A stretch of DNA of 64,000 bases from a bacterium (GCA_043811375.1 JBDRNJ010000074.1:1-64000); one strand, 5' to 3'; shown: positions 1-64,000, counted from the stretch's first letter. The notes: generated by a model from the letters alone, not told the origin. Program-made: numbers and translations.

Positions 1-1
1 T

Positions 2-322
2 TACGCCGACAACAATCGCAAGCTCATCGGTGAACTTCAGAGTGTGCCGCAGGAAAAGAGAACCGCCCGCTTCCGATGCGTGATTGCCATCGATTGGGCC
101 GACGGCGGCAGTGACACAGTTGCCGGATCGGCGAAAGGATACATCACCGAGGACATCGTTGGTTACGAAGGTTTTGGCTACGACCCGGTTTTCTTCTATC
201 CACCGACCGGTAAGCGTTTCAGTGAGATGACGCTCGATGAGAAGAACCTCATCTCTCATCGCGGTCGGGCACTGCAGAAAGCCCGCAACGTCATTATCTC
301 ACGCCTTAACAAGCTCAAGTGA
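2..322 (+). CDS. rdgB: Non-canonical purine NTP pyrophosphatase (Ham1/RdgB), 5'-truncated by window edge
   Basis: GFGYDPVF, EKNLISHRGRAL motifs; frame open from base 2. Confidence 0.93.
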   Translation, partial: YADNNRKLIGELQSVPQEKRTARFRCVIAIDWADGGSDTVAGSAKGYITEDIVGYEGFGYDPVFFYPPTGKRFSEMTLDEKNLISHRGRALQKARNVIISRLNKLK

Positions 323-335
323 CATAAAACCCATA

Positions 336-360
336 GTCATTCCTGCGAAAGCAGGAATCT
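336..360. repeat. REP-like palindrome GTCATTCCTGCGAAAGCAGGAATC
   Basis: Hairpin; related copy at 12519. Confidence 0.7.
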
Positions 361-403
361 ATCTTCATCAGATCTTGCAGGTCAAAACCCCTGAGGTTCC
401 GAC

Positions 404-433
404 AAAAAAGGCAGGGCCGAAAAACCCTGCCTT
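404..433 (-). terminator. Intrinsic terminator of dockerin gene 453-983
   Basis: AAGGCAGGG/CCCTGCCTT stem followed by T-run on minus strand. Confidence 0.8.
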
Positions 434-452
434 ATCGTACATCGAGTCAATT

Positions 453-983
453 CTAACACGGTGGCGGAGTCGGGCCTCCCTGGAACAGATACGCCACCAG
501 ATACGTCAGATCACCGACATCGATGGCGCCGGTGCCGTCCACGTCGCCTTCATCCTCGCACGGAGGTGGAGGACCGCCCTGGAACAAGTATGCGACCAGG
601 TACGTCAGGTCACCAACATCTATACCACCACTATCGTCAACATCGCCGCGCTTGTTACAACAACCGCCTCCACCAAACTCCTGCCAGAAGCCGTGGCTCA
701 GGCCGTAGGTGGCGGAACTGCCCTCGCCTACGACTGCCTGACCAACGGTCCCTTCAAGCCCATAAGTTACAGAACTACCCTTAGTGCCGCCGGATGATAT
801 CACCTGCCAGTTGATCTCTTCGCCGGTGGCGGGTTCAGCGAGCGTCGGAGGTGCTTTTTCTGGCTTGACAACTGATGCTTCCGTATTGGCGGGCGTTGCT
901 CTCTTGTTTTCGGCGGCATAACCGATGGCAAACATCAACAACAACCCAACTATTACCACAAGAATCAGCTTACAGTTATTCAT
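453..983 (-). CDS. Secreted protein with C-terminal dockerin type I domain
   Basis: Signal peptide; duplicated GDVDxxGxIDVGDLTYLVAYLF repeats. Confidence 0.88.
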   Translation of the reverse strand: MNNCKLILVVIVGLLLMFAIGYAAENKRATPANTEASVVKPEKAPPTLAEPATGEEINWQVISSGGTKGSSVTYGLEGTVGQAVVGEGSSATYGLSHGFWQEFGGGGCCNKRGDVDDSGGIDVGDLTYLVAYLFQGGPPPPCEDEGDVDGTGAIDVGDLTYLVAYLFQGGPTPPPC

Positions 984-1016
984 TTTCAGGTTCTCCCTGT
1001 CCTATTACAAGCATTT

Positions 1017-2354
1017 TTATTTCGTCACCCAGGCGCCGTTTTCATAGAAGTTGAACTGGTTGGTTGTTGTGTTGTAGATGATCATACCATTTACGGCCGT
1101 CAGCGCATCCCTCTGTGCAGTGGTTATTCTTGGGACAATCAATGCGCCGGTAGTCGAACTTACATCCAATGCTCCTTGAGGACTTGTCGTCCCGATGCCA
1201 ACGCCACCAGAAGCACGAACCAGGAACTGGTCACTTGCAGTAGACGAAAAATCAGCATCGGTACCATCAGCCCAGACAAAAGTGCCACTGTGATTGGCCT
1301 TGGCGCGGCGTCCTGCGGCAAATGAATATATCCCATCAGCATTATTGTCTAAGCCACCGGGGATTGCAGACCAGGCGCCAAGCGTTACATTGTTTTGCCC
1401 GCCGCCGATAGATGCATATTGGTTCGACGCATCGTTATTAAGTCCCCCGGCCACAACGGACACACCGGCAGCCGTATTCCCTTTACCACCGGATACCGTG
1501 CCCCAATCGAATGTCACACTGTTTCCAATGCCACCTCCGATAGTTGAACCTGCTCCATCAGCTGTATTGTGAGCACCACCGGCTACCGTGGAAGAATCCC
1601 CGCTGGCCGTGTTGCTCCTACCGCCGCCCACTGTAGAGTACTTCTCGCTGGCGGTGTTAGCACCACCACCGCCGACTGTTGAATAAGACTCGCTGGCGGT
1701 GTTTGCCAGTCCCCAATCGCCACCACCGCCAATCGTGGAAGACATCCCGCTGGCGGTGTTCAATAAGCCGCCGCCCACTGTAGAGTACTCCCCGCTGGCG
1801 GTGTTATGCTCACCGCCGCTGACCGTACAGAACCCTCTGTTGAAACCAGGTTCACCGGTCGTGCTACCCCAGCCCAAGTTCACATGGGTTTTACCGAAGC
1901 TGCCGTAGAGCGTATTTCCCGCTTTGACAATGCCCCACTCGCTGCTTGTGTACAAGACTTCACCAACCAGAGTCCAATTGCTCTGAAAGGCATACGGATT
2001 GGATGCCATCTTCGTGCGGGGGACTATTGTTTCTCCACCGACAGTAATCTCCAGCCAGCGGTCGGCACCCGAAAACACCGTATCTTCAACCGGCGCGGCC
2101 GGAGTGCCCGCGCCCAGTACGACGTTGAACAGGCCGTCGGTAACCGACACGGACGGATGGGTTTCAGTCCATTTGGAGTTGCCGACTATTTCGGCGTCGT
2201 AGATCGTGAAGGTCATGGCTACAGTTGCTGTTACCGGACCGCTGCCATCGGTCAACCTGCCCTGGTAGTTGATCGTCTGTGGCACCTCGGCCGTGGCCAG
2301 CGGGGCCAACAGCAGTGTGATGAGTGTTGCCGTGAGCGTTACCATACGAGTCAT
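1017..2354 (-). CDS. Secreted fibre/adhesin-like protein with Hep/Hag (YadA-head-like) 14-aa repeats
   Basis: Signal peptide, INYQGRLTD N-terminal motif, tandem NTASGxxSTVGGG repeats, GIGTTSP motif. Confidence 0.8.
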   Translation of the reverse strand: MTRMVTLTATLITLLLAPLATAEVPQTINYQGRLTDGSGPVTATVAMTFTIYDAEIVGNSKWTETHPSVSVTDGLFNVVLGAGTPAAPVEDTVFSGADRWLEITVGGETIVPRTKMASNPYAFQSNWTLVGEVLYTSSEWGIVKAGNTLYGSFGKTHVNLGWGSTTGEPGFNRGFCTVSGGEHNTASGEYSTVGGGLLNTASGMSSTIGGGGDWGLANTASESYSTVGGGGANTASEKYSTVGGGRSNTASGDSSTVAGGAHNTADGAGSTIGGGIGNSVTFDWGTVSGGKGNTAAGVSVVAGGLNNDASNQYASIGGGQNNVTLGAWSAIPGGLDNNADGIYSFAAGRRAKANHSGTFVWADGTDADFSSTASDQFLVRASGGVGIGTTSPQGALDVSSTTGALIVPRITTAQRDALTAVNGMIIYNTTTNQFNFYENGAWVTK

Positions 2355-2636
2355 GGTGTTACTCCTCCTGTTGGTTTGATATTGTGGATTACATTGATTG
2401 TTGTCGAGTGTCCATCCAATGCTGTCGTCATCCCAGTTGTATGCCGGGCGTTAATATCAGCCAGTAACAACCCTATCAGCACAGTATACCATCTAATCGA
2501 CCATTTGGCAAGGGATTTCGGGTGGTTAGAGATACGACCACAGCCAAAGTAGGTCGGAATCCCTGCGGTTCCGACAGAAGCTTGACAAGAAACCCAGGGC
2601 AAGCCCTGGGCCACCCGGCCGCCCGAGTCGACCAAT

Positions 2637-2668
2637 AAAAAAAAGGCAGGGCCAAAAAACCCTGCCTT
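2637..2668 (-). terminator. Intrinsic terminator of dockerin gene 2688-3902
   Basis: Same stem as 404-433 with T-run. Confidence 0.8.
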
Positions 2669-2687
2669 CTCGTACATCGAGTCAATT

Positions 2688-3902
2688 CTAACACGCCGGT
2701 GGTGCTGGGCCGCCCTGGAATAAGTAGGCCACCAGATAAGTCAGGTCGCCGACGTCAATGCTGCCGCTGCCGTCCACGTCGCCCTCTTCCATGCATGGTG
2801 GCGGTGGACCGCCCTGGAAGAGATAAGCCACTAAGTAAGTAAGATCACCCACGTCCAGCCCCATACTGTAATCGGCATCACCGCGAATGCCGTCATGGTT
2901 GCAACAGGTCAGGCAGGGATCAGGGAAGCAGTTGGTAAAATCGCCTTTGTACAGACCGCTGAGTGCGCCACAGCAAACCGGGGCAGTCAGAATGCACTGG
3001 CCACCAGGCAGGCAACATGCCCCTACCATCGGTGAAGTTCTTTGTGGCGGCAGCATACGGTGATCGATATTCGGTCCATCAAGCAGTGTCAGGACCTTGC
3101 CGCCGCATATTGGCGGGCCGGGAGGGCACGGCTCCAGAGTTATACCGGGGTAGAAGTCGCTAGCATCCGGCGGGATAGTATACTCTGGAGAGCCGTCGCA
3201 GTCAGTATCCACCTCCACCCAGTCAATCACGGTATAGACGGAAAACGGCGGCGGGACGTAAGTAGACCAGCGGCCGTCACGGATTTCACGTAGCGGATCA
3301 GTTCTGTAAGGGTCCATCACAATGGGAAGACCACCCGGCACGGGAGTAAATGTCGCTTTCAACGCAACATCACGAATATCGATCTCAAATGAGCCGCCCG
3401 AGTCACAGAGACGATTAATAATCATACCACCTAAGTATGGTGGTGGTATATTGCTCGACAGGCAAACTTCCACCCACCAGTATTCAGGATCCTGACCGCC
3501 ATTATAGGTGACCGTAATAGGCTCGGTGCCTCTCAGCGACAGGGCGATCAATTGGATAGGAATTGTATCGGCGATGCCAATAATGTCGTCAAGAAGTACC
3601 GCCGGTTCGAGACGCCGAATAATGACATCAGTCGGTCCGAGGGTGTCCGGCGGTAGGGTAGCAAGCGGTGAGCCTTGCAACGCTATAATACCATCAAACG
3701 GGTCAGAGCCGGGGCCGAAGAAGCCAGCCGGAAGAGGAGTCACTGTAAACTGCGAATCAACCGTCATGCTGTCATTGGGCGTTTCAAAGAGATCAACCCC
3801 GGGTTGTATCACCAATTGGGCCGTCGCCGTGGACGCCATACTGAATGACACGACCAGAGCCGCAGCCATCAGCATTGCCGTGAATTTCGATTTGTTCATC
3901 AT
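2688..3902 (-). CDS. Secreted protein with Cys-rich GACC motif and C-terminal dockerin domain
   Basis: Start MMNKSK after GGAG SD; signal peptide; GACCLPGGQC; dockerin repeats. Confidence 0.85.
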   Translation of the reverse strand: MMNKSKFTAMLMAAALVVSFSMASTATAQLVIQPGVDLFETPNDSMTVDSQFTVTPLPAGFFGPGSDPFDGIIALQGSPLATLPPDTLGPTDVIIRRLEPAVLLDDIIGIADTIPIQLIALSLRGTEPITVTYNGGQDPEYWWVEVCLSSNIPPPYLGGMIINRLCDSGGSFEIDIRDVALKATFTPVPGGLPIVMDPYRTDPLREIRDGRWSTYVPPPFSVYTVIDWVEVDTDCDGSPEYTIPPDASDFYPGITLEPCPPGPPICGGKVLTLLDGPNIDHRMLPPQRTSPMVGACCLPGGQCILTAPVCCGALSGLYKGDFTNCFPDPCLTCCNHDGIRGDADYSMGLDVGDLTYLVAYLFQGGPPPPCMEEGDVDGSGSIDVGDLTYLVAYLFQGGPAPPAC

Positions 3903-4288
3903 CTTCTCCCCAGGAATGCAGGTTATCGTTCGACCCGAGCGGTCCCTCACCAACGGTCTGGATGGCTCACCGCCAGTAAGGATTGCATATTCTATAAGTC
4001 GGAGGCCGAGTTTTTCCCGGCCGATAGTTCGCTTTGATTGGTCATATCAGGGATCGTTTTGGCACTGTTGCTCACAGAACAGAACGCGCCAGTCAGTATC
4101 AGGGTTGAGCTTCGCCTGCAACTCCCTGAATCGCCTTATCGTCTATGATTAATATACTGAAAACCGGCTTGCTGGTCAATGTTTTTCATAGGGTGATATA
4201 TCTACCGGTAATGTCAAGAATTGTGTATAAAGTCTGGTAGATCAAAATTGACCTACTGGACTTGTCATAAGAGCCACTTGTGGCCGTC

Positions 4289-4318
4289 GGGTGGCAACCA
4301 CAAACTTGTTTGGGGTTG
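4289..4318. repeat. GGGTGGC-type REP-like element
   Basis: GGGTGGCAACCACAAACTTGTTTGGGGTTG, near-identical to 12410-12439. Confidence 0.65.
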
Positions 4319-4330
4319 AGACTTACCCCC

Positions 4331-5266
4331 CTAGAACACCGAGAACTTGAAATACTTGCGGGGGTTCTTTTCGATATCGGCCACCAGGTTGCTGATACGA
4401 GCCATGAGGTTGGTGACTTCGACGTAAAGGGCGGTATCACTGACCAATAGCCCCAGGCTGCCTTCGGCCGTGTTGAGCTTGTACATAATGCTGTCCAGGC
4501 GCGCCGAAGTGGACGCCAGGTTGTCATACAGTTGCGGGTCGTTGACCAGTTTGCCGATAGTGCCGGTGTTGGAAGAAACCTGCTCCGAAAGCTCACCCAC
4601 CGTGTTGGCGGTTTTCTCCAGTGATGAGACAATCCGCTCCTGGTTCTGGTGTAACTGGACGGTCAATTCGGTCAATCGCGCCGCCAGCGATGTCAACTGG
4701 TGATAGAGTTGATCGTCGGTGGCCAGTTGACCCAGTGTCCCTTCACCCCGGTTCATACGCCCCAGCAATTGATCCAGATTGTCCACTACCGCGCGGGCTT
4801 CGCCGATTGCCTCCTCACCGGTTTTGAACATCGTCGCGGCATCGCCGGCGTCGCGGGTGCGAACTACCGACATTTCCGCTATCACCGGTTTGCCCTTGGT
4901 GCCGGAGAATACCTCAATGTATTTATCCCCCACCAGTCCGATAGTCCCCAGCATCACTTCGGCGTCCTCGGTAAGCATGGGCCACACCGATTTCTTAACC
5001 CGGCACACTACCTTGACCTGGCGGAGCGAGTCGAGATTCACAAAGCTGACCGAGCGGACGTTGCCGATCTCAACGCCCGACATCCACACTGGCGAGCCGG
5101 GCAACAGACCGTTGATATTCTTGAAATAGCACATAAACTGCATTTTCGACTCAAAGATCGATGTTCCGCCGCCGGTGAGTGATGCCCACAGCAGTGCCAC
5201 CACGGCCAAACTTAGAATGATCCCGGTCTTGAGACTGCCCCAGCCGACACCTACGGTTTGCTTCAT
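4331..5266 (-). CDS. mlaD: MCE/MlaD family protein
   Basis: N-terminal TM, GLLPGSPVWMSGVEIGNV MCE motif, helical C-terminus. Confidence 0.92.
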   Translation of the reverse strand: MKQTVGVGWGSLKTGIILSLAVVALLWASLTGGGTSIFESKMQFMCYFKNINGLLPGSPVWMSGVEIGNVRSVSFVNLDSLRQVKVVCRVKKSVWPMLTEDAEVMLGTIGLVGDKYIEVFSGTKGKPVIAEMSVVRTRDAGDAATMFKTGEEAIGEARAVVDNLDQLLGRMNRGEGTLGQLATDDQLYHQLTSLAARLTELTVQLHQNQERIVSSLEKTANTVGELSEQVSSNTGTIGKLVNDPQLYDNLASTSARLDSIMYKLNTAEGSLGLLVSDTALYVEVTNLMARISNLVADIEKNPRKYFKFSVF

Positions 5267-5409
5267 ATCTCCTGCTCCACCTGGCTATCTTTGCCGGCAA
5301 CGTATGGCCACAAGTTATATTCGTGGCGACGTTCGGCAAGTAGTTTAGTTGGCGGTAGTCGTCGCCGACAACCACCCGGTTTCAGTAACTCGATCCGGTT
5401 CAGCGTATT

Positions 5410-6195
5410 TTACTGTTCGCCCTCACCGATAAACTTCTGTCGGGACACGGCCGCAAACGACCGTCGGAAAGGATCCAGAAATTCCCGGACGCGCTCGTCG
5501 GTGCAATCACGCAACCGATCCAGGCCGCCGTCAAACACCATCACACCGGCACTGACAACAATGAACCGCTCGGCTATAGCCACCGCGTCGGCTATCTGAT
5601 GGCTCACTACCAGGGTTGCAATCGGCCTTTCGCTGTGCAGCTTGCGGATAAGGTTGAGCACGTTCTGGATGGCCTGCGGGTCCAGCCCGGTAGTCGGCTC
5701 ATCGTAGAGCATGATGCGAGGATCCGTCGAAAGCAGCGCCCGGCCGATCGCCACCCGACGCCGCATCCCCCCCGAAAGCTGCTCCGGGAGCTTATCCACT
5801 ATCTCCTCGGTGTCCAGTCCCACGAATCCCAGCATCTGTTCGGCCTGCCGGGCTATCTCGGCGAAACTGAGGCGCGTATGCTCCAACAGGTAGTAGCCGA
5901 CGTTTTCACCGACCGACAACGAATCAAACAACGCCCCGTCCTGAAACACCATCCCGATTTTCTTGCGAATCTCCCGGCGTTCTTTCTCCTTAACCGCACT
6001 GATATCCTGCCCGTCGATTATCACCTCTCCCCGCTGGGGGTTCTCCAGCCCGAGGATCAATCGCAGAATTGTCGATTTGCCGGAACCGGACGGCCCCATG
6101 ATAGCCACCGCTTCCGATGCCTCTATGCGAAACGAGATATCATGCAGGACATCCTTGTCCTCGTATGCGAAATCGACGTTCCTCAGCTCTATCAC
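5410..6195 (-). CDS. mlaF: MlaF-type ABC ATP-binding protein
   Basis: GPSGSGKS, LSGGM, LYDEPTTGLDP; GTG start overlapping mlaE stop (GTGA). Confidence 0.92.
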   Translation of the reverse strand: MIELRNVDFAYEDKDVLHDISFRIEASEAVAIMGPSGSGKSTILRLILGLENPQRGEVIIDGQDISAVKEKERREIRKKIGMVFQDGALFDSLSVGENVGYYLLEHTRLSFAEIARQAEQMLGFVGLDTEEIVDKLPEQLSGGMRRRVAIGRALLSTDPRIMLYDEPTTGLDPQAIQNVLNLIRKLHSERPIATLVVSHQIADAVAIAERFIVVSAGVMVFDGGLDRLRDCTDERVREFLDPFRRSFAAVSRQKFIGEGEQ

Positions 6196-6974
6196 AAGTA
6201 ACCTTTCAGGAACGAAAAGACGACCTTGGTAATGAAGAAATTGACGATCAGGATCGTTATCGACGCCATCACCACCGAGTCGGTCGTCGCCCGTCCCACA
6301 CCCTTGGTGCCGCCGTGTGACGTGAACCCTTTGTAGCAGGAGATGAATGCGATAACGAATGAAAACACCACCGGCTTGAGCAGTCCGATGAATATATTGC
6401 CGAAAACCAGCTTCATTTTCACAGCCGACCAGAACATGGTCGTGCTCACGTGAGCAATATACTTGGCCACCACCCAGGCTCCGATCAGGGCAATAGCGTC
6501 GCAAATGATCGTCAGCACCGGCACCATGATGATCAGCGCCAGCAACCGGGGCAGAGCAATTTTCTTAATGGGATCGATACCGAAAGCAACCATGGCATCG
6601 ATCTGATTGGATGATTTCATAGCCCCGATCTCAGCGGTAATTCCGGCCGCCATCCGAGCCGCCACCATCAGCCCCGTTAGTACCGGCCCCAGTTCCCGCA
6701 CGATGGCTATCGACATGATACGCCCCAGGTAGTCCTTGGCGCCGAAATCGGCCAGTTCCAATGAGAAGGCCAGGGCAAACCCCTGACCTGCAAAAACACC
6801 GGTCAGGACGACCAGGTAGAGCGACCCCACACCGACCAGGTACATCTGCTCGACCGTCTCGGTGACATAAAACGGTCGACCAAAAAAAGCCCCCACCATT
6901 CGCAGCGAGAAGAAAAACAGCCGCTGGGATTCGAAGGCAAAATGCTTCAGCCAGTTGTTAAGAGCGCTGAGAAT
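6192..6974 (-). CDS. mlaE: MlaE-type ABC permease (start uncertain: ATG 6899 or ATT 6974)
   Basis: RELGPVLTGLMVAAR, AEIGAMK, GVGRATT motifs. Confidence 0.9.
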   Translation of the reverse strand: MLSALNNWLKHFAFESQRLFFFSLRMVGAFFGRPFYVTETVEQMYLVGVGSLYLVVLTGVFAGQGFALAFSLELADFGAKDYLGRIMSIAIVRELGPVLTGLMVAARMAAGITAEIGAMKSSNQIDAMVAFGIDPIKKIALPRLLALIIMVPVLTIICDAIALIGAWVVAKYIAHVSTTMFWSAVKMKLVFGNIFIGLLKPVVFSFVIAFISCYKGFTSHGGTKGVGRATTDSVVMASITILIVNFFITKVVFSFLKGYL

Positions 6975-7077
6975 CGGTTGTCCTTTCCGTCAGGTACTAT
7001 AGCCGGCTGCTATAGCTCGAATTGGCCACAGCTTTGCCGATTTCCAACCGCTTGTAAAATACATATATTGTTGGGTA

Positions 7078-8109
7078 ATGTCAAAAACAACCAACAATGC
7101 CCCCCGGCGCGGACATGCCGTCGCACTTTTCTCCGGCGGACTCGATTCGGCGCTGGCCATTGCCCTGATGTTGGAGCAGAACATCGAGGTCACGGCCATA
7201 ACGTTCATGACCCATTTCGGTTGTGACCTGAGCGACCACTCCTCGTGCGGCTCCAATCCTTATCCCGCGGCCGAGAAGCTCGGTTTTAACGTCAAGCTGA
7301 TGCATCTGGGCCGGAAATTCGTGGATATAGTCGTCAAACCCAAATACGGCTGGGGCAAACATATGAACCCCTGTGTCGATTGCCGCATCCTGATGTTACG
7401 TGAAGCCCGCGAACTGATGGAATTGATTAACGCTGACTTTCTCATCACCGGTGAGGTCCTGGGACAACGGCCGATGTCGCAAACTCGAGATAAGCTGTAT
7501 TTGGTGCAAAACCAGGCCGGTGTGAAAGGCAAGCTGCTACGGCCACTCTCGGCCCTGCTTATGCCGCCAACGGAACCGGAGGTGAATGGGATGGTCGACC
7601 GCGATCAACTCGAAGCTATCAGCGGTCGCAGCCGGCGGCGCCAGATGGAACTTGCCGAACTAATGGAACTTGAGGACTATCCAAGTCCCGCCTCAGGCTG
7701 CCTGCTGACCGATGCCGCCTACTCAGTTCGTCTGCGCGATCTGCTGGCGCACACCAACCACGTTACATTTGACGATCTCAACCTGTTGCAAGCCGGTCGC
7801 CACTTCCGTCTCGACGACAAAACCAAGGTAATAGTCGGACGCCACGAAGAAGACAACCAACGCCTGTTGGCCTTCCGACAGCCTCATCATGTACAACTGG
7901 AGGCCGTCGACGTCGGCTCTCCGACCACTCTGCTCTCAGGCAATGCCAGTGCTGAAAATATCGCTACCGCTGCCCGCATCACCGCCCGTTATTCAGCGGC
8001 GCGCAACGACCCGCAAGTGAGTATTACTATCACTGAAAAGGGTGCCACCCGACAGATCGAAGTCACACCGGCGGGAAGTGACGAATTCCGCCCCCTGACC
8101 GCCCGTTGA
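7078..8109 (+). CDS. tRNA sulfurtransferase, ThiI/MnmA-like PP-loop protein
   Basis: SGGLDS PP-loop, NPCVDCR, GEVLGQRPMSQ, GCLLT. Confidence 0.85.
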   Translation: MSKTTNNAPRRGHAVALFSGGLDSALAIALMLEQNIEVTAITFMTHFGCDLSDHSSCGSNPYPAAEKLGFNVKLMHLGRKFVDIVVKPKYGWGKHMNPCVDCRILMLREARELMELINADFLITGEVLGQRPMSQTRDKLYLVQNQAGVKGKLLRPLSALLMPPTEPEVNGMVDRDQLEAISGRSRRRQMELAELMELEDYPSPASGCLLTDAAYSVRLRDLLAHTNHVTFDDLNLLQAGRHFRLDDKTKVIVGRHEEDNQRLLAFRQPHHVQLEAVDVGSPTTLLSGNASAENIATAARITARYSAARNDPQVSITITEKGATRQIEVTPAGSDEFRPLTAR

Positions 8110-8285
8110 AGGGTCTGTCAAATAACTTACGCTTCACACCCATCGCGAGGAGTTGGTCTTCCCAAAAAAAGTGACCCACGGTACCCCACCCAGAGCCAAA
8201 GGCGTCGGGTGGGATTCAAATCTCAATACATCCCAATCGTCATCTCTGAAAGCACGCACATAAAAGTGTATTTGATCGAATTCCT

Positions 8286-8433
8286 GTAGGTCGCTGTTCC
8301 CGGGGAGGTGGCGAAGCCACTTTCACTGACCGCGAAACCCGACAATAGCCTGAAAAGAAACCACTTCACCAGGGAGATGTCGGGTTTCTCATTCGTCCGT
8401 CTGAAGCCGGAATCACTCGGAACGCCGACCTAC
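8286..8433. repeat. GTAG-class REP doublet element
   Basis: Inverted termini GTAGGTCG...CGACCTAC; ~100 bp shared in inverted orientation with 37274-37372. Confidence 0.75.
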
Positions 8434-8482
8434 TGGGCTGTCGGGATCATCGACGATGTTGGCGGCTATCGTTTTCGTCTAT

Positions 8483-8513
8483 AAAAAAAAGGTCTCAACC
8501 AGAAGTTGAGACC
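8483..8513 (-). terminator. Intrinsic terminator with no credible CDS directly upstream
   Basis: GGTCTCAAC/GTTGAGACC stem plus T8. Confidence 0.8.
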
Positions 8514-8639
8514 TCTCTCTCCTCACCCGTTGGGAAACAATCGATGACACAGTCTAACCGCCACCAAAAACTGTCTCACCTGCCCCAAATAGATCCACAA
8601 GCTGCGGGGCTGTCTGGGTTGTTCTGTTTTCCCAACAGT
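8483..8639 (-). ncRNA. Candidate sigma54-dependent structured small RNA
   Basis: Lies between a GGCACG-N4-TTGT element and a terminator; 11-bp closing stem and two internal hairpins. Confidence 0.45.
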
Positions 8640-8650
8640 CTCATATAGTA

Positions 8651-8665
8651 ACAAACATCGTGCCC
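8651..8665 (-). promoter_or_regulatory. Putative sigma54 -24/-12 promoter
   Basis: GGGCACGATGTTTGT vs consensus TGGCACG-N4-TTGC. Confidence 0.5.
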
Positions 8666-8751
8666 AAATGCAGCCCCACCGGCCAGTCGCATAACTATTA
8701 ACAGCTTACCGGGAAAACCGAACTCGTCAATATCGTTCACACCTATTAAAA

Positions 8752-8789
8752 ACGCAGATTCTGTGTCAGTATCGACGCAGAATCTATGT
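8752..8789. promoter_or_regulatory. Tandem palindromic putative enhancer (UAS) sites
   Basis: ACGCAGATTCTGTGT and ACGCAGAATCTATGT, starts 23 bp apart. Confidence 0.45.
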
Positions 8790-8796
8790 TGTAGAC

Positions 8797-8831
8797 AAAA
8801 AAGAAGCCCTTTCCGTTTAAGGAAAGGGCTC
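8797..8831 (-). terminator. Intrinsic terminator of gene 8885-9709
   Basis: AGCCCTTTCC/GGAAAGGGCT stem plus T-run. Confidence 0.78.
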
Positions 8832-8884
8832 GTTGGCAAGATAGTATCGAACGCTTTTCAAAAAATGGACTACCCGGATACTCC

Positions 8885-9709
8885 CTACTTCAGCATCACC
8901 ATCTTCTTCGTATCCGTGAAATCGTTAGCCAGGATACGATAGAAGTACACGCCGCTGGAATACGGAGTAGCATCCCACGTTTCTGATTGTGGTCCGGCTT
9001 CCATATCTTCATTGATCAGAGTTTCAACTTGCTGACCCAGGATATTGAAGATTGTCAGTTCGACATGCGAAGCTACCGGCAGATCAAACGAGATTTCCGT
9101 GGTCGGGTTAAACGGATTCGGATAGTTCTGATTAAGCGCGTATACCTTGGGGACTTCCGGTCCCCCGGCCGACACACCACTGAATCCCAGGGTCACCGGT
9201 TCGAATTCCGGTTTTTCCATCCGGATGTGTGGCACGCCCTTTTCATCGATGTCGTGATACACATAAGTCAGGTCATGGGTCGGGTTCTTCAACTCGACCA
9301 CTTCCAGCTTGACTTCGTTCACCGCTGGGTCGTCCACCTCGAACACCAGGTTGGCAACCGTGCCGGTCCCGGCCTGAAGAGCCGGTTTCGGCGTCGCCGT
9401 CATCTGCGGCAACAGTCCGATTACCACCGTCCGTTCCTTGTTGTTGATATTAGCTATCTTCAAATCAAAGTACGAAACGCGGGTGTTCTCAAAGTCGACC
9501 TCACGCAGGGTGACACCCTCGGAAAACTTCAGCGGTATGTCCATCGCCGTCAGGTTGGCTTCGTTGGTAACCACCAGCGGGACCACCACGGTGTTGTCAC
9601 GGGCAACCGCCTTGCTGACCGCAAACTTGTGCAGTGATCCGGCAAGGACCAACGACGGCACCAACAATACGGCGATAACGACCGTCAAAGTGAATAAGCG
9701 TTTACTCAA
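8885..9709 (-). CDS. Secreted cohesin-like domain protein with T9SS-type C-terminal sorting domain
   Basis: Signal peptide; VVVPLVVTN..LTAMDIPLKFS..GTGTVANLVFEV; LNQNYPNPFNPTT...KKMVMLK. Confidence 0.8.
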   Translation of the reverse strand: MSKRLFTLTVVIAVLLVPSLVLAGSLHKFAVSKAVARDNTVVVPLVVTNEANLTAMDIPLKFSEGVTLREVDFENTRVSYFDLKIANINNKERTVVIGLLPQMTATPKPALQAGTGTVANLVFEVDDPAVNEVKLEVVELKNPTHDLTYVYHDIDEKGVPHIRMEKPEFEPVTLGFSGVSAGGPEVPKVYALNQNYPNPFNPTTEISFDLPVASHVELTIFNILGQQVETLINEDMEAGPQSETWDATPYSSGVYFYRILANDFTDTKKMVMLK

Positions 9710-10396
9710 GGTTCACCTCCTCGAAGCAAAATTTGTTTTTGTTCCGGCCGACACGGATACCATCATTCCATTGCTCCGTGCAGCCATTACGTCATCCATA
9801 GTACGAATAGCTCTACCGGAATCAGTTACTCTTGAATGTGAACATTGCTCGAAAAGCTTCGGTGGATCACCAATACCATTACATAGATAAGCAAATCTTA
9901 GCCGTTTGTCAAGTCAATATTATCGCCCAATGTGGCGCCTCCCGGCGCCCAACCCTTCACAAACAGCAGGAATATCCTGTCTGTCCTATCTCCTTTCCTA
10001 TAATTACTACACTCTACAGGTCCCGCATGTTCCAAGAAATTACAAAAAAACAACTGTAATGCCAGAGAAATCTTTTCCCACTTCCATGCGACATCGCGAT
10101 ATCGCAGTCATCAACCCGTCGCAGAATATGCGTCGCCGGATGTGATGCGCTCGCGCACTCTTATCCGACAATATGGTCACACCGCATTGTCATTAGCAAA
10201 CTTCGCACTCCGGTATCTACCCGGGCAATCGGAATCAGGGCATAATATCACTGTGCTGACGGCATTTCACACGACAATAACGCAATTGTCGTGCCCAATC
10301 GCATTCACATCTCACTTTAGTAAACACTTGACACCGTTACACTCTGGCCTGATTTTTACTTATTATATGTAATACATCATCAGCATTGGAGGTCGA

Positions 10397-12361
10397 GTGA
10401 CTGACCCGAACGCATCCAACGAAAAATTCGAACCTGCCATTCCAGCCGGACGTATCGTTTCCGAGGTTACCTGGCGGGCTATTATCCTGGGGATCATTAT
10501 CTCCTGCCTGTTTGGAGTGGCCAACGCCTATATCGGCCTGAAGTTCGGTATGACGGTGTCGGCATCAATCCCGGCAGCGGTTATTTCGATGGCCGTCCTG
10601 CGCATGTTCTTCAAGAAAGTTTCGGTTCTGGAAAACAACATTGTGCAGACAGTGGGCTCGGCCGGTGAGTCATTGGCGGCCGGCATCATTTTCACCATCC
10701 CGGCTTTCTTCATCTGGTCGGCCAACCAGGAACTGGCCGCAGCCGGCTATTATCACGAAATCACCAAGGGGCAGATTTTCTGGCTGGCGATACTGGGCGG
10801 ATCGCTGGGCATATTGCTGATGATCCCCCTGCGCAAGTACCTGGTTGATCGCGAACATGGTAAACTGACTTTCCCCGAGGGCACCGCCTGCGCCGAGGTT
10901 ATTGTGGCCGGCGACGAGGGTGGCCGCAAAGCGAGTTTCGTCTTTTCCGGGATTGCTCTGGGTGTCGGATACAAGCTGCTGATGAACATGCTGAAAGGCT
11001 GGTCGGAGTCGGTCAACTACGCTCTCAAGGGAGTTATGAAAGGCGGCACGGTCGGTATCGATGCCTCACCTATTCTGCTGGGTGTCGGTTATATCATCGG
11101 ACCCCGTATCGCCGCGCTGATGATGGGCGGCGCCATACTCGGTTATCTGGGTATCGGGCCGCTTTTGGCTTTCATCGGCAGCCAGATTCCCGGCGTCATT
11201 ATCGAACCGGGCACGACACCGCTCAGCGACATGGATCCGGCGCAATTGCGAAATTCCTACATCAAATATCTCGGCGTCGGGGCAGTGGCGCTGGGTGGCT
11301 TTGTTTCGCTGGCCAAATCGTTCCCGGTCGTTATCTCATCGTTCAGCCAGGGTTTCAGGCAGTTGCTCGGACGTCGGGACGGTGGTGAGACGATCCGCAC
11401 CGACCGCGACCTGCCGATGAAGTGGGTCCTGCTGGGAGTCATGTTAATCGTGATCGCCATCTGGTTGCTGCCGGGAACCGAACTGCACTTCCTGGGTGTG
11501 GCCCTGGCCGTTATGTTCGGCTTCTTCTTTGTGGTGGTCGCCGCTCGGATTGTCGGTATTGTCGGCTCGTCATCATCGCCTGTCTCCGGCATGACTATCG
11601 CGACATTACTGGTGACCTGCCTGGTGCTGCTTTACTTCGGCATCTCCGGTGTGGCCGGGATGGTGACTGCTATGTCGGTCGGCGCTATCGTTTGTATTGC
11701 CGTCTGCATGTCGGGCGATATCGCCCAGGACCTCAAAACCGGTTACCTGCTGGGGGCCACCCCGATCAAACAGCAGTTGACCGAGTTTATCGGCCTGCTC
11801 TTCCCGGCGTTGGTTATGGGTGCTTTTATCTTTCTACTCAACGATGTCTTCGGCTTCGTCGAGGGTGCCACCAGTCGCACACCGCTGCTGGCGCCGCAGG
11901 CCAACGTCATGGCGACGGTGGTGCAGGGAGTGATGAATCAGAACATCCCCTGGGCGCCCATTTTGGTCGGCGCCATGATCGCCCTGGCCGTGGAACTGCT
12001 GGGAATTTCATCGCTGCCGTTTGCAATCGGTCTTTACCTGCCGTTGTCGCTCTCGTCACCGATAATGATCGGCGGCGTTGTGGCGTTGCTGGTCAAGAAA
12101 CTATCGAAGAAAGACGAGTATAAGGCTAAGAAAGAACAGGGGATACTGTTCGCTTCCGGACTGGTGGCCGGCGATGCTTTCGTCGGCGTGTCGGTGGCGT
12201 TTATGATGTTATGGCCGAGATATGCCGATTATTATGACGCCCACGAGGGCATGATGAATACCCTCTCGGGTAACTGGGGACCCTGGGTATCGCTGGCGAT
12301 GTTTGCCGGCGCCGCTTTGATACTCTGGCGCCGCGCCGTCAGCACACCGAAGGGAGTGTAG
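10397..12361 (+). CDS. OPT family oligopeptide transporter
   Basis: ANAYIGLKFG, SIPAAVIS, ENNIVQT, FPEGTAC, QDLKTG; many TMs. Confidence 0.93.
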   Translation: MTDPNASNEKFEPAIPAGRIVSEVTWRAIILGIIISCLFGVANAYIGLKFGMTVSASIPAAVISMAVLRMFFKKVSVLENNIVQTVGSAGESLAAGIIFTIPAFFIWSANQELAAAGYYHEITKGQIFWLAILGGSLGILLMIPLRKYLVDREHGKLTFPEGTACAEVIVAGDEGGRKASFVFSGIALGVGYKLLMNMLKGWSESVNYALKGVMKGGTVGIDASPILLGVGYIIGPRIAALMMGGAILGYLGIGPLLAFIGSQIPGVIIEPGTTPLSDMDPAQLRNSYIKYLGVGAVALGGFVSLAKSFPVVISSFSQGFRQLLGRRDGGETIRTDRDLPMKWVLLGVMLIVIAIWLLPGTELHFLGVALAVMFGFFFVVVAARIVGIVGSSSSPVSGMTIATLLVTCLVLLYFGISGVAGMVTAMSVGAIVCIAVCMSGDIAQDLKTGYLLGATPIKQQLTEFIGLLFPALVMGAFIFLLNDVFGFVEGATSRTPLLAPQANVMATVVQGVMNQNIPWAPILVGAMIALAVELLGISSLPFAIGLYLPLSLSSPIMIGGVVALLVKKLSKKDEYKAKKEQGILFASGLVAGDAFVGVSVAFMMLWPRYADYYDAHEGMMNTLSGNWGPWVSLAMFAGAALILWRRAVSTPKGV

Positions 12362-12409
12362 CCGCCGCCGGTCTGAGAACTGCGTACCCTGTGAGTCATG
12401 GTGAGCGAC

Positions 12410-12600
<191 letters not shown>

Positions 12601-12653
12601 AATAAGGTAGGAAGATCGAAACCGGTGCGGTTTTTAATAGCAGGCTGTACGTT

Positions 12654-13223
12654 GTGAAGGCATTGATTGCAATCTTATGCATGCTCATACTTTGTGCTTG
12701 CGGCTGTGTACGTTATCACACACTGCTGTTTGAAATGGACGAGCTCCCAGGCTCACGCAACCTGAACGAATACTCAGCCCACGGACTTGAGTGCGGACGA
12801 TACCTCGTGCACCCAGTGGTGTCAGCTTATGCCGGCAGCTCTCGAGCAGACCCAAGGGTTGACTCCGTCTTCGGGATGCGACTGTACATACATGAGGTGT
12901 CGTCGCTGCCCAGCTCTGTAAGGCACAATGATGCACTGCTCGACGGACAGATCCGAGGTGCCACGGTCCGGTCTGCCCGCGATGCTTTTGAGACACATCT
13001 CACAGTAGTACGATCAGGGTCCTGCCGCTCGCCAGAGGGTGGCCATGCTGGTCGCAGGTACATTCTTCAGCCAGTCACGATACCGGTTGACATCGATAGC
13101 ATCGTCGTTGCGGTACAGGTTCAACTCTCAAGTGCAGTGGATGCACCACCAGTCTGCGACACATTGCGGTTTGCTATGCATCGCGTTCAATCGAGCCAGA
13201 TCGGACCATTTCTGGGTGACTAG
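12654..13223 (+). CDS. Hypothetical lipoprotein
   Basis: Lipoprotein-like signal (ACGC); 189 aa. Confidence 0.6.
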   Translation: MKALIAILCMLILCACGCVRYHTLLFEMDELPGSRNLNEYSAHGLECGRYLVHPVVSAYAGSSRADPRVDSVFGMRLYIHEVSSLPSSVRHNDALLDGQIRGATVRSARDAFETHLTVVRSGSCRSPEGGHAGRRYILQPVTIPVDIDSIVVAVQVQLSSAVDAPPVCDTLRFAMHRVQSSQIGPFLGD

Positions 13224-13249
13224 TTGTGACGAGCACACTTGACAACAAC

Positions 13250-13861
13250 ATGAAAGACTTCCTCCTCAAACATAAATGGCCATTGATAGTGGCCGCCGCC
13301 GCGCTGCTGATCTTCTCCTGTATCATCTGTTCTGCCGCAGGCTGTTCGGTTCACCGCTACTACTCGGCGGAACCGGTCGGAGAAACGAGGGTATCACAGG
13401 GTCGGCTTACCTTCCGGTCCTGTTCGATGCAGCATCCGGATAAGGATTATGCCAATCAGACCAGCGATACCGCCTTCTCCGCGGGTGACTCGTATTTTCG
13501 CCAATACCAGAACTTCACCAGGGACAGTTCCAAGGAGTACTGGTTAGTGGAAGTTTGCCAAAGCGGTAGAGATGGCGCACCGAGCACTACGCTATCGATA
13601 GACTCAGTCGTTGCGCACTTCGAGAAACCGTGCGGCTCAGTGAAGATTACGAGCCTTGACCGGAGTACCTACCAGATAGCAATGAGCAAGTGTTTCTATA
13701 TTGCCCCGCTGGGTGTTCCACTGTCCTACAAGGGTGATTTCGTGCTGGAGTTTGTACTGTCCATCTACGATGAGAAGACCAATAGCCTTATTGACAGGTT
13801 GCCAGTGAAGCTCCTGTGCAAACGCCACAAGAAGTTGCTGACGCCGTGGCCCGGGAGATGA
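13250..13861 (+). CDS. Hypothetical lipoprotein whose first 20 codons duplicate the downstream gene
   Basis: MKDFLLKHKWPLIVAAAALL start; AAGC lipobox. Confidence 0.6.
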   Translation: MKDFLLKHKWPLIVAAAALLIFSCIICSAAGCSVHRYYSAEPVGETRVSQGRLTFRSCSMQHPDKDYANQTSDTAFSAGDSYFRQYQNFTRDSSKEYWLVEVCQSGRDGAPSTTLSIDSVVAHFEKPCGSVKITSLDRSTYQIAMSKCFYIAPLGVPLSYKGDFVLEFVLSIYDEKTNSLIDRLPVKLLCKRHKKLLTPWPGR

Positions 13862-13875
13862 TGCCGCCGTCTAAC

Positions 13876-16032
13876 ATGAAAGACTTCCTCCTCAAACATA
13901 AATGGCCGCTGATAGTGGCCGCCGCCGCGCTGCTGGTGCGGATGGTCTACCTGTACGAGTTGAGCACCAAGCCCGGCTTCTCGGTACCGATGGTCGACGA
14001 ACTGTGGCACTGGGAGTGGGCGCACGAAATACTGAGCAAATCGTTTTGGGGTGAAGGCGCTTACTTCCGCGCACCGCTCTACCCGTACTTCCTGGCATTT
14101 CTGACCTGGATCACCAGCAGTTCCATCTTCTGGTCCAAGCTGCTGCAACTGCTGCTCTGCGGCGGCACCGCCATTTTCCTGTACCGCCTGGCCGACCGGC
14201 TGTTTGACCGACGGGTCGCTATCATTTCGGGATTCATCTATGCCTTCTACGGCACGCTGGTCTTCTACGAAACGATGTATCTCATCCCGGTGCTGTTTCT
14301 GTTCTTGCTTGTCTGGGGAATGTATCGCCTTGTCGCCTGCGCCGATTCGTCCTCTTTGAAAACGTGGCTGGTCACCGGACTGATCTTCGGTCTGGCCGCC
14401 CTGGCGCGACCCAACGTGCTGGTGGTGATACCGTTTCTGATGCTGTGGCTTTTCTTCAGACATCAGCAACCTCTTGTCCGTAGTAAAAGAGTCCTGACTC
14501 CTCTGCTGCTGCTGGTGGGAGTAATGATAGCCATTGCCCCGGTCACCGTGCGCAACAAGATCGTCACCGGCGACTTCATCCTGATATCATCCCAGGGCGG
14601 CGTCAATTTCTACATCGGCAACAACGAAAGCGCCAACGGGTTGTGGATGGCAATGCCGGAGATCGACCTCAACCAGTCGCTCACCTGGAGCCAGTTCATC
14701 CCCATCACCAAACAGATCGCCGAGAGGGAGTCCGGGCAGTCGCTTTCTGATTCTGAGCAGTCGGCTTTCTGGACCGGCAAGGCGGTCGATTTCATAATCG
14801 ACCACCCGGGACAGTTCGTGTCCCTGGTGTATAAAAAAACGGTTTATCTACTGTGCGGTTTTGAAAACTCCGACAACACCGACATTTACTACCAGCGCGG
14901 GAAATCATATCTGTTTTCAGCGCTGCTGTGGGATATGCTGGTATACTTTCCGTTCGGAATGCTGCTACCGTTGACGCTGGCGGGAATCTACCTGTGCCGT
15001 CGTGATCTGAAAAAACTTTGGCCGTTGTACATCTTCCTTCTCGCTTACGCACCGACCATAACCCTGTTCCTGGTAACAGCCCGCCACCGTTTGCCGTTGC
15101 TGCCGTTTCTGATTGTACTGGCCGCCGCCGGACTGGTGAAGCTCCGGACTGTTCGCAAACAGCATAAGTGGCGTCAGGTCATCATTGCATTGGTCATAAT
15201 CCATGCCGCGGCGCTGGCCTACAACCGTACCTACTTCGATATCGGCTCATCCAACCCGTTCCAGATTCACTTCAACAACGGCATCAAGTTCGAACGTCTT
15301 GAGGATTACGCTTCCGCCGAGAAAGAATACCTGGCTGCCGACGCTGTCTATCCACATTCACCGGCATTGATTAACAATTTAGGCTTCACCCAATATCGAC
15401 TGGGCAAATTTGACGAGGCGGAAGACAGCTACCACCGTGCTATCCGGATCAAACCGGAATACGGCCGCGCCTACAACAACCTCGGCCTGATACTTCGTGA
15501 TCGGGGTAATAATGATTCGGCGCTGGTTCTGTTCCAAAACGCCATCGTTCGGTGGGACACGCTGACGTCGACACCGAATGAACTGGGGCAGTATTATATG
15601 AACTTAGCTGATGCGTATGAAGATGTGGGCCGGATCGACTCCGCCGGCGCCGCTTTCCTGAATGCCGTAAGCTCGGCGCCACTTGTGGGCCGGATCTACT
15701 ACAGGGCTGCCGCTTTCTTCTCCCGATATCACCAGTTCACGATTAGCGACAGTCTCTTTGTCGCCGGCAGGAAACACCACGACCCGGCCGGCAGCGACCT
15801 TTTTAACTGGGGGCTGTCACTCATGCAGCGGCAGCGTTACAGTGAAGGTATCGCCCTGATGAACCACGTCCTCAAAGTTGATCCCGATCTGTACCAGGCC
15901 TACTATCTGATTGCCTTTGCTCATCACCAGGGCGGTTCTCCCTCGGATACTGTTCGCGTCTACCTTGATAACTGTCTGCAGGCAGACCCTGACTACGAAC
16001 CGGCGCTTCAACTCAAACAGTTGCTCAAGTAG
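13876..16032 (+). CDS. GT-C (ArnT/PMT, GT39-like) membrane glycosyltransferase with C-terminal TPRs
   Basis: VDELWH acidic motif, PLYPYFLA, multiple TMs, NNLG TPR repeats. Confidence 0.85.
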   Translation: MKDFLLKHKWPLIVAAAALLVRMVYLYELSTKPGFSVPMVDELWHWEWAHEILSKSFWGEGAYFRAPLYPYFLAFLTWITSSSIFWSKLLQLLLCGGTAIFLYRLADRLFDRRVAIISGFIYAFYGTLVFYETMYLIPVLFLFLLVWGMYRLVACADSSSLKTWLVTGLIFGLAALARPNVLVVIPFLMLWLFFRHQQPLVRSKRVLTPLLLLVGVMIAIAPVTVRNKIVTGDFILISSQGGVNFYIGNNESANGLWMAMPEIDLNQSLTWSQFIPITKQIAERESGQSLSDSEQSAFWTGKAVDFIIDHPGQFVSLVYKKTVYLLCGFENSDNTDIYYQRGKSYLFSALLWDMLVYFPFGMLLPLTLAGIYLCRRDLKKLWPLYIFLLAYAPTITLFLVTARHRLPLLPFLIVLAAAGLVKLRTVRKQHKWRQVIIALVIIHAAALAYNRTYFDIGSSNPFQIHFNNGIKFERLEDYASAEKEYLAADAVYPHSPALINNLGFTQYRLGKFDEAEDSYHRAIRIKPEYGRAYNNLGLILRDRGNNDSALVLFQNAIVRWDTLTSTPNELGQYYMNLADAYEDVGRIDSAGAAFLNAVSSAPLVGRIYYRAAAFFSRYHQFTISDSLFVAGRKHHDPAGSDLFNWGLSLMQRQRYSEGIALMNHVLKVDPDLYQAYYLIAFAHHQGGSPSDTVRVYLDNCLQADPDYEPALQLKQLLK

Positions 16033-16133
16033 ACTTGCACGGTGTGACAGAATCCGGTCGATGCGCCAGGTTCGGCTCCCGGCATAACCGGAAGCGCAAC
16101 CTGACGCCGCCCCTTTTTCTGCCGATGATATGC

Positions 16134-16436
16134 TTATTTGCGAGCCACTGCGGCATTGACCGCTCGCCGGGCCACCTGGGGTGCCACCTCACAAATCGCT
16201 ATCAGTTGGTCAATCGCCTCGTCGAGATATTCCAGCCACTTTTTGCCCGGATACTTCCTTATCAGATCGTCGGTGACTTCATCGGCGATAGCGGCAATGA
16301 ACTGAGCGTACTTCTGGCGCTTCCCGACTTTCAGGAAGGGCAGCACGTACCTTTTAGTGACATAACCGGCAAACAACAATGCCGTCGATCCGAGAACACC
16401 GACCCACGAGATCGGTTCCGATACGAAATTGTCCAT
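16134..16436 (-). CDS. Small membrane protein, holin-like
   Basis: One N-terminal TM then basic/amphipathic tail; AGGAGG SD; last gene of the phage-like cluster. Confidence 0.5.
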   Translation of the reverse strand: MDNFVSEPISWVGVLGSTALLFAGYVTKRYVLPFLKVGKRQKYAQFIAAIADEVTDDLIRKYPGKKWLEYLDEAIDQLIAICEVAPQVARRAVNAAVARK

Positions 16437-16485
16437 TGGTTCCTCCTGCTTGTTTGTAGAGTTATTATAATGGCGCCTCAACCGG

Positions 16486-17691
16486 CTACCAGCCGAGCGG
16501 CCAGGCCGTATTATCGGGCACCACCAGACGTTGCCTTAAAACTGTCCCGTCGGTACGGCTTATAGTCAATTCGTATTTGGTTCCGGATGGTATCAGGGAA
16601 TCCGACGGTATCAGGTCGAGGTAGAAATAGCCCGCCGTATCGCTGGTGGTTGCCACCGCAAACGGCGATACTATCCCCCCCGAGAATCGCACCGCTCCTG
16701 AGGGAAGGTGAGCCGTCACCGAAGCGCCGGTTTCCGGAGCGCCGTTGATGTCATAGAGGTAGCCATACACCCGACACAACTCCGGTGACGAGGGCGCACC
16801 CGGATCAAACTGGTCACCGTGGACGGTGTCGCTGCCGGCACCGCTGACCACGATCGTGTCATAAGCGACAAAGGTGTAGCCGGGCGCCGTCGCCACTACG
16901 ACGAAGCTGTCGGCGTCAAGATTGAACGACACCGCTCCATCGCTGCCGGTGGCACCGGAAGCCAGCCGCGAGGTCTGAGCGACGTTTCGGACGGCCACAC
17001 TTGTCTGCGGCACTACCTGACTGACCGATGAATCAAAAGCCACGATCGTGTACGAGTAAGCACCCGAGCCGGCGCTCAATCCCGAAATCTCACTGTCGAG
17101 ATACTTGCCGAAGGTGCCGCTGACCGTATGGTTTGTTTGCGGTGTGTTCCACACCCATCGGGCCAGCGACGTCGAATCAATCGAACCTCCCTGCTCGGTC
17201 CGATTGGAATCGACCGCTCCACCCTTGGCGTAGACTGAATCGCCAATCAACGCTACCTGGTCGGACAACTCCGTGCTGATGATCTGGAAGACGTAGGTGT
17301 TGGGTGTCAGCAGATCACCACTGTTCTTTTTCGCCAGCAAACCGACGGCGTAGCTGCCGGGACTACCGCCGCCGTCCAGGTCGGCCACCTGGTCGGCAAA
17401 AGAATAGAACTGTTTACCCCTGATAGCGGTGGCGGTTATCCGGCCGTCGGTCGAGGCCATGGAATCCTTGTATACTACTGCTCCCGTGGGGTCGGTCACC
17501 ATGATGTAAACCGAGTCGGCTGTCGTTGCATTTCCCAGGCTGTCCAGTGAGTAGAAAATGAACGACAATGAGTCTTCGGCTGTAGGTGACGATGTCGAGT
17601 TGTTGACGATTGAACCCGCCGGTGTCGATACCGTCAGTAGCACTGACAGCATTGCTGTCAGAGCGATGATAACTGTCTTGGACTTGTTCAT
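16486..17691 (-). CDS. Secreted beta-rich protein with carboxypeptidase-regulatory-like domains
   Basis: Signal peptide; TGSDGAVSFNL and SDTAGYFYLDL repeats; GGAGG SD. Confidence 0.7.
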   Translation of the reverse strand: MNKSKTVIIALTAMLSVLLTVSTPAGSIVNNSTSSPTAEDSLSFIFYSLDSLGNATTADSVYIMVTDPTGAVVYKDSMASTDGRITATAIRGKQFYSFADQVADLDGGGSPGSYAVGLLAKKNSGDLLTPNTYVFQIISTELSDQVALIGDSVYAKGGAVDSNRTEQGGSIDSTSLARWVWNTPQTNHTVSGTFGKYLDSEISGLSAGSGAYSYTIVAFDSSVSQVVPQTSVAVRNVAQTSRLASGATGSDGAVSFNLDADSFVVVATAPGYTFVAYDTIVVSGAGSDTVHGDQFDPGAPSSPELCRVYGYLYDINGAPETGASVTAHLPSGAVRFSGGIVSPFAVATTSDTAGYFYLDLIPSDSLIPSGTKYELTISRTDGTVLRQRLVVPDNTAWPLGW

Positions 17692-17785
17692 ATGCCTGCC
17701 TTTTCCTCCCTGATCGCTGTCAGTTGATGGTGTTCCCCGTCCTGCCGAACGCATACCCCACCATCAGATGACCACATTCGTTTTG

Positions 17786-18553
17786 TCAATCACTCCGGAG
17801 ATGTTCCATGACTATCCGCCGTCGTCGCCCTGTCATTTCACTCGGGTAGTACAGCAGCACTATGGGATCCCTGACCGTGTCACCCTCGGTGGTACCGAAG
17901 GTCTTAATGCTGCTGTTGGCCGGAAAGGCGTTTTCATTTATGAGAATGAAGCCGTAGTCGTTGCCGGAGGTGTCCCAGTAGTTGAGTATTCTGTTGAAAT
18001 CGCTTATCTCATAGTAGTGAGTGTCGGAAACCGAAAAAGTGCAGGCCACGGCGGTAGTGTAGTCACCGCCCGGGCTGGACCAGTTCACCGAATCGCCGTC
18101 ACCTTCATCGAGGTAAGCGTGATACCAGGTGACGCCGCTGTCTTCATCGGGATAGTTGCCCAGGTTGTTGTCAAACTCGCTGCCTTCATAAAACTGAGTC
18201 GTCACCGGGTATAGAAAGATAGTGCGCTCCAGCGTATCGGCTCCGCCCTTGTAGTACAGCATCAACGTGGAGGAATCCGGCACTACTCGATCCCAGCCGG
18301 GCAGTTTCATCAACGCTCGTCGATCCTTGCCGGCATCGTTCATGCCCACCTGCAGGTTCGTGATGGCGCCGGAGTTGTAACGCCGGCAGTCTTCACCACC
18401 CCACTCGGCGTTGCAGTCAGCCCAGGAATAAATAATGCCGTCTTCGATCTCCGCCGTCCCTTTCAGTGTATCCACCCCGGCCAGGGATAAACCGGCTGTT
18501 GCCGTCCACAACAGGAGCCACACCATCAGCCTGACCGGTATTGACAACATCAC
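17786..18553 (-). CDS. Secreted DNRLRE/disaggregatase-like domain protein
   Basis: Signal peptide; RRALMKL, GVTW, WSSPGGDY, NDYGFIL motifs. Confidence 0.65.
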   Translation of the reverse strand: MMLSIPVRLMVWLLLWTATAGLSLAGVDTLKGTAEIEDGIIYSWADCNAEWGGEDCRRYNSGAITNLQVGMNDAGKDRRALMKLPGWDRVVPDSSTLMLYYKGGADTLERTIFLYPVTTQFYEGSEFDNNLGNYPDEDSGVTWYHAYLDEGDGDSVNWSSPGGDYTTAVACTFSVSDTHYYEISDFNRILNYWDTSGNDYGFILINENAFPANSSIKTFGTTEGDTVRDPIVLLYYPSEMTGRRRRIVMEHLRSD

Positions 18554-18846
18554 TTCTTTGTTCCGGCTTTGGCGGTTCCGTCCATCCGCTTTTTAGGTGG
18601 CGGTGACTCGGCTGCCTCCTGTTTGAGCGCCTCTCGCCTGATTTTTTCCAGCATACGCCAGAATTGTTTCTGGTCGGTATTGCCGGGCGCCAGTTTATGT
18701 TTCAATTCAATCATCTTAATAAAATCTCCCAGTTTGGCATGTTCCTTAACGGTTTTCCGCAGTTCCTTATGGTATTTCCTGATCAGATCGTCCAGCAACA
18801 CCAGGTCATCGGAACACTTGGTTGAACTACGCTGTGTGCCAGCCAT
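18550..18846 (-). CDS. Small basic helical protein, possible terminase small subunit
   Basis: KLGDFIKMIELKHKL helix, Lys-rich C-terminus; tightly packed in the operon. Confidence 0.5.
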   Translation of the reverse strand: MAGTQRSSTKCSDDLVLLDDLIRKYHKELRKTVKEHAKLGDFIKMIELKHKLAPGNTDQKQFWRMLEKIRREALKQEAAESPPPKKRMDGTAKAGTKK

Positions 18847-18847
18847 C

Positions 18848-19222
18848 TCAGTCACCCATTTCAACAATGAGCAGGTCGACCATTACCGGTCCGGCGGCCT
18901 CGGGATCGCGTGCGATCTTGAAATCAACGGGTGACTCCTCAGCCATAATAAAAGCGGCGTCGTGACTGCGCTGCCTGACAATTACCCGCGGCGACGCGAT
19001 CGTTGCCGGCAACTGGTTTCCCCGGTGGTCGGACAGATCGCCAAACAAAACCTGCTGGGTGCTACCGCCAATATCGCCGGTTGCGTAAAGTACCGTTTCC
19101 TGGGTACCTACTTTCTCCGACACCAGCAGATCTACCTCGTCCCAGACGGGCAGACCCCAGACAACAAATCCGGGTACGAACCAGGCCCGGCGTGCGGTTA
19201 CCTTTTCCAATCCTGCTGTCAT
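18848..19222 (-). CDS. Hypothetical protein of the phage-like cluster
   Basis: AGGAGG SD; 124 aa, beta-rich. Confidence 0.65.
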   Translation of the reverse strand: MTAGLEKVTARRAWFVPGFVVWGLPVWDEVDLLVSEKVGTQETVLYATGDIGGSTQQVLFGDLSDHRGNQLPATIASPRVIVRQRSHDAAFIMAEESPVDFKIARDPEAAGPVMVDLLIVEMGD

Positions 19223-19232
19223 CAATCCTCCC

Positions 19233-20042
19233 TTAGCTGTGCACCGGCGGCGCCGGTCCCTCACAAGGCGGCCGGAATGATCGCAATAATTGCTCCGAGC
19301 GCCGGCTGTAAACCTCGGCCAGTTCCATCCATACCGTGGCCGTACGATCATGCCCCTGCTGACGAGCCAGTTCGGCTCCCGCCGATGCCCGACACACTAT
19401 TCCCAATGCCTGGTATGTGGCGCTGGCCTGTAAAACCGGATCGGCTCCGAACTGACCGTCCGGGTCGATCTCTCGTTCTATCATGCCGTTGGCCTGAAGC
19501 ACCGCCCCGGTCAGCAATTCCTCCCGGAAACTTTTGTAGATCGGTGTGTAATCAAGATAGACCGTCTCACCGGCGGCGATATTTCCCCCGGAGAGTCGTT
19601 TGATACGACCGCGGTCAGCGTCAAGTTGATAGTCGCAGCCGTCGGTGTACACGGTGTAAGCCACAAACCAGACGGTCACGGCCTTTCCCGGAGACAGATC
19701 GCCGCCATCTTTGATATACAGCCCCCCTCCGGCATCGTCTACAACGTAGTCGACATTTTCCGTATAAACGGTCCCCAGGGAACTGTCCGACGCCGCCACT
19801 ACCGATCCCGCCACCAACGGCGACGAAGCCACTGCGTTCTTGCCGCTACTGAGTGTGAAGGTCACCCGACCGGGAACTGTACTCTGCACCGATTTGACTA
19901 TTACCGAGGTCTGCTCGACCGGCCCGCTGAAAAACATGACGTAATCGTTTTGAATCACCAGTGGCTGGTCGACTACCTTCTCCTGCGAGGGAAGGGCTGT
20001 TGCCAGATGATGGCTGACCAGTTCAACGTTCGTGTATGACAT
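19233..20042 (-). CDS. Head-tail adaptor-like protein with inserted beta repeats
   Basis: MSYTNVELV start and helical C-terminus typical of connectors; two YTxxxDYxxD...G repeats. Confidence 0.6.
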   Translation of the reverse strand: MSYTNVELVSHHLATALPSQEKVVDQPLVIQNDYVMFFSGPVEQTSVIVKSVQSTVPGRVTFTLSSGKNAVASSPLVAGSVVAASDSSLGTVYTENVDYVVDDAGGGLYIKDGGDLSPGKAVTVWFVAYTVYTDGCDYQLDADRGRIKRLSGGNIAAGETVYLDYTPIYKSFREELLTGAVLQANGMIEREIDPDGQFGADPVLQASATYQALGIVCRASAGAELARQQGHDRTATVWMELAEVYSRRSEQLLRSFRPPCEGPAPPVHS

Positions 20043-20045
20043 GAT

Positions 20046-21455
20046 TTACCTCCTGACGATGAACGCCTGCAGGTCGGACGCGGCGGTTATCTGACTGCCC
20101 ACGGGACCAGTCGTGAACGAGGACACTACCTCTATCTTCACCCAGAACCGGCTCTGGCCGTCGACCAGGTGCTTCTGCCAGTCATCAGGCATGCTGTCAT
20201 AGTCGGCCCACAGCAACAGGTCCCGGTCGGTACTGTCCAGAGCGAAATTACCACCGGCGGGTGTGAACACCTGCCAGTGGGATCCGTCCCAGTAACTGTA
20301 GACGACAGTGCCGCCGCTGCCGGCCGTGGAGAGCAGGAACTTGACGTAACGAAATTTCTGATCCATACCCAGGTAGATAACGTCCCCGCCGTCTCCGACC
20401 AGAACACTGGAGCTTGAATGGAAAACATCAGCGGTGGTGCCGTCGCCGGCGACATCGGTCAGATCGTCGTAGACGGCGGCGGATGCGTCATACAGTGTTA
20501 CGGAGTCAAACGGCTGCGCGCGAGTGTCCAGTATTGTCGGCGTTGAAAAACTGCCGGTGCTACGCGTGGTATACTTGATCGTGATCTGATCCGACGCCAG
20601 CGACGACAGGTACAACACCGCCGGCACATTGTCATTGAACAGCAGTTGCGGATAGTCACCACCGTCGCTGTCCAGAGTGATTATCGCTCCCCAGTTGGAA
20701 CCGTCGTACTCACGATACTTCAACTGACCGTGATCGTAAGCTACACCCAACGAACCGTCCGTTGAAAAGGCGGCGTCAAAGTGGTGATCGAACGAAGTCC
20801 CGGTGGCGATATTGGTCTCGCTGGTCCAGCTCCCACCCGAGATCGGCCGCGAACGAACCGACAGATAGATACCACCGTTGGCGTAAACGACAAATATATC
20901 ACCGGGGCCGACCAGTACTTTGGTATAGGCCGACGATGCCCCGCTGGTCAATACATCTCCGGCATCGGATGGTCCGCTGCCCCAGGTCGCCCCCGCATCA
21001 GTCGAGGACTTGACGTGGATGTATTGGACACCACCGTTGTGCGTCCAGCTCACCCAGAGTTTACCGCCACTTTCAATGTCCAGTGACGGATAGCGCGACG
21101 TGTTTCCATTGTAGACAGTCACCTTGGAACCGACGTTCCAGCTGCCACCGGAGAATGTCAGTTTACGCGTTACCAGATACTCGGTGGAACTCTCCGAGTA
21201 GACCACGTGTACGTGGCCGTTGCCATCCATGATACAGTCGCAGGGCTGATCGGTCGCGTCGGTCGCAATCGTCGTCAGCGACGACCAGGAATTGTAAGGC
21301 CGGTCGGCATAGCTGTATTTTATTTCACCGGCGGCTGTCTGTAAGATAGCCACCAGCCGTCCGGCATACTGGCCGGAGGACACTTGCAGCAGCTTCCGAC
21401 CTGGGGCCAGGCCCAGTGGGGAACTACCGGTTGTCTGAGTTACTTCCTTTTGCAT
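20046..21455 (-). CDS. BNR/Asp-box beta-propeller protein, probable virion component
   Basis: SSTDAGATW Asp-box, repeated SGGSW/GSNW blades; no signal peptide; follows capsid gene. Confidence 0.65.
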   Translation of the reverse strand: MQKEVTQTTGSSPLGLAPGRKLLQVSSGQYAGRLVAILQTAAGEIKYSYADRPYNSWSSLTTIATDATDQPCDCIMDGNGHVHVVYSESSTEYLVTRKLTFSGGSWNVGSKVTVYNGNTSRYPSLDIESGGKLWVSWTHNGGVQYIHVKSSTDAGATWGSGPSDAGDVLTSGASSAYTKVLVGPGDIFVVYANGGIYLSVRSRPISGGSWTSETNIATGTSFDHHFDAAFSTDGSLGVAYDHGQLKYREYDGSNWGAIITLDSDGGDYPQLLFNDNVPAVLYLSSLASDQITIKYTTRSTGSFSTPTILDTRAQPFDSVTLYDASAAVYDDLTDVAGDGTTADVFHSSSSVLVGDGGDVIYLGMDQKFRYVKFLLSTAGSGGTVVYSYWDGSHWQVFTPAGGNFALDSTDRDLLLWADYDSMPDDWQKHLVDGQSRFWVKIEVVSSFTTGPVGSQITAASDLQAFIVRR

Positions 21456-21470
21456 GGCTCCTCTGTGGTT

Positions 21471-21503
21471 CAATGGGAGCCCGGCTTAACCGGGCTCCCA
21501 TTG
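21471..21503 (-). other. 14-bp perfect hairpin right after the capsid stop codon
   Basis: CAATGGGAGCCCGG-N5-CCGGGCTCCCATTG, no U-tract. Confidence 0.7.
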
Positions 21504-21506
21504 GAA

Positions 21507-22613
21507 TTACGTCCACACCGTGTCGAGAACGACCGACGCCTCCTTGATTACCTTGGCGTAGGTGACTGACTCGGAAATGACCGCTTCTTCGAACCGCTGT
21601 TCGATGATCTTGTCATACTCCACCATCAGCGGCTGAGTAACGACTTCCTCGACACCAAAGCGCTTGTCCAGACCCAGCACCAGGTCGCTGTCGACCTCGT
21701 CCGAACGCACCAGCGTGGCTCCCAGCGGACTGAACAGGTCGCCCGTCTGTTGGAACCGGTAGCCGGCCATAGGATCTTTGAACTCGTCCAGCGTCAGGAT
21801 CGTTTTCATCTGGTTGACATGGCAGATGATGGTGTTCATTTCGAAGGGACTGAACTGCGACCAGAGACTGATCAGATCGTCGTAGGTCAGCGTGCCGCTG
21901 GCAGCGGTGTTGATGACAGTAGCGTTGTTACTGTTGCCGTCACCGTTGATGATGGTATCCACCAGCAGCCCAATCTTGTCGGTCTGAATCTTGAAGCCGA
22001 TGTACCACAGCAACACCCGAAACTGCGACGTTGCCCGGTAACGCAGTGCCTTGTAACTGGTCTTCAGGGCCAGGCCGTAATCGGCCACCTTGACCGCATG
22101 CGTCTGCTCCGTAACCAGCAGTTGCGGAATGTCCGCCCCCTCTCCGATCGGACGCAGCGAAAACTTGCTGTCATCGGATGTATCGATGAAAATGGGCGTG
22201 TAGTTGTTGCTGGCTATGGTTGCGGTGTTGGCCACCAGCCGGCCCAGTTCCGGACGCATCGCCTGCCCACGCTTGATTTCGCGCAGCATAAACTCCGGCA
22301 TCAGCGTCGGCGCCTGCTGGAAGAACTGCTCTACCGTGGTCGGCATCTTGCCGCCCAGACGAACGCCCGCCAGAGCCAACTGGCGTTCGAAGGCATCCAG
22401 CGGACAACCCGCCGGAGTCGGGTCAAACTCTTCCAGCTCCAGCATCTCTGAAAGTGTCAGCCCCCGCGCCTCCGCCTCCATGTAGATATCTTTGGTGATA
22501 TCGATAGCTGCCGACCGACTCAGGTCTACCGGTCCGGTGGCCGCCTCTCTGCTGTCCAGTGCGTGCTGAAAACCGGCACCGGCTGTTGATTGCAGAAATT
22601 GATTAAAATCCAT
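21507..22613 (-). CDS. Phage major capsid protein (HK97-fold)
   Basis: LDAFERQL, IGEGADIP, YGLALKTSYKAL, TIINGDGN, EYDKIIEQRFEEAVIS pattern; 368 aa; position in head module. Confidence 0.85.
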   Translation of the reverse strand: MDFNQFLQSTAGAGFQHALDSREAATGPVDLSRSAAIDITKDIYMEAEARGLTLSEMLELEEFDPTPAGCPLDAFERQLALAGVRLGGKMPTTVEQFFQQAPTLMPEFMLREIKRGQAMRPELGRLVANTATIASNNYTPIFIDTSDDSKFSLRPIGEGADIPQLLVTEQTHAVKVADYGLALKTSYKALRYRATSQFRVLLWYIGFKIQTDKIGLLVDTIINGDGNSNNATVINTAASGTLTYDDLISLWSQFSPFEMNTIICHVNQMKTILTLDEFKDPMAGYRFQQTGDLFSPLGATLVRSDEVDSDLVLGLDKRFGVEEVVTQPLMVEYDKIIEQRFEEAVISESVTYAKVIKEASVVLDTVWT

Positions 22614-22625
22614 TGCCGTCCCTTT

Positions 22626-23045
22626 CTAATTGAGCAGAATCACACAGTCGGTGGTTCCATTAACATCCAGCACCGTGCCACGGGCGACATTGCCCCCGGC
22701 CGGATCGGAAGCCACCGTCGGCGCCTGCTTCACGGTTCCCGAAGTTCCACCGACCACCCGGTTGCCGACCACCGGATAGGTGGTTGATACGGCCAGGCGA
22801 CAGATACCCCCGACCTGAACCGTCGCCAAACGCCGGCCGTCATCGTTGTCAGTCAGTGTCAAAGCCACCAGCTTGCCCAACAATTGACCGTCGGCGCCGA
22901 CAGGCCCCACTTCATTGTTACCTGTTAATGTTACCGGCCCTCCGATGTCGGCGTCCTTGAGATCGTCGACGTCGCTGGTCTGCTTTATCTTGAACGTGGC
23001 CAGTACCGGCGCTACCGCTTCAAGATTTTGTTCTCTTACCGTCAT
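22626..23045 (-). CDS. Capsid decoration/cement protein
   Basis: Gly-rich beta protein (GGPVTLTG..GKLV..ATVQVGG) directly upstream of capsid gene. Confidence 0.65.
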   Translation of the reverse strand: MTVREQNLEAVAPVLATFKIKQTSDVDDLKDADIGGPVTLTGNNEVGPVGADGQLLGKLVALTLTDNDDGRRLATVQVGGICRLAVSTTYPVVGNRVVGGTSGTVKQAPTVASDPAGGNVARGTVLDVNGTTDCVILLN

Positions 23046-23169
23046 GGCATCCCCTTTACAATGCGAGTTTTCAGGTTTCAACAACGGCAGATAGTCCGAT
23101 CTGCCTCATCGAGAAAATAATGTGACCGGGACAAGGTCCCACCAGGTCGGGATAAATATCCCTCTGAGT

Positions 23170-23610
23170 CTATTTGTAGTCGCGGACAGCCACGGCTCCG
23201 GCTGAATTGTGACACGAGCCCGATACCGGTGCGAAACTGGTCGGAAAGGCGTCACGGAAACGGGCGGCTGTCTTGCGATACTGTTCAATCAGTTCGGCCG
23301 CTGTTAAAACCGGCAGGCTCTCCAGATATGTCAGGGCCTTCTGCCACTCTCGCGGATGACGGTTTACGGCTGCCACCGCTTTGACCATACCCCCGATACG
23401 GGCAACGCAGTCCTGACGCCATAGTTGATTCTCCTGCAGGGCCGCCTGGGCGGCGTCAACAACAACGGCATTCTCAGATAAACACCGTCTCAGTTGATCG
23501 AAGTCGATCAGGGACATCTTCTCATCCCCCAGCAACTCGACCAGCTCCCGCAAATAAGCGCTTTGCTCACTAAGGTTTTGAAACATCTTCCCTCGGCTGC
23601 TCTTTGACAT
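23170..23610 (-). CDS. Helical protein, possible scaffold
   Basis: Coiled-coil character; upstream of decoration and capsid genes. Confidence 0.55.
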   Translation of the reverse strand: MSKSSRGKMFQNLSEQSAYLRELVELLGDEKMSLIDFDQLRRCLSENAVVVDAAQAALQENQLWRQDCVARIGGMVKAVAAVNRHPREWQKALTYLESLPVLTAAELIEQYRKTAARFRDAFPTSFAPVSGSCHNSAGAVAVRDYK

Positions 23611-23881
23611 AGTATTCTATCCTGGTTAGTCGTGCTTCCACATCCTTTGAGAACTGAAAGAACTGCTCTCTACTGACCACCCCTTCTTTCAAGATCACCT
23701 CAAAACCGGCAAGTTTTTTGTCCAGAACCTCAACCACCGTGCTCTCAGCCTTCGCTTCCAGTTCGATACGAAGTGACTGGATTGTCAAAAAGTAGGCGGC
23801 GGCAATGCCTAAAACCACGGTCAGGACATTTATCAACTGACCGCTCAGCAGCAAACCGCCTTCGCCCTTTCGATTCACCAT
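23570..23881 (-). CDS. Small single-TM coiled-coil protein (possible holin-like)
   Basis: AAGGAG SD; TM LINVLTVVLGIAAAYFL then coiled coil. Confidence 0.6.
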   Translation of the reverse strand: MVNRKGEGGLLLSGQLINVLTVVLGIAAAYFLTIQSLRIELEAKAESTVVEVLDKKLAGFEVILKEGVVSREQFFQFSKDVEARLTRIEYYVKEQPREDVSKP

Positions 23882-23947
23882 TTCCGGCTCCTTATGTTTT
23901 TGTTGCCAGATTGTCGCATTCTTCCCTAAATGAAGCCCGGAAGTACA

Positions 23948-24646
23948 ATGCACAAGTATGCCGTTATAATTGCCGTCATGGGTTTGACCTGTCTTCTGGT
24001 CGCCTGCGGCCAGGACGATCCGCCGCCGTCGTTGAGTTCCGGCTTGGACGGCGCCGTTCTGCTGGGCTTGATCAACAACCGCACCCTGAGCTACCTGCAA
24101 ACAGACACCGTTGTCTCCATCGATCCTGACTACCAGGTGACCGTCACTCAGTCGCAACAACTAATCAGGATCAGCGGCAGCGGCAACGATTGGGTCGTCA
24201 CCGTTGCCGACACCCCCACCATCAACCTGAAGCTGACCGTAGAATCGGTTATCCAGAACGGCTACTGGCGAACCGTGGATGATCAAGATTCACTCTTCTA
24301 CTTCGACACACCACCGGTGATAATGTCCCGTTCGCCGAAATCCGTTCTGAGCTGGGAGGGATACACCCCCGCCTTTGAGACCGACACCTCAAGTTCCGCC
24401 CGGCTGGTGTACAACAGCTATTTTGGTTTCTACTTTCACAAACAACTCGTTGATACTGTGCGCCTGATTGTACCGGCCGGATCGTATAACACCTGGCACT
24501 TCGATGTCAACCTGTTTGCCAACCCGGTCGATACCATTCCGGTCATCCGCATCAGCGAGTACTACTCTCCGGCGGTGGGCCTGGTCAGACTGCACCTGCA
24601 AGGCGGACCCTTGACTCGCACTCTCAGCCTGGTCGAAATCAACTGA
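23948..24646 (+). CDS. Hypothetical lipoprotein
   Basis: LVAC lipobox; VPAGSY and EYYSPAVGLV motifs. Confidence 0.75.
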   Translation: MHKYAVIIAVMGLTCLLVACGQDDPPPSLSSGLDGAVLLGLINNRTLSYLQTDTVVSIDPDYQVTVTQSQQLIRISGSGNDWVVTVADTPTINLKLTVESVIQNGYWRTVDDQDSLFYFDTPPVIMSRSPKSVLSWEGYTPAFETDTSSSARLVYNSYFGFYFHKQLVDTVRLIVPAGSYNTWHFDVNLFANPVDTIPVIRISEYYSPAVGLVRLHLQGGPLTRTLSLVEIN

Positions 24647-26156
24647 GCAAGCGGTAGAACAAATACCGCCGGCGGGCGTCGAGCTGGATCGGTCGCAACA
24701 CGTACCGGCCACTGATAGATCCCGTCAGATTCAGAGTCATACCCTCCTGATCTCTCTTCATTGACAGCAACCGTCCACTGATCAGTTGCCGACCCGGCAA
24801 TTTCACCGCCGCCGTGTCAGGAGCCAGCCGGTCCGCGACAAACCGCCCCCCTTTTTGCAGACGACCAACATTGAATTGCCTGATAGCAAATACCTCAGAG
24901 AGGTCATCATCGCGCAGAATCATCAACCGTTGACCATCGTCATCGGGTTCGACCAGCGTGTAGGTACCACCACCTGATATCGGGTGTGGTCGATAGCGAT
25001 ACCCGGCCGACATCCACAGACGATTTGCCAGCGGCCACAGCCGCACTCCGTCGCGCGTCATAATCGCCCGTGCCGATTGATCTATACCGGCTTTTCCTGC
25101 TATCCGGTACCGCATGGCACGAATACGGTCGGGCCAGCCGGCGTCAACCGCGGTTGAAACCGCCAGACCGACAGGAGGAAACAGTTTCAACTCAAGACGA
25201 GTGACCGGCCCCCCTCTGCCGTCCAGATGCCGCTCCAACTGATCCAGTGTACATCGCTCGCGACCCCGATAAGCAACCAGGTGAGCGTATTCACGGTGCA
25301 TCGGTGGCAGATGGGATACACTAAAACGTCCTCCCACCGATTCCGGAAACACCTCTCCGTCGACACGTTCCATGTGCAAAACACCGCCGTCAAGCGTGAC
25401 CATTACCGGCAGCGCCTCATAGAAGGGAACCAGCAGATACTCCTGGTTTGCGACCAATTCCGACAACTGGTTAATATCAGTGACCGACTCGATACCGGCG
25501 CTGTCGCCGGGCTTCCGGCTGGTATCTGCGACCAGTTGCCGCGACACCGAGGTATCCGATACAGCTCCCCGGTAGACCAGCGAGGTCTCCAGCACCCGTT
25601 CGATCCGGCGATAATTGAAATAAACTGTTTGTCGGTCATCGTCCCGGTCGATGCCGGCTGTCGACGCACTCTGCAACGGCTCATGGGGACAGGTACGGAT
25701 ATCCTTCCCGCACTCCGAACACTCCGGAAAACGGAATGTGAAACCGATAGAGCATTCCTTGTACACCCCGCCGTCGATATTCTTACTGAGAGCCTGAGCT
25801 CCCTCGGTATCTTTAAGCCAGTAGAAATAACTTTTCACCCAGCTTCGTCCGCCCCGTTCCTCGGTAACGGCGTGGAAATTCCGGCCGATCGGCAGGTGGT
25901 CCTTGCGGTGACCGGCCAGCACCGGCGAATCAATCAACAATTGAACCAATCGACCATGCTCCTCTACCGGAAACCTTCCCCCAAAGCTATTGACTTCGTC
26001 AGAAACCACATACATGGCTGCAACATAAACATCGGACTCGCTGACCGGCTTCGGCGGATGTACGTTCCGGTTTATCAAATCGATCAGATCGGAAGAAAGA
26101 GTCTCTGCCGATGGTTGCACCAGGCGTGCCGTAACGCTGCCCAGACTGGTGTTCAT
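24639..26156 (-). CDS. Prohead maturation protease-like protein with long C-terminal extension
   Basis: PVLAGH, PIGR, KECSIGF, CxxC..CPH, ETSLVYRGA motifs; GGAGG SD. Confidence 0.75.
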   Translation of the reverse strand: MNTSLGSVTARLVQPSAETLSSDLIDLINRNVHPPKPVSESDVYVAAMYVVSDEVNSFGGRFPVEEHGRLVQLLIDSPVLAGHRKDHLPIGRNFHAVTEERGGRSWVKSYFYWLKDTEGAQALSKNIDGGVYKECSIGFTFRFPECSECGKDIRTCPHEPLQSASTAGIDRDDDRQTVYFNYRRIERVLETSLVYRGAVSDTSVSRQLVADTSRKPGDSAGIESVTDINQLSELVANQEYLLVPFYEALPVMVTLDGGVLHMERVDGEVFPESVGGRFSVSHLPPMHREYAHLVAYRGRERCTLDQLERHLDGRGGPVTRLELKLFPPVGLAVSTAVDAGWPDRIRAMRYRIAGKAGIDQSARAIMTRDGVRLWPLANRLWMSAGYRYRPHPISGGGTYTLVEPDDDGQRLMILRDDDLSEVFAIRQFNVGRLQKGGRFVADRLAPDTAAVKLPGRQLISGRLLSMKRDQEGMTLNLTGSISGRYVLRPIQLDARRRYLFYRLLS

Positions 26157-26344
26157 ACTACCTCCGTTACCGTTGTTTATAGTCAGGCGGAGACAAGTAT
26201 TAACCGACAATTCTGTCTCTATTTTGTGCAATAGTCTGCGAACTTTGACTTTCCTGCCGATTCCCCCAATTCAACAGCCCCCCCAACTCAACCAGCAGTG
26301 TCCCAATGAGTTATTGCAACAGCAAAACCAAAATAACTGCTGCC

Positions 26345-26360
26345 GGGCATATCTGTTGCT
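26345..26360 (+). promoter_or_regulatory. Putative sigma54 promoter of PEP-CTERM gene
   Basis: GGCATATCTGTTGCT, GG-N10-GC spacing. Confidence 0.6.
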
Positions 26361-26410
26361 TACCCGTATGACGACACAAAACTAAAAACAGATATCAGAA
26401 AAGGATAGCC

Positions 26411-26683
26411 ATGACAATTTACGAAAGAGAAGAATCACACTGGTTGAAGTGGTTACTGGGAACCATCATTTTTGTTCTGATTCTGACGGTCACTTTTGAC
26501 AACGTTTACGGAATCGGCGTTCCCTCGGATAACAATGATGGCGCTACCAGTGTCCAGCAGACTCCGGCCGGCACCGATGGGTCAGAATCCACCCCACCTC
26601 CGGAAGTCCCGGAACCGGCTACCCTGTTGCTGCTTGTTTCCGGCCTGGGAGCTCTGCATTTGATACAACGCAGAAAAAAATAG
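26411..26683 (+). CDS. Small PEP-CTERM protein
   Basis: VPEPATLLLLVSGLGALHLIQRRKK C-terminus. Confidence 0.88.
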   Translation: MTIYEREESHWLKWLLGTIIFVLILTVTFDNVYGIGVPSDNNDGATSVQQTPAGTDGSESTPPPEVPEPATLLLLVSGLGALHLIQRRKK

Positions 26684-26710
26684 CATCCTCCCAACCCTCT
26701 CTACCCCCTG

Positions 26711-26754
26711 AACGTCTTCTGAGTACCTCCCCTCAGGAGACGTTTGCTTTTTTT
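26711..26754 (+). terminator. Intrinsic terminator
   Basis: AACGTCTTCTGAG/CTCAGGAGACGTT stem then T7. Confidence 0.7.
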
Positions 26755-26918
26755 GTCTGACCGGCTAAAGATACCCACGTACACGGAGATCACAACAACC
26801 GACCCGTAAATGTCGGTCAGGGTCAATCATCATGGAAACTTACCCCATTCATTACACGCGCCGGGCTGGCCGGTTGTAACCCAACCTTCACCACAGATGT
26901 GCCACCGCAGGTTTGGTA

Positions 26919-28409
26919 CTATTCCTGCAGAGCCTCTGTCCACCAGATCAGGTTCTCCAGAAGCCCGTCGCTGTAACCGCTTTCCTCGTAGCGTATGCTC
27001 CCGTTTTTGTCGATGACACACAGATATGGTATGCCGTTGATACCATAGGCAGTAGCCAGATCATTGGTGCCGTAGAGCAGGGTCATGTCGTAGCCGTTCT
27101 CGGCCATGAATTCCTTTGACATGGCCTTCCCTTTCTCCCAGACATTCACCGAAAACACCCGTACGTCTTCGCCGGTGTGGTTCTCCGTGAAATCGTCTAT
27201 CATCGGCATCGCCTTGATACACCAACTGCACCAGCGAGCCCAGAAATCCAGCACCACCACCTTGCCGCGCAGATCGGCCAGGTTCACCGTGTTACCGGCA
27301 GCATCGATCAACGACCAGGCGGGAGCTTCCTTATCCAGCTTGTCGGCTAACGCCGCTTCTTTTCTTTGCGGACGCCCTTTATCCCAGTTAGACCGGAAAG
27401 AACCAATGACGTCGGCCCAGCGCGGATCCTGCCGCAATTCCGATAAATCCGAATCCTCCCGGGCGTGACCGACCAGGCTATATCCCTTTTCCCCGGCCAT
27501 AGCCAGATACTCAAAAGCCTTGTCATTATCTTTCATTAATGCGTAAAGACAGGCCATGTCATAGGTGACTGCACCGTCGGAATCGTCGCTCCCCGTTGAT
27601 GACAGATAGTCCAGCCCCGCCTGATAAGCCTTAGCGTCGATAAGCGCCCGCTGATAGTAAGTTGCAATATGTTTGTCCCGATCTTCTTCCGGCCAGCCGC
27701 GTTCGGCAATCCGATAATCGATCTCCTCCTCGATCGATTTCAAAGCTTCCTCGTATTGCCCCATCCGCGCCTGGAGATTGCCGCGATCAAGCCCGGACGG
27801 CCAGCTTCCCTCGGCCTTCTCGCCCGCTTCCAGTGTTTTCAGGGCTTCATCCCACCGGCCCTGGTAGATCAGGTAACCGAACTGAAACTCCAGCGCGTAA
27901 TCCTGACCCGGCTCCAGTTTGACCAGAGCTTCAAACAACGGTCCGTCTTCCTCAAGCATCGCCAGCAATTGTTGATGGTTTTCACCCTCTTCGTCAGCCT
28001 CCAGCAGATCGTTGACGTACGTGGCCAGAACCAGGCGATAACCGTACGGCCACTGGGGTTCGAGCATGATAGCCTGACGTCCCAGCCGTATCTGCTCTAC
28101 CGGGTCCTCGGTCACCCGTCCCAGTAAATACTTGTGTCTGGCTGCCTCCGGATGTGATTGGCTTTTCTCCCGGCAGTAGTCCCGTATTCCGTCAGGGTCA
28201 ACCTGTCGCCATTTGTTTTGAGCCTCCCGCACCACGTCGACATCTTCCGCATGTTCCATATAATCCCGGCACAGATTGACAATCGGAGCATCCTCTTCAA
28301 GTGCCTTGTATGCAGCCTTAAAAGATTTCATACTGTAGTCACCCGCCACCGTACAGGTAACCGGAAGAACAGTAACCACGATTAACATGACAAAAACAAA
28401 ACGTCTCAC
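26919..28409 (-). CDS. TPR plus TlpA/redoxin domain protein
   Basis: DFWARWCSWC, YGINGIP; TPR-like N-terminus; GTG start with GGAGG. Confidence 0.88.
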   Translation of the reverse strand: MRRFVFVMLIVVTVLPVTCTVAGDYSMKSFKAAYKALEEDAPIVNLCRDYMEHAEDVDVVREAQNKWRQVDPDGIRDYCREKSQSHPEAARHKYLLGRVTEDPVEQIRLGRQAIMLEPQWPYGYRLVLATYVNDLLEADEEGENHQQLLAMLEEDGPLFEALVKLEPGQDYALEFQFGYLIYQGRWDEALKTLEAGEKAEGSWPSGLDRGNLQARMGQYEEALKSIEEEIDYRIAERGWPEEDRDKHIATYYQRALIDAKAYQAGLDYLSSTGSDDSDGAVTYDMACLYALMKDNDKAFEYLAMAGEKGYSLVGHAREDSDLSELRQDPRWADVIGSFRSNWDKGRPQRKEAALADKLDKEAPAWSLIDAAGNTVNLADLRGKVVVLDFWARWCSWCIKAMPMIDDFTENHTGEDVRVFSVNVWEKGKAMSKEFMAENGYDMTLLYGTNDLATAYGINGIPYLCVIDKNGSIRYEESGYSDGLLENLIWWTEALQE

Positions 28410-28617
28410 ACTGACCTCCAAAGTAGAAACAACAATGTACTTTCTGTCGCTTGTGATGCCGGTTCGGCACAGATAAAACGTCGACCGAACCGGGCAACGT
28501 TTATATATAGTGTTTTTGCCGTCGAAACGCAAAAGTTGTTTTGGTAATGGAAGGAGAAGAAGGTCGAGTCACCGTCGGCGATCACCCCGGACAAACTGTG
28601 GTATAGGTATCAACCGA

Positions 28618-29196
28618 TTACTCGTTCGTCTTACTGGGAAAATTCAGCACGGCCGGTTGGGGCAGCTTCATCAGGTCGCCCGACCCTTGCGAGCACGGTT
28701 CGTCCACCAATTCATGCGCTAGAATGGCGATGGCGCAGCAGTTCAGAGCTTGGGCCAATTCACCGGCGTGAAATGTCTGTGCCCATAAAGTGTGACCGGC
28801 TCGCAGAGCATCATCAAACCGACCGGTGTAGACCTCTTCCAGGGATTTCTGCATCCGCCACTCATCAGCCTTCCAGTTGACGTGCAGGCTTACGAAATAG
28901 GTTCCACGGCTGGCCGGAACCAGCGACTCCATGATAGCCAGCAGGTATCGGTTTCCCCCGGTATACAGCGGCAGGGTCAGGCGTAATCTGATTCCCGAGT
29001 CAAGTTTCTCGTCAGACGGATCGGCAGCAAATACCTCCATACAGTCCTGCCAGGAATCTGCTTGAGGGTAGGCTGGAAACGGTATCTGCTCCAGCCAGCC
29101 CAGCAGTTCACCGCGAATGGCGGCAACGTCCATCAACGGTTCACCCTTTTGCAGTTGCTCCAGAACCGCTTCTTTGACTTCTTTGCTTACCGGCAT
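28618..29196 (-). CDS. Hypothetical protein
   Basis: 192-aa ORF downstream of terminase. Confidence 0.6.
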   Translation of the reverse strand: MPVSKEVKEAVLEQLQKGEPLMDVAAIRGELLGWLEQIPFPAYPQADSWQDCMEVFAADPSDEKLDSGIRLRLTLPLYTGGNRYLLAIMESLVPASRGTYFVSLHVNWKADEWRMQKSLEEVYTGRFDDALRAGHTLWAQTFHAGELAQALNCCAIAILAHELVDEPCSQGSGDLMKLPQPAVLNFPSKTNE

Positions 29197-29293
29197 CTGT
29201 TCTCTCTTCGGGGCTGCTCCCGCAGCCGTGGTTACAGAGTATATACTATAGATTATCGGCCAACCGCCGAAGGTCTGCAGAGGGCGCCCACCC

Positions 29294-30640
29294 TCACACC
29301 ACCCCCACTCTCGGTGCCGGCGATAAGTCGCACTTTTTGCGCAGCGGCCACAAGGCCAGCGCCAGGGCCATCAGGGCATCGCACCGATTGTTGTCGTCCC
29401 AGCGCGCCTGGCGCAGTTCGTCCTCCAGCGACCATACCTTCCCCGGTCCGTCGGGCAATTCCCAACGCTGGTAGGCGATCTGCCCGCGCGCGTGCATTAA
29501 CTCGACGTTGATCAACAGCTCCGCTTTGGTGGTCGGAGTGAAAATCACCGGTGTCGGATTGAATTCTCTTAGCTGCTCAACCACCACGTCCCCCAGGCCG
29601 GTGGCGTCGACCATCAGTTGTCCCGGGTACTCAAGCTGGCGTTGTTTGATTTTTTCGATTATGACATTCCAGTCAAACATCCGGAATCGTTCCAGCGCTA
29701 TGATTCTTGCGAAGCCGTCGGCAACTTCTACCGTTATCCCCACCGTAGCCGTTCTTTTGCGCGCCAGGTCCCATCCAGTCAGGCGCATTGGTGCCACCCG
29801 GCCTGCGATAGTCTCAAACGACGAAAAGGCCTCACGACACCCTGCCAGCGCCACATCGATGTAAGCCCCCTTGAGAATCTCCCCGCCGGAATCGACAAAC
29901 TGGCCCATGATATTCTGCTGTACGCGCCGCTCGGTGAAATACTTCAACCTGTCTTTCAGGAAGTCGCTGGAGATGTGTTTGTTCTCACGGCTGTCGCCCG
30001 TCTGGAAATATCCGTCCCGTTTGCCGTCCATGATTTCACGCGCCCGGCGGTAGAACCAGTTGCGGCCGTTAGGGGTGGAAACCAGGTCCAGCCGACCCTC
30101 CCGGTCGGCCAGACGCATCTGTATAATTTCCTCGACCACGTACTCCGGGTCCGTCTCGAATGCGACTTCGTCGAATATAAACAGATCGTAGTCCTGGCCC
30201 AGCAGGTATTCACCCCGGTTTTGTGTTGAACGCGCCTCGACCGTAGCGCCGTTGCCGAACTGAAGCCGGGGATACGGGGTGCGGATCAGGTTGCTTATCA
30301 GCGGCGCCACCAGTGATGACTGCCGCACCAGTCGCACCACCTGGTCAAACACGATCCGGGCTTGTTCCTGGGTTATGGATGCCGTGATGATACGATACCG
30401 TCCACTGGTATCATACTTCAGATGCCGGGGACGGTACAGTGCGTGATGCACCACTTTAACCGCAGCTACAAACGATTTCCCCCAGCGATTGCCGGTGGCC
30501 AGAAGGTTCTCCCGGCGGCAGGAGTTGGCCAGCCATTGCCTCTGACCGTCGTGCAGGTTGATCCCCAAAACGGCCTGAGCAAAATAACCCGGATCGTCAA
30601 ACCCCCGCCGCCAGTCGACAGTCTGACCGTCGCCGGTTAT
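29294..30640 (-). CDS. terL: Terminase large subunit (start ATA 30640 or TTG 30568)
   Basis: Walker A GNRWGKS, Walker B FIFDE, motif III STP, nuclease acidic motifs GWDLAR, VDATGLGD, CDALMALALA. Confidence 0.92.
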   Translation of the reverse strand: MTGDGQTVDWRRGFDDPGYFAQAVLGINLHDGQRQWLANSCRRENLLATGNRWGKSFVAAVKVVHHALYRPRHLKYDTSGRYRIITASITQEQARIVFDQVVRLVRQSSLVAPLISNLIRTPYPRLQFGNGATVEARSTQNRGEYLLGQDYDLFIFDEVAFETDPEYVVEEIIQMRLADREGRLDLVSTPNGRNWFYRRAREIMDGKRDGYFQTGDSRENKHISSDFLKDRLKYFTERRVQQNIMGQFVDSGGEILKGAYIDVALAGCREAFSSFETIAGRVAPMRLTGWDLARKRTATVGITVEVADGFARIIALERFRMFDWNVIIEKIKQRQLEYPGQLMVDATGLGDVVVEQLREFNPTPVIFTPTTKAELLINVELMHARGQIAYQRWELPDGPGKVWSLEDELRQARWDDNNRCDALMALALALWPLRKKCDLSPAPRVGVV

Positions 30641-31908
30641 ATCAATCCTCCCGCTTTTTCACGAGCGATTGCTTCATCGATCAGGCCGGCCTGGAAAAGT
30701 CTGAGGATGTTATCCACGCGGCGCGACTCTACCTGGGCTTTCTCGGTTGCCTGGTAGGAAAAAGTATTGTCAAACACAAACCGGCAGCGGGTGTCAAATC
30801 CGCCCAGGGCGAGATCGACATTGCCTATCCACTCCAGGAAATCGGCAACTTCCGCCTGTACCGATTTCACTTGTCGCATAACGATATCGAATTTGAACCC
30901 CGACCAGGTAGTGGTGGCACCGTAGGAATAACCCAGCAGGAACGGCGCCAGGCTGGTGCCGGAACATATATCCTCCACCATCGCCCGGTGATTGAGAAAC
31001 CAGCTGTTGGTCACATTGCGGGAGGTGTTAGGGCCGATATATTCGATAGCAACGTTGTCCCAGGTGACCGGGTTGTCGTCAACTTCGCAGGATTTGATCA
31101 TCGACACCGTGGAGTCGAAGTAGCTGTTGATCCGATCGACGTAGGCACTGTCGGATTCCCCGGCCGATCGCCCCGGTGGTGTGATCTTGACATGAAGACG
31201 GTGAAAGCCGGAATTATGGCTGGTGCGTCGCATGTCATCGACCAGTTGCTGCTCAATATAGGCCACAAACGAAACCGCCTTCAACATTGATCGTCCCAGC
31301 GGTTCGGACAGGTTGCCGTTGAGAGCCACGTGATAGAAGTCGGGGCGGTTAAGTACCAGGGGGCCGGTGTCGCGATCCAGGATCAACCGCGCCTTCCCTT
31401 CAGCTTCCTCGTAACTCAACCGGGAGGAATCGACTCCGAAGAAACGATCGACACCGGAGCCATCGCGGGAGACAGTCAGGAAACCACCAAAGACACCATC
31501 GCGGTACAGAGCGGTGAACAACTCTGTAAGAAACGTTACCAGCCCTACCGGGTTGCCGGCTGCATTTACTCCCAGGTGTTGTGACAACCTCTCCAGTCGC
31601 CGGCCGGCCTGCTGTCGCTTTTGTTCGTCGGCGGCACCAACCACCTGGTACTCTCCCGGCGCTGCCGACAACCTGACCCAGGTCCAGATACAGGCGCTGA
31701 CTACCGGCAGGTTATCCGTCAGAAAACGATAAAGCAATGTCCGGTAGCGGCCCGATCTGACTTCTGACTGCGACATCCGGAGCATGGAATGCAACCGCTC
31801 GGAAGTCCCAAACCGTGTCTTCTCGATTGTTCTGGCCGCCGTTGACAGGCGTGATTGCCCGGGCATATCGGCGGTGCCCTCTTCTTTCTTCCCTGAGAAC
31901 CAACCCAT
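30637..31908 (-). CDS. Phage portal protein
   Basis: 423 aa, adjacent to terL; PLGRS, LAPFLLGYSYGATTTWS-type motifs; AAGGAG SD. Confidence 0.75.
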   Translation of the reverse strand: MGWFSGKKEEGTADMPGQSRLSTAARTIEKTRFGTSERLHSMLRMSQSEVRSGRYRTLLYRFLTDNLPVVSACIWTWVRLSAAPGEYQVVGAADEQKRQQAGRRLERLSQHLGVNAAGNPVGLVTFLTELFTALYRDGVFGGFLTVSRDGSGVDRFFGVDSSRLSYEEAEGKARLILDRDTGPLVLNRPDFYHVALNGNLSEPLGRSMLKAVSFVAYIEQQLVDDMRRTSHNSGFHRLHVKITPPGRSAGESDSAYVDRINSYFDSTVSMIKSCEVDDNPVTWDNVAIEYIGPNTSRNVTNSWFLNHRAMVEDICSGTSLAPFLLGYSYGATTTWSGFKFDIVMRQVKSVQAEVADFLEWIGNVDLALGGFDTRCRFVFDNTFSYQATEKAQVESRRVDNILRLFQAGLIDEAIAREKAGGLI

Positions 31909-32089
31909 GATCGCTCCTTTTTTCACTGTTTTGAAACCACCGATCAACACCAGATTAGGAGCTTTTTTGATCAATACATCACCTGTTGCCGCGCGACCGA
32001 CCAGATTTGACTTGAACCACCAGCGGACAAATTCTATATTCGCGGTGTCTATTGCTTGAAACTCGACAAGTTAGTCGCTACTATCACAA

Positions 32090-33613
32090 ATGACATACGG
32101 CACAGCAAGTTCGGCCTGGCGCATTGTCCTGTTAATACCGGTATTAGTACTGTGTTGCAGTGACAACAGCGCCGTTCGTCTCCGCTACCAGGCGGAAAAG
32201 GCGGCACATTATGCCGAAAAGAGCCTGCAGGAGATTCATCACCGGGTGGAATCCGCCGACGAGAGTTCTTTCCGCGAAGTAACCGACCGATTCGGCCACG
32301 CTGCCGACTACAGCCTGGCTTCTCTCGATTCCATAGACTCAACAATTAACCCACTCGAGTATCAGCAGATACAACAACTTGCCTTTCAGACAAGTGATCG
32401 CCTCTCGCGGTTATTTTATGCTCGCGGGCAATTTGATACCTGCCGGAGCATTCTGAGCCGTCTGCCGGATCGGATGTACCTGAACACATCACAACAGGTT
32501 TCGGTTCGACTCAACCTGGGAAAGACCTGGCAGGCCTCCGGTTTCTTCGATAGTGCCCTGGCAATTTACAGAAATACGCTGCAGGTCTTCTATCCGCCGG
32601 TCAATGACTCCGGTGAGGTGATTGATAAACTGCTTGACCTGCCGGCACATCTTTTCCGCGTGACCGAAATGACGGGCGATTCCAGCTCTGCCGCGAACAT
32701 GCTCACACTGGCGGAGCAGTATTACCTCACACTTCTTGATGATTGTTCCGGTGCACATCCGGCGGCGGCGGTCCGCGCCGGCCTGATACGCCTTTACAAC
32801 CATACCGGCCAGTGGAATAAAGAAATAACCCAACTGCAGGTCGTTCTTGATTCCAACCAGCCGGCAGCAATCTCCACCGCGTCATCATCTGTCGAACACG
32901 CCAGGCAGGCAATCAAACTTCGTCTGTCCGACATATATGCCACCAACCCCGACCGACACCAACAGGCCCTGACACTCTACCGTGAAATCCTTGATAGTCT
33001 GGCACCATCCGATACAATACTCCGCCCACAAATTCTGTTTGGCATCGGCGAGACTATTTTGGCCCAGGGCGATCACTCCCGGGCCAGACAGAAACTGCTG
33101 AGACTCAAGCGTGAGTATCCCAAATTTTTTGCCGCCACCCCGCCGGTTCAGCGCGCTATCGCCCGGTCCTTTGAACTGGAAGGAAACTTCAATCGCGCCG
33201 AATTAGAGTATTTATTCCTCATCGAAAGTTTCCGAGGAACCGACGAAGCCATGGCCGCCTACCTCCATCTTGCCGACCACTACGATAAGCAGAACCGAAT
33301 GACTGAGGCGGCACGATGGTACCGTCAGGCAGAACAGAATTTTGATGAGGTGGCAACAATGGCTGCGGGCACAGCCACCGGGGCTGGCGCCCTGAGCTAC
33401 AAAGCCGATCTTTACCTCAAAAGACGGGACTGGCGCCGGTCAGCAGAGATACTGCTGGATTTGTTCGGCCGGTATCCACATACTGAGGCCGGTCGACGGG
33501 CTTTGCATAAGGCAGCAAATATTTACCGCCGCAAGCTTGATAATCGGGTTGCTGCCGATTCATTAATAAAAGTCCTGAAAACGGGTATGGCAGAAATTGA
33601 ACAGTTACGATAA
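32090..33613 (+). CDS. TPR-repeat exported protein/lipoprotein
   Basis: Signal with CCS; TPR-like helices. Confidence 0.75.
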   Translation: MTYGTASSAWRIVLLIPVLVLCCSDNSAVRLRYQAEKAAHYAEKSLQEIHHRVESADESSFREVTDRFGHAADYSLASLDSIDSTINPLEYQQIQQLAFQTSDRLSRLFYARGQFDTCRSILSRLPDRMYLNTSQQVSVRLNLGKTWQASGFFDSALAIYRNTLQVFYPPVNDSGEVIDKLLDLPAHLFRVTEMTGDSSSAANMLTLAEQYYLTLLDDCSGAHPAAAVRAGLIRLYNHTGQWNKEITQLQVVLDSNQPAAISTASSSVEHARQAIKLRLSDIYATNPDRHQQALTLYREILDSLAPSDTILRPQILFGIGETILAQGDHSRARQKLLRLKREYPKFFAATPPVQRAIARSFELEGNFNRAELEYLFLIESFRGTDEAMAAYLHLADHYDKQNRMTEAARWYRQAEQNFDEVATMAAGTATGAGALSYKADLYLKRRDWRRSAEILLDLFGRYPHTEAGRRALHKAANIYRRKLDNRVAADSLIKVLKTGMAEIEQLR

Positions 33614-33681
33614 AATAAGAACTATAGATAAGCCGGAGTGTAAAAACATCGGCCAAAGAATTAACACCGATCGGAGGAAAG

Positions 33682-34254
33682 ATGAAATCTGCGCTATTAG
33701 TTGCTGTCTGTTTTCTGGCAGGTCTGCTGATAACCCCGCTGGTTTCGGCACAAGTTGACCATTTCGGTAAAATCGACACCATATACGCCGATGTAGCCCA
33801 AATCGATGACCTCAACTGGACGATCACCGTTTCCTTTACCAATGATGAGACGGTGGACGGGATGTCGATACCGCTGCAAATGAAAGCCGGGCTCACACGT
33901 ATTGTCGCCGACTCTGCGGTCTACACCGGAGGACGGGTAGAATCATTCGCCTACAAGGGCTTCCGCCCCGACAGCGCCATCCAGTGCGTTATGCTGGGAA
34001 TGATTGCCAACCTTGGCCCGACCCAGAATCAACTCAGGCCCGGCAGCGGTCGGCTGGTGACTGTATTCGTGTCATCTCCCGATAAAAAGCCAATCGAGGA
34101 TCTTCAGGTCGATACCACCACACTGCACCCCAGCAATTCCCTGCTGGTTGTCGCCGACCGGACCCAACTCGATCCCGATGCCGATACCGTTCCGGTCCAT
34201 ATCAGCAAGAAGCTGGAAATCGTACCGGCCTTCGTGGCTCGCCGGCAAAAGTGA
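33682..34254 (+). CDS. Secreted stand-alone cohesin-like protein
   Basis: Signal peptide; ITVSFTNDETVDGMSIPL...LRPGSGRLVTVFV parallels 8885-9709. Confidence 0.6.
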   Translation: MKSALLVAVCFLAGLLITPLVSAQVDHFGKIDTIYADVAQIDDLNWTITVSFTNDETVDGMSIPLQMKAGLTRIVADSAVYTGGRVESFAYKGFRPDSAIQCVMLGMIANLGPTQNQLRPGSGRLVTVFVSSPDKKPIEDLQVDTTTLHPSNSLLVVADRTQLDPDADTVPVHISKKLEIVPAFVARRQK

Positions 34255-34281
34255 CCTTAGTAGATAATTTGTCTGACTATA

Positions 34282-34311
34282 GCGCCCGGTGTCACACCGG
34301 GCGTTTTTTTT
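34282..34311 (+). terminator. Intrinsic terminator
   Basis: CGCCCGGTG/CACCGGGCG stem plus T8. Confidence 0.85.
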
Positions 34312-34350
34312 GAACCTGACTAACGGACGCCGGCAGGGATCGGTACCGAA

Positions 34351-35592
34351 TTATTCCGTGTCCGTTCCGGGGTCCCGATCAGGTTTTGCCCTGACAGAAG
34401 GCCTTTCCTTTTCGACCACAAACCTCTTCAGTTGCTCCATCTGGTCCGGGTCAAGCCTTTCCTTTCGGTAGACCTCCTTCATGAGAGCCCGGGCATTCAG
34501 TTCGAAGAAATCTTGTAAGCTCTCTTCTTGTATGCCCAATTCCCTTACGAGATACGACAGTTGCGCAAAGAGATCACGATCATCGGTACGGGTGATGAAT
34601 TCCTCTGAACGGGAAATCCTGACTGTCACCTGACCGGCATCTCCCTCGAAAGTCGCCAGATCCATATCTTTTGACAACTGAACCAACTCGCTCTTTAGTT
34701 CTTCCCAACGGCTTTTCAATTCCTTGTACGTGCGGTCGGTGTCAAGAAATTCACTGGCCACTACGTAAGCCCGTTTCGCGATGTCCTCATCATTACTATC
34801 GGTGGTCTCTGCCAGCAACTGCTTGTGCCTCTTGGCGGGACAGACACCAACGTAATCGCAGTAATTGCAAAGGGGGCCTTCCTTGACCGGAAATTCGTCA
34901 AGCTGTCGTGACTGCTTTATTTCGATCACACCCAGGCGAAGTTCCTCGACCAGACGCTCCAACTCGTCCGGAGGCATCCGGTAACAAACCACCTCATCCG
35001 GACGCAACAGGTACTGGGCCACTTCAATCGTCTCAAACTGCGGGTAATTCTGTTTTACCGCCAGTTGGTACAGCCCCATCTGGAAAAAGAAATCCAAGTC
35101 GGTCGGTCGCACCAGTCGCCCGCCGGTCTTATAATCACAGATCTCAATCACTTTGTCATCGCGTTTCCACAAACGGTCGATCCTGACATTGAACTTAAAA
35201 TCAGAACCCGGCAGAACGAATCCGAGTGACAATTCGGTACCCAGCAACGTGCCCGGATTAAACGGCTGAAAACGCTCATAGTGCCTTTTCAGCATCTGCC
35301 GCCCCAGTCTGGCCTGGTCATCCACCGTATAGGCATCGTTGTTGACCACGATCTGCTCCGGCGCGACACTCTCCCACTGCTGCCGGAAGTAGTCGTCCAC
35401 ATCCTCCAACGACATGACGATTCCATCGGAACCGAGTTTATACAGCCGTACCAGAACCCGGTGAACCACATTCCCCAGATGCGTCACGTCATTCAGCTTC
35501 CGGGGCACCTCTACTCGATCGATATACTTGAACTTGAACTGCCGGGGGCAGTTCCGAAATGTCCTGAGTAAACTGTGACTATAGGCTCGCAT
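34351..35592 (-). CDS. PD-(D/E)XK RecB-family nuclease with Fe-S cysteines
   Basis: CPRQF, RIDRL, ICDYKTG, QMGLY, CNYCDYVGVC. Confidence 0.88.
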   Translation of the reverse strand: MRAYSHSLLRTFRNCPRQFKFKYIDRVEVPRKLNDVTHLGNVVHRVLVRLYKLGSDGIVMSLEDVDDYFRQQWESVAPEQIVVNNDAYTVDDQARLGRQMLKRHYERFQPFNPGTLLGTELSLGFVLPGSDFKFNVRIDRLWKRDDKVIEICDYKTGGRLVRPTDLDFFFQMGLYQLAVKQNYPQFETIEVAQYLLRPDEVVCYRMPPDELERLVEELRLGVIEIKQSRQLDEFPVKEGPLCNYCDYVGVCPAKRHKQLLAETTDSNDEDIAKRAYVVASEFLDTDRTYKELKSRWEELKSELVQLSKDMDLATFEGDAGQVTVRISRSEEFITRTDDRDLFAQLSYLVRELGIQEESLQDFFELNARALMKEVYRKERLDPDQMEQLKRFVVEKERPSVRAKPDRDPGTDTE

Positions 35593-35654
35593 CGATCAAC
35601 CTCATATCGCCGCAACAGCCGCCAGTATCCGGATGAATCAGCATCGCCGATAAC

Positions 35655-36683
35655 TCATAGTCGATGTGTCGGGCCTCTACCGAAAAGATTTTCATACCAT
35701 CCCAGCAGGATGCCGACACCCAGGCCAAAGTGGATAGTGGGAAGGATCAGTGGTCCGTATAACAGACAGACCGGTTGCTTCTCTTTCAACGCCAGGAACA
35801 ATGAAAAAGTGACCACCAGCAAAAGATACAGAGCACAGACCGTCCGAAAAGCCGCCACCACCGGTGCGGCCAGCAATGACAGCAGTAACATAAGGACAAA
35901 TCCCAACACCCCGATTGCGGCCAGCCACTGCCACGGAGAAATCAGACTGTGCTTGGCGGCAAAGCGGGCTCGACCCCGACCATAACGCACCATCTGTTGC
36001 CAAAGCGCTCCAATGCTTGCTCGTGGATAATAATATGTCATCAGCCGCTGCGACAGGTACGACTTGATTCCGGCCTTATGGAGACGATAATTGAAATCCA
36101 CATCTTCGCAGGCATCGAAATCTTCATCGAAGTACCCAATCTCCTCGAAAACCGAACGCTCATAGATGGCGCCCGAGGATGTGGGATCGACCTCTCCCTC
36201 GGAAGTGGAATATATCTCCGACCACGGCCGATGTCCCAGAACAGATCCCCGGCAGAGGGCTACTGCGGTTTCAAACTCGTTTATACCCGGTACCGTCAAC
36301 GGTTGCGGTCGACACAGGCACCCGGCCCCGGTCGACTCGAACAGCTCCACAATATCGCGCAGCATCATCCGGCTGGGTATGTGTATATGTCCGTCCAGAA
36401 TCGCCACGTACCGGGCGGTAGAGTTCTTGATTCCGACATTGCGTCCCGAGCCCGGTCCGTAGCCGGGGTTGTCCAGCACTTTCAGTGACCCAAACCTGTT
36501 TCGGAACTGTTCGGCTGCCGCGCGCGTCCCGTCAGTGGAACCGCCATCGGCAACAACCACCTCCAGACGCTCCATCGGAAAATCCTGGTGATAAATCTGA
36601 TCAAGAACACGACCAATATGCTGCTTCTCATTGAGCGTCGGCATCACGACAGCCAGATCGTATTTCGAATCAGATTCCGTCAT
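35655..36683 (-). CDS. GT2 glycosyltransferase (ExoA-like)
   Basis: DGGSTDGT, LDGH, EDVDF; C-terminal TMs. Confidence 0.88.
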   Translation of the reverse strand: MTESDSKYDLAVVMPTLNEKQHIGRVLDQIYHQDFPMERLEVVVADGGSTDGTRAAAEQFRNRFGSLKVLDNPGYGPGSGRNVGIKNSTARYVAILDGHIHIPSRMMLRDIVELFESTGAGCLCRPQPLTVPGINEFETAVALCRGSVLGHRPWSEIYSTSEGEVDPTSSGAIYERSVFEEIGYFDEDFDACEDVDFNYRLHKAGIKSYLSQRLMTYYYPRASIGALWQQMVRYGRGRARFAAKHSLISPWQWLAAIGVLGFVLMLLLSLLAAPVVAAFRTVCALYLLLVVTFSLFLALKEKQPVCLLYGPLILPTIHFGLGVGILLGWYENLFGRGPTHRL

Positions 36684-36894
36684 CTTATTAGTCTCGTCTC
36701 TGCAAAGAATCTCCCATCAGCCCGATTGTGGCCGCCGTAGTTTCCGGCCACACTCACGCCGATTGCCACATCAGGCAATAAACCCTTTGCGTATTCCAAT
36801 GCAAGCAATGATTACCGATCCTGCCGCCCTTTGCGAATCGACGATACAGGGGGCGGCAGATGTCCGGAGGTTTACCCAAAAGTCCGCTGTTCGA

Positions 36895-37137
36895 TCAGGT
36901 ATTGGCTCGCTTCCGCGTGAGGTGTGATCTGTCCGCAAATCGACGACATTGTTGCTCAGGCACTTGCGAAGAAGCTCCGGAACCTTCGATAACCAGGTGA
37001 TCATCACCACCGATATCCTCCGGAAAAACACAGGTATTGCTCAGATCATCGGAGTTGCATGATCGACAAAGCCAAACGCCGTGTAGCCGAATCAGCGACC
37101 GACCGCAATTGACGCATTTTTTTTCCTGTCTGGTCAT
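36895..37137 (-). CDS. Possible small Zn-ribbon protein
   Basis: CVNC...CRSC; AGGA upstream. Confidence 0.35.
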   Translation of the reverse strand: MTRQEKKCVNCGRSLIRLHGVWLCRSCNSDDLSNTCVFPEDIGGDDHLVIEGSGASSQVPEQQCRRFADRSHLTRKRANT

Positions 37138-37273
37138 CCTGCCCGAATCCCCGACTTCCGCTTGTCGACCTGGGTGATAGTGATACTATAGTTTCACAGG
37201 CAATTACCGTGCAACCACCCTGCCGAGTCGCAGCGATTCTCTTAATTGTATGGATTAACATGAATTAGGTACA

Positions 37274-37372
37274 GTAGGTCGGCGTTCCGAGTGAGTCCGG
37301 CATCAGACGGATGAATGAGAAACCCGACATTCCCCTGGTGGGTAGGGTCTTTTCGGGCTATCGTGGATTCGC
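37274..37372. repeat. GTAG-class REP-like element, inverted copy of 8332-8433
   Basis: GTAGGTCGGCGTTCCGAGTGA...AAACCCGACAT matches the reverse complement at 8377-8433. Confidence 0.75.
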
Positions 37373-37473
37373 TGATAGATGGTCTCAGGCCACAGATATG
37401 GCCCTGATCCCTTTACGGCGGAATTAAGGACAGTTTGATTACTTGCCGGAAAAAGCCGCTTGCGGCCGTCGGC

Positions 37474-38694
37474 TCAGTATTCCTGCCAGTGGTAGTCGGC
37501 CAGCACGATCAGACCCACCAGCGACCAGCATAACACCAGCGATGTACCCCCGTAGCTCACAAACGGCAAAGCCAGGCCGGTTACCGGCATGAAACCAAGA
37601 GCCATGCCGACATTGATAAAAAACTGAAACAACAGGATACCCGTCGCACCCATAACCATTTTAGAGGCAAAGCGCGATCGACATCGAGTTGCAATCCGGA
37701 TAGCTCGATAGAACAGAAATCCGAACAGCAGTAACACCAATATCCCCCCCCACAATCCGTACTCCTCTCCGAGCACGGAAAAAATGAAATCGGTGTGACG
37801 TTCCGGAAGAAAATCCAGCCGTGTCTGAGATCCGTTGAGAGGACCCTTGCCCCAGACACCTCCTGATCCGATGGCGATTTTTGACTGGATGATCTGATAA
37901 CCGGCGCCTCGCGGGTCATGACTGGGATCCAGAAACGTCAGTATACGCAGCTTCTGATAATCGGCCAGGCGGTTCCAGATGAACGGCGTGATCATACCGA
38001 AAGCCAGGTTGGTCACCACCGTAACCACACCAAAGAGAAATCCCGGCCGCAGAAGAAAGATGTACACCAGCAGGACGGCGAAATAAAGAGCCCAGGCCAG
38101 CCAGTGTGAGGCGGCCACCAGCGACACTATCGGAGACAATACTAAAACCATGTACCAGGGCGACAGTCCGCTCCAAAACCACAATACGAAGAGTATCACG
38201 AAGAAGACCAGCGATGTCCCCAGATCCGGCTGCTTCAGCACCAGTGCCGCCGGGATCAGCATCATCAGGGCAGATAGAGCCAGTCGCCGTTTTGATGTTG
38301 GTGGCAGTTTGGTATAGGCAAAAAAGCGTGACAGGGCCAGCACCAGCGCCAGCTTGGCAATGTCGGAAGGCGCCAGATTGATCGGTCCGAAAGAAAACCA
38401 CCGTGTTGCTCCCAGTCTGGTCGTGCCAACCACCAACACCAGTATCAGCAAACCGAGCGCTACGGCGTAAAAGAGATAAGCGCCAAAATCCATCAGCTTC
38501 AGCGGTAAATGAAGCACCACCACGAAGGCCGCCAGCGCCATCGCCAGCCAGAGGAGCTGGCGCTGGAAGAAATCACGCTCGAAATCCGAGCCGGCATAAT
38601 ACTGGGCCGACATAATGAGCAGAACTCCAATCAGCGACAACAACAGCACGGCACCGATCAATTGCCAGTCAAGTTCCCGATAATTGAGCATCAC
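37474..38694 (-). CDS. rodA: Rod shape-determining SEDS protein RodA
   Basis: QPDLGT, FLPERHTDFIF, SYGGTS. Confidence 0.95.
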   Translation of the reverse strand: MMLNYRELDWQLIGAVLLLSLIGVLLIMSAQYYAGSDFERDFFQRQLLWLAMALAAFVVVLHLPLKLMDFGAYLFYAVALGLLILVLVVGTTRLGATRWFSFGPINLAPSDIAKLALVLALSRFFAYTKLPPTSKRRLALSALMMLIPAALVLKQPDLGTSLVFFVILFVLWFWSGLSPWYMVLVLSPIVSLVAASHWLAWALYFAVLLVYIFLLRPGFLFGVVTVVTNLAFGMITPFIWNRLADYQKLRILTFLDPSHDPRGAGYQIIQSKIAIGSGGVWGKGPLNGSQTRLDFLPERHTDFIFSVLGEEYGLWGGILVLLLFGFLFYRAIRIATRCRSRFASKMVMGATGILLFQFFINVGMALGFMPVTGLALPFVSYGGTSLVLCWSLVGLIVLADYHWQEY

Positions 38695-40505
38695 TGCCGA
38701 TTCTCCCTGCCGATGACTGTCAGTTCTGACCGGCTTAGTTTTTTATCCATATAACACCGGATAACCCGGCCCACAATCGGCGCCGCCACTTCAGAACCGT
38801 GGCCGGCGTTCTCCACGATGGCGCAGACCACAATTTCGGGTTCTTCAAGCGGAGCTACGCCCACGAACCAGGAATGGTTTTCACCATGAGGATTCTGTGC
38901 TGTGCCGGTTTTGCCGCCGATTGAGTAACTGTCGTTTTTCAATGAACGTGCTGTCCCGTCGTCTCCTTCCACTACCAACCGTATCCCCTCCAGCAGAATC
39001 GAGAGCGTCCCGTCAGAAAACGGCAACGTGAAGGACACCCGCGGCGCTATGGTCAATTCCTCTCCATCGGCGTAGGTGATCGTTCTGACGATGTGAGGCA
39101 CATAGACAATGCCGTGATTTGCCACCCCGCAGAAAAACTGAGTCAGCTGTACCGGCGTTACCAGAAGCTCGCCCTGGCCGATGGCATTGTTCAGCACCAG
39201 CCCACGTGTCCAACGGTTCTTACCGTAGCGCCGATTGTAGTAACGACTGTCCGGATTGAGCCCCGGTGACTCCCCCGGCAAATCGATACCGGTCGGATGA
39301 CCAAACCCGCACCGATCATAGTACTCACTGAGCTTGTCGATACCAAGCTTGAGCCCGATCTGATAAATGAACACATCGCACGACTGCTCCAGAACCTGCG
39401 CGGCTGCCAGGCTCCCATGCCCGCCCGGCTGCCAGCAGCCGAATACCCGGTTACCGAACCGATACCTGCCCGTGCATGGCTTCTCGGTACTGTTGGCGGT
39501 AATAAGACCTTCCTGGAGAGCTGCTCCGATCGTTACCAGCTTGACGGTGGATGCCGGGGGATAAAGCCCGTTTAGAGGACGATTCAACAACGGATGAGCC
39601 GAGTCGCCGGACATCGCCTGCCACAGACTCTCCGGCACCACTGATGAAAAGATGTTGGCGTCATAGCCGGGATACGATGCCATAGCCAGCACCTCGCCGT
39701 TGCGGGGATCCATCGCCACTACCGCACCGCAGCAAAACGTATCCAGAACTTCGGCACACAGTTGCTGCAGATCGATATCGATAGACAACGTGATATCGGC
39801 TCCCGGTTCGGCGGGAATCTCCGCTCGTTCCCGAAGCTGGCCCAGCACCTGGCCGGACGCTGTAACCTCCAGGTAGGCTGTTCCTTCACGACCGCGCAGC
39901 AGGAAGTCCTGCTGTTTCTCCAGCCCCTTCTTGCCGACCAGGCTGCCCAGGCGAAGTTCTTCTCCCTCCTCCCGACTTAGATCCTGATACGAAACCTCGC
40001 CCACATAACCGGTGTACGATTCGGCCGCCAATCCGCCACCATACTGGCGCACATGCTCCGTTTGCCAGGCCACCCCCGGAAACCGCGTCATCTGTTCCGC
40101 CAGAATTGCCACTACCTCGAACCCGACGTCCCGCTTGATTGGCGCCGGCTGATACCGATTGACCATGTTCCTGGCAATGCGGCGCTCAATTTCCAGCGTA
40201 TCCAGGTCGAGCAATCGGGCCAGGCTGGGAAGCGTCTGGCCGCGCTGCATCTCCGCCGGTACTACGGCTACCGTGTAGGAGGGACGATTGTCTATCAACG
40301 GGCGCCCCTCACGATCGTACACACGTCCCCGTCGGGGCACCACCGGCACCACCCGTATCCGGTTTTCCTCCGACCTCATAGCCAGTTGCCGGTGCTGGAG
40401 AATCTGCAGCTTGGCAAGTCCGCCAATCAACAGCAACAGCACCAACAGGACCACCACCAGGCTGGTTTTCTCTCTTCTCTCGAGTGGGATTGTGGAGCGT
40501 GGCAT
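38691..40505 (-). CDS. mrdA: Penicillin-binding protein 2
   Basis: STVK, SCD, KTGTAQ; N-terminal TM. Confidence 0.95.
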   Translation of the reverse strand: MPRSTIPLERREKTSLVVVLLVLLLLIGGLAKLQILQHRQLAMRSEENRIRVVPVVPRRGRVYDREGRPLIDNRPSYTVAVVPAEMQRGQTLPSLARLLDLDTLEIERRIARNMVNRYQPAPIKRDVGFEVVAILAEQMTRFPGVAWQTEHVRQYGGGLAAESYTGYVGEVSYQDLSREEGEELRLGSLVGKKGLEKQQDFLLRGREGTAYLEVTASGQVLGQLRERAEIPAEPGADITLSIDIDLQQLCAEVLDTFCCGAVVAMDPRNGEVLAMASYPGYDANIFSSVVPESLWQAMSGDSAHPLLNRPLNGLYPPASTVKLVTIGAALQEGLITANSTEKPCTGRYRFGNRVFGCWQPGGHGSLAAAQVLEQSCDVFIYQIGLKLGIDKLSEYYDRCGFGHPTGIDLPGESPGLNPDSRYYNRRYGKNRWTRGLVLNNAIGQGELLVTPVQLTQFFCGVANHGIVYVPHIVRTITYADGEELTIAPRVSFTLPFSDGTLSILLEGIRLVVEGDDGTARSLKNDSYSIGGKTGTAQNPHGENHSWFVGVAPLEEPEIVVCAIVENAGHGSEVAAPIVGRVIRCYMDKKLSRSELTVIGRENRQ

Positions 40506-40512
40506 AACGCGT

Positions 40513-41001
40513 TCAGAAGAGGCTTCTGATTTTCCGGTAAGTTATCTTCCCCTCCTTAAACAGGAAAAACAACCAGCCGATTGCAGCGGTATAGACAGCG
40601 CCGGGTAAAGCACTGACCAGACACAGATGTGCCAGACTGTGTCCACCGTTTATCATCAGCACCAGAACGTTGTGCAACAGAACGCCGCCAAAGATCAGCA
40701 CCAGCCGCGAGTAAAGTGATTCCAGGTTGAACCTCTCCCGAATGTGAAACGTGGCCAGCCCCACCGCCGCCAGCACCAGGGCATGCCAGCCCAGCACGTC
40801 GGGTCGTTCGGGGACCAGAACCAGGCCGGCCGCAAAACCAAACCAGACCACCACCAATTCTCGCTTATAGATTCCCACCACCAGTACAATCAGGGCAGCT
40901 ATGTTAATCACCGACATGCTGATAGCCGTCACGTCCCTGGTTATCACCTCGTGCAGGGCAATCAACAACAGGTAAAGTATGAATGGTATGGCTCTGGTCA
41001 T
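40513..41001 (-). CDS. mreD: Rod shape-determining protein MreD
   Basis: Hydrophobic 162 aa between mreC and mrdA. Confidence 0.75.
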   Translation of the reverse strand: MTRAIPFILYLLLIALHEVITRDVTAISMSVINIAALIVLVVGIYKRELVVVWFGFAAGLVLVPERPDVLGWHALVLAAVGLATFHIRERFNLESLYSRLVLIFGGVLLHNVLVLMINGGHSLAHLCLVSALPGAVYTAAIGWLFFLFKEGKITYRKIRSLF

Positions 41002-41795
41002 TGTTCCTGTATACGCAAAACGAATAGTTCCTCAAGCTTTCGGACGTCGGCAGCCGGGTTAAGACGCACTCTGCAGAACGGTTCCTCCTCCGGACGAATA
41101 ACCTCCGTTACCGTGCCCACCAACAAACCGGCCGGGTAGATACCCCCCAGACCTGATGACAGCACAGTATCGCCGACACGGATGTCCGCCTGAACGGGGA
41201 CATTGTCCAACACCATCCCGACCCCGATCACATGACGCACAATACCCATCTCGCGACTGCGGGCCAGGCGTGCCGCCACCCGATTCGACGGATCTGTTAA
41301 CAATTGAATAGTGGCGGTGCTGACACTAACTGAGACTACCCTCCCGATCAACCCATCCTGGTTGATCAAAGGCAGGTCAACCTTGATGGCATCCTCAAGG
41401 CCTCGGTTGATGGCCGCCGCTGTCGGCAGGTACGCTCCCAATCCGGAGACTTTCACTACCTTTGCCGGCGTCAGTTCATACCCGGGAGGTGGTTCAAAAC
41501 CCAATGCCGCTCGTAGTCTGACTGTTTCTCGCGAAACCTCTTCACACAGGGATAGCTTCTCGGATACTTCTACTAACTGCGCTTGAAGACGGCTCAAATC
41601 CGTAGCACGTACGGTAGCATCGATAAAACCCTGCTTAATCCGGTGAAATGGATAGTAGAGGCTGCTCAGAACAACCTCGCTGACCAGACCTCGCACTCCC
41701 GCCGGACCTAAAATCAGCCCCAAGGCCAACGCCAGCACCAAACCCAGTTGGATATTGCGCCATCGTCTGTGAAATAACTGAGATATCCAACTCAT
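40998..41795 (-). CDS. mreC: Rod shape-determining protein MreC
   Basis: GLIGRV, LLTD, SSGLGGIYPAGLLVG. Confidence 0.92.
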   Translation of the reverse strand: MSWISQLFHRRWRNIQLGLVLALALGLILGPAGVRGLVSEVVLSSLYYPFHRIKQGFIDATVRATDLSRLQAQLVEVSEKLSLCEEVSRETVRLRAALGFEPPPGYELTPAKVVKVSGLGAYLPTAAAINRGLEDAIKVDLPLINQDGLIGRVVSVSVSTATIQLLTDPSNRVAARLARSREMGIVRHVIGVGMVLDNVPVQADIRVGDTVLSSGLGGIYPAGLLVGTVTEVIRPEEEPFCRVRLNPAADVRKLEELFVLRIQEQ

Positions 41796-41826
41796 CTGTC
41801 GCCAGCGTCCCTGCTTGCCGACAGCC

Positions 41827-42279
41827 TCAGGTCACGTTGTCCATGAGTTCCATGACATCGCCCGGGGATATCGCCTCCATCAGTTTCTGTCGGTTCTCTT
41901 TCGACTTCATCAGATAGGACAGCCGCGCCATGACGTTCAAATGAGCGCCAATGGCATCTTCCGGAGCGGCTATCAAAAAGAACAGATGAACCGGCTTGTG
42001 ATCCATGGCGTCGAAATCAACGCCGTCAACACTGCGCCCGAAAGCAATCACAATTCCCTTGGTCGCCTTGGTCTTGGCGTGAGGAAAAGCCACCCCGTAG
42101 CCGGCCCCCGTCGTCACCAATTCTTCACGCTCCATGATATCAGCCAGCAACCCATCCCGATTCTTCACCATCCTGGAGGAGGCCACCAGGTCAACCAGTT
42201 CTTCAATCAGGGCGTTCTTTTTTGTCGCCTTCAGATTGAAGATAACCAATGTTTCGTCGCAGAATTTCGATAATTTCAT
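41827..42279 (-). CDS. ptsN: PTS EIIA (PtsN/fructose-type) protein
   Basis: EREELVTTG..GVAFPHA. Confidence 0.85.
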   Translation of the reverse strand: MKLSKFCDETLVIFNLKATKKNALIEELVDLVASSRMVKNRDGLLADIMEREELVTTGAGYGVAFPHAKTKATKGIVIAFGRSVDGVDFDAMDHKPVHLFFLIAAPEDAIGAHLNVMARLSYLMKSKENRQKLMEAISPGDVMELMDNVT

Positions 42280-42293
42280 CAGGCCCGACTCCT

Positions 42294-42461
42294 TTATACC
42301 TTTTCGGCCTCATCCGGCAACAGAACCGGGATATCGTCCACAATCCTGTAGGCCAGGCGACACGCCGGGCAGACAAGACGTTCCTCTTCTTCCTTATGGT
42401 CCAGCTTGCCTTTGCAAACCGGGCAGGCAAGTTTGCTCAGTAATTTTTCCGACAATACCAT
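42294..42461 (-). CDS. Trm112/YcaR family protein (55 aa, not in ORF track)
   Basis: [20 protein letters not shown]...[29 protein letters not shown]. Confidence 0.88.
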
Positions 42462-42472
42462 CCGTATTCTCC

Positions 42473-43432
42473 CTATCGGTCTTCAAACTCTCCTATGGCT
42501 CGATATTTCGCAACTCGATCCGCCAGTAGTTCATCTGTCGGCTTCGCCAGCAGTTCCTTCAACGTCGCTAGAATCTCTCTCTTTACCGTCTGCGCCGCCG
42601 CTTTCGGATCGTTGTGCGCCCCGTGCTGTGGTTCCTCTATCACCTGATCGACAATACCCAGCTTGACCAGATCGCCGGCAGTTGGTCTCAACGCCTCCGC
42701 CGCTTCCGGCGCCTTGGCGGCATCGCGCCACAGAATCGCCGCGCAGCCTTCCGGAGAGATAACCGAATACCAGGCATGTTCCATAATCATCACCCGATCA
42801 CCCAATCCGATACCCAGCGCACCGCCGGAGGCACCTTCGCCGATAATGACGATAACGATCGGCACCCGGATACGCGCCATCTCCCGGATATTAAACGCAA
42901 TCGCCTCCGCCTGGCCCCGCTCCTCGGCTCCTATACCGGGATAGGCTCCCGGCGTATCAATCAGCACCACAATCGGCACCTCGAACTTCTCCGCCAGCCG
43001 AAACAGACGCAACGCCTTGCGGTAACCTTCCGGGTGCATCATGCCGAAATTGCGGCGCAGGTTCTCCTTGGTATCGCGTCCCTTCTGCTGTCCGATAATC
43101 ATCACCGGCTGATCGTCAAGGTAGGCAAACCCGCCCACTACCGCCAGGTCATCGGCAAATCCCCGGTCGCCGTGCAATTCAACAAAGTCGGTGGTCATTT
43201 CCCGGATATAATCGAGCGTATACGGCCGCTTGGGATGACGGGCAATCTGTACCTGCTGCCATCGGCTCAGGTTGGAGTAGATTTCCTTCCGCAGCTTCTG
43301 GAGCTTCTTTTCCAGCGACTCAATCTCGCCGCTCAACTCGACATTCTCCCCGACTGAGAAATCCCTCATATCGGAGATTTTCTTCTCCAACTCGATAATT
43401 GGCTTTTCAAACTCCAGGTACGGTCTGTCCAT
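42473..43432 (-). CDS. accA: Acetyl-CoA carboxylase carboxyltransferase alpha subunit
   Basis: [32 protein letters not shown]. Confidence 0.96.
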
Positions 43433-43596
43433 CGCGGGACCTGTCTGCCTCAATTAGTAATAGGCTGCCTCAGCGGTTATTCGGGCATACTCCTGCCCGC
43501 CCCCGAAGCGAGATCAATAATAACGCATTAGCTGAAAATGACAACCAAAAAGTGTGAGTGAAAAGCCTCGGCGGAGCAGGCGGCTAAAGTCCCCTC

Positions 43597-45953
43597 TCAG
43601 TAGGGATCAACGCAACCCATGAGCGGTTCCGATCCGCCTTGGAACAGGAACGCCGTCAAGTAAGTGAGATCGCCCACATCAATGCTACAGTTAGCATCAA
43701 GATCGGCTCTCGAGGGCGGCTCAGGTTCGGGGCAACCCTGAAACAGACAGCAAACAAGATACGTAAGATCTCCCACATCTACTAGCCCGTTGCCGTCTAC
43801 GTCACCGGCTTTGAAGATGACAATGTTGTGCGCCGCCATCAGGTTGAAAAAAAGTGTCGTTCACCGGATAACCCAAGTATTGCCAACCTTGTATAAACTC
43901 ATAGATCGTCCAACAGTGATCATGGTTCGGGTCTCCCGGGTCGGGGTCGTAATTAGTGAGCACATCCCAAATGCTCTCCATCCCCACCCACCACTCTCCA
44001 TTATCGCTGTCATTATTGTGCCCCCACAGGGTGGAGCCTTGGTAATAATTGCTGTCATCCAGCGCGTCGTAGAGGTCCCACAATGCAACGGTCACAGCAC
44101 CCGGTATTGTAGCACCCTCGTACTGAGGAGCCGACCACGGGGGTTTAAGTGGATCGACCTCGCTGGGGTTGTTATAGTATGGGGCGTCGGGAATGGGCGA
44201 CTCATAGTCTCTTACAAGCCAGAGGGCGGAGTCCCACGTGGAATTAATAAAGATTCGTTCGTTCAGTACAACGCCGGAGAAGAGGTTTGCCCCACCCTCA
44301 TTCCAAGCCAAATGGAGGTTATTCTTGCCTTCTTGTGCAAATAGGTAATTCCACAGCCCCCCCTGCTTCTGGAATCTGCTCCATGTAGTAACGAGTCATA
44401 TGATGGGCATACTCGTGACAGAGAACTGCTAAGTCCCATTCATCCCAATTATAGTTTGGCTCATTGGCCCGACTCGCTATGTAGAAGCCGGGAACCCCAT
44501 CCCACAGAAAAGAACCGTAACCGCTGGTTTGCTTGGTACCATCTTGGTCATCCCAGATCGTGCCCGTGAAAGGCGGAAGCCCGGATTCACCCAAATCAAT
44601 TGAAATCAGATCCTGTGACTCGCTGAAATAGTCCAATATGCTGAAGGCACCTGATTTCCACAAGTCTGTTATACGCAAATACTCATCCGGTATGTATACA
44701 TCACCATGCTCAGGATTATATATTTGCACTCCGTGTCGGTACACCCAAAATAACGCGTCATCGGGAGAGAACTCGTGATCATCAGCATATACCACATCGG
44801 TTAGAGCGTTCTCGGAGATTAGGAATATCCGCACCCAATCCGAATTCATCGAGAAGGCAATGTGACCCGTTCCGTCGGTCACGTCGCTGCCTATCCAATC
44901 CCACACTTCACCGTCGTCCGATGTGTCGATATAAAACACAATGTGTCTCTGAGGATAATCGTTTGAGTACAGATCTCTATATGTAGGGTCACCTTCTATC
45001 CAATACCAATCCCCCTTTCTGATCAGCAGTACCCTCTCGATACTCCCGGCGGAGACCCGAAAGAAAGCACTGTCTGCCTCAAGCTCAAACGCACCCTGCT
45101 TATGGTCGGTCCTCTTGAATGTTGCCCGCCCCTGAAGCAACTCGACATCAACCAGGTCAACCGAAGAGTCAGTCACAAACACATACTCTCTGCCTTCGTC
45201 GTACGTAATCCTGATGGTGTCAAGTACCGATGAATCCAGCTTGATCGGCAGGACAGTTTTCCTGATCAGTTGCCGCCTTGCGTCCTCCCTGGTTCTTTTC
45301 TTGTCCTTCGTCTTATTTGGGATTTGACTATCTGTATCCCACGTGATACCCGGCGTCCTTGCGAACTCGGACGGTTGAGACACAATTACCGAGTCTAACT
45401 CTATCAATCCAGTATCGGTGACTTGGAGAACTGGTATTTTCTGAAAACCACGTTTTTGCTCTTCCGGTCGGAAGTCAATTGCGGTGCTACCTGTTCCTGC
45501 AACACACTTGATGGCCGTCAATTCTTGCCCTTCTGGGGCGGCCGGCCGTGGTACAGCATCTATCACCTCCATGGCAACTACCTTACCCCAGAAACGAAAG
45601 CGGGTTTCCATTTGCATTGAATACCTCGCCCTGAGTGAGTATGTGTTTCCCTTCTCCAGAAGACCTGTCCATACTGTATCGCCGCCCAGAAAAGTAACGC
45701 CATTCTCGGATCTGAGAAAAGCCTCATCCGGCACACCGCGAGTATGATAGCAATCCACCAGCGGTGCAAATGTGAAGACAACCTCAAACGGCTCTCCCGG
45801 TTTCGGTTCTCCGATGATCTCAACATTGCATTCTGCTTTGAATTCCGGATACTTGGTCTCGACCGTGGCGTAAATAGAAGTGGAGAAGATAGTTGCGCCT
45901 ACATACAGGGTGAGTGCCAACGCCACTGTCCTGGCACATCCTCTGGCTTCCAT
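43597..45953 (-). pseudogene. Secreted zinc metalloprotease with C-terminal dockerin, split by two +1 frameshifts
   Basis: HEYAH (ORF 44319-45953), AWNEG (43802-44311), dockerin (43597-43839); shifts fall in G7 and T7 runs. Confidence 0.75.
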
Positions 45954-46145
45954 AGAAACACCTCCCGACTCATGTTTTTAACAAGAATAGCACTATCGAT
46001 ATTTATACCCAAACTCATTGATACGGTCCCGAGCTTCAGCCACCCGCCAGCATTACAATAACGTGCAATCGGCCTGTTTATCAAGCCAAACCAGGTTCTT
46101 TCCGTGGCTGTTACCAGTGAATTGAGTCGCTGAGCCGGCAGTCCC

Positions 46146-47009
46146 CTACCGCCGGTTGGCCGGCTGGGAGACGGGCAGGAGCGAGACCAGGATGAAATTG
46201 ACCGCCAGTACCAGCGGCAGCAGTGTGTAGGTCATCAAACTGCGGCGATATTTGCGGAAATACTTCCAAACCGCCCAGTGATGATAACAGTTGCGGCGCA
46301 GTTTGCCGACATTGCTGCCGCGCCCCCACAGGTGCACCGCCCCCGCCGACGGCACGAAGTAGTTGGTGTGCCCCAGCGCGCTCAAACGGAGACAGAGATC
46401 GACGTCCTCCATAAACATGAAGAACCGCCGGTCGAAACCACCCACCTTTTCAAACAGTTCCCTGCGGATCATCATCATCGTGCCCGCCGACGCTTCCACC
46501 GCCGTGGTATCGGGGTAGTCCGGCAGCGTGTAGTGGCTGCCGTTGCGCAGCAGCCGCGAAAAAATCGACCCGCGTGAAAACAGCATATTGTCCAGGCGGG
46601 GTAACTTGCGGCAGGTAGCCTGAAAGGAACCATCGGGGAACCGCATCCGTCCGGACACCACGCCGACGTCGTCGCGGTTTTTGATAGCCGCCACCAGTTG
46701 CTCGATGGCGTCGTTGTCGATGGTGGCATCGGGGTTAAGAAACATCAGGTACTCACCGGTGGCTACACGGGCGCCCTCGTTGCAGGCTGCGGCAAAACCG
46801 ACATTGCGGCGGTTGGCCACCACCCGGGCCTGCGGAAAATGTTCGCGCACGGCCTGTTGGGAACTGTCCGAGGAAGCGTTGTCAACACCGATAATCTCGT
46901 GGCCGTTGCCGTTTAGACAAGCTTTGAGACCCGACAGGCACTCATCCAGCGCCGGTCGCGAGTTATGTGTCACGATAATGACTGAAACTTTGTTCTCTGT
47001 TGCCCGCAT
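46146..47009 (-). CDS. GT2 glycosyltransferase
   Basis: VDNASSD, NVGFAAACN, LNPD, FMEDVDLC. Confidence 0.9.
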   Translation of the reverse strand: MRATENKVSVIIVTHNSRPALDECLSGLKACLNGNGHEIIGVDNASSDSSQQAVREHFPQARVVANRRNVGFAAACNEGARVATGEYLMFLNPDATIDNDAIEQLVAAIKNRDDVGVVSGRMRFPDGSFQATCRKLPRLDNMLFSRGSIFSRLLRNGSHYTLPDYPDTTAVEASAGTMMMIRRELFEKVGGFDRRFFMFMEDVDLCLRLSALGHTNYFVPSAGAVHLWGRGSNVGKLRRNCYHHWAVWKYFRKYRRSLMTYTLLPLVLAVNFILVSLLPVSQPANRR

Positions 47010-47018
47010 GAACGAACC

Positions 47019-47747
47019 TTAACCAAGCTTCCCGAATATCGATTTCAATCGCAGCCACCAGACCATCCAGATCGCTTCCCGTACGATCTTTTTGGACATC
47101 TTCGATTCCCCCGCCCGGCGATCATAGAAAATGATCGGCATCTCCTTGATGCTGAAGCCCTTCTTCCAGACCCGCATCGACATCTCTATCTGAAAAGAAT
47201 ATCCCGTTGAGTGCACGTCGTCAAGGTCAATTTTCTCCAGCACCTCGCGGCGAAAACACTTGAATCCACCGGTAGCATCTCTAAGCGGCAGTCCGCTGAT
47301 CAAGCGCGTATAAACGTTGGCAAAATATGAAAGCAGCAGACGCGACATCGGCCAGTTAATCACGTTGACACCGGATATATAGCGCGAACCGATTACCAGA
47401 TCGTACTCTTTGATTTCCGTCAGGAAATTCTTGATATACTCCGGCCCGTGCGAAAAATCGGCATCCATCTCAAAGATGTAGTCAAACTTCCGTTCCAGTG
47501 CCCACCGGAATCCGGCCAGGTAGGCCTGCCCCAGCCCTTCCTTTTTTTTTCGATGCAGCACGTTGACCTTGGTTTCATGCTGACATAAACGGTCGGCGAT
47601 TTCGCCGGTGCCGTCGGGTGAGTTGTCATCGACAATAAGCACGTTAATCCGGGGATCCATCGGCAGGACGGCGTGCACGATGTTTTCGATATTCTCCCGC
47701 TCATTGTAGGTTGGGAAAATTATCAGGGCGCGTTGTGTGTGCTGCAT
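47019..47747 (-). CDS. Polyprenol monophosphomannose synthase (Dpm1/Ppm1-like GT2)
   Basis: PTYNERENI, DDNSPDGTG, MDADFSH, GYSFQIE. Confidence 0.9.
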   Translation of the reverse strand: MQHTQRALIIFPTYNERENIENIVHAVLPMDPRINVLIVDDNSPDGTGEIADRLCQHETKVNVLHRKKKEGLGQAYLAGFRWALERKFDYIFEMDADFSHGPEYIKNFLTEIKEYDLVIGSRYISGVNVINWPMSRLLLSYFANVYTRLISGLPLRDATGGFKCFRREVLEKIDLDDVHSTGYSFQIEMSMRVWKKGFSIKEMPIIFYDRRAGESKMSKKIVREAIWMVWWLRLKSIFGKLG

Positions 47748-50185
47748 CAGTTCTTGCCATCCTCCGGTTTCCGGTGCGATTTTGATCGCACCAGGTAAAC
47801 TCCAATTATAACCAGCAGATACAGCAACGTCAACCCCGTCACCAGCCGACCGGTCTTATAACGCTGCGAATCATATTTAAACAGCACCTGCCGGCTGCCG
47901 GCCGGAACCGCCACCGCCCGAAACGAACCGTAGGCCCGCAGTAACTGAGCCGGGGCGCCGTCAATCATTATCTGCCAGGCATCGTAGTAGTTGTCCATCA
48001 GCACAAGTATTTGATTGCGCGAACAGGCAAGGCCGACAACCACCGAATCTATGGCGTAATCCACTATCCAGGCGGAGTCGGAAACGTCGGAAAGGCTGTC
48101 TTTAACAATACTAATCCCCGGTTCCTGCTCCAGACAAACAACTCGTCGCAAGTCCAGACCACCTCTGACCACTTCGTCCACCATCTCCCCACGATCGGCA
48201 AAGACACGGTACTCATCAGCCAGAAAAGCGCGAGGAAAAGCATTTTCGTTTTCAATGATCTGCATCGATCCAAAATCAGCCGCTACCGCCAGCGGGATTC
48301 TTCCTAAAGCATTGGGCGGAACCTGCTGATTGGACGGGATCACCAGGTACCGGGCACCGACTAGATTTAAAAACCGGGGGTTGCTTTCGCCGGGAGCTCC
48401 CGGCCCACCCAGTAGATCGTCGTACCAGCGCAACTGGTTACCGTGATAGCCGGTTACCAGTTGCACCCCGTGAAACGGCAGCGTCTGCATCTGAGACATT
48501 ACCCGGTACTGCCCCGGTTGCTGTTGGAAGAACTCCGATACCGGATTGGGCGCCCACATCTGGTCCTGATCGAAAGTGTCGATAAAACGCGAATTAAAAC
48601 GCACTCCGTCCAGAACCGGCAACGCCGTCAATCCCACCAGCAGCACCATACCCGCTTTCCGATTTATATACAACCATATCAGCAGCGCCGCCCCGGCCGT
48701 AAACAGGAATGCCAGCCAGGCGCCGGACTGAATCGCCGGCAGATTCCGGTAGGCCACATCCAGCCGGGTGACACCCTGCTGGATATATGTGGTTGCTGCC
48801 TGACTATGGAATATCGACGCCCATACCGAGAGTATCGAGCGACCGGCCGCTCCGAACAGCAGGGCCAGTACCAGCATCGCCGCCGGCCAGCCCCACAGCA
48901 AATAACGAAAACGCTTGCCGCCAATCGAGCCGGACTCGGCCCGGGCATCGATAAGTCGCTGCACAGCCATCCCGGCCAGCATGGCCACTGAAAAACTGAA
49001 CAAAAACATGATCATCGACGGCGCCCGCAATGCCTTCACTTTGGGAATCAGAAAATAGAATATCTGAAATATCGGTGTCGTCCCGCCCAGTGCGTACAGC
49101 AGGGCGAACAGCGCCAGCCCGCCCATAAACCAGCGCTCCCGGCGGCGTGAAATCAACAGTCCCAGCAGTCCCACAAAAAATGTCGCCACCCCCACCGACT
49201 CGGAGTTGTCCTTAAACGAGTTCTTGCCCCAGTAGTAGGTTCGCGTGTTTTTGGAGGAAGTTCCCGAGAACTCGGGAATCACCAGTGAGACAGCTTCCTC
49301 CGCGTGCATTGACCACGAGGTCGCCCAGTCCCACCCCTTCTTGGTGTCAGCCCGCGGCGAAAAGTCGCTGGTATATATGTAACCGGGATAAAACTGGATA
49401 GCCGAGATCAGCAGGCCGATCACCACCGCGTAAGCTGTCAGTATTACCGGACGGACCATCGGAAGAACCTGCTTCCTCTCCCGGTAAAGCAGGTACATGC
49501 GGTACAGCGTATACAACGCCACCGCCCACAGTGTGAAATACGACATCTGCGGGTGGGGTGAGACAATTACAACTCCCAGCACCAGTCCCAGCAGCGAGGC
49601 ATTCAGAAAAGCCCGGCGCTGGAACATGCGGTCGAGAAAAAGCATCACCAGTGGGAACAGGGCCGTCACATAAATCTTCCCGTCATGCCCCGGCGCCACC
49701 AGCGATACCAGGTAGCCGGCAAACATGTAACAAACAGCCGACATCAGCGAGGCCGTTTTCGACAGCCGGAACTGCCTCGCCGCCAGATACATGAACAGAC
49801 CGGCCAGAAAAATATGTAGAACCAGCGTCATTCCCAGCATGCGGTAGATCGACCCGAAGAACTTCAGCACCGACAGCGGATAGAAAATGTCGCCATGAAA
49901 CGCCTCCACATACGGCATTCCCGCGAAAATGTAGGGATTCCACTGCGGCACCGAGCCGTGCTCGTTGTAATAATCAACCAGAAAACTGCGGAAGAAAACC
50001 CCGGCCTGAATCGTATCCGAACCATAGAGCATCTGGTCGGAGAAGATGAAATCGCCAAACAGGACCACCAGGGCTACAAAAATAACTACAAATGCCACCG
50101 GCACGAACCAGCGTTTCTGTTCTGGATCCCAAGTTCGCTGAACCTTGCGGGCAACCTCGGTCTTTTTCTTTTTGCTTTTGGCCAA
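47747..50185 (-). CDS. YfhO-like GT-C membrane protein
   Basis: PQWNPY..GMP, many TMs, PRAF, AVAVPAG C-terminus. Confidence 0.82.
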   Translation of the reverse strand: MAKSKKKKTEVARKVQRTWDPEQKRWFVPVAFVVIFVALVVLFGDFIFSDQMLYGSDTIQAGVFFRSFLVDYYNEHGSVPQWNPYIFAGMPYVEAFHGDIFYPLSVLKFFGSIYRMLGMTLVLHIFLAGLFMYLAARQFRLSKTASLMSAVCYMFAGYLVSLVAPGHDGKIYVTALFPLVMLFLDRMFQRRAFLNASLLGLVLGVVIVSPHPQMSYFTLWAVALYTLYRMYLLYRERKQVLPMVRPVILTAYAVVIGLLISAIQFYPGYIYTSDFSPRADTKKGWDWATSWSMHAEEAVSLVIPEFSGTSSKNTRTYYWGKNSFKDNSESVGVATFFVGLLGLLISRRRERWFMGGLALFALLYALGGTTPIFQIFYFLIPKVKALRAPSMIMFLFSFSVAMLAGMAVQRLIDARAESGSIGGKRFRYLLWGWPAAMLVLALLFGAAGRSILSVWASIFHSQAATTYIQQGVTRLDVAYRNLPAIQSGAWLAFLFTAGAALLIWLYINRKAGMVLLVGLTALPVLDGVRFNSRFIDTFDQDQMWAPNPVSEFFQQQPGQYRVMSQMQTLPFHGVQLVTGYHGNQLRWYDDLLGGPGAPGESNPRFLNLVGARYLVIPSNQQVPPNALGRIPLAVAADFGSMQIIENENAFPRAFLADEYRVFADRGEMVDEVVRGGLDLRRVVCLEQEPGISIVKDSLSDVSDSAWIVDYAIDSVVVGLACSRNQILVLMDNYYDAWQIMIDGAPAQLLRAYGSFRAVAVPAGSRQVLFKYDSQRYKTGRLVTGLTLLYLLVIIGVYLVRSKSHRKPEDGKN

Positions 50186-50201
50186 CAGACTCTCCCAAAT
50201 T

Positions 50202-51128
50202 TTATTTGCGCACCATCAGGGCCAGCAACGCCGCCAGACTCTCAATCACCACCGCCCACAACCGGGCGCCGATCGCTACCGCCGGGGCTACCGGCCCCAG
50301 AAACGGCGTCAGCATCAGTCCCAGCACTAACTCCCGCGGGCCGAACCCGCCCGGTGCAAACAGCGCCAGGTACCCGATCTGGTAGGCGGCGTTAAACACA
50401 CCAATCGCTGCTATCAGGTGCAGGGCCGGATTACCACCCACACCACGGACAAACAACCAGAACGCCAGCCCGTAGCAACTCCATGCCAGACAATAGGCAA
50501 CCAGAATACCCAGAGCAACTTTTTTATCCAGCGCCAGTTCGGCCGGCGGCCGCTTTAACTTCCGCAGAATGATATTGCCGATAGCCAGCACCCACTGCGG
50601 CCGGACCACGATTACCAGCGCCGCCGCCAGCATTACCGCTGCAATGATATACGCCGACTGATCCCCCAGGATCGCCACCTGGTCGACCAGCACTTTCGGC
50701 TCCAGTAATACCGCCGCCACAAACACCAGAAACGATGCCGGTATAGCATACAACTGCACCAGCACAAACGAGGCACCGGCTCGTTCCGGTGGAATCCCCT
50801 CTTTTTGCGCCAGATAAAGTATACCCAGCAGCGGCCAAATCTTGCCCGGAATATAGCGCCCCAAATCAGACAGGTAAAAGATACGAAACGCTTTGGTGTG
50901 CGTCAGTTCGTGCCCGAACCCCTTAATAATCCGCCGCCAGATAGTCGCCAGCAGAAAAAAGGTGGCTATTCCAACCACCACCGAAAGCGCCAGCCAGCCC
51001 CAGTGCAGTTGCCACTCATACGCCCTTATCTCCTGCCAGCGCAAAGCAACCTGCCGGTAGAGGAAATACAGAACAACTGCGGTGAGACCGATTTTGAGAA
51101 CTGAAGAGACGATCTTTTTGCTGGTCAT
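50202..51128 (-). CDS. Lysylphosphatidylglycerol synthase TM / flippase-like protein
   Basis: GRYIPGKIW, PGGFGPRE. Confidence 0.8.
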   Translation of the reverse strand: MTSKKIVSSVLKIGLTAVVLYFLYRQVALRWQEIRAYEWQLHWGWLALSVVVGIATFFLLATIWRRIIKGFGHELTHTKAFRIFYLSDLGRYIPGKIWPLLGILYLAQKEGIPPERAGASFVLVQLYAIPASFLVFVAAVLLEPKVLVDQVAILGDQSAYIIAAVMLAAALVIVVRPQWVLAIGNIILRKLKRPPAELALDKKVALGILVAYCLAWSCYGLAFWLFVRGVGGNPALHLIAAIGVFNAAYQIGYLALFAPGGFGPRELVLGLMLTPFLGPVAPAVAIGARLWAVVIESLAALLALMVRK

Positions 51129-51233
51129 GGCTGCCGATGGTCACGCCTTTCCTGAAATCAGCATCCCCGAACACTGTACAATCCAGCCAATTGCTGACAA
51201 ATATGCCGGATGATTTCCGAACACCTTACCGGT

Positions 51234-52226
51234 TCAGTCCTTCGATGGTGCGCCATCTTTCCGGCCCAGCGTTTTCTGCAGCTTCTTGCGCATGTCGCCA
51301 ATCTCCTCGCGCAGTGCCGTCAGGCCTTCGGCCATGAAGCCCATCATAAACAGCCCCATACCGATTCCCATCAGCAAAATCACCAGGTACAAAAGCGGTC
51401 GGTAACCTTCGCCGATCATGAAGCGCAGATAAACCGCCACCAGACCAATAAGCAGACCGAGCAGAAAGCAAAACAACCCGGTGCCGCCAAAAAACAGCAG
51501 CGGCTTGCGCAAGAACGTAATCTGAAACTTGACCGCCAACATATCCAGCATGCCGATAATGATCCGCTTGAGACCGTAGAACTTCGAGTCGCCCCAGGCG
51601 CGGTCGTACAATGGCACCTTCACTTCTTCAACCCGGTACCCCTCGTCGACCGCCAGCACTACCAGGTAGCGGTGCCAGTCGCGGCGCATGAAAATGGTCT
51701 CCACCACTTCCCGGCGAAAAGCCTTGACCGAGTTAAGATCGTGCACATTCAGTTTGAATATCCGGCGTGAAAGCCAGTTGTAGATACCGGAGACAAACCG
51801 CTTTTCATACTTGCCCTGTTTCCAGCCGGCACAGAGATCGGCACCGTCCAGAACCGGCTGCACCAGCGTGGGAATATCCTCGGGCAGATACTGAAGATCG
51901 GCCGGGTAGAATACAAAAATATCCCCCGCTGCTATCGCAAATCCGGTCTGCAGCGCTTCCGTCAGGCCCCGGTTGCGCTGATGAGTGGCGTACCTGACGA
52001 AATCATACTTTTGGGCGGCATCTTTGATCTTCTCTATGGTGCCGTCGGTGGAACCATCGTCGACAAAGACCAACTCCGCATCAAAGGTGGCCGTCTTCCG
52101 CATCTCGGCGTACAGGCGACACAACTCCTCGATATTCCCCGCCTCATTGAGAGCGGGAATCACGGTTGAGACCAGCACTCGGTTGTTGCCGTCGCCGGTG
52201 GGATTGTCAACTTCCGTCAGTTTCAA
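51234..52226 (-). CDS. GT2 glycosyltransferase (ArnC/GtrB-like)
   Basis: DDGSTDGT, ADLQ, two C-terminal TMs. Confidence 0.88.
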   Translation of the reverse strand: MKLTEVDNPTGDGNNRVLVSTVIPALNEAGNIEELCRLYAEMRKTATFDAELVFVDDGSTDGTIEKIKDAAQKYDFVRYATHQRNRGLTEALQTGFAIAAGDIFVFYPADLQYLPEDIPTLVQPVLDGADLCAGWKQGKYEKRFVSGIYNWLSRRIFKLNVHDLNSVKAFRREVVETIFMRRDWHRYLVVLAVDEGYRVEEVKVPLYDRAWGDSKFYGLKRIIIGMLDMLAVKFQITFLRKPLLFFGGTGLFCFLLGLLIGLVAVYLRFMIGEGYRPLLYLVILLMGIGMGLFMMGFMAEGLTALREEIGDMRKKLQKTLGRKDGAPSKD

Positions 52227-54355
52227 GGCAAGCTTTCCTCCAGTTCCCGCCGTGCCTTCTCTATCCGGCTCGGTTTGAGATTATATTCCATCGCCCGGTC
52301 ATAGTACTTCAACCCCAGCTCCTTGAGCCGAGATTCACCCGTGGCCAGAAACCAGTCTTTGTAAAACTCTGCCAGCCGCGCATTAAGATGATAATTGGTT
52401 GGTGAAAACTCAACCGCTTTTTTGAACATCGTCTCAGCTTGTTTCATATACTCCTCCCGCTGAAACTTTTCCCCCAACAGCAGATAACAGGAACTGTTTT
52501 GCGGATACTGCTCCAAAAATGCCAACGCCCGCTTCATAGCTTCTTCAGAAGCTCCGGCATTATCCAGGTCGACCGTTTCTTCATAAAGAGAGCGCCGATA
52601 ATTGTCGGCGACACTGTTGCCCGTCAGACCGACCACGCTGAAGAGACGGACCTTCTTTGACCCCACCCGATAAGTAACCCGGTGAACGGCACCGTCCATG
52701 ATCTCAGGGTAATCCTCTTTAGCCCGGATTTCATTGGCTTCATCCAAAAGCAGGTGTGTTACCGGGAACTTCATAAACAAACCCGGGTCGGGTTGCGAAA
52801 CGCCGAACATATGGATAATACAATCAAGCTCGTTAGCCAGTGTCAGGGTGGGGCCAAACGGTCCGGAGACAACCGCCCCCGGTGACAGAATCGCGCCTAA
52901 ATCGATATTGCAGTCACGAATAGTGTACGCCGCTCCCTGCCAGGCTCGATGGTATTGACGAACACCGTCAAACGGCAGAGCAATCCAGATCAACACCAGC
53001 AGCACCCGGGGCATCAGGTTCGGCAATGACCGGGCTCGGAGTCGGTACCGAGCGACACCGGCACCCACCAGCACGGTGATAGCTGCCGCGATGGACAGCA
53101 GCCAGTGCTTGTATTCCTCCCAGCAGGCTACGTCGGCATCGGCATCGAAGAGAGCCTGGCAGAACTGGTACAGCGGCACCACTACCACCGGAATCGACAG
53201 CAGGTAGAACAACAGAGGTACTTTCTCGGGCGATGACGACGGTTTCCGATACCATATCGCCGCCAGAATTGTCGCCGCGGCACCGTAGAACGGGTATATC
53301 ATCACCAACTGGTAACGCATGGGACGGTAGTTCCAGATCATCAGGGAACCATAGAACGCAACTATCATACCCCCCAGGAATATATGCCCGGCGTTCAGTG
53401 ATCCGAATCCTTCCCGCCAGGATCGAGCCCGACCGACATGGTAGAGAATCATCATGATAAAAGCCGCCCCCAACAACCCCACCACTGGCATCCGCGAAAA
53501 CAGTTGCTCCTTCTCTCCCAGCGAGACCATCTTCCACACGAAATCACCGATCGACCTGAGTCCCTCCGGTGAACCGTACAGCGACACCGCCTGTTCGCCA
53601 AAGTAGCCGGCCACCTGCTCCTTCATCGGAGCATAGGTGAAGAAATACCAGAACAGCGCTACCGTTGCCAGGCCAACAGTGAACAGGAGCGGCCCCAGCA
53701 GCGAGCGGTGGGGCTTGTCATAAAACCACCGGTAGACAAAATAACAGGCGAACGGGAACACAAATGCCATGCCGATCATCTTGCCGAAAAAGATAGCTGC
53801 TCCCAGAGACAGACCCGCCGGCAGGAACCATACCCAACGACGGCAGTAGACCACCAGCACCAACGCCAGGAAGGCATAGAAGGCCATAGCATTTTCAAGA
53901 AAGGGCAGCCGACCGTAGAATATCTGATTGTAGTTAAACGAGATTAACAACAGGTACAACAAGCCTGCTGCTCGACCGGCCACACGCCTGATAAACAGGA
54001 AGAACAGCACCAGCGCCCCGAAAGCATACAACAAACCAACCAGGTTGGATTGCCACACTCCGACACCAAGAGCCTTAAACACGACCACCGCCAGCACGGT
54101 TACCGTTGATTTGAGAAACACCGGATGCCGATGATCATCGAACGGATTGAGATCACCTTGATTAACGCACGTCCGGGCAAAAAGAGTGTATTGTGCCGGG
54201 TCAGTGTAGACATCGGTGGATATCGACAGGTCACTGGGCGGATCGGCTGCCAGCTGCTGCAGGCGAACCAGCAAAATTAGAGACAACAACACCAGGATGG
54301 TGATGATTTCCAGACGCCGGGCGCTCGACCGGTTAGTGCCGATGGAAGAATTCAC
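52223..54355 (-). CDS. GT-C (ArnT-like) membrane glycosyltransferase with C-terminal TPR
   Basis: TDP acidic loop motif, many TMs, TPR tail. Confidence 0.75.
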   Translation of the reverse strand: MNSSIGTNRSSARRLEIITILVLLSLILLVRLQQLAADPPSDLSISTDVYTDPAQYTLFARTCVNQGDLNPFDDHRHPVFLKSTVTVLAVVVFKALGVGVWQSNLVGLLYAFGALVLFFLFIRRVAGRAAGLLYLLLISFNYNQIFYGRLPFLENAMAFYAFLALVLVVYCRRWVWFLPAGLSLGAAIFFGKMIGMAFVFPFACYFVYRWFYDKPHRSLLGPLLFTVGLATVALFWYFFTYAPMKEQVAGYFGEQAVSLYGSPEGLRSIGDFVWKMVSLGEKEQLFSRMPVVGLLGAAFIMMILYHVGRARSWREGFGSLNAGHIFLGGMIVAFYGSLMIWNYRPMRYQLVMIYPFYGAAATILAAIWYRKPSSSPEKVPLLFYLLSIPVVVVPLYQFCQALFDADADVACWEEYKHWLLSIAAAITVLVGAGVARYRLRARSLPNLMPRVLLVLIWIALPFDGVRQYHRAWQGAAYTIRDCNIDLGAILSPGAVVSGPFGPTLTLANELDCIIHMFGVSQPDPGLFMKFPVTHLLLDEANEIRAKEDYPEIMDGAVHRVTYRVGSKKVRLFSVVGLTGNSVADNYRRSLYEETVDLDNAGASEEAMKRALAFLEQYPQNSSCYLLLGEKFQREEYMKQAETMFKKAVEFSPTNYHLNARLAEFYKDWFLATGESRLKELGLKYYDRAMEYNLKPSRIEKARRELEESLP

Positions 54356-55445
54356 GAATCTGGTCGCAGACGTAGGTCACCTGCGATTCTGTCAGTTCCG
54401 GATAGATCGGCAGCGAGAGAATCTCCCCCGCCAGTTTCTCGGCCACCGGGAAATCTCCCCGGCGGTAATCCAGATAGGCATATGCCGGCTGAAGGTGAAC
54501 CGGCACCGGATAGTGAATAAGGGACGGTACCCCCCGCTCCTTCAGAAATCGCTGCAACTCATCACGCCGTTCAGTCTCGATAACAAACAGGTGATACACC
54601 TGACGGCAGTCGTTGTCGACTGAGGGCAACACCACCGGGACTTCCGCCAATTGTTGACGATACCAACCGGCAACACGCCGTCGGTCTTCATTCCACCGTT
54701 GCAGGTAACCGAGCTTGACTTTCAATACGGCTCCCTGGATACCGGCCATACGGGCGTTGTAACCCACCAGTTCATGAGTGTACTTGTTCGAGGAACCGTG
54801 GTCGCGAAGCAGACGCACTATCCTGTCGATACCGGCCTCATCGGTAGTGACTGCTCCCGCCTCACCAAAGGCGCCCAGGTTCTTTGCCGGATAGAATGAA
54901 AAAGCGGTTGCCCGACCAACCGACCCGGCCCGCCGTCCCCGGTAATCCGCTCCGTGTGCCTGGGCGGCATCCTCAATAACGGTAATGTCATGCCTGTTGA
55001 CCACCCGGTCAATCGCTTCCATGTCCGCCATCCGGCCATACAGGTGAACTGGAATGACCGCTTTAGTGCGACGCGAGAGCGCCAGCGATAACAACGTCGG
55101 ATCGAGATTACGACTGTCAGGATCAACATCGACCAGTACCGGCCGGGCGCCGGCGTGTACAATAGCCGCCACGGTGGCCACAAAAGTGTTGGCGGCTGTA
55201 ACTACTTCGTCTCCGGGTCCGATATCCACCGCTTTTAGCGCCAACAGCAGTGCGTTGGTACCGTTGTTGACTCCGATACAATGTTTGGCCTGACAGAACT
55301 CGGCAAAGGCTGCCTCAAACTCACTGACCGACGGGTCCAGGCCGAAGCAGGAGTTGTCGATCACCTCCCGAATCGCGGCATCGATTTCCGATTTTATTGA
55401 TTGATATTGCGCACCAAGATCAAGGTAAGATATCTGCATCGTCAA
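54333..55445 (-). CDS. DegT/DnrJ/EryC1/StrS aminotransferase
   Basis: PVHLYG, EDAAQAHGA, SFYPAKNLG. Confidence 0.93.
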   Translation of the reverse strand: MTMQISYLDLGAQYQSIKSEIDAAIREVIDNSCFGLDPSVSEFEAAFAEFCQAKHCIGVNNGTNALLLALKAVDIGPGDEVVTAANTFVATVAAIVHAGARPVLVDVDPDSRNLDPTLLSLALSRRTKAVIPVHLYGRMADMEAIDRVVNRHDITVIEDAAQAHGADYRGRRAGSVGRATAFSFYPAKNLGAFGEAGAVTTDEAGIDRIVRLLRDHGSSNKYTHELVGYNARMAGIQGAVLKVKLGYLQRWNEDRRRVAGWYRQQLAEVPVVLPSVDNDCRQVYHLFVIETERRDELQRFLKERGVPSLIHYPVPVHLQPAYAYLDYRRGDFPVAEKLAGEILSLPIYPELTESQVTYVCDQIREFFHRH

Positions 55446-55647
55446 ATCCCAACCGGGGCAACAATATAGAGGTGAAGGTACAGGAAGTCAAGTATGAACC
55501 CGCCCGTCGAGTGGGACGAGTATTATCTTTATAAATGTGTTTATAAAGAGTGGTAGATAAAGCCCACTTGGGATTTGATATTCCTTTTTTCACGCCGCGA
55601 GTCTGGTAGGTCGCCCCCACTGTGGTTCAATCGTTCGGTCAGCTTGA

Positions 55648-55966
55648 GTAGGTCAGGACCCTTGTGGTCCTGACGCCTGGGGCGTGGACATAGTAGTCAG
55701 GAGTACAAGACTCCTGACCTACAATTACGCGCGGTCAGGAATCCTTTCCTGACCGTACCAAATATAGCCGTCACGAAAGGATTCGTGACGGCGCAAGAGA
55801 ATGAATGTTGTCCGTTGTGAAGTGCTGTCGGGCGACTCGAGGTTGTCCCACAAGTCAGCTTTGGGTGCATTTAACGTTGCATCTAATAAATCGTCACTCG
55901 GTAAACCCGCGTAGCGACGGGCTTTATGTCCGCCGTCTGTTGGCGAGAGACAAGCCCCCGCTCTAC
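55648..55966. repeat. Cluster of REP-like doublets
   Basis: GTAGGTCAGG...CCTGACCTAC (55648-55722), hairpin pair 55731-55791, GTAG...CTAC (55911-55966). Confidence 0.65.
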
Positions 55967-56046
55967 GCGCGTTAGAATAATTACCTTTTGGGACAACCTC
56001 ACTCTGCCCGACAGTTCTAACGTAATACGCGCAACCAACTTGCTCG

Positions 56047-56616
56047 CTAAACTTGCTGCGTCTCCAGCCGTACCACGGTTTTGGGCAGGTCCTCCTGACA
56101 CGGGACACCGTTGCGCTTGATAATTACCGCCGGTGTACCGGCTACCGTGCAATTGGAAGGAACGTCACGCATCACCACAAAACTGTTGGCTCCAATCATG
56201 ACATCATTGCCGATTCGGATGGGACCCAGCAGAGTAGCTCCGGTGCCGACCAGGACATTGTTGCCCAGCGTCGGATGTCGTTTACCCTGGTGCTTGCCGG
56301 TGCCGCCCAGAGTGACGTTATGAAACAGCACGCAGTTGTCGCCGATCTCGGCCGTCTCGCCGATCACCAGTCCGGCGCCATGATCTACAAAGAAACCCTT
56401 GCCGATACGGGCGCCCGGGTGAATCTCCAGTCCCGTCAAAAAGCGAACAATCTGAGACATTAACCGGGGCACAAACGGCACTCCCAGTTTGTACAGAAAA
56501 TGATTCAACCGATGGAAGAGTATCGCTTGAAAACCCGGATACAAAAGAAACTCAATATTCCTGGCCGCCGGATCGTTGCGGTAGATCGCTTTAATATCCT
56601 CGATAATATTTAACAT
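56047..56616 (-). CDS. cysE: Serine O-acetyltransferase
   Basis: DPAAR, EIHPGARIG, VIGETA, KRHPTLG. Confidence 0.95.
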   Translation of the reverse strand: MLNIIEDIKAIYRNDPAARNIEFLLYPGFQAILFHRLNHFLYKLGVPFVPRLMSQIVRFLTGLEIHPGARIGKGFFVDHGAGLVIGETAEIGDNCVLFHNVTLGGTGKHQGKRHPTLGNNVLVGTGATLLGPIRIGNDVMIGANSFVVMRDVPSNCTVAGTPAVIIKRNGVPCQEDLPKTVVRLETQQV

Positions 56617-56651
56617 AGTCTTACATATATCGGTAAATCGGCCGCCCGGTA

Positions 56652-57569
56652 TTACTGCTCTGTAAACAACGGTGTCGACAGATAACGTTCGCCGGTGTCG
56701 GGCAATATAACGACAACTACCTTGCCGGAACCGGCTTTAGAGGCCACCTGCAGCGCCGCCCAGGCGGCGGCGCCGGATGAAACTCCGACCAGTATCCCCT
56801 CCCGACGAGCCAGTTGCCGGGCCGTATTCATGGCAGCCTCATTATTGACTCTTATGATTTCATCTACAATTTCTGAGTTATACACCGCCGGTATAAAACC
56901 GGCCCCGATGCCCTGAATGGGATGAGGGCCCGGTTCCCCACCCGACAGAACCGGGGAAGCATCGGGCTCCACGGCGCATACCCGACAACCATACTTTGCC
57001 TTGAGTACCTCGCCGGCACCGCTGATAGTACCCCCGGTGCCGACACCAGCCACAAAGACATCCAGGTGCAAATCGCCCAGATCATCGATTATTTCCTGAG
57101 CTGTCGTCCGTCGATGAACATCTGGATTGGCCGGGTTGTTGAACTGGGAGGGCAGGAAACAGTCGTCCCGCCGGGAAAGTTCATCGGCTTTGGAAATGGC
57201 TCCTTTCATTCCTTCCGGTCCGGGCGTCAACACAATCTCCGCTCCAAAGTATTTGAGGATCGCCCGCCGCTCCAGGCTCATTGTTTCCGGCATAGTCAGC
57301 AAACACTTATATCCCTTGGCTGCCGCCACCATCGCCAGGGCAATCCCGGTATTGCCCGATGTCGGCTCAACTATGGTCATCCCGGGTTTCAGTCGGCCGT
57401 CCCTTTCGGCGGCTTCAATCATCGCCGCTCCGATACGATCCTTGACCGAACAGCAGGGATTAAAGCTCTCCAGCTTGGCATACACATCCGCCGAAGCGGA
57501 GTTCACCAGCCGATTGATTCGCACCAACGGCGTTCTGCCGATGGCGTCGATAATATTTTCAAACCGCAT
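56652..57569 (-). CDS. cysK: Cysteine synthase A
   Basis: [28 protein letters not shown]. Confidence 0.96.
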
Positions 57570-57773
57570 AATCAGTCTCCTGCTGTCGTATCCAACGATA
57601 AAATCGGTTCACCTATCCAGGCGAAACCCGTCCGGGCCGTTCCCCCCGAAGCAGAGCATCCGATCCCTGATTCCGACAAAGAAGCCAAACCCATACGCTC
57701 TACAACAGCGCTGTCCGACCCGGCCGGTCGCGTTTCAGGCCGTTCGAACAATACCGGGGTAGCTTTTGTAACC

Positions 57774-58808
57774 TTATTCGGACAGTTTTTGTTCTATCTT
57801 ACGGATTCTTTTCAGCAGATCGGGAAGTCTGGTCAGAACAGCTTCTATCCGCTTGGCGGTCATAATCTGCCTGGCCGGCGAGCCAAAAACCGTCTGGTCG
57901 GCCGCCACCGACTTGGAGACTCCCGATTGCGCCCCCACCCGGGCGCCGTCGCCGATATCGAGATGTCCCACAATACCCACCTGCCCCCCCAGCATCACCC
58001 CCCTGCCGATTCGCGTCGAACCTGATATACCCACCTGCGATACGATAATACTGTTTTCCCCGATATCGACGTTATGAGCAATCTGAACGAGATTGTCGAT
58101 CTTGGTTCCACGACCGATACGGGTCGGCCCCAGAGCACCGCGATCGATAGACGTATTGGAGCCGATCTCGACGTCATCTTCTATCTCCACCCAGCCGATC
58201 TGCTTGATTTTATACAGCCCGTCATCTGACGGCGCATACCCAAAACCATCGGAACCAATTACCGTCGACGAGTGGATTATCACCCGGTCACCAAGTTGGC
58301 AGCCATCCATAATCCTGACCCCGGGATAAATGAGACAGTCCCGGCCGATAACCGTATCACGGCCCACATATACTGAGGAAACAAGTTGCGAACCGGTGCC
58401 GATCACTGCACCTTCTCGTACATGACAGAGCGGACCGATAGCTGCACCAGTTGCCACTACCGCCCCCTCGGCCACCACTGCCGTCCCATCTACACCCGGC
58501 GGCACCTGCGGTTTCCGGGGGTACAACAAATCGACTATCTGTGCAAAAGCGAGATAAGGGTTATCATGCCGTAAAACCGGCAGACGTGAGCACGGAGTCC
58601 GGCGATCCAGCACTACGGCGGTGGCAGCCGTCGTTTCCAGGTACTTCCGATAGCGGTCATTGGCCAAAAAAGTGATCTCGCCGTTACCGGCCGTCTCGAT
58701 AGGAGCCGCCCCGACCACAACTACGGCGTGATTCCCCTCGACTTCACCCCCAACCCTGCCGGCCAGTTCCCCCAGACTGAGACCGGACTTATTCCTCGAG
58801 TTCTTCAA
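57774..58808 (-). CDS. lpxD: UDP-3-O-acyl-glucosamine N-acyltransferase
   Basis: [19 protein letters not shown], hexapeptide repeats. Confidence 0.95.
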
Positions 58809-59328
58809 GATAATTCAGCACCTTGTCGGTAACATCATAAGAGTCCTTGATATACCCGATCGATTGCAGCGTAAAGATAACATCGTAGTTGCCCTCGATC
58901 GCCACCCCTTCAATCGCCCTCTGAATATTATCCACCAACGGTTCGACCAGTTCGCCGTACTTGCGCTCGGCCAGCCCGTTGGGGCCGAATACCTGGCGGG
59001 TGTAAGCATCCAGCGCGTCTCTCTTGGCATTAATTGCAGCCTGACGCTCCTTCTTCTTCTCCTCGGAGAGGATCAGCTTCTGCTTATCGAACTCCTCCTG
59101 CAACTCGATGAGTTCATCCTGCTTGGTTATTGCTTCTTCGTCCCAAGCCGTCTTTTCCAGTTCCCATTGTTCCTGAGCTTTTTGCCAGACAGTGTACTCG
59201 GCAATAATTACAGAATCCTTGACGAATCCAATCTTCAGCCCCTGGGCATCGACACTACCGACCGCAATCAGCACAACCACTGCACCCAGCACCGTCGCCA
59301 ACAACCAATCCTTCTTCATTCTCTGCAT
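58789..59328 (-). CDS. skp: OmpH/Skp periplasmic chaperone
   Basis: KIGFV, coiled coil, DVTDKVL; between bamA and lpxD. Confidence 0.88.
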
Positions 59329-59349
59329 TTGTCTCTCCCTATGTTTTTA

Positions 59350-61824
59350 TTATCTGAATGTCGTGCCTACCTGAAAATGTGGTTTCAGCGACCGCTTCTG
59401 ACCGTCATCTACGTTTAGCGGATAACCGAAATCAAACCCCAGGGTACCTATCCCGGGAATAGCGATCCGGAAACCAAACCCTATCCCCTGGTACAAACCT
59501 GTAATCGGCTTGATATCCCGCCGGTGCAGCCAGGAGTTGCCGGCATCATAAAACAGCAGCCCGTAGATCTGTCGTGGGACCACCGGAATTTGCAGTTCGA
59601 GGTTTGTCACCAGCATATACTTGCCGCGCACCCGCGTGGAATAGCTATTGAAGGTGGTGTCATCAGGCGGATCGATACCCACCACAGCATTGGAATCAAT
59701 GTAGTAAAACGATGTGTCGTGAAGGACCGTCGAATCCGGCGTCAGGTTGCCGTCGTCATAGCCGCGCACGACGCCGTCATAGGCCGTCCCACCGGGAGTA
59801 AAGCGGTCGGTGATCAGAATACGATTGTCACCCTCCGGAGAGGTCACCACCCCGTACTCAACTTTGGCCGCCAGAGCAATGCCCCAGATTATGGGGATAA
59901 ACTTGGCCAGCGACAGGTTGTGCCTCTGATAATGCCAGAATCCCCCCAGCACTCCCCCCGTGTGTTCGAAGGTGTAAGAAAGCAACGCCCCGGAGGTAGC
60001 AAACTCCGCCAGATCGCGCGAATCTCTCACCACCGTCAGGGACAGGCGCGATGCGGTCAGCCAGCGATCGTCATACTCCAGGATCGACCCCTGATACGGT
60101 CCATGTACCTGACTGGCCAGCAATCGATCCTGAGTCAACGGGTAGCGCCACCCTCCGTAGCTGTACCAGTAGTGAGATCTATAGGAATTGGAGCTGATAA
60201 AAGATTGATCAAAGTCAAAGAAGCGAGTCCGGGACAATTCATAGGAACCGAAGACCTGAAAGTAATTGTCGGGCCAGCGCAGACGACGTCCCAGCCTCAC
60301 CGACCCGCCCTGCCGACCTTCAGTATAATCGTCGAACCAACGACGATTGAGAGCAAAAGCGCTTACTCCCAGCAGCGTCGGCCGTCCCGCTAGCCACGGC
60401 TCGGTAAATGATACCGAAAACGAGTTGCGGCGACTGCCGAAATCAATACTGAATGACAGATTCTGGCCGTTGCCGCGGAAATTGGGGATGGCCATGCCCA
60501 CCGTACCTACCACCTTGTCCTGGCTGTTATAGCCGGCTCCCGCCGATACCTGACCGGTGGGCTTCTCCTTCACTTGAAACTCAATGTCGACATCCCCGCT
60601 GGGCAATCCTACCGGCACCGGATTGACTTCCTCAAAATAATTCAGCACCATTACATCCCGCAGTGATCGCATCAGTGACGACCGGCTGAAAATCTCACCC
60701 GGCAGTGTCTTGATCTCCCGCCGGATGACTTTCTCTTTGGTCTTGTGGTTACCCACAATTTTAATCAGCCGAATGTGTGACGGCAGCCCCTCGGTAATAC
60801 TGTAAGTAATGTCTATGATCGAATCCGACCGGGTTGTGCGCTCATCCACAATACTCATGTGAAGATAGCCTACTTCGGAGTAGGCCATATACAGCTCGTC
60901 CAGTGATTTATCATATTTAGCGGCATCAAAAACTTCACCTTCCCGGTACTTCAGTTGCCGGCGAAGAAACTCTTCCGGCAGCTTCTGGTTGGAACGAAGC
61001 TCAGTTCGACCAAAGTAGTAACGGGGGCCTTCATACGCCTCGAGGTGGATTGTCATGCGGCTACGATTAGTATCGATACTAATTGAATCCGAAATCAGGT
61101 AGGCATCTACAAACCCCCGGTGGTGGTACTCGGCGATGATCTTCTCAAGGTCCTCCTCGTACTTGTCCTGTGCGAAATCGGAACTCTTGAGAAAACCCCT
61201 CTTGCGGTTACGCATTTTCCCGATAAGGTCATCGGGTTTAACTCGCGAGTTGCCCGCAAGAATCACCTGGTCAACTTTTACCTTCGATTTCTCGGAAATA
61301 TCATACCTGAGAATCGCTTCCGTGGAGTCACTGTTGTATTCGAGAGCCGCGGTTACTTCCGCCTGAAAGTATCCCTCTTCAGCGTACATAGCCTGGATAT
61401 CGTTGGCCTTCTGCTGCATCAGGTAAGGCGAGATATAACCACCCACACCCAGATTCAGCTTCTCCCTCAGCTTCTTGGACTTGATCTTCCTGTTGCCCCC
61501 AAACTCCAGACCGCTTAACTTGGGCAATTCCTTAACAACGATGTAGACCTTCAGCCCTCCCCCGATTGTTTCCACTTCGATCCACACATCCGAGAAAATG
61601 CCCAAACCATAGAGCCGACGAATAGTCTCTGCCACCATGGTGGGGCTCAGAACCGTGCCTTCTTCCAGTGATGACACGCTGGAAATCAGAGAATTACTGG
61701 CAACACGGTTGCCTTCAATCTCAACACCGACGACACGGAAACCTTCCTGAGCGGCACCGGATCCGGCCAGTCCCGCCGAGGCCAGTACCACCAGAAGAGC
61801 TATCCCTGCTCTCAGGCCTGACAT
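59350..61824 (-). CDS. bamA: Outer membrane protein assembly factor BamA
   Basis: POTRA repeats (GNxxTKEKVIRRE), VRGY motif, barrel C-terminus. Confidence 0.95.
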   Translation of the reverse strand: MSGLRAGIALLVVLASAGLAGSGAAQEGFRVVGVEIEGNRVASNSLISSVSSLEEGTVLSPTMVAETIRRLYGLGIFSDVWIEVETIGGGLKVYIVVKELPKLSGLEFGGNRKIKSKKLREKLNLGVGGYISPYLMQQKANDIQAMYAEEGYFQAEVTAALEYNSDSTEAILRYDISEKSKVKVDQVILAGNSRVKPDDLIGKMRNRKRGFLKSSDFAQDKYEEDLEKIIAEYHHRGFVDAYLISDSISIDTNRSRMTIHLEAYEGPRYYFGRTELRSNQKLPEEFLRRQLKYREGEVFDAAKYDKSLDELYMAYSEVGYLHMSIVDERTTRSDSIIDITYSITEGLPSHIRLIKIVGNHKTKEKVIRREIKTLPGEIFSRSSLMRSLRDVMVLNYFEEVNPVPVGLPSGDVDIEFQVKEKPTGQVSAGAGYNSQDKVVGTVGMAIPNFRGNGQNLSFSIDFGSRRNSFSVSFTEPWLAGRPTLLGVSAFALNRRWFDDYTEGRQGGSVRLGRRLRWPDNYFQVFGSYELSRTRFFDFDQSFISSNSYRSHYWYSYGGWRYPLTQDRLLASQVHGPYQGSILEYDDRWLTASRLSLTVVRDSRDLAEFATSGALLSYTFEHTGGVLGGFWHYQRHNLSLAKFIPIIWGIALAAKVEYGVVTSPEGDNRILITDRFTPGGTAYDGVVRGYDDGNLTPDSTVLHDTSFYYIDSNAVVGIDPPDDTTFNSYSTRVRGKYMLVTNLELQIPVVPRQIYGLLFYDAGNSWLHRRDIKPITGLYQGIGFGFRIAIPGIGTLGFDFGYPLNVDDGQKRSLKPHFQVGTTFR

Positions 61825-61838
61825 AACCTACGCCACAG

Positions 61839-62159
61839 CTACGACTGCGGGATCACGATCCTGTTGATTTTTATTTCACTGTACTGCTGGCGGTGTCCCT
61901 GCCGGCGGCGGTACTTCGTCCGACGTTTATACTTGTATATCTCCACCTTGTCATCCTTGCCGTCGCCCAGCACCTCAGCTTCTATTTTAGCGCCGTCGAC
62001 AAAGGGGTTGCCGATCAATGTGCTGTCGTCATCCTTTATCAACAGGATACTGTCGATGTCAATTTTGGAGCCCTTCTCGGCATCTCGATAAGGGATTTTA
62101 ACACAGGCTCCTTCCTCGACACTGAACTGGTGCCCGGCAAGTTCAAAAACAGCGTACAT
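61839..62159 (-). CDS. rplU: 50S ribosomal protein L21
   Basis: MYAVF..GHQF, KYKRRTKYRRRQGHRQ. Confidence 0.96.
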   Translation of the reverse strand: MYAVFELAGHQFSVEEGACVKIPYRDAEKGSKIDIDSILLIKDDDSTLIGNPFVDGAKIEAEVLGDGKDDKVEIYKYKRRTKYRRRQGHRQQYSEIKINRIVIPQS

Positions 62160-62576
62160 TTTATATCCTCCAGACGATATCGAAGCTCTTTATCCACTTT
62201 AAGTTAACCACACATATTAGTCTATTTGCCGCTCAAGTCAAGGCAATTCTCGCTGGTGCCACCACCCGGTTTATCATTAAACGGCAGGGGCTCCTGTTCG
62301 TTCCGAAAGTTCAATCCTACCGGATTCACCCGGCTCCAATTGAAACACCGGACCGTCATACTACGTACATTTACAATATGTAACATTAACGTGTATTTGG
62401 CCTTGACAAAAAACGGTTTATTGTTATTTTGCTACTGGTACTACATGAGCTTAATGGAGACGCCTATGAGGTGACAGTTTACTGATCAATTTCGTTTCCC
62501 TTCAAGCCCTCACGAGCAAGTACAGCAAAGAAAAAATAAAACTGAACCAAATAACAGCGCAAAGGAGAAAAAGCAT

Positions 62577-64000
62577 ATGAATTCGCGCATGAGAATGGTT
62601 CTGATGGCAGGTGTCTGCCTGGTCGCCGTCTTCTCTCTGGTTTGGGCGACCGGACCGGACGAACAGGCAACGGCGCCAACTGCCAACGGAAACCTGAAAG
62701 CCCTGTCTTTCAACAAGGTCACGCCGGCGCAGGTTTCCTCAAATAAAGCAGCCTTATCTATCCAGGGCGAACAAACTGCTTTCGGGGCAGCCTCAACGGA
62801 ACCGGAACCCGATTACTACTTCAGTTCCGGACGCCAGGGAGGCGATGTATTTTCCTCGGCCTTACAGATTCCCGGATACCCTTATCTGGACAGCGGTACC
62901 ACGGTCGGCTACAACCATGACTACGCTGATACCTGCGGCTCCTACCCGGAATCTTCAGCACCGGATGTCGTCTATAAGTTCACTCCGGCGGAGAGTCTGT
63001 TTGTTACCGTCGCACTCTGCCAGTCATCGTACTACACCCGGCTGACGGTCTATGAAGATTCGACCGACATGATCGCCTGCAACCGCTACAACACCTACTG
63101 CGCCACCCCCCGGTCAGCCATCGAAAACATAGAGATGTACACCGGTGTCACATACTACATGGTGGTCAGCGGCGACCATTCATCGTCGCCGAATCAGGGC
63201 GATTACGTGCTGGAGTTAACCGCCGAGCCGATGCCGGAGTACACTGACTCGGTCCGGCTGCACCCGACTCTGGCCGACAACGGCAACGGCATACTCGGCA
63301 TGGGCTATGACTTCAATAATGGCGTTGATTCCGCCCAGTTCTGGTTCGGTTCCGCCGATGACGGCGCCAGTTGGCCGGCTGGTGGTAGTTTTACTTTGGC
63401 TGGATGGACCAAGTATCCCAGCCTTGATTACCAGGGTTTTGACACCATGTTCTTCGGCACCTGTGTCCCCCATGCCGCTGAAGCCAATGGCGCCCGCACC
63501 TGCCGGCTCACAATGCCCAACCCGCCCGGAGGTAACTGGTCACTCAGCACCTGGGGCTGGGAAAGCTATGGCTGGCACGATATGAAAATGGCCGATATCG
63601 CCTGTGACGACTCCAAAACATTCCCTCCCCCGCACGACGCTGAGTACTGCATGGGTATAATCTCAATGGTACACAGCAGTACTTATGAAGATGGGGGCCA
63701 GATAGTCGGTGATAACTCACCGCATATCTTCTACGAGGGCGATTCGTCATCGAGCGGCTGGATCGGCTGGCTCTGGGAACTCGAAGGCTGCAACTCCACC
63801 ACCATTGACATCGACAAGATCACCGGACTCTCGTACCAGGTGTTTGACTGGTGGAACCCTGACTCCAGTCGCTGGGAACTGGTGATCTGGCGCAACTATT
63901 TCAGGGATATGAACAATGCCACCTGGGATGCCGCCCTGGTATACAACCTTGATTCTAACGAGTATGCTCAGAACCCGGCCGTTGCCGTCCACGACGGCAG
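62577..64000 (+). CDS. Large secreted protein, 3'-truncated (not in ORF track)
   Basis: AAGGAG SD, signal peptide, RQGGD..GTTVGY..APDVVY domain, Asp-box SADDGASW; frame appears open to window end. Confidence 0.8.
   Translation, partial: MNSRMRMVLMAGVCLVAVFSLVWATGPDEQATAPTANGNLKALSFNKVTPAQVSSNKAALSIQGEQTAFGAASTEPEPDYYFSSGRQGGDVFSSALQIPGYPYLDSGTTVGYNHDYADTCGSYPESSAPDVVYKFTPAESLFVTVALCQSSYYTRLTVYEDSTDMIACNRYNTYCATPRSAIENIEMYTGVTYYMVVSGDHSSSPNQGDYVLELTAEPMPEYTDSVRLHPTLADNGNGILGMGYDFNNGVDSAQFWFGSADDGASWPAGGSFTLAGWTKYPSLDYQGFDTMFFGTCVPHAAEANGARTCRLTMPNPPGGNWSLSTWGWESYGWHDMKMADIACDDSKTFPPPHDAEYCMGIISMVHSSTYEDGGQIVGDNSPHIFYEGDSSSSGWIGWLWELEGCNSTTIDIDKITGLSYQVFDWWNPDSSRWELVIWRNYFRDMNNATWDAALVYNLDSNEYAQNPAVAVHDG

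Follow-up and report, generated by a model that had tools for sequence, protein, structure and literature searches.

Does a run of tailed-phage head and packaging genes in a Zixibacteria genome represent the remains of a prophage or a module that the host has kept for its own use? We addressed this question for a stretch of 64,000 nucleotides (GCA_043811375.1 JBDRNJ010000074.1:1-64000; hereafter, the window), for which a first-pass annotation had proposed a domesticated, gene transfer agent (GTA)-like system. No paper on the Zixibacteria cassette was found in the literature.

Gene content of the cassette

The portal, large terminase (TerL), prohead protease, decoration and major capsid protein (MCP) genes initially placed on one strand were borne out by Pfam and PHROG hits, protease motifs and open frames. 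All cassette genes lie on the minus strand and are open in the ORF check of the window, and the module spans about 16 kb. The features are as follows, with locus counts out of 57 referring to loci of 20 kb or less.

30637..31908, minus: portal protein (phrog_3753, E 2e-21; 41/57 loci; dN/dS median 0.086, 3 pairs)
29294..30640, minus: TerL (Terminase_6N, phrog_2)
28618..29196, minus: 192-aa gene, function unassigned, a local insertion outside the module (2/57 loci)
26919..28532, minus: TPR-TlpA thioredoxin-like host gene, a local insertion (Redoxin/AhpC-TSA; 2/57 loci)
26411..26683, plus: 90-aa PEP-CTERM protein between TerL and protease (PF07589, E 3e-5; 28/57 loci)
24639..26156, minus: prohead protease fused to a decayed ligase region (phrog_16951)
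23930..24646, plus: lipoprotein-like host gene, antisense and patchy (13/57 loci)
23570..23881, minus: I, 103-aa coiled-coil protein with a single membrane span (47/57 loci)
23170..23586, minus: H, likely scaffold (weak profile hit; 40/57 loci)
22626..23045, minus: decoration-like capsid protein (phrog_4588, E 1.6e-6; 53/57 loci; dN/dS median 0.073)
21507..22613, minus: MCP (phrog_3922, E 6.5e-65; dN/dS median 0.056)
21471..21503, minus: stem-loop directly 3' of the MCP stop (-31.3 kcal/mol, z -7.1)
20046..21455, minus: G, predicted beta-propeller plus beta-sandwich (AlphaFold pLDDT 94; 55/57 loci)
19233..20042, minus: F, likely head-tail adaptor carrying two Ig-like domain insertions (predicted fold, Atlas leads)
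18848..19222, minus: E, conserved 124-aa protein found with F and G (55/57 loci)
18550..18846, minus: D, likely small terminase (TerS), 98 aa (homologues precede TerL in viral contigs)
17786..18553, minus: C, accessory signal-peptide-like protein (weak PF24517 (CBM96) match, E 0.011; 4/57 loci)
16486..17691, minus: B, signal-peptide-like N-terminus plus prealbumin-like domains (50/57 loci; dN/dS median 0.11)
16134..16436, minus: A, membrane protein of 100 aa that resembles a holin in shape alone (29/57 loci, many loci being cut before this gene)

The likely small terminase adds to the gene list proposed at first pass. Of the host genes thought to interrupt the module, the TPR-TlpA gene is indeed a local insertion, the second of its two loci being a 75-aa hit only, whereas the PEP-CTERM gene is a long-standing member of the locus. 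Gene C is commoner among close relatives than its locus count suggests. The absences recorded earlier held up: searches of 56 window ORFs against Pfam and 23 against PHROGs gave no integrase, repressor, replication, tape-measure, tube or endolysin family, no flanking att-like repeat was present among the 20 largest direct-repeat families listed, and no att-flanked element with an integrase was seen; no tRNA was found in the window. For composition, judged host-like by eye, the GC content is 55.9% vs 53.6% genome-wide, and nine module-region genes read in frame had codon scores between the 28th and 99th percentiles of 1284 long ORFs, with the MCP at the 99th. Promoter and terminator scans were at chance level (13 vs 9.0 ± 3.1 and 10 vs 14.1 ± 3.5, respectively), and no shared upstream motif was seen by eye among the matches listed.

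Co-inheritance with the host

The MCP gene is present in 224 of 239 Zixibacteria genomes, TerL in 228 of 239 and F in 117 of 121, and the cassette genes keep their order across 18 families; the cluster is thus phylum-wide rather than restricted to one strain or to variable loci. A single MCP match was found in 214 of the 224 MCP-positive genomes and two matches in 10. A few of the gene matches carry an internal stop. In three of the five genomes checked (G177, G217 and G239), the cassette halves lie 90-110 kb apart and both are kept. The closed genome G087 has retained the head and portal genes with no TerL match, and the well-assembled genomes G023 and G105 have retained TerL, with MCP and F absent; these three genomes count against the GTA-like reading presented below.

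The head-gene and rpoB trees have 35 of 38 splits in common (shuffled maximum, 2) and no conflict at support of at least 0.95, with 15 of 15 families recovered as monophyletic, and the TerL-portal tree shares 18 of 24 splits, likewise with no conflict at 0.95, and recovers 8 of 8 families, the host side of both comparisons being one marker and the supports being those of FastTree. Median dN/dS values are 0.06-0.24 across the module genes, far below 1, and in the least saturated pair the MCP dN was 0.037 vs 0.041 for rpoB. In the contigs of a close relative, none of the 12 indels listed, out of 13, falls in a phage-derived gene; short versions of G and F occur in 3/55 and 1/55 loci, respectively. 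The cassette is vertically inherited in Zixibacteria, as had been supposed at the outset, and is under purifying selection.

Packaging, capsid and neck genes

TerL was matched by Pfam Terminase_6N (1e-9) and phrog_2 (5e-32). Its ATPase and nuclease motifs, described as intact, are invariant across the aligned orthologues: the Walker A motif GNRWGK[ST] in all 36 rows covering that part, and STPxG, GWDL and DxTG in 40 of 40 rows each. The start, previously set at the first TTG (30568), is probably a non-canonical ATA at 30640; the resulting 4-nt overlap with the portal stop recurs in 37 of 44 adjacent loci, 21 of these 37 with an ATA start. A comparison of the TerL profile with the PDB recovered phage terminases, with no RcGTA among them, and TerL sequence patterns had no match in IMG/VR. 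In the FastTree analysis, viral TerLs fall within the Zixibacteria clade, at nodes without support (0.00-0.11) that settle neither donor nor root.

Homologues of D lie directly before TerL in four of four related viral contigs, and D aligns with the phage gene in the TerS position (hhalign 89%, E 2e-6); in Zixibacteria it precedes TerL in 8 of 56 loci. The phage homologues retain an N-terminal CxxC..HxxxH domain, which has no named-family match and for which a putative DNA-binding role is suggested by its shape, whereas it is absent from 79 of 83 Zixibacteria copies. D is likely a small terminase that lacks the putative DNA-binding domain. The 4 of 83 copies that keep it count against the GTA-like reading. 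In the available portions of the respective reports, a TerS without the N-terminal DNA-binding domain is described for RcGTA (PMC6854486) and one without a DNA-binding domain for FpGTA (PMC12946183). Profiles of TerS, G and F searched against PDB sequences returned nothing useful.

The hairpin behind the MCP is kept in structure and not in sequence, with z < -2 in 39 of 55 loci, compared with 2-5 of 53-55 loci when the regions following three other genes are scored. The His and Ser motifs of the protease are conserved in 51 orthologues. The same gene holds a Zn-finger insertion and a region of the ATP-dependent DNA ligase/LigD-type phosphoesterase kind, recognised by PF01068 (E 1e-28 to 1e-30) and, weakly, by LigD_N in four orthologues of families f13 and f14. 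The ligase motif EPKYDG is confined to these four among 51 rows, and its lysine is absent in this genome; the protease-ligase fusion is shared with related phages (3 of 4 viral contigs). The ligase domain is phage-inherited and, in this genome, decayed. The proposed scaffold role of H is likely, its profile weakly matching (E 6e-4) the gene that immediately precedes the decoration and MCP genes in a related phage.

The beta-propeller recognised in G at first pass agrees with a high-confidence predicted fold, in which the propeller is followed by a C-terminal beta-sandwich. Among PDB entries, the model best matched a chain from the portal-tail complex of a phage (E 3.5e-11, TM 0.38), followed by sialidases and lectins with similar scores; G is accordingly modelled as either a nozzle-like or a sugar-binding virion protein, undecided between the two. 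No similarity was detected between G and a phage propeller, or between E and the gene at the same place in a sister cassette, which occurs in an Electryoneota-like lineage, and E matched no family in Pfam or PHROGs. For F, the adaptor assignment made earlier has leads only: the predicted four-helix frame encloses beta domains similar (TM of about 0.25) to chains from the baseplates, tails and necks of phages, Atlas leads to gp6, gp15 and SU10 adaptors scored 0.82-0.88, under 0.9, and there was no strong PDB adaptor match. F adjoins TerS, TerL and portal in three of four related viral contigs and is on the same contig in the fourth, and is likely a head-tail adaptor.

A hydrophobic segment lies within the first 90 aa of B in 41 of 50 loci, vs 0-1 of 55 for MCP, F, E and G, and B has a CarboxypepD_reg match below the cut-off. 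I carries a hydrophobic segment in 36 of 47 loci and weakly matches unnamed phage families. The holin-like label of A is not supported by the family searches, which gave no holin hit; an LL-H-type holin was considered and rejected, with no match at the locus. Long tails were searched for with three families: PF10145 was found in 0 of 5 genomes, and none of the 4 single-contig genomes had sheath or baseplate J, the presence of these two in 1 of 5 genomes being due to an unrelated contractile cluster on another contig (C38) of the genome studied here. Three endolysin families gave no match in five genomes.

A GTA-like particle, its rivals and its relatives

We consider the cassette to be a vertically inherited phage head and packaging module that is GTA-like, producing small capsids filled with host DNA, with a probability of about 0.6. 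It resembles GTAs in being endogenised, with host genes around it and its halves split in some genomes, as GTAs often occupy several loci; in its mostly vertical descent and co-diversification with the host, seen in the congruence with rpoB; and in particle proteins derived from Caudoviricetes, as judged from genes alone (PHROG and Pfam hits and homologues on viral contigs). Kogay et al. 2022 (PMC9662315), whose features of GTAs these are, add that GTA particles hold mostly random host DNA, have a head with too little room for the GTA's own genes and pass the packaged DNA to other cells; for random packaging, the N-terminal domain missing from 79 of 83 TerS copies would be an indirect sign. 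It is thus likely an undescribed gene-transfer system and not a leftover prophage.

In such a system, portal, scaffold, protease and MCP would form a prohead, and the MCP hairpin together with the weak ATA start of TerL would yield much capsid protein and little motor. A TerS without its putative sequence-reading domain could allow TerL to begin on host DNA of any sequence, F, G and E may plug the portal with a stubby neck for binding the target cell, and the membrane proteins A and I with the probably exported B may serve release or surface attachment. The ancestral protease-borne ligase, carried in the head, might have sealed DNA ends, a function since lost in this genome. Cell exit counts against the GTA-like reading, as no endolysin was found with three families in five genomes and A has no holin family hit; so does delivery, with no tube, tape measure or clear receptor-binding fibre found and an ambiguous G. 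An exported-looking B fits poorly with a particle assembled in the cytoplasm. A bolder version strikes us as improbable: a phylum-wide, tail-less and lysis-free DNA-transfer particle, in which the sequence-blind terminase packs host DNA, the heads are handed across the envelope or anchored in it by a virion-derived protein exported through Sec together with two membrane proteins, and the ancestral ligase sealed the delivered DNA, the same phage family having been tamed again, with a different terminase, in an Electryoneota-like lineage.

The alternative that survives best, although we regard it as unlikely, is a host particle with a non-genetic job (adhesion, decoys or extracellular DNA), anchored in the envelope or released non-lytically via A, I and B. 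The signal-like N-terminus of B, the resemblance of G to sugar-binding propellers, the lack of a lysis enzyme within the endolysin search and the genome that keeps its head without a TerL match are all consistent with such a role, but TerL is retained with intact motifs nearly throughout the phylum, making DNA cutting and pumping the selected core, and B may be merely a co-inherited neighbour. Export of a whole capsid would also need a route, and we know of none by which an intact capsid leaves such bacteria without lysis.

Host-owned heads that depend on real phages for tails and lysis, or act against them by spoiling assembly, are a still weaker candidate. No long tail or endolysin was found in the genomes searched, adaptor-like F is kept phylum-wide, and a tape-measure tail is present in a related phage (L241/L282) that shares the F-TerS-TerL-portal block; yet such partners are expected to change fast, whereas the cassette genes are under strong purifying selection and follow the host phylogeny, they are accompanied by no integrase or replication gene, and searches of IMG/VR and INPHARED with MCP or TerL did not reveal a helper phage closely related to the cassette. 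A prophage remnant, whether decaying or newly acquired, is barely credible: the tailed-phage origin of all core genes, the decayed ligase domain and the occasional short G or F would suit it, but the rpoB-congruent trees and low dN/dS rule it out, and the phylum-wide presence, host-like codon use and absence of the listed indels from phage-derived genes speak against it; of the prophage or satellite hallmarks, integrase, att sites and replication or lysogeny genes are not seen in the window, and the spread is not patchy.

To our knowledge, the small number of characterised GTAs are each confined to an order or genus. The cassette is present in about 94% of the genomes of an uncultured phylum. 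With an MCP evolving about as slowly as rpoB, this prevalence implies that the cassette has been worth keeping since the root of the phylum. Domestication is visible stepwise against living phage relatives, in TerS domain loss, ligase decay, TerS relocation and unlinked halves, and the sister cassette in the Electryoneota-like lineage offers a second lineage for comparison.

The nearest free phages have only 33%-37% MCP identity. Four phages on IMG/VR contigs (G247-G250; L238-L241) have homologues of F, TerS, TerL and portal in 4/4 and of the MCP and protease-ligase fusion in 3/4. They differ in carrying tail spikes or fibres (3/4), recombination or other phage genes, and a TerS with its N-terminal domain, and nothing in them clearly corresponds to G, E, B, A or I. 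Capsid-forming satellites (cf-PICI) encode head, portal, terminases and adaptor with no tail or lysis genes, which they borrow from an infecting phage, and are mobile, with integrase and replication genes; the cassette, in contrast, has neither and co-diverges with its host.

RcGTA (Rhodogtaviriformidae), in the accessible text of its descriptions, is like the cassette in its endogenised, vertically inherited caudoviral head and packaging genes, sometimes split over loci, without replication genes and with a TerS lacking the N-terminal domain (PMC9662315, PMC6854486). The cassette is set apart by a probably different phage lineage, its nearest relatives among the sequences compared being uncultured viral contigs and Oscillospiraceae clusters (about 35% MCP identity), by its protease-ligase fusion and conserved signal-peptide-like partner, with no tape measure or tube found, and by being known here from genes alone. 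FpGTA, as far as the available part of its report goes, combines an operon of about 10 kb encoding TerS without the DNA-binding domain, TerL, portal, scaffold, MCP and short-tail proteins with near-ubiquity in its host group and, for FpGTA only, particles without visible tails; it also has another operon, encoding fibre, holin and endolysin (PMC12946183), for which the cassette showed no counterpart. The Oscillospiraceae cluster has a sheath-like tail, unlike the system described in that part of the FpGTA report (PMC12946183). The likeness to FpGTA is one of description, and FpGTA is limited to one genus according to the same text (PMC12946183), whereas the cassette extends across a whole phylum.

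Gene content of the head and packaging module

The phage-derived module spans positions 16134-31908 on the minus strand. Along the direction of transcription, it comprises portal, the large terminase (TerL), 2 unrelated genes, a PEP-CTERM gene on the opposite strand, protease, a lipoprotein-like gene likewise on the opposite strand, and then I, H, decoration, the major capsid protein (MCP), G, F, E, D, C, B, and A. The first-pass annotation of head and packaging genes on one strand with undisrupted frames was confirmed by open reading frames throughout and by profile matches for the 4 genes that head the following list:

portal, minus strand: phrog_3753 (E = 2e-21)
TerL, minus strand: phrog_2 (5e-32) and Terminase_6N (1e-9)
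decoration, minus strand: phrog_4588 (1.6e-6)
MCP, 21507-22613, minus strand: phrog_3922 (6.5e-65)
I, 23570-23881, minus strand: small membrane protein
H, 23170-23586, minus strand: likely scaffold
G, 20046-21455, minus strand: predicted beta-propeller protein
F, 19233-20042, minus strand: predicted helical and beta protein
E, 18848-19222, minus strand: module gene
D, 18550-18846, minus strand: gene in small-terminase position
C, 17786-18553, minus strand: module gene
B, 16486-17691, minus strand: gene with signal-like segment
A, 16134-16436, minus strand: small membrane protein

The apparent lack of integrase, repressor, replication, tape-measure, tube, and endolysin genes and of att repeats was borne out in the window: none of these families was matched (56 open reading frames against Pfam, 23 against PHROGs), no tRNA genes were detected, and no att-like repeat occurs among the 20 largest direct-repeat families. 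Each module gene yields a single tblastn match within its own genome. Composition, previously judged host-like by eye, and codon use proved host-like when computed; among 1284 long open reading frames, the MCP codon score ranks at the 99th percentile. Separately, a 63-nt near-exact duplicate (13247-13309 and 13873-13935) represents an N-terminal membrane segment common to 2 adjoining genes.

Distribution, inheritance, and selection

Domestication of the module and its retention across the phylum are firmly established (probability of about 0.97). The earlier view of a host-maintained, GTA-like packaging system rather than a recent prophage stands with respect to maintenance, given the phylum-wide distribution, congruence with rpoB, and low dN/dS described below; packaging and delivery are its probable functions. 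Among 239 genomes of the phylum with completeness of 85% or more, the proposed search for TerL, MCP, and portal orthologues and synteny in relatives revealed MCP in 224 (a single match in 214 of those), in 189/198 high-quality genomes, and in 109/115 genera. TerL was found in 228/239 genomes (one match weak) and gene F in 117/121 genomes at least 95% complete; as a yardstick, 54/55 genomes picked for having MCP yielded rpoB. Neither MCP nor TerL was detected in G030, G088, and G175. The nearest MCP relatives (57-86% identity) are mostly labeled Candidatus Zixiibacteriota, with some under other labels, and the next tier lies at ~35%.

A census covered 57 loci no longer than 20 kb, representing 18 families: 54 recruited by MCP match, 2 recruited only through TerL, and the window itself. 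It contained MCP, G, F, and E in 55 loci each, decoration in 53, protease in 51, B and D in 50 each, I in 47, portal in 41, TerL and H in 40 each, and A in 29, the end genes often lying outside the locus edge. The described interruption of the module by ordinary host genes holds for the TlpA gene, which like the 192-aa gene is a local insertion (2/57 loci each), and for the patchy lipoprotein-like gene (13/57); the PEP-CTERM gene is an old resident (28/57). The latter (26411-26683, plus strand), antisense within the cassette, encodes ~90 aa with little beyond a membrane segment, linker, and sorting motif. The host genes lying upstream, which encode a TPR protein, a 190-aa protein, and a PD-(D/E)XK nuclease, are common to the order and also occur in some other families. 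A distance of 90-110 kb separates MCP from TerL or from the portal-TerL half in G177, G217, and G239, with both halves kept.

Vertical inheritance was supported by comparison with a single host marker, rpoB (FastTree supports). For 41 genomes with intact rpoB, a tree combining MCP, G, F, E, and decoration had 35/38 splits in common with the rpoB tree (at most 2 in 500 label shuffles), no conflict among splits with support of at least 0.95, and all 15 families with at least 2 members monophyletic. The tree of portal and TerL, the gene proposed for such a comparison, covered 27 genomes and had 18/24 splits in common with rpoB, no conflict, and 8/8 monophyletic families. Median pairwise dN/dS values, based on at most 12 pairs, 2 of which have one genome in common, and with dS above 1 in some, were 0.056 for MCP, 0.09 for TerL (4 pairs), 0.086 for portal (3 pairs), 0.11 for G and B, 0.15 for F, 0.13 for E, 0.24 for D, and 0.19 for protease, all far below 1. 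In the least saturated control pair, dN/dS was 0.037/0.70 for MCP vs 0.041/0.73 for rpoB. The reported integrity of the TerL ATPase and nuclease motifs extends across the alignment: Walker A is present in 36/36 rows spanning it, and the coupling motif and first 2 nuclease acidic motifs in 40/40.

Three genomes run against this reading. G087 (single-contig, closed, 2.1 Mb; loci L161 and L284) carries head and portal genes and a short G, and TerL went unmatched there also when the query came from its own family; this genome offers a natural test case for packaging loss. G023 and G105 keep TerL and are missing MCP and F. In the G023 locus (L176:10480-13128), protease adjoins B and the I-to-D head block is gone, with MCP and F found nowhere else in the assembly.

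Terminase, protease, neck, and expression signals

A profile search with F retrieved 57 clusters that form a sister group beyond the Zixibacteria clade. Four IMG/VR contigs carry the F sister alongside D, TerL, and portal homologues, ordered F-D-TerL-portal in 3 and D-TerL-portal with F farther along in the fourth; 3 of the 4 also encode MCP at 36-37% identity. Because D homologues directly precede TerL in these contigs, D occupies the small-terminase position and is likely the small terminase; it still precedes TerL in 8/56 Zixibacteria loci. The helical core of D can be aligned with its phage counterpart (hhalign 89%, E = 2e-6). A CxxC...HxxxH domain showing an HTH-like pattern stands at the N terminus of all 4 phage homologues and is kept in only 4/83 Zixibacteria copies (a few possibly clipped by locus ends). 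This lost domain, whose sole match is an unnamed PHROG, putatively binds DNA.

The long C-terminal region of protease matches an ATP-dependent DNA ligase and, weakly, LigD phosphoesterase in 4 orthologues of families f13 and f14, which are the only rows (4/51) to keep the KxDG lysine, absent in the window's copy. The ligase region is gone from many families. Because the same fusion occurs in related phages (3 of 4), it arrived with the phage, and the ligase part is being shed while the protease stays. The ligase-phosphoesterase part of a full-length fusion (L220:3200-5800) shows 25% identity to a protein of the archaeal virus ANMV-1 that is annotated as an ATP-dependent DNA ligase.

The predicted fold of G is a beta-propeller plus a beta-sandwich (pLDDT 94). 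In the PDB, it scores best against a chain from the portal-tail complex of phage LME-1 (E = 3.5e-11, TM 0.38), with sialidases and lectins close behind, and a viral structure library yielded mixed propeller proteins; G may be a nozzle or a sugar-binding protein. F is predicted to have 4 helices enclosing 2 beta domains, the beta part weakly matching phage baseplate, tail, and neck chains; its Atlas leads are adaptor families with scores below 0.9. In 5 genomes, no tape measure or endolysin (3 families) was found, and sheath and baseplate occurred only in a separate contractile cluster of the window's genome. This injection-like cluster (contig C38:1-9642; L218, L219), not found in 4 single-contig relatives, includes sheath, 2 tube-like genes, a PAAR-like gene, and baseplate J. 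The small membrane proteins A and I matched no holin families, and B has a signal-like segment in 41/50 loci.

Directly 3' of the stop codon of MCP lies a 15-pair hairpin (-31.3 kcal/mol, z -7.1), with comparable hairpins in 39/55 loci vs 2-5 behind 3 other genes, downstream of which the DNA is mostly coding. In 37 of the 44 loci where the 2 genes are adjacent, TerL and the portal stop share 4 nt; 21 loci have ATA as the codon at the overlap, and 20 have no ATG, GTG, or TTG ahead of the conserved tryptophan. Hairpin and overlap would fit an expressed operon with much capsid and little motor, the abundance and scarcity that the MCP hairpin and ATA-start TerL would yield.

Relatives and comparison with known GTAs

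In a second bacterial lineage, decoration, MCP, F, a small gene, and a TerL of another family lie in that order among host genes:

L229:5934-14785: related MCP and F, followed by portal and protease
L231:7347-12679: related MCP and F
L232:7756-12394: related MCP and F

Its capsid relatives bear the source names Ca. Electryonea clarkiae, LCP-89, Calditrichaeota, and KSB1, and this Electryoneota-like cassette probably represents an independent domestication or a terminase swap. A ~12-kb Oscillospiraceae cluster combines related MCP, portal, protease, and decoration with genes that by eye resemble those for sheath and baseplate and is a candidate GTA-like element; GTA-like packaging in this family is reported in PMC12946183. 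Loci L098-L118 (e.g., L111:1-12298) come from genomes of Oscillospiraceae and from IMG/VR contigs of 12-13 kb; in them, TerL-decoration-MCP-portal-protease precede sheath-like, tube-like, and baseplate-like genes, and no replication genes are obvious. In unrooted MCP and portal trees, Zixibacteria are separate from the sister lineage, Oscillospiraceae, and phages.

Literature searches, short of most subscription journals, returned no description of a Zixibacteria GTA or capsid/terminase cassette; a karst virome preprint and an unrelated Bacillus paper were among the titles that came up. Of 6 GTA features (PMC9662315), of which 3 call for experiments, the module shows the 3 that can be judged from sequence and is a candidate GTA. 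It quite probably packages host DNA into heads and, with somewhat less confidence, we favor delivery of that DNA as a GTA. Loss of the N-terminal DNA-binding domain is proposed as a mark of GTA small terminases by Sherlock et al. (PMC6854486) and is also described for FpGTA (PMC12946183); loss of the putative DNA-binding domain likens D to RcGTA-type and FpGTA proteins. The module differs from known GTAs in its own phage lineage, wider reach, lack of a recognizable tail and lysis set, ligase fusion, and probably exported partner, B.
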